Shown: positions 1 to 64,000 of the stretch, in pieces | How the letters are laid out: each line of letters begins with the position of its first letter | How positions within the stretch are numbered: position 1 is the first letter of the stretch | Assembly: GCF_001194135.2 (NCBI RefSeq) | Contig: NC_068992.1 | Span: 45,043,146 to 45,107,145 of the forward strand | Direction: 5' to 3' | DNA from: Octopus bimaculoides | Lineage: Eukaryota | Length of the DNA: 64,000 nucleotides | The notes under the pieces: model-generated | Told to the model about the DNA's origin: nothing | The model's input: only the letters and a program-made list of their open reading frames with translations | The model's database searches: none | Program-made: the position numbers and the translations under genes

Positions 1-114
1 ACACACACACACACACACNNNNNNNNNNNNNNNNNNNNNNNNNNNNNNNNNNNNNNNNNNNNNNNNNNNNNNNNNNNNNNNNNNNNNNNNNNNNTATATA
101 TATATATATATATA

Positions 115-379
115 TTCTGTCATTCTTTTACTCGTTTCAGTCATTTTGACTGCAGCCATGCTGGAGCACTGAGTTTTAGTTGAAGAAATCGACACTGACT
201 TATGCTTTGTAAGACTGGTACTTATTCTATAGGTCTCTTTTGCCAAACCGCTAAGTTACGGGGATGTGAACACACTTACATCAGTTGTCACGGAATGATG
301 AGGGGACAAAGACAGACACAAAGACACACACACGCACGCACAAACGCACGCACACGCACACACACACACATACACACGA

Positions 380-414
<35 letters not shown>

Positions 415-572
415 CGACGGCTTCCATCAGTTTTCGTCTACCAAATCCACTAACAAATCTTTGGTCGGCCCGAGGCTATAGTAGAAGGTACATGCTCAAA
501 GTTTCACGCAGTGGGACTGAACGCGGAACCATATGGTTGGGAAGGAATCTTCTTACCACAGAGCAACGCCTG
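115..572 (-). mobile_element. tRNA-derived SINE, family B (local name), near full length with internal CA microsatellite
   Basis: Reverse complement shows a Pol III-type head (gtggtaag...ggttc..gtcccactgcg), core aagtgtcttctactatagcc and tail gactgaaacaagtaaaaga, shared with about 10 other copies in the window. Confidence 0.88.
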
Positions 573-606
573 GGCCTATATATCCTTTACATTCTTTTCT
601 TCACAG

Positions 607-738
607 AAAATGACATCACAGTTCTGACTTTACCGAGGAAACTAATTTTTAGTGACTGCATTCAACCAATAGCAGTTGCGCAACCTGGTGAAAGTTTTTA
701 TAGTAATTGCATCATTGCTGGTTGGGGTGAAACTAGAG
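607..738 (+). CDS. S1A serine protease gene 1, internal exon carrying catalytic Asp102 (ENDITVLTLPRKLIFSDCIQPIAVAQPGESFYSNCIIAGWGETR)
   Basis: Acceptor ttcttttcttcacag at 605-606 and donor gtgagt at 739; phase 1-1; NDI and CIIAGWG motifs; same 132-nt length and boundaries as the gene 2 exon at 21652-21783. Confidence 0.95.
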
Positions 739-2654
739 GTGAGTATATATAATTGTTCGTAAAGTGCCTCACATAAATATTCTCAGTGCAGATGAGTAGA
801 CAGCACCTAACTCAACACTGTTAAAAATGTATGAACTTAACAGAAATCATTTACTGTATTAGTTACTCAGTGGCGACAAAATATCATACAATATTTACTT
901 ACAGCACTTAAAGATTTAGTTAAAATCATGCCGAAGACAATACCAGCAACGTGTTGAACAAGATATAATTAATGGCATTTTGTCTAAGTTAGAAATCAGT
1001 ATTATTCTGAGAGGAAAACAGCGAAATATAGTATCAAGATGATGAACTGTTTTTGTTATTTACTTATCACAATCTGAGTGCCATCTATAGCTCTGTTATT
1101 GAGACAGTGGCGCTATTGGTGCGAAGATCTGTCACATAGTCTCCTGAGCGGCACTATAACAGTAAAGCTCTGGACTCCATGTCTGCTATTGTGAGAATAT
1201 GTCTTTGGAAGTAGTGATCTTGGATTTTGAATGTGACACTCTGGAAGTAGAATTTTCGAGAAAATTGTTGGAATCATCAGAAGGGTACTGTACAAGTAGA
1301 AGTCCAAAGTTAATTTCCTGTTTTCTCAGTTGAAATCCCACCGAAAACAATTTTGGCATTTACTTCCTAGTACCAGTAAGGTATTTGGTCTGAGAAATTA
1401 AACTGTTCACCTTCGTTACATCAGTCAGTCAAAGAAATTATTATTTTTAACAAAATCGGATTTCTAGCGAATCGATAGTTGATCCGTAGAGAATCGATTG
1501 ACAACATCAGGTGAACTGACAGAAACTCCTCGGAAGATCTACGCATGATTGCTGGAAAATCAATAGATAATCGTTAAGGGGCTGATAGACGATTATTTAT
1601 GCACCAATGCGCCAATAGATTATTGTATGAGGATAGGTAATCGGTAACAGATTAATGGATGGTCGCTGTGGGATTATTGCTAAAGGATCGAGAGATATTC
1701 ACTACTGGAACGGTAGAATTCGATATTTGATCGATATATGATCACTACAACTTCAGTTAAAGCTCGATATAGAATCAGTTACAAAATCCTGATAGAGGAT
1801 CCCTAAAGGGATTCACAATGGATCATTAGAAACATCTTGCAGTGATCCTTCAACGGTAAATTATTGATTATTACTCAAGGATCGCAAGACTATCAATATA
1901 TGATTTATAAAAGATCACCAGGCAGTTGCTAATTGATGGATTAGACGATCAGCAGGTTACAAATAGATGAGTAATGGAGGATTCATATAGACCCATACAA
2001 GATTGCTTGAAATCCTTGCCATATTCAGAGTTTAGTAACGTCATTTAATTCCATTTATTTGTAGCTCAACTTAAGTAGGCCCAACTATATGGTAAAGTCA
2101 ATTGCATACCGTCAAACCTCTATCAATACACGTGCCTGTGCCAATAAAAGGAATGTTAACATGGTAACGATTTCCTTGTCTCAGCTTCTTCTTAGATTGC
2201 AAAATAATCAATTCTTCTGGGGCTTTCTGAAACCATAGATAACACCTATAGAGAAAGCATCACCTGCACAAAGCTAGAAGGCGATGCAGTTTGAATTCTG
2301 TGTTAAAAGAGTATCTTATTTACATCCTGCCTCCATAATATAGTACTTTCATACCTCGTCGAAATAAAGCATATTTGAAGACTGAATGAATAATTTGTTA
2401 GACCAAATTCATTAATTTCATTAATTCTGCTTTACATTTTTAATTTCATATTTAGTCACATCTGAACTTGCCTTTCAGACAGTTTGGGTTGATAAATGTT
2501 ACCTGAATAAATTCAACAAAAACACTTCCTCTGTGAAAGGATTTCAGAATCTGGGATACGGATGCTTGCAAATAGAAGGGACGCAGCTATATACACCCAA
2601 TGGACAGATAGTGGTGTCAAACAAAGCCAAGGACTGAACCTAGCAAAGAGTACA

Positions 2655-2815
2655 AGTACAATCCGATAAATTTCTACATTTTTACCGTCTTCCAGATTTT
2701 TGTCACAAGGTTTCGGCCGACCTGAGGCTCTACAAGACACCTATCAAGATTAAGTGTAGTAGATTCGAACCAGGAACCATGAGATTATCACACAAACGTT
2801 TTATTGTCATGCTCA
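2655..2815 (-). mobile_element. Degraded family B SINE 5' half
   Basis: cacaaggtttcggccgacctgaggct...aagacac...gaaccaggaaccat aligns loosely with family B copies. Confidence 0.5.
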
Positions 2816-2946
2816 TACTAAAACATTGGTGTACTTATAACCTACTCTTTCTCTTTGAGTATTGGAGGAGGTAAGTAAAAATAAAATGCATAAATAAACA
2901 ATAAAGTTTAGAAAGTACGTTAAACATTTCTTTTGGTTGTTTCCAG

Positions 2947-3086
2947 CTGGAAAAGCAACAAAATACTTAAAAACTGCTGAAGTCCAACTGCTCGTATCGT
3001 CTGAATGCAGAATGTTCTTTCCAGATGTCACCAGTCAGCAAGTTTGTGGAGGATCAGGTTATTGGATGGGTCCAGAAGCATGCCAT
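2947..3086 (+). CDS. S1A serine protease gene 1, penultimate exon (AGKATKYLKTAEVQLLVSSECRMFFPDVTSQQVCGGSGYWMGPEACH)
   Basis: Acceptor ttgtttccag at 2945-2946 and donor gtaaat at 3087; phase 1-0; Cys168, Cys182 and Cys191 pattern; joins in frame to both neighbouring exons. Confidence 0.95.
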
Positions 3087-3476
3087 GTAAATATATCTAA
3101 CATTTTTTCTGTACTAAAATTACTACGTGGAACCAAAGGTTTTTTTTTCACCTGGTTACAAACGGGTGTATGGAGATTTTGCCTCCCAACCAGCCGAAAG
3201 GTGGATATAAGCGTAGAATTGAGCTTTAGGAAACAAACAAAAGAATATGATGATGTATATTTTGATGAATAAACACTTTTCGTACGTGCTTTGTTTGAAC
3301 TATTAATTAAAGCTTGAGATACAAAAGGCTTTTCAAACAACATTTGTAATATCAATAAACTTACATACAAACATAGTCACACACACACACAGACTCACAC
3401 GAGCACGCGTGAAACAAAATTATTTCTGAAAATGTTTCATTCGATTTTTACAAGCTGATTTTATTAAATCTTACAG

Positions 3477-3638
3477 GGAGACTCTGGTGGTCCTTTGATG
3501 TGTTTCAATGCAGTAACTGAAGAATTAACTATAGTAGGTATCACTTCTTATGGTGCAGCTAAATGTCAGAATGGAATGGGCGTTTACGAAAATGTGGCAC
3601 ATTTTGTTTCTTGGATTAACAGAATGAGAAATACTTAA
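3477..3638 (+). CDS. S1A serine protease gene 1, terminal exon with catalytic Ser195 (GDSGGPLMCFNAVTEELTIVGITSYGAAKCQNGMGVYENVAHFVSWINRMRNT*)
   Basis: Acceptor ttacag at 3475-3476; GDSGGP motif; TAA at 3636-3638; too short for the ORF track, translated by hand. Confidence 0.96.
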   Translation, partial: GDSGGPLMCFNAVTEELTIVGITSYGAAKCQNGMGVYENVAHFVSWINRMRNT

Positions 3639-3665
3639 TCACGATTTGATTATTGAATTGAAAAC

Positions 3666-3696
3666 AATAAAATGCAAGCATGTGATATTAAATAAA
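3666..3696 (+). terminator. Candidate polyadenylation signals of protease gene 1
   Basis: AATAAA at 3666-3671 and 3691-3696, 30-60 nt after the stop, followed by a T/GT-rich tract; AT-rich background lowers specificity. Confidence 0.5.
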
Positions 3697-3922
3697 TGTC
3701 AAATTATCTCAAGAATCACTATTGTTGCTATTATTATTGTTCTTGTTGTTTTTTTTCCAATATGGATGAGCAAAACTATGCTCGACGTGGTTCTACACGT
3801 GACTAAGCCGTCTTTTCCAGGGCATAAGGATATTTTATGCGTCAATTCCCTCCCATCTCGAATATCTTAATGTGTATGAATGTAACCACGTGTATATGCA
3901 TGTATGTATGTATGCATGTATG

Positions 3923-3988
<66 letters not shown>

Positions 3989-4188
3989 GATATATAGATG
4001 TAGATATAGATATAGATATATATTCAATTCAAAATGGCTGACGACTAGCATCGTGCTTGAAATTTAATAGTACCAACGAATTTGAATCAAACGGTTTTAA
4101 TCGATACATGTAACTCTCAATAAATCGGTTGAGTACCTTTCTTTCGTTTGTCTACTCACTTGTATATATATATGTGTGTGTATTATGA

Positions 4189-4494
4189 AGGGTACTCTGC
4201 TTACGATCGTGAGGTCGTGAGTTCAATTCCCGGCGACGCGTTGTGTCCTTGATCAAGACACTTTATTTCACGTTGCTGCAGTCCACTGAGCTGGCAAAAA
4301 TGAGTAGTACCTGTATTTCAAAGGGCCAGGTTTGTCACACTCTGCGTCACGCTGAATCTCCCTGAAAACAACGTTCAAGGCACACGTATCTGCGGAGTGG
4401 TCAGCCACTTGCATGTTAATTTAACGTGTAAGCTGTTCCGTTGATCGGATGGTATCAGCTGAGTCTCTAGTCGTTGTAACCGACGGTGTGCTCC
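4189..4494 (+). mobile_element. tRNA-derived SINE, family C (local name)
   Basis: B-box-like gagttcaattccc, core tgtgtccttgatcaagacactttatttcacgttgc; high similarity to the copy at 30510-30806. Confidence 0.88.
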
Positions 4495-4723
4495 TTTATA
4501 TATATATATATTAATAGTTATCGCCAAGCCAACATGGCAGTCCCAAACTTAGGACGAAAGCTGCCGTGAATTAGCTCCAAGAAGCCATCGCCTCTAGCTA
4601 GCTATGTGATACACGAAACCTGTGTCCTTTATAACCTTCGAACAAGGGAGGTCAGCAGTTTCCCCTTGCTGGTTTGGCATCTGCAGACTAGTTTCAGGGT
4701 GTTGCCCCTTGTCAATATACCTC

Positions 4724-4755
<32 letters not shown>

Positions 4756-5518
4756 TGTACGTGTGTATGCATGCATGCTTCTAGTTGTACACCACATATT
4801 AACCACTTAGTTGATAACATCTTGCAGCGTTGCTCATCTTTTAAAGAAAACCCAGTCTACATAATTTATTCTAAAAATTATTCTGGAAGTTGTTCAAAAA
4901 TTTTCAGCTTCTGACAAAACTACAAAAAATAATATACGCACATACATACACACACATTCACATACAGGCATACAATCTCACACACATATACATACGCACG
5001 TACACAAATATACGCACATGTATATATAAATATTATATGTCCCTAGGTACTTCTACAATAGACAATAGGAAAGTTACTGCTTAGAATAAATCTTTTACAT
5101 AATTATGTAATTATATAGTTAATTAGTAATTATGTAAATTGGTACATTATCTTGTAAATAACTTGTTTTACCACAACAAAAACGTTTTTGGGCGCAGTTT
5201 TATGAAGAAATTTATGCATGATTTCGATGTAAAGATTCTTATTGAATAAACTGAAAATTAACTGCAACTTTTAGAGTTATTTCATTGCAAATATATTGAA
5301 TTCATGTGGTTGTGTTTATTTTAAACATTTATAAACCGAGTGAGAGCGGTAACTGCTACTAGTTTCATGTATGTTATTCAGGGTTCCGTTGTCTGATGTT
5401 AAAATATTCTTTCCACCAAATATCCAACCCAATGTCGTTTTGTACATATCAACATTTACCTTCCCTACGATATTAATAGGGACGTATGTATGTGCATATA
5501 TGTGGATCACACATGCAC

Positions 5519-5720
5519 GTGTTTATGTCCCCGTAACTTAGAGGTTCGCCACAAATGACCGATAGAATAACTCCTAGGCTTACAAGGAATAAGTACTGGG
5601 GTCGATTTGCTCGACTAAATATGGTGCTCCAGCATGGCCGCGGTCAAATGACTGAAACAAGTAAAACACACCAGCATCGGTTATCAAGTGATGGTGGGGG
5701 AAAGACACACACCAATACAT
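5519..5720. mobile_element. Family B SINE with its 3' segment inverted
   Basis: 3' tail on + (5522-5666) directly abuts the middle segment on - (5667-5720). Confidence 0.8.
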
Positions 5721-5748
5721 ATATATATATATATATGTATATATACAA

Positions 5749-5785
<37 letters not shown>

Positions 5786-6984
5786 NNNNNNNNNNNNNNN
5801 NNNNNNNNNNNNNNNNNNNNNNNNNNNNNNNNNNNNNNNNNNNNNNNNNNNNNNNNNNNNNNNNNNNNNNNNNNNNNNNNNNNNNNNNNNNNNNNNNNNN
5901 NNNNNNNNNNNNNNNNNNNNNNNNNNNNNNNNNNNNNNNNNNNNNNNNNNNNNNNNNNNNNNNNNNNNNNNNNNNNNNNNNNNNNNNNNNNNNNNNNNNN
6001 NNNNNNNNNNNNNNNNNNNNNNNNNNNNNNNNNNNNNNNNNNNNNNNNNNNNNNNNNNNNNNNNNNNNNNNNNNNNNNNNNNNNNNNNNNNNNNNNNNNN
6101 NNNNNNNNNNNNNNNNNNNNNNNNNNNNNNNNNNNNNNNNNNNNNNNNNNNNNNNNNNNNNNNNNNNNNNNNNNNNNNNNNNNNNNNNNNNNNNNNNNNN
6201 NNNNNNNNNNNNNNNNNNNNNNNNNNNNNNNNNNNNNNNNNNNNNNNNNNNNNNNNNNNNNNNNNNNNNNNNNNNNNNNNNNNNNNNNNNNNNNNNNNNN
6301 NNNNNNNNNNNNNNNNNNNNNNNNNNNNNNNNNNNNNNNNNNNNNNNNNNNNNNNNNNNNNNNNNNNNNNNNNNNNNNNNNNNNNNNNNNNNNNNNNNNN
6401 NNNNNNNNNNNNNNNNNNNNNNNNNNNNNNNNNNNNNNNNNNNNNNNNNNNATATTTATACATAATAAATATTTGCGTGTGTATGTGAATGTATATATTT
6501 ATTCTCACTAGGACAAATGTAGAAGATTTTCAAAATGATAAATTATTTATTCCACTTGACACAGCCATATGTCTGACATATTTATTACATTACCCCCAAG
6601 AATAGGTGGAGATAGAATTAAGAAAACTTTCTATCCCCTCGGTACCCATTCCTATGAGAATTTTGCAGGACGATTTGAATAAATATTGAAATGCTTCACA
6701 CACAGTAATCTTCCACCTTAGCCGCTCCTTCGGTTTCGGTATACACAAATAGTAATATATATCGATTAACCTGAAGGCAAATTTTATAGGGAAATTATAA
6801 TCAATTGAATGAACTCCAGAATATTAATGACGCTCGTTATATCGATCTGTGAACCATAAAAGACACATAGGAACTTCTATACATTTGAACTTATATTACG
6901 AACAATGGTGCACCGAAATTTTTACGCAAATAGATCTAGTTCTTTTCAATTCTGTCTCCATCAGGTCTGTTGTTTTGTGTTCTA

Positions 6985-7019
<35 letters not shown>

Positions 7020-8767
7020 NNNNNNNNNNNNNNNNNNNNNNNNNNNNNNNNNNNNNNNNNNNNNNNNNNNNNNNNNNNNNNNNNNNNNNNNNNNNNNNNN
7101 NNNNNNNNNNNNNNNNNNNNNNNNNNNNNNNNNNNNNNNNNNNNNNNNNNNNNNNNNNNNNNNNNNNNNNNNNNNNNNNNNNNNNNNNNNNNNNNNNNNN
7201 NNNNNNNNNNNNNNNNNNNNNNNNNNNNNNNNNNNNNNNNNNNNNNNNNNNNNNNNNNNNNNNNNNNNNNNNNNNNNNNNNNNNNNNNNNNNNNNNNNNN
7301 NNNNNNNNNNNNNNNNNNNNNNNNNNNNNNNNNNNNNNNNNNNNNNNNNNNNNNNNNNNNNNNNNNNNNNNNNNNNNNNNNNNNNNNNNNNNNNNNNNNN
7401 NNTATATATATATATATATCTGTATATACATCAAGATAGATATGTGTAGCTTGTGTACATATTCACACACACACAACACAGACACACATATATATACATA
7501 TATATACTCACATTAGTGTGTTTGTATAAATCCGTATGGTGCTATATGTGTTTTTTGTGTGTGTATGTGTGTATGTTTGTGTAAATTACCATAATCCTAA
7601 CAGCAACAACGTCATTCTACTTTCCATTCCACATTCTAATCAATGCAATATTATTCACCCATTACTTGAATGAATAAATAGATAAATATTTAATAGAATG
7701 CATAATAAAAAATGGTGGACGGCAATTAGCTTGTCGAAAGTCTAGTAAGATATATTCTAAAGTCTAACCAAGATATATATATATATATATATTCTAAAAC
7801 TCACACTAACCTAGTAGATATCTTGTGGGTGGCAGAGCTGAATTATTTAATTCCGAAACCATTCTACTTTTGCACATCAAAAAGAGAGATAGTTTTGATA
7901 TTTATTGTGTAATTCGTTCAATATTAATTCATCAACCTCGTAGGAGTTTATATTTTGCCGAAGAATCCAGAGAAGAAAGCATAACAGAAGAAACATATCG
8001 AGCGTTGGTTTTCGTACTTGCTGGAAGAATTGAAATATTAATCCAGCAACTAATACGTTTTCCCTTTCATTTTATAATTTTTAAACAGTATGAAGTACTC
8101 ATATTAAAATCACTGGCCTTATTCCATACGATGGTCTACTTGTACTCAAGTGAGGAACTGTTATCCAGTTATAAACTTTATTGTGTAATAAGAGGGTTGG
8201 AGGGGTGCGTGAATCATGGGAAAGGGGAGTGGGTGGATCTTGATACATTGTTTAATATCAATGTAATCTACTGGTTCAACTCTCATCACAAGCTACTGCA
8301 AAGACCCTACATAGGGCTCAGTAAGTTGAATTATCTTGCTTTTCAATACTGGAATAGACTTAATTAATAAAATATGTATGTTTCTCATTACATTAAATAT
8401 TTTAGCTCCCATGTAAATTCCTGTTGTTCATGCGAACATTGGTCGAGGGAGTATACACCCAGTCATTATTACAAGTCTTCACGCCAGTCAGTGGTGGTTT
8501 TCCTCCCTTCAGATATCAAGAATTTGCTAAGCACTTCTGTGGCTGAGTTGTTTACGTCACTTCCCAATTTTTAAAAAAATATAATTTGGTCTAGTCTAGC
8601 TTGTTTTTCATAATAAGACCTGATATTTGAATTCAAGGTGTTCCTCTTCGCAAGGCATATCATTTTGGTTCATATAATGCATGCTATGTGTGTACTCATG
8701 CATATACACTATAGGAATATATGACACAATATCAAATCGTTCTAAAATATGTGTTTGCACAAGTATT

Positions 8768-8826
<59 letters not shown>

Positions 8827-8828
8827 AT

Positions 8829-8870
8829 TTGTTTACTTGTTTCGGTCTTTTGACTGCAACCATGCTGGAT
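8829..8870 (-). mobile_element. Family B SINE 3' tail running into a gap
   Basis: tttacttgtttcggtcttttgactgcaaccatgctgga is the reverse complement of the family B tail. Confidence 0.7.
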
Positions 8871-9789
8871 ATATATNNNNNNNNNNNNNNNNNNNNNNNN
8901 NNNNNNNNNNNNNNNNNNNNNNNNNNNNNNNNNNNNNNNNNNNNNNNNNNNNNNNNNNNNNNNNNNNNNNNNNNNNNNNNNNNNNNNNNNNNNNNNNNNN
9001 NNNNNNNNNNNNNNNNNNNNNNNNNNNNNNNNNNNNNNNNNNNNNNNNNNNNNNNNNNNNNNNNNNNNNNNNNNNNNNNNNNNNNNNNNNNNNNNNNNNN
9101 NNNNNNNNNNNNNNNNNNNNNNNNNNNNNNNNNNNNNNNNNNNNNNNNNNNNNNNNNNNNNNNNNNNNNNNNNNNNNNNNNNNNNNNNNNNNNNNNNNNN
9201 NNNNNNNNNNNNNNNNNNNNNNNNNNNNNNNNNNNNNNNNNNNNNNNNNNNNNNNNNNNNNNNNNNNNNNNNNNNNNNNNNNNNNNNNNNNNNNNNNNNN
9301 NNNNNNNNNNNNNNNNNNNNNNNNNNNNNNNNNNNNNNNNNNNNNNNNNNNNNNNNNNNNNNNNNNNNNNNNNNNNNNNNNNNNNNNNNNNNNNNNNNNN
9401 NNNNNNNNNNNNNNNNNNNNNNNNNNNNNNNNNNNNNNNNNNNNNNNNNNNNNNNNNNNNNNNNNNNNNNNNNNNNNNNNNNNNNNNNNNNNNNNNNNNN
9501 NNNNNNNNNNNNNNNNNNNNNNNNNNNNNNNNNNNNNNNNNNNNNNNNNNNNNNNNNNNNNNNNNNNNNNNNNNNNNNNNNNNNNNNNNNNNNNNNNNNN
9601 NNNNNNNNNNNNNNNNNNNNNNNNNNNNNNNNNNNNNNNNNNNNNNNNNNNNNNNNNNNNNNNNNNNNNNNNNNNNNNNNNNNNNNNNNNNNNNNNNNNN
9701 NNNNNNNNNNNNNNNNNNNNNNNNNNNNNNNNNNNNNNNNNNNNNNNNNNNNNNNNNNNNNNNNNNNNNNNNNNNNNNNNNNNNNNNNN

Positions 9790-9843
<54 letters not shown>

Positions 9844-10219
9844 CGTTATATATGTATGCATATATATGTGAATGTGTGTTTGTACGTATGAATATGTATG
9901 TTACTTGCAACAGGAAAATAAAAGCAATGCAAATACACGAACACACTCCCACACACAGGCCAAACAAATTCATTAACAAACTACAAAAGAACAAAGACAC
10001 GCACAAGCACAGACAAATATTCATTAATATTAAACTTGTATATTGTATGTTGACATAGTTAGAGTGAGAAGACTACCTCACACAGCTGAGACAGTATATG
10101 TGTGTATCTCTCATTTTATTTATGTATGTATATGTAAATGTACATCCGTCTAATCAATTGCCTATGTTACATCTAATCTGTATCGACACTGTCATTCATC
10201 AGGACCAGGCTGTAGTTTT

Positions 10220-10968
10220 TCCAATCTCTCCTTTGAATTTAAACGGTTCCAGTTCACAGTGAAACTAAGTTTCGCTATTTCAATAAACAAGTCTCAAGGA
10301 CAATCTCTCAAAGTTGTTGGACTTCACCTTGCTTCTCTCATGGTCAATTATATGTACGGTGTTCCCAATTTGGAAGTCCCCAAAATCTTTTCATTTATAC
10401 ACCAATTAAAGGGCACACTCAAACGATCTTATATCTAGAAGCTCCAGATAAATTAAAGTGTGATTGATTTCTGGATTTGTTTCAATGCATTTCTTTATAC
10501 TCATGTCATGTGACAGAATTTTTGTTAAATGTACTTATTAGCAGGAGTGGAGCGGCCCGCAGGACTGTTCTTATCAAATTTATGCATTTTCTGGTTCAAC
10601 GTGTTTCAAATAAGTACTGACAATTGAAGGTGATTGCGAAAACAAAGAACTACTCGGTTTTTTAACAATTTTAACCGTGTGAACATTAGACAAAACATGT
10701 TATTGACATTAATAGTTTGTACTTCAGCTAATTACTGTTGAGAAATGCATAATCCATGTTTCACTTTACTTACAGATATAAAAGGCATACTTAAATTTCA
10801 TTATGTTCAATAACCTGGGGAATGCCGGGTTATTAATGTATAAAGTTGATATCTCAGCTACTAGGAAGTAAGACCTGCGTAGTCTATGATTCATGTTAGA
10901 GATCTAAAAGGCATTTTTGAATTTCATTATTTCCTTTATCCCAGGCAATGCCAGGTATTTCTGCGAGT
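10220..10968 (+). mobile_element. Helitron 3' remnant (PIF1-like helicase C-terminus plus terminal hairpin)
   Basis: Frameshifted translation FEFKRFQFTVKLSFAISINKSQGQSLKVVGLHL / CFSHGQLYVRCSQFGSPQNLFIY matches Helitron helicase motifs V-VI (TINKSQGQSL, FSHGQLYVA); 3' hairpin ccaggcaatgccagg followed by a decayed CTAG-like end near 10965. Confidence 0.9.
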
Positions 10969-10969
10969 G

Positions 10970-11000
<31 letters not shown>

Positions 11001-12499
11001 AAAAAAAGAAAATAGACCAATTGACATATAGGTATCAGTTTATTTAAAGATATTCAAATCAATATTATATGAAATTCTTCTTTGCTCAAGGAGCTTCACA
11101 GTGGGACCAGCCGGTCGCAATTCTTCCTTCTCTATATCTTACGCTCTCTATTTCCATCAAGGACTATAAAATTATTTGTTGTTATACATCTACTTCTAAC
11201 ATGAAATATTGGAGAATTTAATTTCGTTTTTCACCCCGAATGAACATTGGTTTTTATACATCGTAATTTCTTTTGTCAAAAACTGTAATAGAATATCAAC
11301 TATAAATCATTCATTTGTTATCTAATGGATGTCTTTTAGTGGTGAAACTTAAATTTAATATTGTTAGAAGATTAAAAGAACATGACTCCATTCTATATGT
11401 ATATTCATTCAGCCGTTCAACGGTTTTCAGCATAAGCTAGATTTTTGTTTAATATCTGATTTCATTTTGTAGCATGTTTATTAACTTTACTTTGACAGCA
11501 ACGAAATTGATAATCAATTCCAGTCGGTGTCATATAAACCTAGAAATAACAACATGTCTCGTTGGACTGGGTTGAGACATTAGGTTTCTACTGCACAAGT
11601 TGTTGGTGTTCTTATACGTATTCAATGTCTACGTGTCTCTGTTTTTCAAGGCCCAATCTAACACTCTGCAAAAGCGAATTTCCAGATAAATGCATATTGA
11701 CGTAGATATATGTGTGTGCGTGTGTGTGTTTAGTGAATGGTATATGTGTGCATGTGTGCAGATTGTCGCTTGCCGTCAACCTTTAATGTTGTTTACTAAT
11801 TACATATTTCAAACATATGCAACACACGTGAACCGATAATTATTCTAATTTATTTTTACTGCATACATGATTGAATGAAATAAACATGGTAGAACAATGA
11901 ATATAGCGTGAAGATTTTAATCCAGCGGTTGTATGTTCGTATATATCTTGCCTCTATTTACTGTGTTTGCCAATACATTAGTATCCCTATTTGTAAGTCC
12001 AATTGTTCATTTTATTCACCCAGTATTCGCAATATCTCCCCTCTTCAAATAATCGTATTAACGGTAACATACAAAATGTTAAGAGATCTGAAATTTATTA
12101 GAAACTTCTTATCCGTTCTGGTATGAATTTAATCAATTCTATGTAGCAATATAAATCTAGTTTATCTGTATATGAAGTTAGGGAATATAACTAAACTGTG
12201 AACGTTGTTGGTTTTGTTTAGTCCCAGAACCAACCCAAATCAAAAAGTGCTTTGATCGAAACAGATTCAGAGTAATGAACAACTTGTATTTCTGAAACTT
12301 GACTATCCAAAGAATTCATTTATATGTTAAGACAGCAGGGTCTGAAACGAGAGGGTTTTGATATATCTAGCGGATCGATGGATACTGCAGAAGTTCTGAA
12401 CTCCCGCTGAGATAACGGAAAACTACAACTATTATTTAAGTGCACTGTTATATGCATCTGCATATATATGCATACAAACACACGTGCAAATATATAAAT

Positions 12500-12780
12500 A
12501 GTATTAATTGATAGTAGGAGGTGGATTTTGTATTAGACTTTTATTAGGTAGAACATATGTTTTGACCCAAAAGTCTGGGTCTCTTCAGGTACATTGATAA
12601 AGATGTCTCTCTAGATATTTTTTGTGTCGTCTGGCTTGTTGTTGTATACCCATCCAGTTCGAGAATGAATAAAAGTAAAAAATATTGTAGAAACGCAAAA
12701 GATTCAAATACGAACGTGGAAAACATTCGTCCCAGTTTAGGTAAAACGACGTAACCATCTTTCGCTGTCACTGTTCTTTT
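12500..12780 (-). mobile_element. Penelope-like terminal repeat fragment with a decayed type I hammerhead fold
   Basis: Minus strand CTGAAGA-GACCCA-gacttt-TGGGTC-AAAAC, palindrome ACATATGT, then AATAAA. This order is typical of Penelope pseudo-LTRs. Confidence 0.6.
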
Positions 12781-13315
12781 TAACTCAGGTGGAATAATCC
12801 GAGTTGTGGTTGTTAAGTTTACATTAGTTAAGTATGGTTACGATTGTAATTTGTGAATGTGTGTTTAGCTACATGCAGCCATCTGGGTAAGTGTGGAATA
12901 CGACTGTCACTACAAAAACCTGATGATTGTGCAACGCATGAAAATACTAGTTTATTTCGATATTGTGAAATTGTAATATTGTAATATTGTAAAATTGTAA
13001 AAATTGCAAATAATAAAACGTGAAAATCAGACTAAAATTGAATTTCTTTGCTTAATATATTGTTCTATACATAAGCATACAAACTCGTNNNNNNNNNNNN
13101 NNNNNNNNNNNNNNNNNNNNNNNNNNNNNNNNNNNNNNNNNNNNNNNNNNNNNNNNNNNNNNNNNNNNNNNNNNNNNNNNNNNNNNNNNNNNNNNNNNNN
13201 NNNNNNNNNNNNNNNNNNNNNNNNNNNNNNNNNNNNNNNNNNNNNNNNNNNNNNNNNNNNNNNNNNNNNNNNNNNNNNNNNNNNNNNNNNNNNNNNNNNN
13301 NNNNNNNNNNNNNNN

Positions 13316-13403
13316 AAGTGTCTTCTACTATAGCCTCGGGCCGACCAAAGCCTTGTGAGTGGATTTGGTAGACGGAAACTGAAAGAAGCCTGTCGTATAT
13401 ATG

Positions 13404-13434
<31 letters not shown>

Positions 13435-13636
13435 TTGTATGTCTGTGTTTGTCCCCCCCAATATCGCTTGACAACCGATGCTGGTGTGTTTATGCCCCCG
13501 TAACTTAGCGGTTCGGCAAAAGAGACCGATAGAATAAGTACTAGACTACCAAAGAATAAGTCCTGGGGTCGATTTGCTCGACTAAAGGCGGTGCTCCAGC
13601 ATGGCCACAGTCAAAAGACTGAAACAAGTAAAAGAG
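13316..13636 (+). mobile_element. Family B SINE, consensus-like; head lost in the gap
   Basis: Core, internal TA/TG microsatellite and tail all intact with CpGs retained. Confidence 0.92.
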
Positions 13637-14094
13637 TATATATATATATATTCACACAAACACAGACACTGACATTTAGGGAATGGAATCACAAATACAA
13701 ACATCTGAAAAATTATGTAAACTTGTAATATTTTGGGAATATCTGAGAAAGGGAGACAAATGCCCGATAATCGCAAGAATCCGTGCATTACACGATGTCG
13801 AGGGCGACTGATTTCGGAAATAGTTTGAGATAAATTTAAGTAATTAATATAAAAATTAAAGTGCGCAATAAAGGAACTCACGGAAAGTTTAGAAGTAATC
13901 TAAATAAAATAAGATGCATTCAAGGTGAGAAAGTGATGAAAACAATATGTGAACATTTTCTGATAAATCTTTGACAAGAACTGTCAATAAATACAAGTAC
14001 AGTTTATTAGTGTGCATGAATACACTCGAATACACACAGAAATGTTATTCATATAATAAATAAATCTATATGTGTATACATATATGCCCGTATG

Positions 14095-14129
<35 letters not shown>

Positions 14130-14793
14130 CAAAGATAGATATAAATATATGTGTGTATGTGTGTCTGTGTATGTATAGGCATATATAAACAAACCACCCA
14201 AGACATCAATAAATGAAACTTCTACCAACATATCTCAAACAGCACTAAAATTGAAAACTAGTATAGACACGAAAAAAAACACGTCAAATCTTTTCTTTTT
14301 ATGCACTGACAATATTTATACATCTTACACTTATCGTATATTGGTTTTTTTCCTCGGATTCTTCTGAGAAAATATCTGTTGAACTAGGTTATTATACTTT
14401 AGGGTATGGTTAATGTATGGTTTAGTCATATTTATAGCTTTTTTTATATCTGCCTTTATTTCTTATTTCTTCGTATTTATGTGTGTTTATGGTGATTTAG
14501 TATGTACGTATATGATAAGTGTATTTCTGTCTGTGTTTGGATATGAAATATATTAGACATACACACACACATTCTCATGCACGCTCGCTCACACACACAC
14601 ACGCGCGCGCGCGCGCGTATACAGATATGTATGTGAGTGTGCGTGTGCATGGGTGTGTGTGTCTGTGTCTGTGCCTGTGTAGTTATAAGCTTTTACATTT
14701 GTACGTATATATAAATATCTATATCCATGTATACATGTATGAATGAACATTAAACCCGCAGATGTATGCGTTTATAGATTTGGGATATGTATG

Positions 14794-14867
<74 letters not shown>

Positions 14868-15126
14868 CATATATATGTATGTATATATATATTATATATA
14901 CATATGTGTGCATGCATATACATATGCGTGTGCTTTATATATACATATACAAATATACATATATATATATATGTACATATATATGTATGGGTCCGTGTGT
15001 GTACATGTGTGCGTATCAATTCTTTCGTTTGAAAATTCTGATGTAATCTGAGAATGCATCAGTAAAACACTGCCGAAACAGCTGTTGTAAATTGTGGACC
15101 CCACTTGTGTTCTTCTTTTATACGTG

Positions 15127-15190
<64 letters not shown>

Positions 15191-15887
15191 ATATATATAT
15201 ATATCTGCGTGTGTATGTGTTATGATTAGAAAGAAAAGAAACCAAGGAAAAGAGAGAGGGTGGGACCAGATACTCTCTTACTTACACGATATGATGCAAA
15301 CATTAAATAAATGTTATCGCCTAGAAACACAGCGGAAATTTTACTATGATGGAGACACCTTAAAACCAGGTGCGTTTGCATACGCACCTTTAATCATGTA
15401 GCCTTATTAATGTATAATTACGTCTATTTACATTATTTAATTTAACATTTCGATATATCATCGAGTTCTTTCTTCTTTCACACGAAGCAAATAAGGCGCG
15501 AAGTGCTCCCCATAAAATTAACACGTTTCGTTACTGTTGCAGCCAGTACATCTCTTAAGTCATATCCTAGTTCTGCTGTGGGACTCACCATATGCCCAAA
15601 GTGTGCTGCTCGTTAATGTAGTTCATCTAAATATTGATTTTGCATAAAGATTACTCGCTAATCCAATAGAGATGTTTTAATGGCTGTCAAATGGGTTTGG
15701 ATCATCATTGTACATCCTCTCCATTAACTAATAGTTTTATTCTATATTTGTTCATGACAATGTCAATTACTTTGTTTTAAACCTAGCAAACCTAAAAACA
15801 TCTGCTAGTGCAGAAGCACTAATATATGTATGTATATATGCCTATGTATACATATACAGATATATAAATATGCATATGTGTGTGAGT

Positions 15888-15957
<70 letters not shown>

Positions 15958-15980
15958 GCATGCATACTTACATGAATATA

Positions 15981-16013
15981 TATATAACCTTAATCTGACT
16001 TACATCACCATTT
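15981..16013 (+). promoter_or_regulatory. Candidate TATA box and initiator of protease gene 2
   Basis: TATATAA at 15981-15987 and CCATTT at 16008-16013 (A at 16010, 29 nt from the TATA start), 23 nt before the ATG; lies next to a (TA)n microsatellite, so chance is possible. Confidence 0.4.
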
Positions 16014-16032
16014 GAAGCATTACGAGCTAGCC

Positions 16033-16087
16033 ATGTTTACTCCGTTTCTCTTGATTACCGTATTAATTGCAGGAAATGTTGTCGAAG
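16033..16087 (+). CDS. S1A serine protease gene 2, exon 1 (signal peptide MFTPFLLITVLIAGNVVE)
   Basis: gccATG context, hydrophobic core LLITVLIA, phase-1 donor G|gtaaga at 16088 that fits the phase of exon 2. Confidence 0.82.
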
Positions 16088-17298
16088 GTAAGAGAGATAA
16101 CTGATTCAAGTCATAATTAGTTTAATTACTTTCATGAATAAATTCGTTTCAAAATTAATGAAACGTTGAAGCTGTATACCATATAATTTCGTTATTTTCA
16201 AAATGTATTCTTAAAACCGCAATAAAGAGGATCACTCATCAAAGGTCTTAGTTTACCGGGCTTCTTTTATATAATTTTTAAAACTAAATTAATATTTTGC
16301 TCGTTTATTACGACAGGTAGGCAAAAGTTGTTTATACAGACAAATGTTCTTGGTATACAAGTATTGCTTCAAGCAAACAAGTATTAACTTAGACAAGTGT
16401 TGTGCTGTTTTTGATAGTTTTTTTTTTTGTTGTCGTTACTTTTGTCTGACATGTGTTGTTTCAGATAGACAAATTTTGCTTTAAATAGAGAAGTATTCTT
16501 TAATTAAATAGATGTTGTTTTATCGCTAATCTCTGACTACATAACCTTCGTAGTTTTGTGCCAATAAAACTGCCGAGCAACGTCTACACTTTTGGTGCGT
16601 CGGGCGTTATATTTTTCCTGATTGCCTCTTCTAATCTGATGGGTACTTACCCCTCTATTCTATTTTCTGTTAGATTTATTCTTCTGATTCTGTGTTAACC
16701 TATATCTGCTTTGTTCAACTAGATCTCTCATGAGAGAACCACCACTTCCATTCGAGATCACATCCGTCAATTCCCGCCTGTTTGCTGTAGGATTTCCATG
16801 TCGTGAACAATATAGTAATGGAATACTTGTCTTTGTGACTTATCTTGGTTGATCAGCTGTATCAAAGACATGCATTTTGTACAACTAGCAATCTGCAACT
16901 GAATACCTCCAACGTTATCGCTAATCGTTGGCCTGGGGAAAAACCATACTGTCATATAACTTGGTTGCTTCTCTGTTTTGTTCAAGTCCAAATTGGCGCC
17001 TTTAAGAATTCCAGTTTGTAGCTGTTAATGTCTAATAGCTAGATAATTGGAATTGTCTATCACTGTTGTGTTACTGATTAATGAAGGGGTATTCTTTTAC
17101 AGCAGAAACCTTACAGTCACTGCTTATTATTTTCTTCTTGGCTTTATATGTTTATATACTCTACTTGTTCAAAAACACAAAATTTCCCCAAGGCTCCACA
17201 TCGTGGTTTACTTCTGATTAATCATATTTCCTGCTAGATGTTTTGATGTCTCACTTACGTCTGTTTACCTTCAAACATATATATCTGCTTATACATAC

Positions 17299-17346
<48 letters not shown>

Positions 17347-17589
17347 NNNNNNNNNNNNNNNNNNNNNNNNNNNNNNNNNNNNNNNNNNNNNNNNNNNNNN
17401 NNNNNNNNNNNNNNNNNNNNNNNNNNNNNNNNNNNNNNNNNNNNNNNNNNNNNNNNNNNNNNNNNNNNNNNNNNNNNNNNNNNNNNNNNNNNNNNNNNNN
17501 NNNNNNNNNNNNNNNNNNNNNNNNNNNNNNNNNNNNNNNNNNNNNNNNNNNNNNNNNNNNNNNNNNNNNNNNNNNNNNNNNNNNNNNNN

Positions 17590-17634
<45 letters not shown>

Positions 17635-17728
17635 CTACATCTATCTATATATTTATGTATATATATGTATATCGGCAACATGGTCAGTTATCTCTATTAT
17701 TGTAATGTGTTACTCCTTCTCTTTATAG

Positions 17729-17888
17729 TGTTTTCCTCACACCATCGACACATTATGGGAGGCATTAAAGCTGATCAATGTGAATTTCCTTGGATTGTCT
17801 CTTTATTGTTGATTAAAGGAGGAAGATACTTTGTATGTTCCGGAACTCTTATAAACGATCTCCAAATTCTTACAGCTGCTCATTGTGC
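17729..17888 (+). CDS. S1A serine protease gene 2, exon 2 (VFSSHHRH-IMGGIKADQCEFPWIVSLLLIKGGRYFVCSGTLINDLQILTAAHCA) with His57
   Basis: Acceptor ccttctctttatag at 17727-17728, donor gtaagt at 17889; IMGG mature N-terminus, FPW, CSG and TAAHC motifs; phase 1-2. Confidence 0.96.
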
Positions 17889-18204
17889 GTAAGTAAATGT
17901 TTGCATATGACGCCAATATTGTTTACATGTTCTTAAGGAAGGAATTGGTAGTCAACAGATGATAGTTAACATTTGTTTTACTATAACCAATGTTCATCTC
18001 CCTCTTTCGATAAATTTCTTTTCCGTATTTTGAGATCGGTCAAATAGGCACCAGTGATATACTTGAGTTGATACCACTGGCTTTACTATTGATCTGAAAC
18101 GTGCTCTTGTGACTTGTGAAAAAAGAAGTCCATATTACCTTTCTTCACGGACAAACGTTGATTGGACAATTACAATAAAATAACAAGCAATTGTGTTGGT
18201 AATA

Positions 18205-18419
18205 AAATATTGGTTTCAAATTTTGGCACAAAGTCAGCAATTTCGGGGTCGTGGGTAAGTCGATTACGTCGATCTCAATGCTCAACTAATTGATACTTAT
18301 TTTATCGACACCGAAAGGATGAAAGTCAAAATCGATCTTGGCGGAATTTGAACTCAGAACATAAAGACAGTACCTCAAGCAGTTTGCCCGGAAAGCTATC
18401 GATTCTGCCAGCTCACCGC
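18205..18419 (-). mobile_element. tRNA-derived SINE, family A (local name), in intron 2 of protease gene 2
   Basis: Reverse complement ggtgagctggcagaatcg...gagttcaaattccgcc..gtcgatttt..tttcatcctttcgg; homologous to 24238-24450. Confidence 0.85.
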
Positions 18420-18432
18420 ATTAAAGATATAC

Positions 18433-18806
18433 TACAGGGTGATTCAAAACTCGCCATACATAGGAACAATTTATCTTTTTATAAGAAACAGTTTATAAGA
18501 GAAGATTTTTTTTTATTTAACGGGTTCTATATGGTTACCTTTCTTTTGAATACACATTGCAATACGTTTACCCAACTCATTGTGAACTCGTAATAGAAAT
18601 CTGATGATACGTGTGCAAATGAGTTGGTGATGCGTTCCTTCAAATGATTTATGTCTTTTATCTTTCCACTATACTCTATGCCTTTCAAATTCCCCCAAAG
18701 ATAGAAATCAAGAGGGATCACATCAGGGAATCTAGGGGATCTTATAAACTGTTTCTTAAAAAAAAAATTTTTTTCCTATGTATGGAGACTTTTGAATCGC
18801 CCTGTA
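18433..18806 (-). mobile_element. Non-autonomous Tc1/mariner-superfamily element, about 66-bp imperfect TIRs, TA target duplication
   Basis: TA|cagggtgattcaaaac... and ...tttgaatcgccctg|TA; internal minus frame RSPRFPDVIPLDFYLWGNLKGIEY...LKERI matches the SPDLxPxDFxLWGxLK transposase C-terminal motif. Confidence 0.9.
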
Positions 18807-18835
18807 TAATAATTTCATAAATTACTACCTATGAA

Positions 18836-18986
18836 ATTCTTTTCTACTATAGACACAAAGCCTGAAATTTGCGGGGTGGGCAGCTAGTTAATTACTTCGA
18901 TCCCAGTGTTTCACTGATATTTGTTTTATCGACCCTAAAGGATGAAAAGCAAAGTCGATCTCGGCGGAATTTGAACCTAGAATGTA
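18836..18986 (-). mobile_element. 5'-truncated family A SINE
   Basis: tttctactatagacacaaagcctgaaattt...aaagtcgatctcggcggaatttgaac matches family A. Confidence 0.82.
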
Positions 18987-19103
18987 AACTCCGCCTATCA
19001 AATTAAGAGGTTTTATGGTACAATAAAATTTTTAATAGGAAGAATTTGTGATTTATCGTGAATGTTATATTTTGCAATTTAAACGGAATCATACATATTA
19101 CAG

Positions 19104-19228
19104 GAAAGATGTGGACAAAGTCATTGTTTCTGCAGGAAGTAGTAACCGACGGTCCATGACAACATTTACTTATGTTTTCAAATCCGGTATCCATTCTCAC
19201 CCCGATTATGTTGGTCCCCCGGCTTTTG
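19104..19228 (+). CDS. S1A serine protease gene 2, exon 3 (KDVDKVIVSAGSSNRRSMTTFTYVFKSGIHSHPDYVGPPAF)
   Basis: Acceptor tattacag at 19102-19103, donor gtgagt at 19229; phase 2-1; V-x-A-G and HPDY motifs. Confidence 0.93.
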
Positions 19229-19538
19229 GTGAGTAAATCTAACAGTTCGTTCTATTTTTAAAAAAAAGAAACATATCAAAATATTACCCAGTAGAATTGG
19301 ACTTGAAAGTAAAATGATAGAATTTACAATCTCCATATAGAATACAGAAGTGTTAGTCAGTAGGACACATGATGCAATCTTACACACACACACACACACA
19401 CACACATGCACACACACGCACACACACACACACACATACATACACACTCATACACGTGTGCTTGCATCCAAACATACATACATGTATACATGCATACATA
19501 CATACACACACATACATACATACATACATACATACATA

Positions 19539-19938
19539 CAGGCGTGGCTATATAGTAAGTTTCCTTCCCTACCACATGGTTTCAGGTTCAGTCCCACTGC
19601 GTAGCATCTTGGGTAAGTGTTTTCTACTATAGCTTCGGACCGAACAAGGCCTTATGAGTAGATTTGGTAGACGGAAACTGAAAAAAGGTTGTCGCCTATG
19701 TGTGTATGTGTGTGGGTGTGTGCCTATATGTGTACGTCTTTGCGTTTGTACTTGTCCCCCACTATTGCTTGACAACTAGTGTTGGTCTGTTTATCCCCGT
19801 AACCTAGCGGTTCGGCAACTAATACCAGGTTTAAAATAACAAGTATACGGGTAGATTCGTTCAATTAACTACTCTTCAAGGTGGTACCCCAGTATGGTCG
19901 CAGTCTAATGACTGAAACATGCAAAAGATAAAAGATAA
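19539..19938 (+). mobile_element. Family B SINE, full length and diverged, in intron 3 of gene 2
   Basis: Head ggcgtggctatatagtaag...ggttcagtcccactgcg, core and tail gactgaaacatgcaaaaga. Confidence 0.88.
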
Positions 19939-21474
19939 ATACATGTATGCTTGTTTGTGTGTGCGTACGTATTTCAAAATTGGGATTTAAAATCCATGTA
20001 GATTTGAGCAGTAATCATTTTGTACTTAGATTTAGCAGGAAATATTGACAAAAACCTCGAAAATCTAAAAAAGGAGATTTTGAAACAAATACTAGTGTAA
20101 GTTGCTTTCGATTAATCATCTAAATGAACTTATTTACACCGAAGTAAACAAGTAATTAGAGTGGATAAAAGAATATTTGTTCAATAGAAATATTTTGTAT
20201 TAAAATGATTTTTGTTTTATAAAGTTCAACATAACTCATCGTTAAATACGGATTAGATCAATAATGTTTATTCTGAAATTCTGAAAGTATAACAGACACT
20301 GACGTGGTATAAACATTGTTTTACGTTAACTCTCATATATAACTGACAATGTCACATGTTGTGTGGTGAAAAACTTACTTGATATTTCCTTTAATCTTGC
20401 TGAATCATAATAATATTTATGATTCTATTTTATTTAGAAACTAATTAAGTAGCAATGTGTTAAATCAAATCAACGGTTTCATTGTTAGAAATGAATAAAA
20501 AAAAGGAACACTCAGATTCTCACTTTGTTACGAAAGCCAACAATTTCAAAAATATTTCAAGAACTAAAATAAATTCTGGCCAATGACGAAGTAATTCAAT
20601 GGAGATATTTTGATATCATTCTTCATGGGAGACTAGAACCGTTATTAAAACATAATTAAGTGTAATATTGTCTAAATTCATAATGATAAAAGTTGTTTAA
20701 TTCATTTATTGGTACGTACCAAACTGAGATCTCCATCGAATATAACGATGTTGAAGTCATCTAAGTAGAATTTACCCATGACCAGTCGACAATATAATAG
20801 GACATTTTATGTTTAGTATTGAAACAGTTTGACAATGAAACCGTTTCTTAAACAGTCATTATTTTTCAAAAAATCTATTATTTTCAGTTAAGTTACCCGA
20901 ACTTATTTAAAGTAAAGAGTGTTTATTATGGAAAAAAAAACTAGGGTCGGTAACAATATAATAACCACTGGCCTCTACTGGTTTTCTCACGCGCTACATA
21001 CATTACTATTTGCAGTTTTTCAGAAATATTAAAGTAACTAAGCATATAAAATATTAAACAATTGAAGTGTAAAAGTCATCTGATGGAAATTGTTTCAAAC
21101 AGTGAAAAAAAGTTTTTTAAATATTTCCATTCCGAAGCGTACTTCTTACATATCGTCAGTTTAGTAACGATGTATCATACCTTCTTCATATTCCGAAATG
21201 TAAAACAAAAGAGGGCCATTAATTACACCACATTCACAAATCCAAAATGCATAACAAGTGTTATTGTTAAAAATGTTATTGTATCAACAAGCAAATAGTC
21301 AAGTTTATTTATTTATTTTTTTTTTTTATATGGAAGTATAACTTCCATATGAAAATTAAAGCATTATTAAACTATATTACCTTAATTTTGGAGGATGGAA
21401 AGAATAAAAACTTCCAAAACACAAGCAGATTTAGATTTTTCTAATTATTCCATTCTTTTGTCTTGTATAGTACA

Positions 21475-21523
<49 letters not shown>

Positions 21524-21651
21524 TCACGCACGCGCGCACACTGAGACACATATACGCATGCATGTTTACATACGCCGTCATCACTACAATGACATCCTAA
21601 AAGCCGTTATGTGTATATGCCATTCTACCTCCTCTTCTTTTTTCGTTACAG

Positions 21652-21783
21652 AGAACGATATAGCGATTCTAAACCTACCCTCTTCAATCAGTGACGGTCA
21701 CTGTATTAAGCCTTTAGGCATTCCCCAGAAGGGAGAAAAAATATCAAACAACTGTGTCATTGCAGGCTGGGGAGTCAGTTCCG
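21652..21783 (+). CDS. S1A serine protease gene 2, exon 4 with Asp102 (ENDIAILNLPSSISDGHCIKPLGIPQKGEKISNNCVIAGWGVSS)
   Basis: Long pyrimidine tract with AG at 21650-21651, donor gtaagt at 21784; phase 1-1; NDIAIL and AGWG motifs. Confidence 0.96.
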
Positions 21784-21905
21784 GTAAGTATGATATTGCT
21801 TTGTAGCACACGACTAAATCGAATGACAAATGTTACATGAATACAATGACCTAACAGTATTAAGCCGCACACAAAGATATCGACTGTACATGAATGTATG
21901 TGCAT

Positions 21906-22125
21906 ATTCTTTTTCTCTTTTTACTTGTTTCAGTCATTTGACTACCGCCATGCTGGAGCACCGACTTAAAGGTTTTGATTCGAAGAAATCGGCTCCAGGA
22001 CTTATTCTTCGTAAGCCTAGTACTTAATTTATCGCTCTTTTCGCCGAACCGCTAGCTTACAGGGACCTAAAGGCATCAGCATCGGTTGTCAAACGATGGC
22101 GAGGGACAAATACAGACACATACAT
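21906..22125 (-). mobile_element. Family B SINE 3' half, in intron 4 of gene 2
   Basis: tttacttgtttcagtcatttgactaccgccatgctggagcaccg...gccgaaccgctag...catcggttgtcaaacgatgg. Confidence 0.88.
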
Positions 22126-22132
22126 ACAAATA

Positions 22133-22174
<42 letters not shown>

Positions 22175-22175
<1 letters not shown>

Positions 22176-22330
22176 TTCAAATTTATGGAAGAAAACAAAA
22201 GATGAAGACAGGTGTAGGAACAACAAGCAGGTGTATTAGTTTGACGCTCGGGAAAATGGAAAAGTCTGTTTTACGTTTCGAACCTACGCAGTTCGACAGA
22301 CTGGATTAAGAAGGGAAAATGGAGAGAGAG
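22175..22330 (-). mobile_element. Possible second Penelope-like terminal fragment
   Basis: 7-bp stem AGTCTGT/ACAGACT encloses a GAAC/GTTC hairpin plus GAAACGTA on the minus strand; the hammerhead CUGANGA core is not intact. Confidence 0.35.
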
Positions 22331-22889
22331 TCGAAAAAAGCGAAGAGAGAGAAAATGTGCAGAGTTCAACGGTTCAACATGGCGAGATGACTGAAAAAAA
22401 AGAAGCTGAATGAAAAGGGAGATAATAATAATGATAATAACGGTAACAGTGACCCCCAACGAACTAAGGTACGCAAGCGCGCGTGTGTGTATGTGAGACT
22501 ATTGTGTGTGAGTGTGTATGTGTGAATGGATGCGAGTGAGTACGTATGTGCGGGCGAATGTGTGTGTGCGTGTGAATGTGCGTATGGACTCGTTTATATG
22601 TATGAGTATGCGTATGAACGTGTGTATATGTGTGGGGCTAACGTGTATGTGTGTGCATGTGTGGCTGTATCAAGCAATAAATACTTCTTCCATAATATTT
22701 TAATCGCAGTTTGAAAAGCGTTTTACTATGAGTACCTAGGTGTCTGATTAACTGGCAGGTAACATTTTCAGCTAATAAAAAAAATTAAAATAATCCATAT
22801 GTTTAAAAATCTCTCTCCTGTTTGTATATATGTGTGTGCACGCTGTTAAATAAATTGCTGAATATTGTAATACTAATTAATGTTTTCAG

Positions 22890-23032
22890 GAAATAGTTAT
22901 GGTACAAATCAGCTGCAGACTGCCAAAGTAAAATCATTCTCACAATCACAATGCAAACAACATTTTTCGCGTATCACTAAGCAACAGTTGTGCGCTGGGT
23001 CTGGGGTTCGAAATGGAGCTGAATCTTGCCGG
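22890..23032 (+). CDS. S1A serine protease gene 2, exon 5 (GNSYGTNQLQTAKVKSFSQSQCKQHFSRITKQQLCAGSGVRNGAESCR)
   Basis: Acceptor gttttcag at 22888-22889, donor gtaagt at 23033; phase 1-0; LQTA and QLCAG motifs. Confidence 0.96.
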
Positions 23033-23349
23033 GTAAGTATGAATACTCTCACATTCAACAACTACATCCATTATGTGATTAACGAATTATTGCACGAGAC
23101 AGTAAACTCAAGCGTCGTTGGTCGCATCCGTCTTCTTACTGATAGTGAGCTGAGTAGAGTAACAAGGCAATGAAATTCATAATAGTTATGGATGTTCGTG
23201 GCTTCTTAAGTGCTGCTGACGCCGAGTTTTAAGTCGTTTACTTGTCAGAATCTGATCTCAGTATTCATTTCTAACGTTTGTATAACATTACAAACAGCAA
23301 TTAAGTCAATCTGCGCCAGATATCGAGCTAAATTCCGAATGAAAGAATG

Positions 23350-23512
23350 AACCAAAGCTTATAACAATCGCTTAACAAGCAAAAATTATGGAGTATGTTA
23401 TAAAGATGAGATGAGAATATGTGACATGTATGTTCCCCATACATTATGGATAGAAGTGACATGAAATGGTTATGATTGATGTTAGAATTCCGATCTCAAC
23501 AAAGAAGTATCA
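23350..23512 (+). repeat. About 165-bp direct repeat, copy 1 (intron 5 of gene 2)
   Basis: Aligns with 25929-26096, with identical blocks such as accaaagcttataacaatcgctt and gatagaagtgacatgaaatggttatgattgatg. Confidence 0.92.
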
Positions 23513-23513
23513 T

Positions 23514-23683
23514 ATACGTAGTTGCTCAACAAATTAGAAAAAGGACCAAAAGCTTCCTCAAATTACACACTTTTAACTGAAAATATCAAGGACGTGTTAT
23601 CCAATGTATTCTAATTGCATATTGTGAATAAACAGGAAGATGGAATGCTTTGGCTGGAAAGAATTTACCATAACAACAACAAT
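23514..23683 (+). mobile_element. Short interspersed repeat, family D, with (AAC)n tail; related copies near 42325-42500 (-) and 56070-56270 (+)
   Basis: Shared blocks caaat(c/t)acac, aaggacac..t..(ga)taatgt, gatgg..atg and a terminal aacaacaac; the copies are highly diverged. Confidence 0.5.
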
Positions 23684-24237
23684 TAGTATTTCATCGTTCC
23701 TGGAAATCGATCCCAGCCGGATTTGAACTCATCACAATTTAATGATGTAACTAAATCCCAGCCCCAGAACAACTCTACCACCAATCCACTTTATCTGTTT
23801 GAAAGCTAAAAGCAATAACCGTGGGCAGGAAGAAAATGAAGTTTATTCTGCGATAGAGTTTGATATCTTTGAAGTCATTTCACTTCATTTACATTAATAA
23901 AGCCGTTGGTAAAGGCCTGAAAGCTGCACACTCCATCACCCCCTACTCTAAAATCTTCAGCCTCACTGCCAAGTTAACAAAATTACTAATACGGAAAGTA
24001 ATTAGTTAGCCAATTAATTAGCAATTAGTATGTCAATTATTAAATTAAACTTTGAATTCTGTCTGCTTACTCTTAATGCTATCTACTAATAATAGAGCAG
24101 TATAATCTGTTGAGCAACGGAAAAACTGCATCGCTGCATGCGTTCTTTTATGTTATGAGTTCAAATCACACCAGAATCACTTTGCCGTTTATTTCTTCCA
24201 GGTTCGATTAGTTAGCTACCAGTATATTTAATCGTCT

Positions 24238-24550
24238 AAGGCGGCGAGCTGGCAGAAAAGTTAGCACACCGGGCGAAATGCTTAGCGGTATTTCGTCTGT
24301 CTTTACGTTCTGAGTTCAAATTCTGCAGTGAACGACTTTGCTTTTCATCCTTTCGGAGCCGATAAATTAAGTACCATTCGCGTACTGGGGTCGATCTAAT
24401 TGACTGGCCTCCTTCCCCAAAATTTCGGGTTTTGTGCCTACAGTAGAAAAGCATTCTGAACCGATAAAACAAAATATAAGTCAAGTATGGGAGTTGATGC
24501 AATTGATAAACAGCTCCCCACCAGAAATTCTAGCTTTGTGCCTGTTAGAA
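24238..24550 (+). mobile_element. Family A SINE, consensus-like (24238-24450), followed by a diverged 3' half
   Basis: ggcggcgagctggcagaaaagttagcacaccgggcgaaatgcttagcggtatttcg...gagttcaaattc...gtagaaaag. Confidence 0.9.
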
Positions 24551-24747
24551 ATGATCATTAGTTGTAATATTGTTTCGTCACAAAAGTCTGGTTTCACCAG
24601 GACATTCTTAACAAACACAGGGTACTTATTCGATCTTGAACATTCTTTTTTGAAATTAAAGAGTCATAAAGTGAAATGGAGAAGACGTAGCGATTGAGAG
24701 GTGCCAACCGTCCTAACCAATATGTTCTTTTCTGCGTTTCTTTTTAG

Positions 24748-24912
24748 GGAGACTCTGGTGGACCTCTGATGTGTCATAGTGTGTCGGACAATAAGTTGGT
24801 GGTGGTCGGGGTGACATCATATGGTAATTATAAATGTAATACAGGCTTCACAGTCTACAGCAATGTGTCATATTTTGAAGATTGGATTGCTAACATAGGT
24901 TATGACAAATAA
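24748..24912 (+). CDS. S1A serine protease gene 2, exon 6 with Ser195 (GDSGGPLMCHSVSDNKLVVVGVTSYGNYKCNTGFTVYSNVSYFEDWIANIGYDK*)
   Basis: Acceptor tttctttttag at 24746-24747; GDSGGP; TAA at 24910-24912; the six exons total 780 nt, 259 aa plus stop, with no frameshift. AATAAA at 25024-25029. Confidence 0.96.
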   Translation, partial: GDSGGPLMCHSVSDNKLVVVGVTSYGNYKCNTGFTVYSNVSYFEDWIANIGYDK

Positions 24913-25928
24913 GGAAAAATACCTGCAAGATTTAGCGTTTAGTCAACAGCGATTAGATGGCAACCGTGGGGATTGAAACTTAGACAACTATATTGAAGAG
25001 AGACAATAACAAAATTTAAAAGCAATAAATAGCTATAAGCAATCAAGGATATAACTTAGTCCTTAACTATGATGTGTAAAACTAAACAAAATAATATATC
25101 AAATTTCATTTTGACTACTTGTTTTGCTTTTCATTTTTTACCTTTGTTAATTTTCAGGCAATTTTATATCCCATTATGTAGTAGTTGTTATTGATGTTTG
25201 TGCTAATAATGATGTTTACCTATTAATGAATCAGAGAAGGAGGAGGAGCTAATACAAGTGCGGTGACCTATGAAGCCATTCTTTGAGTAGTGAGATCAAT
25301 ATAGTTTATGTTGTTGGAACATGGCCACTTCTCATTCTGTCACATATCAAAGAGTCTATTAGTGAAATCAAGGAATGGTTCTATCAATACTTTAACTGTA
25401 ACTATTCTATCATTATTTTGAGGTGAGTGGTGATGTTCTGAAATCTATAATCAGTACAGAACATTACTTTGGCCAAAACATATATAGTTGCATAGTCAGC
25501 GTTTATAAATTATTTTCATGAATCTAGATGAATGAAAATCTAAGTGGATAGCGCTGATAGTATTTGAACAGAAGATGTGGCGAAAGGAAAATTAAATGAA
25601 AACATTGTTTTTTGGGGGATGGCCATAATTTGCTAAACATAATATATAGTGCGTGTATTAGATTGGCGAAATATTACCATCCCCAAATATAATAATAAAT
25701 GTTTCAGCATACCATTTCGCATCAAGAATCTTTCAAAACAAGTACGTAAACGTAAATGAAAATATTTTGATCAATACATCTGTTTCAGACATTCTAAGTT
25801 TTCGATATTAATAGCGAATCCACTGGCAGTAATCGAACCTCCTGTTTCTCATTCAGATGTTCTACCATACTCAACTTGGTGAGCTTACAGATATCAGTAT
25901 ATAAATAGCAACTGTACCCTGTTCTATA

Positions 25929-26096
25929 AACCAAAGCTTATAACAATCGCTTCCTTGACAAACAAGGATTTATGGATTATGTTACAAAGATAAGATGAGT
26001 AGTTGTGACATGTGTGTTCCCCATGCATTGGGGATAGAAGTGACATGAAATGGTTATGATTGATGCTAGAATTCCGATCTCAACAAAGAAGTATCA
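25929..26096 (+). repeat. About 165-bp direct repeat, copy 2 (downstream of gene 2)
   Basis: Aligns with 23350-23512. Confidence 0.92.
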
Positions 26097-28575
26097 CCCC
26101 AGCCGCTCCTTTTCTATTTTTATAGAAATATTATCCTTTATCTTATTATTTAGACAGACCTTACTGTGGATAGACAATGGAGCAGGAATTGTAATATTCT
26201 TTCCTTCAGAATTAAATGCAAATAACTTAATTTTTCTTCAACTGAAATTGAAATCGTGATGCTGCCTCCTCCTGTCTGAAGATAATTTCTTTCTTAACAC
26301 CTCAGCAATACTTCTGCTTTCAAAATCGTTGTCTTTTGACCAGGAGCAGAACCATGTTCAATTATGGAAGAGAATATAATATTTTGTGGCAGGTATGCCT
26401 TTCCAAAGTACATTAATTGTATAAATGATGTGAAGTGCATTTAACTGAGTTTTGAAACCGTGTTGTTTCTTAGTTTACCGGAAACTTAACTCTTCACTGT
26501 TAGTCCAACTTCTTTCCCACACTGGCTCGAGATCAGAAAATGATTGACAGGAAGTAATACAATTTCAGACAGATGAATACAAAACACAGCTCTGTCACCA
26601 TTTGAACTCAAAAGGAAGTGGTACGTAACCAAGTGCTGAAAGCCATATCGTCACGAACACTTCAGTGTATCTAATTGACCAATCACTCACTCAATTGTCC
26701 CCTTCTTTCTTGTATTTCTTCCTTCTGACCATCCTTCCCCACTACATCTACATTTGATGTACTTAAATAATGTATAAATATATTTACAAAAACATTTAGA
26801 TGAGACTGTATAATGATAGATGACTAGAAACAAACTTTATCCAAAGACTAAATTAATGGTGTAAGTAAAATAACTATAAAACAAGGAATCGATCGAAGAA
26901 AGTCTGGGAAAACAAATTAGAGGTAGGCAACCATTTATATAGTCATTCGGATTTTCAAACTGACAGTGTGGTGAAATTTAGTAATGATTCCAATACACTA
27001 AAAGTGTACAAAAAGAAAGAAGGTTTTCAAATTGCAATTTATTAGCTGTAGTTATGTTATATATATTTGTGTGTATAAATATATATATATATATATACAT
27101 GTATCTGAATACATGAATATGTATGCATATGTGTGTGTCTGCACGCGTGCTTGGTTTTACAACATGAAATTATTAAGTTGTCAGTGTATTTATTGAAGTG
27201 GGGAAAATAAACATTACAATATTTTGCATTTCTATTTTTCATAGAAAAAAATTATATTTTCTTTAAATATAGACTGCATCCAAAGATGTTTTCTAAATAA
27301 TACCTTTAAAGATTTCCTGAAAACTTTTGCAACTAGCCTCCAGAGATTATGGAAATGACACACCTACATTCTTTCCTCATTTTTAGGCCTCTTAAAACAT
27401 TTGTTTTTCCTCATTCACATTTTTTATTTGAAATGTTGCTAGAGACAAAAGCTCCTGCCTAGCAGAAACTGGATTATCAACTAGCAAGTCGGTAGCTACC
27501 AGTTTCTCCTCGCTAACCTCATCTGTCCGTTCTATTTCCAATGTATGTAGGTCACTGTGACCCACCCCCAATATCTGTAGCAAGATACAAATAGATTGGT
27601 ATATTTCACAATAAGTGGAGGCAGCATTATAAATAGTATGAATGTTACATTGAATTCAGGCCCCGAGTTGAGCTCGGGTGGTCATTTCTATAAGCTTTTA
27701 AGACTAATAGGTTACTTATTGATGGCTGGCTCTGTGTCACATATTAATAGATGTCTCAGATAATAGGATATTTATTGATGGATATCTTCGTTAATTGGTA
27801 ACCTATTGAAGGATAACTCTGATAATTGATGGACGTCACACGTAATAGGACTCGTATTGTAGAATGGCTTTGATGATTGGTCGCTTATTGAGGAATGAGT
27901 GTGATAATAGCTGGATGTCTTTTATAGTTGATCTGTTACTAATGGATATTTCTGATAATAATTTATTGAGGGATGGCAATAATTATAGAGCAAAAGGATG
28001 ACCACGGAAGAACAAAGTCTATGGTTTTGAATGTCTCCTAAATCAACAAGTATTTCGAATAATGAAAGAATTGGTCCGAATTATAATGGTAATTATCATG
28101 GTGAAAATTGCGAAGATGTCGGTTGACTAAATTACAGAACCAGCACTGGTACATAGTGGTAACAATTTTACATCACAAACATTATTTGATATTGTTAGGA
28201 AAGCCATTTAGGACACAGTACACCGGTTCCTCTCCACGCAAATTTAGCAAAAAAAAATCTATATTCAAAATTGCAGGGCGTAGCAATAAGTAGGAACATA
28301 AATGGCGGCATCATCAGTTTCGGTGGAATTCAAGAACAGTCAATCACAGCAAGTGTAATATAATTATGTTCACCAACTTAAAACTGAAGACTTGTGTCGG
28401 CAATTTCTTTTCAAATTATTTCCCACCATTATTGACAATTTTATTGTTTTGTTCTACTAAATTAAGCAACTTTAAAAATTCAATTGAATTGTAGCTTTTC
28501 CTAATCAATAGTACGCATCAATAATAAAGATGATGCTGCGATGACGACGATGGTGTTAAGGGGGAGGATGGTGGA

Positions 28576-28591
28576 GATAATGATAATAATG

Positions 28592-28668
<77 letters not shown>
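28576..28668. repeat. (AAT)n microsatellite
   Basis: About 30 near-perfect AAT units directly 5' of the LINE fragment. Confidence 0.97.
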
Positions 28669-28669
<1 letters not shown>

Positions 28670-28966
28670 TCGTATATGCCAACAACAAAATGAGACCATC
28701 GATCATGTTGTCTCCATGTGCAGTCTGCTTGCGCCTACAGAGTATCTCAACAGGCATGATAGAGCTGCACAATATATTCACTGGGTAATATGCAAAAACC
28801 TGGACTTGCCCCATGATAAAAACTGGTGGGAACACAAACCACCCCCAGTACTTGAAAATGATCACATTGCACTCCTCTGGAACTTCACCATTCAAACTGA
28901 CAGAAAGATAGACGCAAATAGGCCAGACATCATACTGAAAGACTTCAGACAAAAATCATGCCTCCT
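28668..28966 (+). mobile_element. 5'-truncated R4/Dong-like non-LTR retrotransposon (CCHC knuckle and restriction-like endonuclease); 3' end in the gap
   Basis: Uninterrupted frame CRICQQQNETIDHVVSMC (C-X2-C-X8-H-X4-C), then RHD, IHW, LLWNFTIQTD and RPDII, the RLE motif order. Confidence 0.9.
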
Positions 28967-29946
28967 NNNNNNNNNNNNNNNNNNNNNNNNNNNNNNNNNN
29001 NNNNNNNNNNNNNNNNNNNNNNNNNNNNNNNNNNNNNNNNNNNNNNNNNNNNNNNNNNNNNNNNNNNNNNNNNNNNNNNNNNNNNNNNNNNNNNNNNNNN
29101 NNNNNNNNNNNNNNNNNNNNNNNNNNNNNNNNNNNNNNNNNNNNNNNNNNNNNNNNNNNNNNNNNNNNNNNNNNNNNNNNNNNNNNNNNNNNNNNNNNNN
29201 NNNNNNNNNNNNNNNNNNNNNNNNNNNNNNNNNNNNNNNNNNNNNNNNNNNNNNNNNNNNNNNNNNNNNNNNNNNNNNNNNNNNNNNNNNNNNNNNNNNN
29301 NNNNNNNNNNNNNNNNNNNNNNNNNNNNNNNNNNNNNNNNNNNNNNNNNNNNNNNNNNNNNNNNNNNNNNNNNNNNNNNNNNNNNNNNNNNNNNNNNNNN
29401 NNNNNNNNNNNNNNNNNNNNNNNNNNNNNNNNNNNNNNNNNNNNNNNNNNNNNNNNNNNNNNNNNNNNNNNNNNNNNNNNNNNNNNNNNNNNNNNNNNNN
29501 NNNNNNNNNNNNNNNNNNNNNNNNNNNNNNNNNNNNNNNNNNNNNNNNNNNNNNNNNNNNNNNNNNNNNNNNNNNNNNNNNNNNNNNNNNNNNNNNNNNN
29601 NNNNNNNNNNNNNNNNNNNNNNNNNNNNNNNNNNNNNNNNNNNNNNNNNNNNNNNNNNNNNNNNNNNNNNNNNNNNNNNNNNNNNNNNNNNNNNNNNNNN
29701 NNNNNNNNNNNNNNNNNNNNNNNNNNNNNNNNNNNNNNNNNNNNNNNNNNNNNNNNNNNNNNNNNNNNNNNNNNNNNNNNNNNNNNNNNNNNNNNNNNNN
29801 NNNNNNNNNNNNNNNNNNNNNNNNNNNNNNNNNNNNNNNNNNNNNNNNNNNNNNNNNNNNNNNNNNNNNNNNNNNNNNNNNNNNNNNNNNNNNNNNNNNN
29901 NNNNNNNNNNNNNNNNNNNNNNNNNNNNNNNNNNNNNNNNNNNNNN

Positions 29947-29990
<44 letters not shown>

Positions 29991-30509
29991 AGTCTTGTAA
30001 TTTTCAGATGTGTATGTTAACAGAAGTAATTTTCGTTGCAGACAATTTGATAGGACCGGGTAATTTGCTATGACATGTATACAATGAGACACACGAGGGA
30101 TGAGTGTATAGATAAGTTTGTATCTATAGGCAAATGTGCCTATATCCAATTGCTAAATCTACAGCTAAGAAATATTTCAACAGTCAAGCACACTTAGTAG
30201 TAAATAAGTATTCTAGAAATGTACACAGGGTTGTTGAAAGTTTTGTCATAGTAGCTTCTCCTGTCAGTGTTGCTTAAGAGAAGAATGGACTACATCATTG
30301 ATTGTACCTCCCTAGACTACTCTGAATACAGTGGACTTTATCAAACTCACTGACCCTTCCATGAACAAAACAGAGTATAGTGGACTTGTTAACTTGATGA
30401 ATAAAACTGTCTGTTCCCTCAATTATCCATATTTGCGTTGCGATCGTCAAATATGTGTGTCCTGGACTGTTTGAGTGTGTGTGTATATTTGTTCGTGGGT
30501 CTTGTATCG

Positions 30510-30806
30510 AAGGCGCGTGGCTCAGTGGTTAGGGTATTCGGTTCACGATTGTAAGATCATGAGTTCGATTCCCGGCAACGCGTTGTGTCCTTGAGCAAGA
30601 ATTTTATTTCACGTTGATTCAGTCCACTCAGCTGGCAAAAATTAATTGTATCTGTATTTCAAAGGGCCAGCCTTGTTACATTATGTCTTCCTGAGAACTA
30701 CGTTAAGGGCCCATGTGCTTGTGGAGTGCTCAGGCACTTGCACGTTAATTTCACGAGCAGACTGTTCTGTTGTTCGGATCCACTGGAACCCTCGTCGTCG
30801 TATCCG
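30510..30806 (+). mobile_element. Family C SINE, full length
   Basis: A-box ggctcagtggttagg and B-box gagttcgattccc; homologous to 4189-4494. Confidence 0.92.
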
Positions 30807-31294
30807 ATTTTTCTTCGTGTTCTTTTATGACTTCCTTGGTGTCTGTTCAGATCAGTAAAAGTTTCATCTCCTCGATCAACTTTTGCCCAGTCTCAGGACC
30901 TCATCTTCCGGATAAAATTATCTGAAGTATGTTACTCCTAATTTAGAATAAGTTGTGTCTGTGGGATTAATGCTGATATTAACATCGAAATTTGACGTTT
31001 CTACCATTAGAATTTTTATCAGTTAGGTACTTTTGTTTACCTGATGATGTTCCTTGTAAGTTTTCTTTTGCCGTTTGATGTTCTATGAGCATTNNNNNNN
31101 NNNNNNNNNNNNNNNNNNNNNNNNNNNNNNNNNNNNNNNNNNNNNNNNNNNNNNNNNNNNNNNNNNNNNNNNNNNNNNNNNNNNNNNNNNNNNNNNNNNN
31201 NNNNNNCTGATGATGTTCCTTGTAAGTTTTCTTTTGCCGTTTGATGTTCTATGAGCATTGGTCCTGTCAGTAATTGTATTTGTTTTAAGAAAAC

Positions 31295-31490
31295 AGGCGT
31301 GGCTGTGTGGTAAGAAGGTTCCAGGTTCAGTCCCACTGCGTGGCCCCTGCACAGGGTGTCAGTCCGTCGCAGGGTAACTCATTTAGACCTGATCGGCTGG
31401 AGCAAGCTGAAATGAAGTGTTTTGCTCAAGAAAACATTGTACTGTCCGGGAATAGAAATACGATCTTGCAATTGTGAGTGTTATGCACTA
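31295..31490. mobile_element. Chimeric SINE remnant: family B head (+) fused to a family C-type 5' half (-)
   Basis: ggcgtggctgtgtggtaagaag...ggttcagtcccactgcgtggc followed by sequence similar to 39380-39520. Confidence 0.7.
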
Positions 31491-34400
31491 GTAAAGAAGC
31501 ACACGACTTCGCGTACGTGTATGTATGTATGTATGTATGTGTGTATGTATGTATGTATGCATGCATATATGTATGTATGAATGTATGTATGCATAAATGT
31601 GTGTATGTATAAATACTTGTATTCATACATTCACATGAATCCATACATATGTATTAGGTATGTATATGTCTATTTGTTTGATGATGATTACTCACTTTGG
31701 CAGCGCCCACAGCTAATTTCTATGTACGAATATTTATATACTAATATTTATATGTATGTATATGTATGTATATGTTAGCATGAGTGTGAATGCGTTTATT
31801 TGAATATACATGTAGACAAAAATCCTCTGGTGTCCAAACTAAAATCGTTATAAAGTGTTGCATTCTTCTCGTCAAGTAGGTTTTATTCTGTTGCAAAAGA
31901 AACATCTGAACATATCTGTATTTGTGCATACAAATGTTAAATTTTCTTGATAAAAGGCTTTCGCAGCTGGTGTAACTTAAAATAGTTGATTCATACCCTC
32001 TTAATCTTACCAAAAGGAGAACAAAAACATTGATTATCGCTAGCAACAAAATATCTTTCTCGGACATATAATTCATCTCGTATATGAAAAAAGAATAACT
32101 GTCCTTAAAACGGAAACTATTATTTTGCATCATAAGACAAACAGCCATTTTAAAATAAGTGTTTGGTCTCGAATCGTTTCGGCTTGTAGATCTTATGTTT
32201 CCTCTTGAAACAGCTTTTTAACTAAAACCTATTTAATGGAAATAACCTTCAAGCTACACAGTATTTTAGGATACTTTCAAATGGAATGAGAAAGTATGTT
32301 TTATTTTCTAATTTCTTATTGCATTCGTTTTGATTTCGCTTTTTTTTATTCGTTTTGAAATTGCATCCATTTTTAAGTAAAACGATCGCTTGTTCACTAA
32401 CTTTTCATTCCCGCCACATTGTGCTGTTCCGAAGCATTTAGTTCCGCTATCGTTACACTTTGCTCTCTTCTATCTCATGCTTCTTTAGATTACTTTACTA
32501 CTTTATTGCTAAATAAAATTGATTCCAATAAAACGGATGTTATTATTTAACACTCAACTCACGAGTCAAACAATCATTTGTTTGTTGATTAAAAAATATA
32601 AGTGAAAATCATTTTAAATCTTCCTGGAAATATTGTAACTTTATTGCTGTTTGCTTCAGCATTCTTGTTGAATAAAAATAAATAATTTTCTACTGTCTGT
32701 TTTTTTTTCTCTTTTTTCTTTTTTGTTTTATTCAATCGAGATATGTATTGTACTTACAAATGTGCAAGGAATATTGTGTACATAAATCTGAGTTACACTA
32801 AATCTTTTATACTTGTGAAGAGATCAGAAAATAAATATGTCAAACAGAAATGTCAAGCAGGTTTCAAATGTTTTCAAACTTTGTGTGTCTGTGATGTAAT
32901 GGGCTGAAATGAAATTATGAGGTTGATAATTTAGGGACGAAACTGTAACAACGAGCAGAGACATAATTTTGAAACAGAAGCGAACATTATAGGTAATATT
33001 ATTGATAATATTGTGTATAAGTGAAATATTAAGATGTTAATCCATATCGTGAGAAGAGTGTTTATAGGAGACTGATCATATTAGTATCAGCTGAATGGTT
33101 AGTGATGTGTAATGTGTATTGTGGGTTTCAACAGCATGTCCTACCTAAGTAGAGGAATAGTTTACACAGAATTGTGAAATTCTCTGATTTAAGTAGAGAC
33201 AATTCTATAAAGCTAAATAGGTAAATGAGGCCAACGCTCTAGCCAGAAAAAAGAGCCATCGTTCATTCATTAAATGTCCCAGATATAACAGAAACACGTG
33301 TCGCTGGTACCACTTATTTTTGTTTTTTAGTTCTATAGATTGTTGTGAAGTTTAACAGAGTGTTGTCAGATATGTCGATGTATTCCCTGTGCCAATTGCA
33401 ATAAAAGCTAAGGACAATAGTGGCATTTACACTGCCGTTCGAGAGAAAGCTGTTGATGAAAGTTCAGATGAAAAGATAGATGGTTTTATGATGTTTAAGC
33501 GGAAATGAAACGGATCATCTACAAACTCCAAGAATCCATGATACTGATGTAAACAGCACCAGTAGCCGACATAAAAATAAGGAAACACTTTCCTGCAAAT
33601 GTGGGTTACTATTTTGCGGAAGAGAACTATCCGATCCAAATGATGCCATCATTGATATGCCAGAACGGAAGTGGACGTTAGTGGTAAACCAATAAGTACA
33701 ATATTTTTGCTGTATTTGCACGATCTTTTTAAGAGTTACTCAGATATGGAGTTGTATAAACCTTCCGCGACAATATGTCTGAGTTATTTATGAAACCATT
33801 CTTTCTCACAGTTCGCCCTTTGAACTACTTGACAGTCTTGAGCCCCAAGAGCAGATGAAATTGAGCAGCAGGTATCAGGGTTGTCTCCAACTGCTGACAT
33901 TTGGACATCAAGGTTCGGTGGAAGCGCCATACTTAGCTGCTATGAAGGATTAGTGAAAGTTACGAATTAAGATGTGTAAAGCAAAACTCTTGAGCAGCGA
34001 GATCTAAACTATGTAATTGTGAAATAAACTTCTTAACCTCACAACTATTTCTGAGGCTGTCCTGATTAATATTTCCACTACAGCAACTCTAAACCAGTTG
34101 ATTTTAATTGAACTCGGTTCTTTAGATAATTGATTCAGGTTGCTGTCACGTCTCACTTACCATGCGCTGGTCTTCTAATTCTACTGCAACATTCTGTTTT
34201 TCAATCTTTGCGAAATTAGATAACAATAAGAGAAGGGAATATGAGGAAATTATCTGAATTCAACGTATTTACATAAGATTGTAATCAGCAGCACTGAATG
34301 AGTAAATGTGGAATGTTTTCTTAGTTTTGGTCACATCTCAAATACATCCCCCTCTACCATGTATATGGAGCTGATTTTTAATTGGCTGCTACCCCTTTGA

Positions 34401-35597
34401 TGACACTGAAATGACAAAAACATAGATATTATCTGTAACTCGCTACTTGAAAGTTGGTTGCGAAATATTAAACATATGTGTGTAATGAGTGCTTGTATAT
34501 GTGTGCTTATGTTCACCGGTGTAAATTAGTGTTCGAATTGCATCTTTTTACTGAAACCGTAACTTTGTACCTTCACAAAAACATATCAATAATTATCGAT
34601 AAAATTAAGTACTAAATGAGTTCTGAAACCAATAGTGTTGGCTAAATATCCCTGACGGGGGTGTCCCAGCACGACGGCAGTCCATTGACTAAATCAGTGA
34701 AAGTTTATTTCATTTCACAGTACTTTCAAGATGATCTGTTATTTATTATTTCCAATAATATTAGTAGCGACGCAAACCATTACCAGTTCCTCCCAAGTTG
34801 ATTACCAGTAAACATCACTGTTGGTGGTCAGTCGACCATATTCCTCCCGAGTTGCTCGTTCTTTCTAACGGTAAACATTTAAGTATTATCTCCTAATATC
34901 AAAGAAATGCAACAATAAGCAAAAGGTTAATAGGTTTAACATTTCTACCAATAGATTAATTTCAAAAGGTTATCTAAGTACATGTAAAAAATAAAGTGTA
35001 AATACGATCCAATAATCGATAACAATTTGAATACCTTGTCAACTTGTTAACAAGAGAATCTTTGTCTTCTGTATGACTTACTCTGTCACCAATAGATTTT
35101 ACCTATCTGGCGTTGATTTGCGCTGTTGACATTACATATTTGCAAAGTAACGCCTACTTTACTAATCATCATATCGTTTCACCCCACTTAAATACATTAT
35201 GCTTTAAAACTCTAGAAAGTAATTTGAAACGCCGAAGAAAATATTTATTAATAAGCTTATTTAACTCCAGGATGGTGCTGAAGAAACCTTATAGGTTTTA
35301 TGTTACATTTGTTGAAGTACGTCCACTACATTCTGACTCCAAATCACATTGAAACCAATTTTACTATTCATTTCTGTAGTTTTGTTAAAATGACAAACAT
35401 GTAAGTCAGTTTTACAAATTTGACGTTAACGTGTTATATCAATTGAAGAAATCTCTGACTTTATTTATTAACTTATTTTTCAAGTGGCAGAAGCTATAGG
35501 GCTAATGATAAGATTCAGGCCTATAAACCCTCTGACCCTGTTTCGATCCCTTTTTGAATTGTGATTTTCCTGAATGGATAAAAAACACAAACGGTAC

Positions 35598-35850
35598 GTC
35601 ATCGCCAAATGTCTGCTGAATCTTCTGGATGGTTTGAGCTTGAATATCACCAAGCTTTTGGCAAAACTTGATGCAATATCTCTGCTCGACGCTTTGGTCA
35701 TCTTACATGAAAACGAAAATCCGACGAGTGCACTCTACACGTCTTTACTTTAGGCACAATAGCCGGGAACTCGCGCGACCTAGTGGCGCAATTACTTTTC
35801 CACACGCGCAGAAATGGTGCCTTCGTCGAGTTCTACGTATCCATATAAAC
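35598..35850 (-). mobile_element. Mariner transposase 5' remnant
   Basis: With one frameshift the minus strand reads MT..VEQRYCIKFCQKLGDIQAQTIQKIQQTFGDD, the mariner N-terminal HTH signature (EQRxxIKFCxKLG). Confidence 0.82.
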
Positions 35851-36489
35851 TTTTAAATCTGCACAGCAAACAAATAAAACATCCATCTGTATACTACTGA
35901 TCCTGCTGTTTGCAGTCCACGAATGTAACATTTTTCTCAACAAATTGTCTAAACTTTAATTACCTTGGCTAGTTAAAGACTAACTAACTTGATCGTGAAC
36001 ACAGCTTAGCTGGGTTCGTGATCAAGTTGTAAACCATTGACGCTTTGGTTATTGGTCTGAATGCTCTGCCCAAAGATTGTTCTTACAGCGAATCTGCAAA
36101 TCTCCATTTTCAAAATATAAAGATGGTTAAATTCCACGATATTAGAAACACGGAAAAAGAGAAAAGATAAACATCAGTGCAGAATTAAGTTTGTCTCACC
36201 TTTCATCTGGAGCTATCGTAGACTAAAGAGGTCGGTGGGAAGAATAACGATGATGGCAACTCCGAAGATAATTGTAGCTAAAGCAAGAATAATGGTCGAA
36301 CTTGATTCTAGCTATTAGCGTAGAAACGAGAGCTGCGCGCTAAGCTAATAACAAATTATACCCTTATTCTTCTGATGTCTTGTAAATAAAGTTATTAGCG
36401 GACCAGATCTTGCTGTTCCATCCAGCTTGATTCCAAAATCAATACCATCCTTTCAACAAGAATCATTTCATTTACAATGGAATGAAGCT

Positions 36490-36900
36490 AAACGTTGGAA
36501 ATCTTAGTCATGCTGCTGCCATTATTGTTTTCGTTGTTTATGCTGTTGTTGTTTATGTTGTTATTGCACTTCTTGTTGTAGCTGTTGCTACCGTTGTTGT
36601 TGCTGTTGTTGTTACTGGGGATTTTGTGGATGATGGAGTTATTAATGTCGCTAATGTTGCCGTTGTCATTGAGAACAATGTAGTGGTTGTTGTTCTTGTA
36701 AATATTTATATATTGCATATATAGAGACTATTGTTGTTATTGTTGTAAATAGAATTGTGTATGTTAAGGTAGTAAGTAATGATACTGGTGTTTTTATGTT
36801 TTTGTTTATATTTTTGGTTTTATTAATGTTTTAGTTGTTGTTGTTAGTGTTAGTGTTGTTGTAGTTTTTTCTGCTGTTGTTGCTACTACTGGGATTCATG
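36490..36900. repeat. Degenerate (GTT)n low-complexity tract
   Basis: Repeated gtt/gct triplets; explains the V-rich and N-rich ORFs at 36482-36724. Confidence 0.85.
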
Positions 36901-37731
36901 ATGTTGTTTTGTACTCTCACTTCGACTCTGGTCGAATATACTTATGGTACAGTTGAACAACTAGAGATAGATGCAAAGCACACAAACACACGCACACAAA
37001 TACACACAAGCAAGTACACAGAGATTGCACAATTGGACAACTAGAGACAGGTCTATTACACACACACACACACAAACCAATTACGTAGTCAGACAACTAG
37101 AGACAGGTCTAATATATAATTAGTACAGCGGGTCTGATTGCAATCTCCAAAACCGTGTACCTATGACACACTCTGTTTCTCGCTATGAGAACTTCAATGT
37201 CCACTACACAACATGCTGTGGAATGCAGAGTGACAGTCAGACCGTATTACATCTCCTCTACTGTTCCTTTACTTTGTATATTATCATTGTTGTTTCTGAC
37301 CTTATAGCATGCCATGTTTAACCAGTAGTGTTCTTAATGGTATCCATTCGTAATTTTCTCTAAGTTATAAAAATCTCGAGTATGGATTGAATTCTGCCTC
37401 TTCGAGAATTACATAAACATATAAGTTTTGTGTTGGCTCTATAAAGATTTTTTATTCATTTTCTCTCTTTTATCATTGCAACGTGAATATTATATGGAAT
37501 TATAATAGGTTTCTATGTTGCATTATAGTATGTTTAAGAAGATGTATACACTTTATTATGTTTGTCTGTGTGCATGTGTTTGATGGGAAGTAAGATTTTA
37601 TGAAAGTGACTTTTGTGCGGAAGTGGCGTAACTCACTTACATAGACATAAATGCCCTGATTGCATAGCGTAATAATTTTGTAAACTACTCGATCAAACAT
37701 ACAGCATACATACATACTTACATATCCATAT

Positions 37732-37823
<92 letters not shown>

Positions 37824-37865
37824 ACACACACAGGTGCACAAGCACACATTTATTCATTAATATAT

Positions 37866-38010
37866 ACAGGCAAGTGGGGCTGTGATAAGTTTGCTTCCCG
37901 ACCACATAGTTCCGAGTTCAGTCCGACCAGCGTGTCTTCTACTATAACCCCGGGCCAACCAAAACCTTGTGGGGGGATTTGACAGACGGAACCTGATAGA
38001 CGCCATCGTG
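37866..38010 (+). mobile_element. Diverged family B SINE 5' half
   Basis: accacatagttccgagttcagtcc...gtgtcttctactataaccccgggccaaccaaaaccttgt. Confidence 0.8.
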
Positions 38011-38423
38011 TATACATACATACATACATACATACATACATACATACATACATACATACAAATACGTAGGCAGACAAACATAGCATCGTATAAACACTCG
38101 GCGTGATCAGTCGCATATTTAGCGTGGGAGAATTTGCGATAAATTTAATCTCCAACATCAATACCACAATTAATAGCCTTATTAAATAACTGGTTATTCT
38201 TTTGGTCACATTCACTAAAGGAAGCTTTTATTCATGATCGTGATAACGTTTGTTTCAAACTTGAATGCATCAACCAGACATTTGTGAAAAACAACATGGC
38301 TAGCCACCACGTTAACAATATGGTAAAAAAAAAAAAAGGAGAGAAGAAAGCCAGCGTCGAAACCAATAAACAAACTGTATTAGTTGCTATTGATGAAATT
38401 GAAACCATAAAGTACATTTCTCT

Positions 38424-38600
38424 TGGAGTAAAAAAAAAAACAATTACGACTTACTTAATTGCTATAAAATCGCAAAAGAAGATACCTCAGTTGCCTATGT
38501 GAATAGATTGAAAATGTACTGGGACGACTTCGCCTTGAGCTAAATAATTTCGCGGCAAAACAATTACGCCAACAAACTACATAAGAGAGGAATCGATGAA
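38424..38600 (+). mobile_element. Degenerate N-terminal region of a probable R4/Dong-like LINE ORF
   Basis: Frame WSKKKNNYDLLNCYKIAKEDTSVAYVNRLKMYWDD, then after a shift NNFAAKQLRQQ; resembles the W-x-x-E-E-N...C-Y...Y-x-x-R-x-x-x-x-W start of RLE-type ORFs (recalled, not searched). Confidence 0.5.
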
Positions 38601-39271
38601 AGTAATTTTATTCTAAAAGCTGATGACTGTAATTGTATTCCCCAAAGTGTAAACACTACGCAAATAACACTACGTAAATAGTCTCTTACAAAAGATACAC
38701 TTATAACCATTATGACGAGCCACGACCATTCAGACTCCTACTGATAAACCATGTGGTAAAGCTGACCGTCCGCACCAAATGTGAATATGACAACAGTGAC
38801 AATAATAAAGTGCACTAGGAGCTGGAAGAGCCAAGAACTTAAATAATGATAACGTATTCTTTGTGAAATATATCATTTAAAAAATTAGTATTGCAAGACA
38901 AACCACAGAAACTCATATTACATCAGACACCGTAGAGAGAGATATAGATTTGAAGCTGAAGTTGACAATGATTAATGAAATTGGGATGAATATTTAAAAC
39001 AACGGCTGTTAATTTACCAAATTAACATGTCCTCTCAACAACTTCTGTCACTACGAAACTTTCTTACAACACACTATTATCTGAACTTCTACTGAGAAGC
39101 AGAAAGTCTTTCATCTGATTTTGTCTGTCAGGTGTGTTTCTTTTATCATCAATCGAGGAATATTTTCTATGAAAATCTATCCAACTGTGAGGATATCTCT
39201 TACATCACGTATTCAGACTTGGTTAAATCCACTCCGACGTTTGGTGGTTAGTAGATATTGTTGAAAGTATA

Positions 39272-39538
39272 AATAAATAAATAAATAAATGCGCCCATTT
39301 TAATGCCTAGCCAGGCTCATGGGCCCGGTTTCCCGGTTTCAATGGCGTATGTGTTCCCCACCTGGATGGGACGCCAGTCCATCGCAGCGTTACTCATTCT
39401 TGCCAGCTGAGAGGACTGGAGCAACGTGAAATGAAGAGTTTTGCTCAAGAACACAACGCGTCGCCCGGTCCAGGAATCGAAACCACAATCTTACGATCAT
39501 GGTGCTAACACCCTAACCACTAGGCCACGCGCCTCCAC
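39272..39538 (-). mobile_element. Family C-related SINE with (ATTT)n tail and a perfect 15-bp target-site duplication
   Basis: attgttgaaagtata at 39257-39271 and 39539-39553; intact A and B boxes on the minus strand; 3' half differs from the 4189 and 30510 copies. Confidence 0.93.
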
Positions 39539-40550
39539 ATTGTTGAAAGTATACGAGATGTTTAAGGATTCTTTGAATCGATTTGAACCTAAGCGTCCTT
39601 ATTTTGTATGTTTTTAGTTTGAGGTGGTCAAATGCATTGTTGATGTAGAAATTCCATATGCCGGTCGATAGATTTCGGGATTTAATAGCAGAGACATGGG
39701 TCTCATCAAGTATACAAATGATGAGCAGAGCAACTGTTGTTACGAATTCAGGTGGGGATGGCAAACAAATCGTGAGCCAGTAATTTATTGTATGATGTTA
39801 GTTATAGAGTCCATTTGATTTTCTTGGAATGAACATATGTATACAATCACGTGTGTACGTATGGTGTATACACATACGTACATACATAAAAAGTAGTCTC
39901 ACTCGCACACCTACATGTACAAAAGAGGCATGTTATCCAGTTCACCTTTCCGCAAGCCCCCAGAAGCTCACTCGTCTTACACGAAAGACCCTTGTTACTT
40001 TGCTGGTTTTTTTGTTGTTTTTTTTTTGCTTCATTTATTTTATATACTCTTAAGACCACAGTGAATGATAAACATGATTTTTGGATTCTGTTTACGATTT
40101 TACCATCAACATTCACATCGTTGTTTAACAAGCTACCAAGAAATTTGAAGGAAGATATGGTTTTTAGTGTGGCTCCATAAATCCGTATACTAGGGTCCTT
40201 GTGAGATTTCCAGAGCAGGGAAAATAAAGTGTAACAATTTGACTAAGCTTTGTGTAACACGTCAATGAAATTTAATCCATAAAAATCCGAGTATCTTATT
40301 CATAGTGTATGACAGTATCACAGTCTTTTTTTTTTTCTTCTTCTCCTTCAAAGACATAAAAGTCCTTGAGTTAAAATTAAGACGTTTCAGGTTGAAGATT
40401 GTAGCAGTTATTGTGAGAAATACTGTCAGAGTAGACTTTGAAACGACTGAAAAGAAAATGTCCTTATATAAATACACACATACACTGACATATATATTTT
40501 TATGAGAATTTAATTGTATACATACACAAATGCGTACAAAGTACACACAC

Positions 40551-40600
<50 letters not shown>

Positions 40601-41760
40601 GCGCGCGCGCATACATATGCATGCATATTGTCAAAAATCCAATGAAAGAGTTTTGTTTCTGGCTTAGAATCAAGCTGTTGGTGAAAACTTGGAAAAATAA
40701 AACAGAAAATATATAAATTTGTATATATCCAGTTGTGTTGTTAACTTAAAATAAATGTTATGTTGACGAAGAAAAACAAAACTTTATGAACTTGAAGATG
40801 TTTCTTAAGCTTTTATCGATTTTATTCACTTCTTTTCTTTTGTCATTTTAGATTATTTTCTTCAATTTAATTTAGAAAAATATTCTTCGCAGTTAACACC
40901 TCATGCATTTCCTGTCCTACCTTTTAATCTATTCACTCTTTTTTTTTACTTCCGCCGGCCATTAGAATGTCCAAATCTCTTGTCTTTTCTTCACTTCACC
41001 GCCCCTCTATGGCTACCAGACTTCTTATCAGCAACAGTAACAATCTTGCATTTTACTAAAATATGTCATTGAATTATTTCCCAAAACATGTTTTCGTGTT
41101 TGGTTTCTTTTTCTTTGTTAAGTATTATGAATGTTAGCAACTCGGCGTTAAAGAAATCTGAAATCTAGTGAAATAATAGCACCACTTCTCAATGTTTTCT
41201 CTGTGTTCATTATTCTTGTGAATTAATGAATTTTTTTTTTTTTTGGCATAACACAATATAAACATCGGAATTTAAACTATGGTGACGTGAGCAGGCAGTG
41301 AGAGGTTGAAGTGCGCATGCCTTCCTTGAGGCTATACATCCATTTTCTAAGTTAACAGACAAAATAATTAAACATATGGTCCATTTGAATCGTTATGAAA
41401 TAAATATTTCAACAATGTTAGAATGTATTTATACAAAATTTGGTTTCCTTACAGCTAAGGGTTAACCAGACATTTAACACGCTTTATAGTTAGAAGTAGG
41501 AACGGTAGAGCTGCTGTAGAATTCTGTTTGTATGTATTATTTAGAATCGCACTTCATTCTTATTTACATATTGACAGTCTGTAAAGAATATATATCTACA
41601 TGGTAAGACATTTTAAAACTGGTGAGATAAAAAAAAGTTGGTGCGAGGAGAGATATGGTGTTTGATCAGAATCTGTCTATCTGTCTCTCTCACTTTCTCT
41701 CTTTCTCTCTCCCTCTCTAAGAAATATGTTATTCTTTTGACTGATTAATTTGTTTCTATT

Positions 41761-41762
41761 GC

Positions 41763-41810
<48 letters not shown>

Positions 41811-41814
41811 GGTG

Positions 41815-41860
<46 letters not shown>

Positions 41861-41964
41861 CAGTAGTAGCAACAGCAATAATAGTAAGAAGAATGATGAT
41901 GATGATGACAAGGATGGTGATGATGACAACGATAAGGAGGAGAAGAAGAAGAAGAAGAAGAAGA
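41761..41964. repeat. Compound triplet microsatellite (GTA)n(GTG)n(GTA)n(GCA)(GAT)n(GAA)n
   Basis: Read directly from the sequence. Confidence 0.95.
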
Positions 41965-43188
41965 CACCGACATTAAATGTTTGTATTGTCTGTTATGGCA
42001 AATGTGCAATTTTATGTACGTGTGCGCATTTATATATGCGTGCGTGTGTTTTTATTTTATTGTGCGTGTGTGTGTTGTATTTTACGAAACAACAACATCA
42101 GAAAGCACTTTGGAAAACATGCAAACACATCTCATTATACAATTATACAATTTCTTCTCATAAATTCTTAGTTCAAGACAAATAGATGAAATACCGTCAT
42201 TTTCTTCTTCCATACATCAATCAATAACCATTTCAACTGTTTCTTCTCGTGGTTTCACTTCCTTCGATATTTTTTCAGTTTTAGAATTCCACTACAAAAA
42301 ACATATTTTTCTTTCCTAAAATATACTGTTGCTGTTGTTGTTGACCTTGTTGTTGTTGTTCGCCCTAAGTCTATGCTAATTTATTAATACTATGATCAAA
42401 GACAATCAAGCCGTAATCATCCATCCCAACTTCTTTATTTTTCTGATGAAACGTTTATTAGACTACATTACTTCTACTTCCCCTCCATTTTAAAAGACAT
42501 TGCTCTGTCATTTAGTTGTTATTGCTACGAAGACGAACATCTGTGTAGGAGCTCCTCGCCAACAGGAGATTATATGCGTATGTAAGCGTGTAATATAATA
42601 AAACGTTAAAAACTATTAGGATATTCATAAGCATAGTGCAGGGCTGAAGAATGATTGGGGACAGAATCGCCTTCGAGAATAGAATCACACATCTTCGAAA
42701 TACTGCTCATGTGTGATAACCTTTGCGTCTAAGTAACCCACGACTATTGTATACGGAATACTATGCTGATGAGAAACAGTAAGTAAAATTATTCGAAAGC
42801 GGTACATAGTTAACCAACCCCTACAACAAAGTGTGTTATTCTCGGAGATTCTAAGGTAACAAAAAGGACTTAGCGTTTATTTCTTACGGTGCGTGGTGTG
42901 GCATAAAGGCGACCCCTTGTTATAATCATGTATATAATTATAAAATATTTTGTATATATATATANNNNNNNNNNNNNNNNNNNNNNNNNNNNNNNNNNNN
43001 NNNNNNNNNNNNNNNNNNNNNNNNNNNNNNNNNNNNNNNNNNNNNNNNNNNNNNNNNNNNNNNNNNNNNNNNNNNNNNNNNNNNNNNNNNNNNNNNNNNN
43101 NNNNNNNNNNNNNNNNNNNNNNNNNNNNNNNNNNNNNNNNNNNNNNNNNNNNNNNNNNNNNNNNNNNNNNNNNNNNNNNNNNNNNNNN

Positions 43189-43223
<35 letters not shown>

Positions 43224-43227
<4 letters not shown>

Positions 43228-43362
43228 CGACGGGCTTCTTTCAGTTTCCGTCTACCAAATCCACTCACAAGGCTTTGGTCGGCCCGAAGCGATAGTAAAA
43301 GACACTTGCCCAAGATGCCGCGCAGAAGGACTGAACCCGGAGCCATGTGGTTGGTAAGGAAA
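43224..43362 (-). mobile_element. Family B SINE 5' half, consensus-like
   Basis: acgacgggcttctttcagtttccgtctaccaaatccactcacaaggctttggtcggcccg. Confidence 0.9.
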
Positions 43363-43835
43363 TAAACATACTTACAAATCTATAAATTCTGTTGTTGATG
43401 AGTCGGAAGTTGTTAATTAACCCATTGACTTTTTAAACTCACTGGAGCCACAAAGATAAATTGTCCGAAACATTATTCCTTCCATACCTTTACAGCGCAC
43501 TATTTGTCTTTGTGCTATTGTTGTCTCATTTTGTTCTTTATTTTCTCTTTGCTTTTTTTTATATAATTTGCGTTATTCATTCTCACGGTTTTGCAAATCC
43601 CTCTCCTATCCCCCTGAGAATGTGCACACTTTTTGTCCTAACATATAATCATTATTTCGACAACTTGACAGAAATATGAGAAACTCAAACTAAATGTAAT
43701 AGCCAAGTACAAATGCACTGAATGTGATCCACACAGTACCGGAAATTAATCAAAGTTTTTGCTGTATCTAGCGAAGGGTGAACACAGATGGATACTGGTT
43801 AGCTCAACTCAGCAAAACTAACAGGACAATCAAAA

Positions 43836-43860
43836 TGCTGTTGTTGTTGTTGTTGTTGTT

Positions 43861-43946
<86 letters not shown>

Positions 43947-43976
43947 AGCAGCAGTAGCAGCAACAACAGCGGCAGC
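43836..43976. repeat. Compound triplet microsatellite (GTT)n(GTA)n(GCA)n
   Basis: Read directly from the sequence. Confidence 0.95.
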
Positions 43977-44021
43977 TTTAACTATTTGTTAAGACACTAG
44001 AAAACGAAGTACATTCGCAAT

Positions 44022-44397
44022 CCGGTGGAGTAGCTGTGTGGTAAATAGCTTGCTTACCAACCACATGGCTCCGGGTTCAGTCCCACTGCGTGGTATCTTG
44101 GACAAGTGTCTTCTACTATAACCTCGGGCCGACCAAAGCCTTGCGAGTAGATTTGCTAGACGGAAACTGAAAGAAGCCCGTCGTATGTGTGTGTGTGTGT
44201 GTTTCTGTGTCTGTGTTTGTCCCCCACCACCACCACCACCATTGCTGACAACCGTTGTTGGTGTGTTAGCGGTCAGGCAAAAGAGACTGAAAGAGTAAGT
44301 AATAGACTTACAAAGAAAATGTCCTGGGGCCGATTTGTTAGACTAAAGACGGTTCTCCGGCAAGGCTGCAGTCAAATGACTGAAAGTAATAAAAGAA
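44022..44397 (+). mobile_element. Family B SINE, full length
   Basis: Head gtagctgtgtggtaaatagcttgc...gggttcagtcccactgcg, core and tail. Confidence 0.92.
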
Positions 44398-47300
44398 AAT
44401 CCCACGTTTTGCTTCGTTTCAAAACTGTAAACATGTATTCTTGGTTCCGTGCTAAGTTAACCAACAATACAGCTAATTCAGATAACAACAATACAGTTAA
44501 TTTAAACACCAACAATACAGGTAATTTAAATGGCGAACAACTGACAAATTATTTAGTCAAGTACAGATATACTCCTGCGGGGAACGTGATGAAGGTTACC
44601 ATTCTGAATATTATGTACTAATGAAGATATTTTACAATCTGATCTAATTGAAGACTCATCAAGCACTCCAGAGAGACATGAACTGTGCATGCATAAAGAT
44701 TCAAACGATCCATTCTAATATAAATATCTGAAAGAGGTGTATTCATGTTGACGTCACGTAATTCTGTGGCCAATATTCCACCATCACTACTACCATCACT
44801 AATAACAAGGACGTGCCTGGGTTTTAAAACAAAGGGAAGTAACCAAATAACACGAACTTTGGAAATAAAATTTGAATGCAAAACAGTAAATATACTTTTC
44901 TGTAATTTAATATGTGTCTCTTTACGGTTGATGTCTTCGGCATACAAGCTCACGGTGCAGCGTCTTATTCGAGATCCTCCTGCTATTCATTTGTGCGAAG
45001 TGTCTCACCTATCAGAAGCGGTGCTTGCATACCATTGTATGAAGATTTTGGCTCCCTTCAAAATTTCTATGTCGAGGAGTCCAAGAGAATCATCTTACAT
45101 TTAAAATGTCTTAAGCATCTATAATAAAACCATTCAAGAACCTTCACATGATGCATATAAAGGATGCACATCTCACAGACATAAAGAAAGGAAATAATCA
45201 TCGCACAAGCATGATACACGGCAACGTTTCTCAACGTCATGGTGCCATGTTCAGACCGTATGCAAGACTCAAGAGCTCCGAAAGAATGAGTTGCTCTCTG
45301 AAGCCTTAGAGACGTTTCCCCAGCTGATGGTGCTGACCATGGAGAAAAACTTGTCTAAAACATTCAGTTCTGGTCCTTCAACTAAGATAGTTTTAATGTC
45401 TTTTGGGGCGAGCTGAAACTGGTTGGTTTGGGTTGTTACTAAACTAAATACAAGTTGCATAAATACAGTACATAAGAATTTTCATATCTTCAGTAATATG
45501 TGCAGCTATGTTGCAGTCATCTACGTAAAGAAGATCATGAATGAGAACACGAAGGGAATGAAAACCCTTTGTAGCATCACAACATAACAAAGTGAAGAAA
45601 TGACCAGAAAATCGGATCACTCAGAAGTAAACTACAAGGGAAAGAGAGTTGGGAGAAGAGATTTTACCTGGTTTAACATCACTGCAAAACCAGGTCAAAC
45701 CATCCAACCCATACCAGCATGGAAAACAGACGTTAAATGATGATAATGATGATGATGATGGTATGTTAATAGATTTTAGCTGTTAACAGATTTTAACTAA
45801 AGTTGTAGACTCATGATGTTAAGAAATTATGTTAGCTAACTTTGTTGGCTAATAATCTTGACATGTAACTCTCCCAACATATCTTACAGCAAAATTAGAA
45901 AACCATACAATACTGATAAATATTCATTAATACATTATGGAGAAAATGAATTAATTTGAATGCAATATGTTTTCAACATGAAATGGTGAATTACCAACCT
46001 AGCTCCTTCTAGTGAATGGTCTAGATCTATTGATTCAATTCTGCAAACTCAGATACAATTCAATGAACACAGCATATAGATGAGGACCAAGGAGGCACTG
46101 TGCAGATGTTGACTAAAATGATAGACACAGTGTGTAGATGTTGATTGGATAGACACAGTGAGAAGATACTGATATATGTACATTAAACATTAATTAAAAC
46201 CAGTCTGCAATAATTAACTAGACATATTAGATAGATTCCATCAATAATTTACAATCATATTAGGCCCCATTAAACAACATAAAAAAGAAACTGATATACG
46301 AGAATAGAAATGATCTTAAAATATGCTAAACTCTTACAAAAGAGTATTTCCATACTGGAATTAAGCATTCATTTCAAAGTGAACAACTTAAACAGAAGTT
46401 TTAAATGTCCATTAAATTCTCTAATCAATTGTCTGTATATTCTAATCGTTTAGACATTGATCAATTATTGATCAATGATTCATCATCAACGAGGTTCTTA
46501 ATTACACATAGCACCATTGAATACTGTTACAATAGCAAATATAATTGTTATATTACAAAGGAAGTAATATAGTATCTAGGGTTAATATCAGAATATATTT
46601 TGGAGTCTTGGCTCAGACACCAGAGGTCAGCCACTACAGACAGAATATTAGCATGAGAGGTTAATGACAACAGATAGATTTTCAAATACCAGTGGTTTAC
46701 TCGCTGTAGTTTTGGACACACTAGGTTTGTGACTACAGATTTAGAGACCAGAATTCAGTGACCACAGATACAAGTTTGGACATCAGAGGTCAGTGACTTA
46801 TACAGTCTTAGGTACCTGAAGTCAGTGGCAGTAGATGCAGCTTTGAAGATATAATTCCCTTGGTAAATATCAGTTTATGGTAGACATATCGAACCAAATG
46901 TCATTGTAGCTTATATACGACCACCACAAGTTCAATCAAGATCAAAAGCTTTTAATTTTTTTCAAATTCTGTTTGTATATCAATTATTATACTGTTTGAT
47001 GTTAACATCTAGTGATTAAACAGTGACCACACTGTTTCTCTAGACCAGCAGTAATTAAATGCAAATCATAAGCTGTCTGTTGACACTCAGTTATTAAACA
47101 CTCTTGACCACCATTAATTACACACTGACCATGAAATGTCTATTGACCCGTGGAAATTAAATACTGGAGAGTTACTACTGCAATAACAGAACAAAGTACT
47201 GTTACTCACTGTACTTTAAACAAAGAATAAGGCATTAAATTACTAAAACACATCAATGAAACGTCAACAAATCTCCTTGAACAGTTGTTTAATATCATTT

Positions 47301-47675
47301 AAATAAGAAGTAAATATCGTTATTACGAAATGTGTAATAAAAGAGTGTTTAAAATCTATAACAAAACACAGGCTCTCAGCTGGGAACTGGTATTAGAGAA
47401 AGAACAATTATAAATACAAATATATAATTAGGCACCTACTTTCATCAATATATACATACGAACATAACCCAAGTATATACCAATATGGTTTCTTATATTG
47501 GAACAGAGAAATAGAGTTAAATCAACTGACATTAATGGCATCATTCGTATTTCTTTTGAATTAATGGCAAAGATTGATCTTGATGAGATTCTCAACTTCA
47601 AATACAGAGGAAAGGAAACAAACGCAGTTTGGTACTTCAGAGCAATTCTGCGCCATTTTAACCATTTCTCTAAAG

Positions 47676-47920
47676 CAATGTTTCTCAACCATTTCTTACC
47701 TATGAATCCCTTTGATTCCTGTTTTACTTAGGTGGGCTCTCACAGCCATTTGATGTTTAAAACATACTATTATTATATTTTTATACTTAAATATCATTAG
47801 GAATTACATTAAAAATTTCTGAAAACATTTTGGTTCACGTACAAGTATCACCACTTTATTGTAGATAAATTTCAACAACAAAATCTCAGGTACTACATGG
47901 ACCCTCGTTGAGAAAGGTTC
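47676..47920 (+). mobile_element. MITE with ca(g/a)tg(g/t)ttctcaac-type ends; related copies at about 51677-52151 and 56790-57032
   Basis: caatgtttctcaacc...gttgagaaagg; right ends gttgagaaccactg (52138-52151) and ggggaaccactg (57021-57032); shared internal blocks tggaccc, catagcc(a/g)ttcgat, aacaacaaaatctca. Confidence 0.7.
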
Positions 47921-48232
47921 TTTACCAGAAGCAATGAAGACTTTACTGAAAATGGTTTTATGAACTGTTGGGATACACTGTAACAAAATCTCATCATGTA
48001 TAATGGTTTTAATGAAAAATAAAACGTATTGATTTTTTTCCAGTTATTAATGAACAGAGTAATGTTTAACAATAACTTTATAATCTGTATGACATTTAAA
48101 CTGGAAAGAATATTAGTAAAAGTCAATTCCAAATTGAATTTTATACTTTCACAATTTTAGTGCGATTTGATAAAAACATACATAATTACACATAAACGTG
48201 TGTATATGCATGTATGAATGTATGCTTACACA

Positions 48233-48280
<48 letters not shown>

Positions 48281-50669
48281 NNNNNNNNNNNNNNNNNNNN
48301 NNNNNNNNNNNNNNNNNNNNNNNNNNNNNNNNNNNNNNNNNNNNNNNNNNNNNNNNNNNNNNNNNNNNNNNNNNNNNNNNNNNNNNNNNNNNNNNNNNNN
48401 NNNNNNNNNNNNNNNNNNNNNNNNNNNNNNNNNNNNNNNNNNNNNNNNNNNNNNNNNNNNNNNNNNNNNNNNNNNNNNNNNNNNNNNNNNNNNNNNNNNN
48501 NNNNNNNNNNNNNNNNNNNNNNNNNNNNNNNNNNNNNNNNNNNNNNNNNNNNNNNNNNNNNNNNNNNNNNNNNNNNNNNNNNNNNNNNNNNNNNNNNNNN
48601 NNNNNNNNNNNNNNNNNNNNNNNNNNNNNNNNNNNNNNNNNNNNNNNNNNNNNNNNNNNNNNNNNNNNNNNNNNNNNNNNNNNNNNNNNNNNNNNNNNNN
48701 NNNNNNNNNNNNNNNNNNNNNNNNNNNNNNNNNNNNNNNNNNNNNNNNNNNNNNNNNNNNNNNNNNNNNNNNNNNNNNNNNNNNNNNNNNNNNNNNNNNN
48801 NNNNNNNNNNNNNNNNNNNNNNNNNNNNNNNNNNNNNNNNNNNNNNNNNNNNNNNNNNNNNNNNNNNNNNNNNNNNNNNNNNNNNNNNNNNNNNNNNNNN
48901 NNNNNNNNNNNNNNNNNNNNNNNNNNNNNNNNNNNNNNNNNNNNNNNNNNNNNNNNNNNNNNNNNNNNNNATATATATATATATATACCGGAGTAAGCGT
49001 ATTCATATGCGTGTACCTGCGCTTACATATAGGGCCTGGGTTTGCACTTGTGCATATGCTGTTATGATTTCGTGCGTGTACGTTTTTTTTTTGTGTATAC
49101 ATGGGTAAGAGTATATGCTTATATTAATTTATACATACATGCATCTATATTATTATATATGTGTATGCGCGATTAGGTTCACACTCACATATACTTGTGT
49201 GTGTATATACGCATGTATACGGTTACGATCGTAAGTATTTGCGTACATATCAACATATGTATCTATATACGTGATGCTATATATATTTTTGTATACGCAT
49301 ATATGCGTAATCTAAATTTTATGCACGTTTACTATATACATATGTTCTTGCTTATTTTCTCTCTCTACTTCTTCCTTCCTATTCCCAGCCTTTCTCTCTT
49401 TTCTTCCTTTGCTATCTGTCTTTTTTCCCTTTCTTTCTTTCTTTATTCTTTTCCTTTCTTATGACAACTGCATTCCCCCGCCACCCCCTTTCCTATATTT
49501 AACGTTATTATAGATACGTTACTCTTTACCCCTCCACTCCATAGCTTAAGATACAATTTTCGTTACCAGCGCATAGGTTTTTTTCACGCGCAACTTAAAT
49601 GCGTGTGTGTGTATATGTGTGTAAATTTGTATTTATGTATATATCTGTGCCTTGTAAATATAGGCCTATATACGTAGATTGCCTTTGCGTATGCAACTGC
49701 GTATTTCGATGTATATGTTTATATATAGATATATATATGTTGTGGATAGCCTTGTATCCGTACATGCTATTGTAATTTTATTTTATTTTATTTTATTTTG
49801 AATGCAGCGTATACTTTATTTTATTGATTTGATTTTAATGTGTTAATTCAAATATAATTAATTATTTACAATATGTATTTTGAGCCCATTTTTCTATTTA
49901 AGGTTTTCTTCGATATATTTTTTTAATAGGATGAATCTATATTAAATTTATTTGGTCTGTGCATTACGCATCCATGACCGTTATTTGAAACGACCAATCC
50001 ATGACCGTTATTTGAAANNNNNNNNNNNNNNNNNNNNNNNNNNNNNNNNNNNNNNNNNNNNNNNNNNNNNNNNNNNNNNNNNNNNNNNNNNNNNNNNNNN
50101 NNNNNNNNNNNNNNNNNNNNNNNNNNNNNNNNNNNNNNNNNNNNNNNNNNNNNNNNNNNNNNNNNNNNNNNNNNNNNNNNNNNNNNNNNNNNNGAACGGG
50201 AACGTGAAACTCAGAGTAACAGTTTTTTGTTATATTTCTGCTGCTTTTAAATAAAGCATACTACTCTACCTCTGGTATTTGAGTACTCTTTTTTCCACCT
50301 TGTTGCACATTTCATGTGCTTACTCCGGTATATATATATATATATATGGGTACAGGACGTCACCAACTGTAGAAACAACATATTTTCTTCCGCCATCCTC
50401 CTCTAATTCCCTTTTTCTCCCCTTCACCGTTTTCTATCGGTCTCTTTCTCTCTCTCACCCTCTTGTTGCTCGCATGTTACCATCGTCCATCTTTCTTTTC
50501 CTCACATAACCATCTTTCTTATCCTGCACGACGTTCTAAGGACTGGACGTTTTCTTTTTCTCTCTTTTGTCTTTTCAAAGAGAGATTTGAACTCACAACA
50601 TAAAGATGGACAAAATACCACTCAGCATTTTGTCCGACATGCTAAGGATTCTGCCACCTTGCTGCCTTA

Positions 50670-51500
50670 ATAATAATAATCTTTTCTACTATAGGCACAA
50701 GGCCAGAAATTTGGGGGGATGGGGAAAGTTGACTACATCGACCCCAGTGTCCAACAGTGTCCAAAGTCAACCTCGGCGGAATTTGAACTCAGAACATAAA
50801 GACGGACGAAGTGCTGCTATGCATTTTGCTCAGCATGCTAACAATTTTGCCAGCTCGCTGCATTAATGATAATAATAACAACAACAACAATAATAATAAT
50901 AATAATAACACATTCTACTAAAAGCACAAGACCTGAAATGGTGGGGTGTACTAGTCGATTACATCGACCCCAGGGTGTCACTGGTACTCAATTTATCCAC
51001 CCCGAAAGTTTGAAATGCAAAGTTGACCTTGGCGGAATTTGAACCCAGCACATATCAATGGGCGAAATACTGCTAAGCATTTCATCCAACATGTTAACGA
51101 TTCTGCCAGCTCAGCGCTTCAATAATACTAATAATAATAATACTAATAATAATAATGATAATAATAATAGGCTGGCTGCCGACAAATTTTTCTGCTTTTA
51201 AAAAGAAAAAGGGATTTTATCCTTTATATCTATACTGTTCAGTATCTATGCGTTGAATACAATTTATCTTAGTACTTGTTCTCAATAATAATAATAATTT
51301 CTAGTATAGACACAAAATAGTCTGAAATTTGGAGGGAGGGGACTAGTAGATTACATCGACCCCAATGCTCAAGTGGTATTTCTTTCATCGACCCTGAAAG
51401 GATGAAAGACAAAGTCGATCTCAGCAATATAATTATGGGCACAAGGCCTGACGTTTTGTGTTAAGGAACAGGTGATTTAACTGGTGGTAGTAGTCGACTG
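50670..51500 (-). mobile_element. Stack of three to four head-to-tail family A SINEs separated by (AAT)n tails
   Basis: Copies at about 50685-50862, 50900-51117, 51298-51425 and a partial at 51430-51500, all on the minus strand. Confidence 0.88.
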
Positions 51501-51892
51501 GATTTACCGAAATCGAAGAATAGTAAACTTAGACTGTGAAGGGACATAACTCTATACAGCAAACAATATTCTACAAATATTAACGTACCACAAATGTATC
51601 ACACACTCTACCATTCCACCATTTTATGCACTCCTTTATCAATTCCACAAACACCACATCACAATACCAATTTGTCTAGCATTCTCTACCTATCTTTCCA
51701 TCCAACACAACAAAAATAAGACTCCTCTCTTTAAAGTACAGGTCAGAATCAGCTAGATCAGTGGACCCCCTTAAATTATTATTTGATTCTGGTGAACCTC
51801 CATAGCCGTTCGATCTTTTAAAAGCTAGTTTTATAGGCACTTCTTTCAGAATTCCTATTGTGTTTTTCACATATTCTCTTGCATACATTAGC

Positions 51893-51969
51893 AAGAAACA
51901 TGCTGAATTATGTTAAGCGTTAGAGAAAGAAACATGCTGAATTATGTTAAGCGTTAGAGAAAGAAACAT
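51893..51969. repeat. Perfect 34-bp tandem duplication inside the MITE
   Basis: aagaaacatgctgaattatgttaagcgttagaga twice, plus 9 nt of a third unit. Confidence 0.95.
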
Positions 51970-54134
51970 AGCTGGTTTTTCTTTTTTTATTCTTTCATTT
52001 TTGCAATAAATATATCAAAAGCAATTATTTTCATGGACTCTTAAAATAATACTGTAGATCCCCAAATTACTATTTTGTCTGCAAGGACCAAAAAATCACC
52101 TTATATAGCCTCTCCACCAGGTGTCATATGTACCCTTGTTGAGAACCACTGTGCTGGATGGTTTCCGTTCTTGGTTATATCGCTAGAAGTGAAGAGGTCA
52201 AGAGGATAATCAGTGACAGGATTGTCAATTTTAGTTCTATGAGATCAAATTCGTTGTGCAGGCATCACTCTATTTAACTTCAGCTCATGTAGCTCTTAGG
52301 TGTCAGTGATCACCTCTGATATATACAGGCGTTTTATCCAATGCATACATGTGACACAGATGGGAGAAACAGAAAAGAGAGAAAGAAAAAGATTCAAACA
52401 ATGAAGCACTTGCTTTATTGGCCCAAGTAATTTGCGAAAATGCATTTTAAAGAGCCACGACTATTGATTATTTCACCTAAAACAATATATATTCTTGTAC
52501 CAAATCAAAGGAAATAATTAAATTAGCGTTGGTATATTACTGGTTACACACACATGCATCATATACATACATACATATATACATACATACATACATACAT
52601 GAAATGATTGGTAGAAAAAAAGTAAAAAAACAAAAAGAACAAAGAAATTAATCATAACAGATTTTATAAACAAAAAAAAAAAAAAATTACGGTATTAAGT
52701 TACATTTCATGAAAATATGATATTTTAAGGAGGAAGAAAACAGTCTTTGAGTAAAAATTGTTTGGTCTCATAGCAACGACAATTGAGTGTTGTTGATGTG
52801 GAGATTATTTAGTAACTAAAACTACAGAACTGGATTAATTGCCTGAAAGAACAAAGAATAAAAGCAGTTCTTGTTGATAGTTTGTTGGGTAGAAAATTGT
52901 CAAGCATACTTGTGGAAATTATTTATACAATAAATTTAAAGAAATAAACTGAGTTGCTTTTCGATGAATGAAAGAAATGTGGATAGGAACAGAAACAAAA
53001 TTGATTCAATCTTATGGACGTAAAAATATTAGTGTAGGGGATATAACTCTTCATATGTTAACCGAAAATATCTTGAGACAAAATTTATTTGATATATTGC
53101 TTATAAATAAGAGATTTCAGTTAATTTTTATTTAAACGATAAATTTTGGTTGACTTTTATTGTTAACATTTTTAAATTTCAAGAACTATATAATTAAATT
53201 AAGTATAAATTTTAAATACTATTTGAATAACAGTATAAAATTGCTTTAAAAAGGAGAAACTATTTATTAAAACGGAAATTTCAGGTGTAAGGGACATAAC
53301 ACTGACATAATATGGTCTAAAATAGATTTGAGATTTAAAAATATTTTTTTAAAATTTAACCCGTTTCGTTCAGTTTTTTAGCGTTAAAAATTTCATGTTG
53401 TTTCCATATCTGTTCTAATCTGTGTGAAAATGATGGATAGGATAAACCATTGAAGCAAAGTTTCCCAAGAGAGTCTGATAATTATATTTTCAGTACATGT
53501 TATAAATCTGTTCTAAAATGTTTCAGAGGAGTTTTAACACTTGGTGGGACTACTTAATTGAAGAGTTATTCCAATCACAATTTTTTTTTTTTTTTTTGTA
53601 AAAGGACTATCATTTATATTCAATTCGTTGATAGTCAGCAAATTTTAAATGTCACCTATACTGGGGTAACATAACCGTAGATAAATGTAGATACCGTAAG
53701 CTCACATAGCACCTTTTCACAGAAGTGGTCATTACACATCTGGAGTGGTGCTGCTCCTGTTATACGTTGAAGCAATGTTTCCATATCTAGGACAGTACTC
53801 CTGTCTCGCATACTCAGACATACACAAACCTCCCAGATCTGCATTTCAGTACTGCTTACATATCAGTGACAGTGCTGCCATTACACACATAAAAATCTTA
53901 GACCAATATTACAGCACTACTCACATATCTAAGGTATACCACTATACATCAGACACCTAAAACGAGTCCTTCCTCCTAATTAAAAAATATTTTTCACCAA
54001 CACATACCAACATCTGGTTTATAGATGTAAATTTTCATTAATACAACTCTTCAATCATAACTATCTCGGTTGTTGCTCCACCGAACTAGCAAGTTATATA
54101 CCAGTTTCATTTAAATTTCCCCTGAAATTCACTA

Positions 54135-54270
54135 TCTTAACATTCTCCTTGCTTTATTTGACTTCACTAGACACCAAACAACTAAATGCATTTTCCAAAT
54201 CCTTCCTGCCATCCACCTGGAACCTACATAGCCCCTTTAGAAGTTGAGACTGAACATTCATTGATTCAGC
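54135..54270 (-). other. Candidate spliced 3'-terminal exon of the FIP-RBD-like gene
   Basis: Strong minus-strand acceptor gtgttctcctctctttccacag at 54271-54292 and a minus-strand AATAAA at 54153-54158; lies near the edge of the CpG-poor domain. Confidence 0.4.
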
Positions 54271-54359
54271 CTGTGGAAAGAGAGGAGAACACATTTCATG
54301 GCTAATCTCCATATTCCACCCAAATTTCATGGTTTAATCAGTGAATAGAGATCACATTA

Positions 54360-55263
54360 GTAGGGCAATATAAGAATATTATAGCAATATAACATAATAC
54401 AGTATTGGTGTGGCATGGTATAACATGTATAGTATTACATATACTATAAACAGAGTACAACACAAAGTCACAGTATTACATGGTCAAAACATAGTTTTCA
54501 TATAACATTGTATAACACATAGTATTGATAGTAGTAACATGTTACAGTACTACATAGTTACATGATATTGGTATAACATCGTATAATACAGTATATCCTG
54601 TAACATTGGTATAACAGAGTATGGTTTCTAGTATAACACAGTACTTATAACATGTAGTATTGAAACAATGTAATATACCATATTATTGGCATAACATAAT
54701 ACAGTCAAGTGTATAATATTGGTATTACAAATGATTATATATAGTATAAAACAATGAATCTATTTACTTACAGTATATAATATTAGCATGCATATAGAAA
54801 ATTTTTTAGGCATAGATTAACATATATTATTGGTATATTATAGTATAACATAATATTTGTATATTACATTGTTATAACATACGGTTTCACTATAACAGTG
54901 AATATCATATCAGTATTACATATAAAAATATATAACAGTATTACATGGAGTATAATATGCAGTATAGATATAACATAGTTATAATGCATTGTACTGGTAT
55001 TAGATATAGTTATAACATAAAGAACTGGAATAACATATTTATAACATAACATCAGTATAACATAGTCAAAACATATAGCATTGGTATAAAATATATAGTG
55101 TTAGTACAACATAGTAATAACATAGTAATAAAACAGATAAATTGCATAGTATTGTATTCCACTACATGAGAAGTATATTGTTATTTTGTTATACTATGTT
55201 GAGGTAAGTATGGTACTGTCATAATAATGATATAGTATATAGTAGTGATTTAGTATTGATATA
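54360..55263. repeat. Degenerate AT-rich minisatellite built from TATAACA / ACATAGT / GTATT motifs
   Basis: Dozens of interleaved tataaca, catagta and cagtatt motifs over about 900 bp, ending at a gap. Confidence 0.8.
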
Positions 55264-55688
55264 NNNNNNNNNNNNNNNNNNNNNNNNNNNNNNNNNNNNN
55301 NNNNNNNNNNNNNNNNNNNNNNNNNNNNNNNNNNNNNNNNNNNNNNNNNNNNNNNNNNNNNNNNNNNNNNNNNNNNNNNNNNNNNNNNNNNNNNNNNNNN
55401 NNNNNNNNNNNNNNNNNNNNNNNNNNNNNNNNNNNNNNNNNNNNNNNNNNNNNNNNNNNNNNNNNNNNNNNNNNNNNNNNNNNNNNNNNNNNNNNNNNNN
55501 NNNNNNNNNNNNNNNNNNNNNNNNNNNNNNNNNNNNNNNNNNNNNNNNNNNNNNNNNNNNNNNNNNNNNNNNNNNNNNNNNNNNNNNNNNNNNNNNNNNN
55601 NNNNNNNNNNNNNNNNNNNNNNNNNNNNNNNNNNNNNNNNNNNNNNNNNNNNNNNNNNNNNNNNNNNNNNNNNNNNNNNNNNNNNNNN

Positions 55689-55742
<54 letters not shown>

Positions 55743-56399
55743 CATACATACATACATAGAAACACATATACATATATACACATCTATATATATACAGTAA
55801 TCCCTCGCCATATCACGATTTACCTATTGTGGTTTATTATTTAACCGTACATCGATTCTCCGTGGTGTTGTTTTATATTTATAACAAAATAAATATATAC
55901 AAATTATAAAAACAATTAAAAAAAATATACAGTACAGTACTGTTTCTATTTTGCAGATTTTCACCAATCATGGGGGGTTTTGGAACATACCACGATAGTA
56001 GAGTGATTACTGTATGTATATATATATATATATATACAGAGAGAGAGAGGCACAATGGCTGTAAATAAGCATCTAGCTCAGGAGAGTCTATGTAGGTGCT
56101 TAACTTGTCAGAAACTGTCACAAATCACACCTTGTCAGCCTTAGTTAAGGAAGGACACATTAGATATTATGGTCCAAAATGGCCTTAAAACATGAGATGG
56201 TCATAGTTGAAAAGTCCTTGATTATGAACCTGTCCCAATCAGGCTGAACTGGAGCATAACAACATCCAGAGAAAGTTAATGGTAAATGACACAACCAAAA
56301 GAATGATACCCCCCTCCACCTCAACACTCCTTCGGTGCAATGTCCTTGTGAACAAGACCATCAGAGAGAGCAAACCCTACCTTGTGTAATATCTCAGTA

Positions 56400-56620
56400 A
56401 ACCCTTGATGGCATTGATGTCTGACATGACTAGAAAATCCGTAGTGCTGGCTTTAGCATGCTTGAGTTCAACGCCCTGCAACTTCAGTTCTTCCTCAATT
56501 TGTTTCGCTCATGTCTTCTCTGGTGTGCTGTGCTGGATTCTCCAGTATCTTTGTCACTGCTACCACAAGAAAAGACAAGGCAAACCCCTATTCTATATAA
56601 TGTCCCAGTAAAACCTTGTG
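56400..56620 (-). mobile_element. Degenerate RTE-like LINE ORF C-terminus
   Basis: Minus frame LW*Q*QRYWRIQHSTPEKT*AKQIEEELKLQGVELKHAKA resembles the LW..G.R.RGRP.KTW..Q..ED end of RTE ORFs; several stops. Confidence 0.5.
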
Positions 56621-57195
56621 GACACTAATGTACAGTATCTAATCATAAATTCATGATTCTTACATCTTATAAAACTGACATCCACAACCATATCAGTGAT
56701 TCAATACAATTTTTACTCATAAATATACATACATAAATACGTACAATTATATATGTATAAATATATACAGTTATAGTTGTATAAATATTTACAGGTTCAC
56801 CTATGGACCCCTTCGACAACTATTTTAATCAGCTGGCCCTTCTTAGTCATTCGATGTTTAAAAAACTCGTATTGTAGTTTTATAATTAAATACAATTAGG
56901 AAATGCATTTTAAAAAATTGTTGAAATATTTTGTGTATTTTACAAGTATGACAAATTTTTTATTGTTAAATTTTAACAACAAAATCTCATATGGAACCCT
57001 TAGGGCCAAATGAACCCAGTGGGGAACCACTGGTATATATACATCACACACACACACATATATATATGCATATCACACACAATAGACAGTACACAAGCAA
57101 AATGTGACATTCATCTGAGAGATGAGTCTGACAACCATTTTAACCCGGACCAGTAAGGAAAGTACACTGATGATGTTACACTTGTATGTATGCAT

Positions 57196-57250
<55 letters not shown>

Positions 57251-57277
57251 TGAGTGAGTGAGTGAGTGAGTGAGTGA

Positions 57278-57310
<33 letters not shown>

Positions 57311-57314
<4 letters not shown>

Positions 57315-57762
57315 TGCTCCTCAACTGCATATTTCAAGGTTTAGTCCCACTACATGTCATTTGGGACAAGTGTCTTCTTCTATAGCCTTGGGATGACCAA
57401 AACCCTGTGAGTGGATTTGGTAGACAGAAACTGAAAGAAGCCTATCATGTGTGTATATATATATTGTAACAACAGTGATAGAGATTTCATATTTAGGAAA
57501 CATTCCTGATAAAATATATGTATATTGTGTGTATATATGTGTGTGTGTGTGCGTGTGACTGTGCTTGTCCACCACCACAGCTTGACAACCAGTGTTGGTT
57601 TATTAATGCCCCTGTAACTTGCACTTTGGCAAAACAAACTAATGGAATAAGCACATGGCACAAAATTTTAAAAATGTACTGGGAGGTCAATTCGTTTAGC
57701 TAAAATCTCTTCAAGGCAGTGCCCAAGCATAGCCACAGTCTAATCACAGAAACAAGTAAAAG

Positions 57763-57763
<1 letters not shown>
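57311..57763 (+). mobile_element. Family B SINE with pervasive CpG decay and an internal insert
   Basis: gtagacagaaactgaaagaagcctatcat compared with gtagacggaaactgaaagaagcccgtcgt in the 43-44 kb copies. Confidence 0.85.
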
Positions 57764-57799
<36 letters not shown>

Positions 57800-58154
57800 G
57801 ATATATATATATATATATATATATNNNNNNNNNNNNNNNNNNNNNNNNNNNNNNNNNNNNNNNNNNNNNNNNNNNNNNNNNNNNNNNNNNNNNNNNNNNN
57901 NNNNNNNNNNNNNNNNNNNNNNNNNNNNNNNNNNNNNNNNNNNNNNNNNNNNNNNNNNNNNNNNNNNNNNNNNNNNNNNNNNNNNNNNNNNNNNNNNNNN
58001 NNNNNNNNNNNNNNNNNNNNNNNNNNNNNNNNNNNNNNNNNNNNNNNNNNNNNNNNNNNNNNNNNNNNNNNNNNNNNNNNNNNNNNNNNNNNNNNNNNNN
58101 NNNNNNNNNNNNNNNNNNNNNNNNNNNNNNNNNNNNNNNNNNNNNNNNNNNNNN

Positions 58155-58203
<49 letters not shown>

Positions 58204-59477
58204 AGCAGGTGTGACTGTGTCATTAAGAAGTTTTTCTCAGAACCACCTGGTTTTAGGATCATACCTACTTCATGGCCACGACAATGAGTGAAATCTCATT
58301 AAAAAAAAGAACTATATGAAGGAAGTTCTGTGTAAACGTGTGTGCACGCGCATGTGTATGAGAGAGCATGAATGCATGTGCATGTGTGTATATATACTCA
58401 ACCAATACTGTTAGAGACTTCATATTTTGGAAACATTCCTGACAAAATGACATGCATCTCATTACAACTACTTCTTTTTCATATAATTATAACAACTATT
58501 ATTAAGTGATTATAACAACCATTATTAATAATTATTTCATAATTATAATAATCGTTATTAATAATTATTCTATGTAATTATAATTACCATTATTAATTGT
58601 GCTTGCTAATGTTCACTGATGTTACTGAAACAGCCACAGAAAAAACAAAAATAATATTTCTGAAAATGCAATTTTACTAATATATATGAGTGTGTGCATT
58701 AACATGTCTTCCTCACATCTCCATATTTGTGTGCAATAATTGTAAAACAAAGTCAGCACCATACAAACGGTGCTATTTATTTACAATATTCCATGGGAAG
58801 ATGTTTGGTCATTTGGCTGCTCATTGTTCAGTGGATTAGAGAGACTAATATATTATCTGCACACAGAAGAGGGTTAGCAACAAAATCATCCATCTGTTGA
58901 AAAACCTACCACAACAAGTTTCATCTGATCTATGCTCATCTGATCATGGAAAAGTAGAGATTAGTTTCTGTGTGTGTGTGTGTATGTAACAAAACAGGAA
59001 ATTGGTAATATTTTGGTATTGTTTATTCACCATTACATGTTTTTCATTTGCTAATAGGAAATTCTTTACATGTTTATCAAACATGTAAACCTTTGTAATT
59101 CCTATTAGCAAACGAAACATGTGTAATGGTGAATAAATAATATAAAGAGAATTACCATTTTCCTGTTTTGTTATACACGAACTCTGCAAATAATATTTCC
59201 ATAATTCTCAATCTCAATATGTATTTTGAACTCACTTGCAACAGCAACTAGTACTACATGTTGGATTGTAATAATAGAATAAGCAGCGGAAACTGTTGGT
59301 ATTTACCCTANNNNNNNNNNNNNNNNNNNNNNNNNNNNNNNNNNNNNNNNNNNNNNNNNNNNNNNNNNNNNNNNNNNNNNNNNNNNNNNNNNNNNNNNNN
59401 NNNNNNNNNNNNNNNNNNNNNNNNNNNNNNNATATATATATAAACATATATGTAACTACACACACACACACATACAC

Positions 59478-59532
<55 letters not shown>

Positions 59533-61062
59533 ATATGTCTCTTTTTACTGACCAGATTTACATTACATTTTTGTATGCCTTTCACAATGATGGAAAACAA
59601 ACATCAAAAATAAACAATGAAATAATTTGAAGAGCTAACATGGTTTTTAACGATAATGTTTCACGTTTTAACAGAGCCAAACATCACACCTACACACACA
59701 CACACACAGCTTACAATGATTTATTTTCTTTCATATAATGTTTGGTTGAGTATTAGCAGAAGTGAACAGAGTTGTTAAATATATTACAGGTTGTTTTATT
59801 ATTTTACAGGGGCTTTTAGTATTTTACTATGAAAAACGAAATAAAATTTCAAACCAAAACCGTTTCCAAGATGTGGGTGTACCAAACTTTAGTTCTTAAC
59901 CACTGCCAGAAATTCAATGTTCTTTTATTTTTTCATTTTTCTCTTACTTTTAATCTTTTCTTTATTTGACATCGAAAACACTCATAAAAGGAGGAATAAA
60001 GTCATTTAATGGTTCTCTTGTTATCTGAAGAATTGTTTTTGTGCCAAGACAAGAAATATTTGATGTTCTTAACTACCCATTGACTACGCAGAGAGGAGCT
60101 ACACATTTCACACCACAATCGTGTATATCAGTGACATGACATTAAATAATGTGTTTGTACATGGCACCTTTCTTCTGTACAAATGTGTGTATTTTACACA
60201 GACAATTCATAAAATTACAAAACAGATGCTTGCTTTTTAGTTTGATGGTGAAGAGTGGTAGAAGACTGTCCAGTGTAGCTTTAAGATTGAAAAGATAAGA
60301 CAAAGTTCAAAATATCAAGAGAAACAAAACAGAGATTATCAGAAGATTTTCAAGCTTGCATTCACGGAAGTACAGTTTTATACTAGTTTTGTGGTGTTTT
60401 AGTCATTACGGCTACAACCATACTGGAGCAATAGCCTTATGTGTCCCATTTTGTCTTTCTATCATAACATAACCAGCTCACATCATAATATTAGCTCTAT
60501 GGATAAACCATAAGCTATTAGAAAAAACTGCAGTAATGTAGAAAACATCATGCATACATACTTGCATGCATACACACACGCACACACAGGGAGAGAGGCA
60601 CTTCGTTCAGTGAGAAACTCGGTATTGATGTTGTAAGCAATGGATTTAGGAGTGTATGATGTAGCATGGTGCTCTGACAAGTCAATTCCTAAGATATAAA
60701 TGTCTCAGAAGTAGATTATCAAACAGCAATAAATAAATGGTCAATCAGTTTCTTAATTCAACTTTCATCACTTTGTCTCTTTGTTTTATACATTTCTCTA
60801 ACATCAGCTGACATCAACATCACCAACTAACATCATAATCACCATCATCATTACTATCATCATCATCATTACTATCATCATCATCATCACTATCATTATC
60901 ATCAATAACTATTAATCTGAATCAACAACTCAATAATTGTCTGTTCAGCTGCCAGCACCTGCAGTAATAGTGTTCTAGTGAAAATCACTCTACTGTCACT
61001 GACCCAGTTCAGCTTATATTTTATGTTGATATAAAGAGCTCCAAACTGAAGCAGAATATAGT

Positions 61063-61325
61063 AAATGCCAGGTGTGAGGAGATGGAGAAAAACTGATTAA
61101 CAACATCGTTTCTGGTCATTACGTCTTAACCAAGAAAGACTTGTCCATAGACATGAGAGTTGGGCCTTACATACACTGGACGTTATGTCAGTACTATGAA
61201 ATGCTAACAGAAGAGATGTAGATATATACCTACAATTCCCAAGAATAGCAAAGCAACCATGTCCTGAGATATGCCAATATACTTGGGCAGAGAGATCAAG
61301 GCTAATGGACCAGATATTGTTGAAG
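61063..61325 (+). mobile_element. Old, degenerate R4/Dong-like CCHC-RLE fragment
   Basis: KCQV*GDGEKLINNIVSG / HRHE / VGPYIHWTLCQYYE / DMPIYLGREIKANGPDIV is collinear with the 28668 fragment, with stops and frameshifts. Confidence 0.75.
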
Positions 61326-62692
61326 GCGTCCTAGGCGCATGAAACTGCACTCAGTAGTGCAATGAAAGTACAAATTAACAATAAAACTATTTATAATTGA
61401 GAATGATGGGGAGACAATGAAACCACTCAAAGCAGTTTTAATGAGCCTAAGTCATTATTACCAATGATGGTATGTAACTTAAATTTTTAATATAATAGAT
61501 TTTATGGAAGTTAGTCCATAAGAATGGATGGTTGTATGTGAGTCATTCACAACCCAAACACTGCTTGTACATTATATATATATATATAGTTGTAATATGC
61601 AATATTTTACACAGAGATAGCTTCCAGATATTGACAATTCATATAGGAACACAAAATATATTCTAAGTTGTTAAATTACAGAAAAGAATGACAACACACC
61701 ACTTGGAAACATTTGAAACCACACCTTACAACAGCGGCCTACCGCATGAGATCTTGAGGCCTTTACCTAAAATATTTTAGGATGACTTGAAGTAGAGAAT
61801 TGTGAGTGGAAGTTTCCTACAAAATCAACAGTTTTATAGACACATCCATCAGAAATATTCCATTGTGTTGGATGATTCACTGTTCTGGAGAACAATTACA
61901 GAGTAGTGACCACTAAGGAGTGTGGGGATGTGTAGAGTTTAGTTAATTACAGAGATCAGTGAAGATTATTTGTAACTATTCGGTTAATTTTGATTATTCT
62001 AAACATGCTGGCATGAATTTGATAAAAAAAAAAAGAAATTATATTCATTGAAATTAGTTTCAAAATTTACAAAAATTAATGTCAATAAAATTAAATTATG
62101 ACAATTAGAATGGATATTTAAAATATTAAACTAAATAATGACATCAATATTAGTGCATGTGTGTCTGATAAAAATACAATAAATGGACACTTTTTCTCAT
62201 TAATTCATTGTGTATTTGCTTTAAGCATTAGTAAAAATATTTGTGTTAATAATGTAGAGATACTTCAACAGAAAACAGTAATATCTAAATAAAAATAGAT
62301 TAATTGGAATTAGTTAAAAACTTATGATTAATTAAAAATTTACAATTAATTAAAAATAGAGATTTTATAAAATTGTTTTGTAATAAAGAATGTAAAAATA
62401 TTTTATCAAAATGACAATTCTGACTTTTGAGTTTAATACATTGGAGATTCCATTTTTTTTCAGTTAAGTTAAAAATAGAAGAATAAAAACCAACAGAGTG
62501 ACTCCATTATCATCAACTAATGAACTCAGTGAGAGGGGGAGATATCCAAAGTCATATAATGAAGTCCTTTGTGTAGTGGAGGGAGATCTGATTATCTTCA
62601 GTGGGCAACTCAGAAAATAGATGACGTCTTTATGAGCTGTCAGTGAACACACATGTCATAATATTATACAGGTGGTCCTTATAATAGGCCAA

Positions 62693-62811
62693 CTAACACT
62701 GTGACAGAGTTAATTCATTATCAGCTGCTAAAGCTTCAGGGCAATGGTGCAGAACTTTGGCAAGCAGTTTCTCAATGTAGGCCTTCATGTCAGCATTCTC
62801 TTGGCGAAGAG
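62693..62811 (-). CDS. Last coding exon of a convergent gene with a Rab11-FIP-type (FIP-RBD-like) C-terminal motif: LRQENADMKAYIEKLLAKVLHHCPEALAADNELTLSQC*
   Basis: Minus-strand acceptor gtaatttctttccag; open phase-1 frame; matches the FIP-RBD pattern xxYI(D/E)xLLxx(V/I)(L/M)xxxPxxL after a coiled-coil-like stretch. Absent from the ORF track because it is short. Upstream exons are outside the window. Confidence 0.8.
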
Positions 62812-63169
62812 CTGGAAAGAAATTACACTAAGTTTCGGTAAATCATCTCAAAATACTGAATTAGAACATAAAATCACAAACTGGAATTATACATCGAAAA
62901 GATTAAATCAAACTCTTGATAAAACAAACAAACAAAAACATTAATTTTGGTTTCAGTAGTTCCAAAGATATGAGAGAAAATAATGAAACAAACAAACTGG
63001 ATGGAACTCTAGCAACAAATATATTGGTTGTTGGACATGTTTGGCGGGAAAGAAATTCTAAGCAAATTATATTTGAAAAACAAGATAAACCAGTTGTGTG
63101 TGTGTGTGTGAGAGAGAGTGACAGACAGACATACAGAGACCCTAGCTCTGTCATCAGCCACAGAAATGC

Positions 63170-63938
63170 AATATTGACTTTTACCAGAAAAGACTACAAT
63201 CCTCCACTGCTGTCGCCAGTTGTCTCATTTTTAAGCCCACTGCAGACGTGCCAATCGATGGAGATCTGTGAGGATGGGGCCCATAGCCAGACATCAGCAT
63301 GACAGATTGAAAGATCTCAGCTGGCAGCAAATTGTCTCTGCACAGATGGGTCTGTGGTGAGTCCCGATTGTTGGCCTAGCTGGTTCCTTCGCCCTCCGGA
63401 ATCGGTCATGCAAGTGCAGTGCAGGTGGTGATTTTGATGTGCTGTTGTAACCCTCAGTCAGCCACTGCGTGGATAATCATCTGTACTGTTTATGGCATTG
63501 TATCATGCCTTCAGCCACTCAACTGCCTTAATGCTGCAGTTCAAGTCATTAGCAATAGCCCATGGATGTTGACCAGCACAGAGACGTCTGATGGTTTACT
63601 TCCTCACATTTCAGTCAGTTTTGACATGCTTGCTGCATTCGAGAATTGAATGATAGGCTGGTAAATTTAGGGGCCTTTTATACCCAATGAATTCAACGTT
63701 TTTGCACATGCATCATGCTCTTCATAAGGAGGCGTTCTCGAGCATTAAAATGGTCATCAAAAGTGAGTGAATTCGAACCCTGTGTGCAATTCTTGTGTTT
63801 TCAAAGGAGAGCGGTGTTGAGGGTCAGTGACATCTTCCTGATGGAAAATAACCTATAAATGTGATAAAATCCATATAATTTCCATATCGTGTGTGAAACA
63901 AATAATCTTTTACAGTGTGCCATTTCTTTTCTAGTGCA

Positions 63939-63943
<5 letters not shown>
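63170..63943 (-). mobile_element. Tc1-like transposon 5' half (TIR plus decayed transposase)
   Basis: TA|CACTGCACTAGAAAAGAAATGGCAC end at 63941; minus frames MSKLTE..., DDYPRSG*LRVTTAHQ, GPILTDLHRLARLQWA and WRIVVFSGKS correspond to the Tc1 HTH and the start of the DDE domain. Confidence 0.88.
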
Positions 63944-63977
<34 letters not shown>

Positions 63978-64000
63978 CATATATATGTGTGGGTGTGGGT

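Follow-up and report, generated by a model that had tools for sequence, protein, structure and literature searches.

The window analysed here, a 64,000-nucleotide stretch of Octopus bimaculoides contig NC_068992.1, carries two S1A serine protease genes on its forward strand. For gene 1 (XP_014772668.1, named chymotrypsin-1 in RefSeq), the last three of six exons lie inside the window and exons 1 to 3 lie upstream of it. Exon 4 (607 to 738) starts in phase 1, encodes (E)NDITVL...IAGWGETR between AG and GT boundaries, and contains the Asp102 codon GAC (612 to 614); its length of 132 was common to all paralogues in the gene-structure comparison. Exon 5 (2947 to 3086) ends in GGT CCA GAA GCA TGC CAT, followed by GTAAAT, and its protein ends in GPEACH, with Glu189 (GAA) at 3075 to 3077, Ala190 at 3078 to 3080, Cys191 at 3081 to 3083 and His192 at 3084 to 3086. 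The last exon (3477 to 3638) opens with GGA GAC TCT (GDS) and encodes GDSGGP...RMRNT up to the stop codon at 3636 to 3638. It includes Ser195 (TCT, 3483 to 3485), TSYG (3543 to 3554) with Gly216 (3552 to 3554), Met at residue 225 and Gly226 (GGC, 3579 to 3581). The gene 1 fragment in the window is contained exactly in XP_014772668.1 and matched the Pfam Trypsin family (PF00089) at 91 bits (E = 1.3e-25; cut-off, 20.6). Asp102, Asp194 and Ser195 are encoded in the window, and His57 and Ile16, which come from the upstream exons, were read in the full-length protein.

Gene 2 (XP_014772669.1, named TMPRSS12 in RefSeq) is complete in the window, with six exons. Exon 1 (16033 to 16087) holds the start codon at 16033, the signal peptide MFTPFLLITVLIAGNVVE and a phase-1 donor; exon 2 (17729 to 17888) encodes the propeptide FSSHHRH, then IMGG and, within TAAHC, His57 (CAT, 17881 to 17883). 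Exon 3 (19104 to 19228) encodes KDVDKVIVSAG...GPPAF, and exon 4 (21652 to 21783) encodes ENDIAIL...IAGWGVSS with Asp102 (GAT, 21657 to 21659). Exon 5 (22890 to 23032) ends in GGA GCT GAA TCT TGC CGG, followed by GTAAGT, giving the protein end GAESCR with Glu189 (GAA, 23021 to 23023), Ser190 (23024 to 23026), Cys191 (23027 to 23029) and Arg192 (23030 to 23032). The last exon (24748 to 24912; GDSGGP...GYDK and stop) supplies Ser195 (TCT, 24754 to 24756), TSYG (24814 to 24825) with Gly216 (24823 to 24825), Phe225 and Thr226 (ACA, 24850 to 24852). This exon, encoding residues 193 to 228, lies outside the span of the preliminary description of this DNA (3072 to 23032), which runs from the one Glu189 codon to the other. 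In both genes, a phase-0 intron between residues 192 and 193 interrupts the motif that leads into GDSGGP.

The spliced model of gene 2 (259 amino acids) is identical to XP_014772669.1. Trypsin was the sole domain found in its Pfam search (PF00089; 159.3 bits, E = 1.7e-46; gathering cut-off, 20.6), and the layout comprises a cleavable-type hydrophobic signal (MFTPFLLITVLIAG), a propeptide of about 7 to 12 residues and a protease domain from residue 27. The triad His57/Asp102/Ser195 (TAAHC, DIxL and GDSGGP), Asp194 and the Ile16 N-terminus are all encoded within the window. An AlphaFold2 model (pLDDT 96, pTM 0.92) has the two-beta-barrel fold, and Foldseek gave this predicted model TM-scores of 0.82 to 0.87 against chymotrypsin, crayfish trypsin, granzyme H and factor XIa. 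The best Foldseek match was chymotrypsin, with trypsin scoring almost equally. Judged from these sequence features, each gene would encode a small secreted single-domain S1A zymogen in which a signal peptide and a short propeptide rich in His precede the catalytic domain, and both enzymes are probably catalytically competent.

The two genes belong to a four-gene tandem array, whose order in O. bimaculoides is A (348 amino acids), B (P0003), C (gene 1) and D (gene 2), with A and B upstream of gene 1. The array was seen solely in octopods. Orthologues were obtained from O. bimaculoides, O. sinensis, O. vulgaris and Argonauta hians, and A, C and D each have both Octopus and Argonauta orthologues. 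Between O. bimaculoides and O. vulgaris, gene 2 has a dN/dS of 0.23 and gene 1 one of 0.59; these ratios show purifying selection on the genes. The closest non-octopod relatives are at most 38% identical and have Asp, Ser or Gly at residue 189, and a neighbour-joining tree set the clade apart from its non-Glu189 outgroups. A literature search for the accessions of these array proteins found no paper mentioning them and turned up no biochemical measurements.

In textbooks, residue 189 is what decides between trypsin and chymotrypsin specificity. The preliminary description had placed Glu189, encoded by GAA, in both genes, with His192, Gly216 and Gly226 in gene 1 and Arg192, Gly216 and Thr226 in gene 2. 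Glu189 was confirmed at the DNA level and the other residues were as described, residue 190 being Ala in gene 1 and Ser in gene 2. In an alignment to solved structures, the Glu fell opposite Asp189 in neuropsin and factor XIa, and the Thr opposite Gly226, and an alignment of 98 sequences assigned residues 189 and 226 in the same way. The identity between the two proteins, put earlier at about 44%, was measured as 45% over 233 residues. Glu189 was present in 12 of the 12 clade sequences recovered, the O. bimaculoides gene A, known from its last exon alone, being excluded at this residue; codon 189 was GAA in all six coding sequences read at the DNA level. Outside the clade, Glu189 occurred in 2 of 478 S1 domains (0.4%) among the fetched homologues, both in one cockroach protein, and the closest outgroups of the clade have Ser, Thr or Asp, with Glu absent. 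The proposed subfamily defined by Glu189 is borne out by the four-gene array. The alignments and the tree together show that Glu189 arose once, in the array ancestor, and that each of the four paralogue lineages has retained it from a time before Octopus and Argonauta split. Because the outgroups have Ser or Thr at this residue, the array ancestor may not have been tryptic. A change from Glu to Asp needs a single third-position substitution at GAA, and Asp reappears in no lineage since before that split.

Other residues of the S1 pocket also depart from the usual pattern. Residue 226 is fixed as Thr in the gene 2 lineage (four of four species) and is variable in the gene 1 lineage (Gly in Octopus, Val in Argonauta); it is Thr, Ala or Val in three of the four clades, and Gly216 is kept in all. 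Residue 225 is non-Pro in the clade, and the 220-loop is one residue shorter than that of chymotrypsin. With respect to a trypsin-class pocket, the floor is acidic in both genes but formed by Glu, and gene 1 has both wall glycines (216 and 226). Thr226 together with Val216 fills the elastase pocket. Residues 190, 216 and 226 are known, from the work of Craik et al. in 1985 and Sichler et al. in 2002, to tune the preference between Arg and Lys. The gene 1 pocket would be open because of Gly226, and that of gene 2 half closed and charged because Gly216 is kept and residue 189 is acidic instead of Ser189. Glu189 combined with a non-Gly residue 226 would shorten the pocket.

Several precedents bear on the cleavage preference of such a pocket. 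Human kallikrein-related peptidase 15 (KLK15, MEROPS S01.081), an active S1A protease, shares with the octopod enzymes a natural Glu189 and an intact triad; no other of the 15 human KLKs is described as having this residue, and a shift toward Lys over Arg has been proposed for it (PMC12786316, PMC3014083), whereas about 1400 cleavages in MEROPS favour Arg at P1 (PMC12786316). In trypsin, the D189E replacement of Evnin, Vasquez and Craik (1990), as quoted in PMC11597625, kept specificity with a kcat/Km about 1000-fold lower. The D187E mutant of Bombyx cocoonase retained Arg/Lys cleavage, gained ornithine and did not cut at His, and cleavage at His appeared in the D187S mutant (PMC11597625). The engineered trypsin and cocoonase mutants have the same pocket-floor change as the octopod enzymes, and, on the data quoted in that source, their retained Arg/Lys cleavage and the gain of ornithine fit a shallower acidic pocket. 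By analogy, these precedents point to retained cleavage after basic P1 residues in Glu189 enzymes, and it is plausible that Lys or a shorter basic side chain is preferred to Arg.

We consider it somewhat probable, on the sequence features described above, that both genes are intact, octopod-restricted array paralogues encoding secreted S1A zymogens that perform trypsin-type cleavage through Glu189. The Glu189 carboxylate would bind a P1 side chain of positive charge; being longer than Asp, Glu would make the pocket shallower, and the wall residues would tune each paralogue. Gene 1, with Ala190, Gly216 and Gly226, is expected to have an open pocket and to be an Arg/Lys enzyme like human KLK15, and the narrowed pocket predicted for gene 2 (Ser190, Thr226 and Phe225) should favour Lys or shorter basic side chains and disfavour Arg. 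The quoted loss of about 1000-fold in trypsin D189E implies that Glu189 in an otherwise standard pocket makes a poor trypsin; the octopod pocket may have been remodelled for another role. Counterpoints to trypsin-type cleavage also include Thr226, an elastase-type residue occluding the pocket, the short 220-loop with a non-Pro residue 225, the non-basic activation sites and the Ser or Thr at residue 189 of the nearest outgroups.

The activation sites of the zymogens are not those of ordinary trypsins. The predicted activation bond of gene 2, His15|Ile16, is encoded by CAC (17749 to 17751) and ATT (17752 to 17754). The sequence HHRH|IMGG is kept in the gene 2 orthologues of four species, from Octopus to Argonauta, and clade B has HLHH|IIDG; residue 15 is Ser in gene 1 (Ser or Asn in its lineage) and Lys in clade A, and the propeptides of all four clades are rich in His. 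Arg or Lys, the residue 15 of the trypsin class, was found in 73 of 97 homologues and in neither gene 1 nor gene 2, and only 1 of 93 non-clade homologues has His there. Because P1 before Ile16 is Ser/Asn in gene 1 and gene 2 has His there, the zymogens are probably activated by something other than a trypsin-like enzyme. Such non-basic sites would leave the members, if strictly Arg/Lys-specific, unable to activate each other, with the exception of clade A (Lys15).

A different explanation, which sharpens the non-standard P1 preference proposed in the preliminary description and which we regard as doubtful, is that a Glu189 pocket with narrowing at residue 226 is selective for His or some other short side chain, cationic or polar, and that clades D and B activate themselves or each other at His15|Ile16. 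The conserved His|Ile bond of gene 2 is a hint that keeps this idea alive, as are its counterpart in clade B, the rarity of His15 outside the clade, the His-rich propeptides and the shorter pocket suggested by Glu189 with a non-Gly residue 226; the ornithine gained by cocoonase D187E points the same way (PMC11597625). However, cleavage at His lacks mutational support, because D187E spares His and only the Asp-to-Ser mutant cuts it (PMC11597625), and KLK15, with Glu189, prefers Arg (PMC12786316). Ser/Asn in gene 1 and Lys in clade A also mean that activation follows no uniform rule, and an unrelated protease may be the activator. The P1-His inhibitor SPINK9 binds KLK5, an ordinary Asp189 enzyme (PMC3014083), and P1-His therefore does not need Glu189. 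Since His is protonated only at acidic pH, autocleavage at His15|Ile16 could serve as a pH switch; that octopods possess a private S1A family truly specific for His or short cationic P1 residues, whose His15 members (gene 2 and clade B) cleave themselves at His|Ile in a pH-dependent manner, is in our estimate distinctly unlikely. To our knowledge, and as far as the searches made here showed, a natural His-directed serine endopeptidase is a specificity class that has not been described for this fold.

It is unlikely that Glu189 is tied up by its neighbours, leaving a small or neutral pocket of the chymotrypsin or elastase kind, especially in gene 2 with Thr226. The elastase precedent for Thr226 with Val216, the Ser189 or Thr189 of the nearest outgroups, the non-basic activation sites and the Foldseek result are all in keeping with such a pocket. 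On the other hand, the retention of Glu as GAA throughout the 12 sequences and four paralogue lineages argues that the carboxylate matters, Gly216 is universal in the clade, Gly226 of gene 1 would open the pocket, and an unused, buried and unpaired carboxylate would be costly. A neutral pocket would make two of the RefSeq names, chymotrypsin-1 and chymotrypsinogen A, nearly correct.

A further proposal is that nothing special distinguishes these enzymes, a conservative Asp-to-Glu change having been frozen by descent in ordinary trypsins whose kinetics would be the same with E189D. A single ancestral event does lie behind all occurrences in the clade, and KLK15 demonstrates that ordinary tryptic cleavage can go together with Glu189 (PMC12786316). 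The proposal is nevertheless decidedly improbable: the replacement in trypsin was not neutral by the figure quoted in PMC11597625, Asp has never returned although it is one third-position step away, and Glu189 is accompanied by the non-Pro residue 225, the non-Gly residue 226 of three clades and the short 220-loop.

Five N gaps are present in the span from 3072 to 23032, and none hits a coding exon. Four of them (5786 to 6451, 7020 to 7402, 8877 to 9789 and 13089 to 13315) are intergenic, lying after the stop codon of gene 1 (3638) and before the start codon of gene 2 (16033), and the fifth (17347 to 17589) lies in noncoding sequence of gene 2 intron 1, between exons 1 and 2. The flanks of the fifth gap are collinear with the gapless O. 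vulgaris locus L005 (15128 to 17322 with 9101 to 11299, and 17590 to 18811 with 11309 to 12546), where the two blocks are only some 10 bp apart, within a (TG)n tract; a hidden exon is thus excluded. All exon junctions of both genes are GT-AG with intact reading frames, and B, C and D, the paralogues with mapped gene structure, have the same six-exon layout, as do their orthologues. An artefact, with exons mis-joined over the gaps or with pseudogenes, is suggested by the five gaps themselves and is ruled out by their positions (the exons for residues 189 to 228 are free of gaps, within and between), the collinear flanks of the sole intronic gap, the junctions, the open frames, the matching length and exon structure of orthologues in three other species, and dN/dS below 1.

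The Glu189 array is a lineage-specific version of a kind of enzyme already known. Common descent with KLK15 was rejected on the low identity of outside relatives, their Asp, Ser or Gly at residue 189 and the separation of the clade from non-Glu189 outgroups in the tree; on this sequence evidence the likeness is convergent, with an independent origin. KLKs are vertebrate enzymes, and the closest solved one, neuropsin/KLK8, which gave the best PDB match (E = 2e-29), has only about one-third identity to gene 2. KLK15 is cleaved after a basic residue for activation and still prefers Arg in the MEROPS data, whereas the octopod sites are non-basic, and Thr/Ala/Val226 (three of four clades), non-Pro 225 and the shorter 220-loop are octopod additions. 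Pancreatic elastase and further S1A enzymes whose pocket is occluded (Thr226/Val216) share Thr226 with gene 2, which differs in Gly216 and in an acidic residue 189 instead of Ser189. The engineered Asp-to-Glu mutants are crippled by the kcat/Km figure quoted above, whereas purifying selection keeps the octopod genes, implying that their pocket has adapted together with Glu.

Enzymes with a natural Glu189 are rare, at 0.4% of the S1 domains in this sample, and KLK15 is the one studied case. Set against the crippled mutants, four paralogues holding Glu189 under selection show how the remainder of a pocket can adapt to the longer acid. Should the paralogues differ in Arg, Lys and short-cation preference as predicted, they would form a natural series for specificity engineering and possibly proteomics-grade proteases with new cleavage rules; if their kinetics are ordinarily tryptic, this would be just another lineage-specific S1 subfamily. 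For cephalopod biology, a small conserved protease array is defined. The serine proteases of cephalopod posterior-salivary-gland venom (Whitelaw et al. 2020, PMC7656900) are likewise secreted single-domain S1 enzymes in octopod tandem expansions that are specific to a lineage, whereas the Glu189 array has four conserved genes and no species-specific expansion. The read-derived contigs found were all genomic. Gene 2 as TMPRSS12, a type II transmembrane protease, was rejected: its 259 residues comprise a cleavable-type signal and a Trypsin domain alone, with no anchor or stem. The RefSeq names of the four members (TMPRSS12, chymotrypsin-1, granzyme B and chymotrypsinogen A), which have the S1A domain in common with their namesakes at about 30 to 37% identity, are misleading best-hit labels, and none of the four is orthologous to its vertebrate namesake.

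The window consists of AT-rich, microsatellite-rich animal DNA interrupted by 14 N gaps. A six-frame scan located GDSGG twice, in each case on the forward strand (3477 and 24748). The preceding motifs GPEACH and GAESCR, whose last bases are 3086 and 23032, respectively, are followed immediately by a GT donor. Splice models in which all junctions are GT-AG gave three forward-strand exons of gene 1 in the window (607–738, 2947–3086, and 3477–3638), with its exons 1 to 3 lying upstream of the window, and six forward-strand exons of gene 2 (16033–16087, 17729–17888, 19104–19228, 21652–21783, 22890–23032, and 24748–24912). The spliced product of gene 2 (259 aa) was exactly XP_014772669.1, which is named "transmembrane protease serine 12 [Octopus bimaculoides]" in RefSeq, and the gene 1 fragment lay wholly inside XP_014772668.1 ("chymotrypsin-1", 274 aa). 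Both genes were already in the automatic annotation, and the gene 2 span was identical to CM046612.1 of GCA_001194135.2 at approximately 45.06 Mb. A tblastn search of the window with gene 2 detected genes 1 and 2 and no third protease gene, and 10 long ORFs elsewhere in the window (8 of them in 25000–64000, both strands) gave no Pfam match. The region 25000–64000 was rich in (TG)n/(CA)n-type microsatellites, which translate to THTH or CVCV runs.

Both products matched the Pfam Trypsin family (E = 1.7e-46 for gene 2 and 1.3e-25 for the gene 1 fragment), and the catalytic triad, Asp194, and the Ile16 N-terminus were intact in both. An AlphaFold2 model of gene 2 (pLDDT 96, pTM 0.92) showed TM-scores of 0.82–0.87 against chymotrypsin, crayfish trypsin, granzyme H, and factor XIa. 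The two products belong to the S1A peptidases, and each consists of a signal peptide followed by a short propeptide and a single protease domain. Since a membrane anchor is absent, the RefSeq name of gene 2 is a similarity label only. Genes 1 and 2 encode secreted S1A zymogens that are intact and conserved and whose pocket floor is acidic.

The preliminary description had assigned Glu189 and Gly216 to both proteases and different residues to positions 192 and 226, and this observation was confirmed in each detail by the sequence and alignments. HMMER alignment to solved structures matched Glu189 with Asp189 of neuropsin (NGADTCQGDSGGP) and of factor XIa, and Thr226 of gene 2 with Gly226; an alignment of 98 sequences likewise placed Glu at 189 and Thr at 226. 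The Glu189 codon was GAA in both genes (3075–3077 in gene 1 and 23021–23023 in gene 2), and the two proteins were 45% identical over 233 residues, close to the 44% or so first estimated. Among the 98 sequences, position 189 was occupied by Asp in 67, Gly in 13, Ser in 12, and Glu in 5. Position 190 is Ala in gene 1 and Ser in gene 2 (Ser 48, Ala 26, and Thr 19 in the alignment), and position 192 is His and Arg, respectively (Gln 65). Both genes have Gly216, as do 96 of the 98. Position 225, where Pro is found in 83 sequences, is Met in gene 1 (3576–3578) and Phe in gene 2 (24847–24849; Tyr in Argonauta), and position 226 is Gly in gene 1 and Thr in gene 2 (Gly 70). Dang and Di Cera reportedly recognized in 1996 that Tyr or Phe at 225 is a mark of the Na+-activated clotting proteases of vertebrates; through Na+, Phe225 of gene 2 could bear on a marine secreted enzyme.

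Genes 1 and 2 proved to be the third and fourth members (C and D) of a head-to-tail array of four S1A protease genes in O. bimaculoides. Members A and B lie upstream of the window, within 1–418 and 10001–21441 of the upstream CM046612.1 sequence (L002). The product of A is 348 aa long, and about 100 of these residues form an acidic extension at its C-terminus; B encodes P0003 ("chymotrypsinogen A", 270 aa), which was recovered from O. bimaculoides alone. The six-exon layout was common to the mapped paralogues B, C, and D. Orthologues of A, C, and D were found in O. sinensis and/or O. vulgaris as well as in Argonauta hians. Neighbour-joining placed Octopus and Argonauta sequences together within clades A, C, and D alike, with B as sister to C. 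It is therefore apparent that the duplications are older than the Octopus–Argonauta split. Clade B was not found in the 10 kb upstream of O. vulgaris gene 1, a flank too short to span the larger intergenic distances of this species. Between O. bimaculoides and O. vulgaris, dN/dS was 0.23 for gene 2; for gene 1 it was 0.59, with many of the changes located in the propeptide.

All 12 recovered clade sequences had Glu189; O. bimaculoides A, seen from its last exon only, stands outside this count. The codon was GAA in every one of the six clade coding sequences readable at the DNA level, including Argonauta D. The closest outgroup sequences had Ser (Argonauta P0006), Thr (Argonauta P0252), or Asp (Patella) at this position. 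In all other proteins compared, Glu189 occurred in 2 of 478 S1-domain motifs, both in a single Blattella germanica protein, and the earlier proposal that Glu189 marks a subfamily was thus upheld. Domains 1 and 2 of that protein (PSN49652.1, P0258) pair Glu189 (GKEACNGDSGGP) with a bulky Ile226, and its domain 3 has Asp189. It is possible that the longer acid at 189 co-varies with a filled 226, as judged from two lineages.

Identity beyond the clade did not exceed 38% in any homologue search. The Octopus clade C cluster did not come up in a word-index search that used gene 2 as the query, and clade A and clade C queries were added. With these three queries, no clade member was found in squid, cuttlefish, nautilus, or other molluscs in a database whose decapodiform coverage is uncertain. 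In a profile search of 1.84 billion representatives, multi-domain polyproteases dominated the top list, and the high-scoring single-domain relatives were octopod sequences only (P0001, P0129, P0209, and P0252). The clade is provisionally regarded as octopod-restricted, and phylogenetically the Glu189 signature is a single event. Because Asp is one third-position change away and D189E is costly in trypsin, where it lowers kcat/Km about 1000-fold (PMC11597625), the unbroken retention of Glu189 suggests selection rather than neutrality. We consider the genomic and evolutionary description of genes 1 and 2 very likely to be right.

The rest of the pocket differed among the paralogues. Clade A has Ala190, Gln or His192, Val225, and Ala226, with GDSGTP in place of GDSGGP; clade B has Ala190, His192, Met225, and Ala226. 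Clade C has Ala190, His192, Met225, and either Gly226 (three Octopus species) or Val226 (Argonauta), and clade D has Ser190, Arg192, Phe or Tyr225, and Thr226 in all four species. Thr226 was also kept in the last exon of the D orthologue of a fifth octopus (…NTGFTVYSNV…; SRR11869390, SRR11869384, and SRR11869391). The three read-derived Logan contigs concerned (L007–L009) are genomic, with intron sequence and an AG acceptor upstream of the last exon, and gave no transcript evidence. Thus, the contrast at 226 by which the two enzymes had been distinguished holds as a fixed feature of lineage D, whereas lineage C is not fixed.

By analogy with precedents, genes 1 and 2 would bind a cationic P1 side chain. 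According to established structure–function rules attributed to Craik (1985) and Sichler (2002), Ala190 favours Arg, Ser190 admits Lys, and any side chain at 226 narrows the pocket. On these rules, gene 1 is predicted to be an Arg/Lys enzyme and gene 2 an enzyme for Lys or a shorter cation. Ornithine is one methylene shorter than Lys. The cocoonase variant D187E kept Arg and Lys cleavage and gained ornithine, with no cleavage after His (PMC11597625). In the case of KLK15, the only naturally occurring Glu189 enzyme studied, a shift toward Lys was predicted, yet approximately 1400 MEROPS cleavages favour Arg (PMC12786316; PMC3014083). Glu189 of KLK15 arose independently of the octopod array. This specificity part of the explanation could be right or wrong with about equal probability.

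The propeptides were His-rich in all four clades, as seen in gene 2, P0270 (gene 1), P0003, P0277, and P0004. The activation sequence of clade D is HHRH↓IMGG, shared unchanged by Octopus and Argonauta (in gene 2, propeptide FSSHHRH plus Ile16 at 17731–17754), and that of clade B is HLHH↓IIDG, both with His at P1. Clade C has HKH(S/N)↓IIGG, with Ser or Asn at P1, and clade A has HHRK↓IWNG, with Lys. The residue before Ile16 is therefore non-basic in three of the four clades (His in D and B, Ser/Asn in C); of 93 non-clade homologues, 73 have a basic residue (Arg or Lys) there and a single one has His. A granzyme-style route, in which a dipeptidyl peptidase would trim away the propeptide, was set aside because an N-terminal Arg blocks cathepsin C. 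If D or B is autoactivating, cleavage after His would be required. This predicted His–Ile bond is the one feature that hints, faintly, at the P1-His preference first suggested, since activation may be carried out by an unrelated protease and since KLK5, an ordinary Asp189 enzyme, binds a P1-His inhibitor (PMC3014083).

No publication was found on the accessions of either gene or of the O. sinensis orthologues, the RefSeq name combined with octopus returned nothing relevant, and a 2026 cephalopod venom preprint contained nothing on these genes. What is new is the conserved, lineage-restricted array with Glu189, a residue other than Pro at 225, a short 220-loop, a variable 226, and non-basic activation sites in His-rich propeptides. 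The array would offer a clean, testable case for protease specificity, but it is unsurprising given the plasticity of S1A peptidases.

No N run was present within or between the exons coding residues 189–228. Four gaps (5786–6451, 7020–7402, 8877–9789, and 13089–13315) fall in the intergenic stretch from the stop codon of gene 1 to the start codon of gene 2, and a fifth (17347–17589) falls in gene 2 intron 1; the newer O. bimaculoides chromosome assembly had the same N runs as the window. A gapless O. vulgaris chromosome served as the reference for the gap test. Window positions 15128–17322 and 17590–18811 aligned to 9101–11299 and 11309–12546, respectively, of the O. vulgaris gene 2 locus (L005). 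The flanks of the intron 1 gap are therefore collinear, as both align in order with roughly 10 bp of (TG)n repeat between them in O. vulgaris, and the intergenic blocks were also collinear over the extent of the O. vulgaris loci. The O. vulgaris orthologue of gene 2 had the same six exons (55, 160, 125, 132, 143, and 165 nucleotides). Several N gaps in the window adjoin microsatellite tracts, such as that at 17590–17632.

Gene 2 intron 4 (window 21784–22889) was 1.1 kb long, versus 19.6 kb in gapless O. vulgaris (L005 18671–38246). The gene spans were 8.9 kb in O. bimaculoides versus 30.9 kb in O. vulgaris for gene 2, and 9.2 kb versus 23.3 kb for gene 1. These sizes reflect either true intron expansion or repeats collapsed in the gapped O. 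bimaculoides assembly. In addition, isoform X1 of the O. sinensis gene 2 orthologue (P0274, 262 aa) is annotated with GKR as three additional residues where exons 1 and 2 meet, and read-through of the bases right after the gene 2 exon 1 donor (GGTAAGAGA, window 16085–16100) would give the same GKR.
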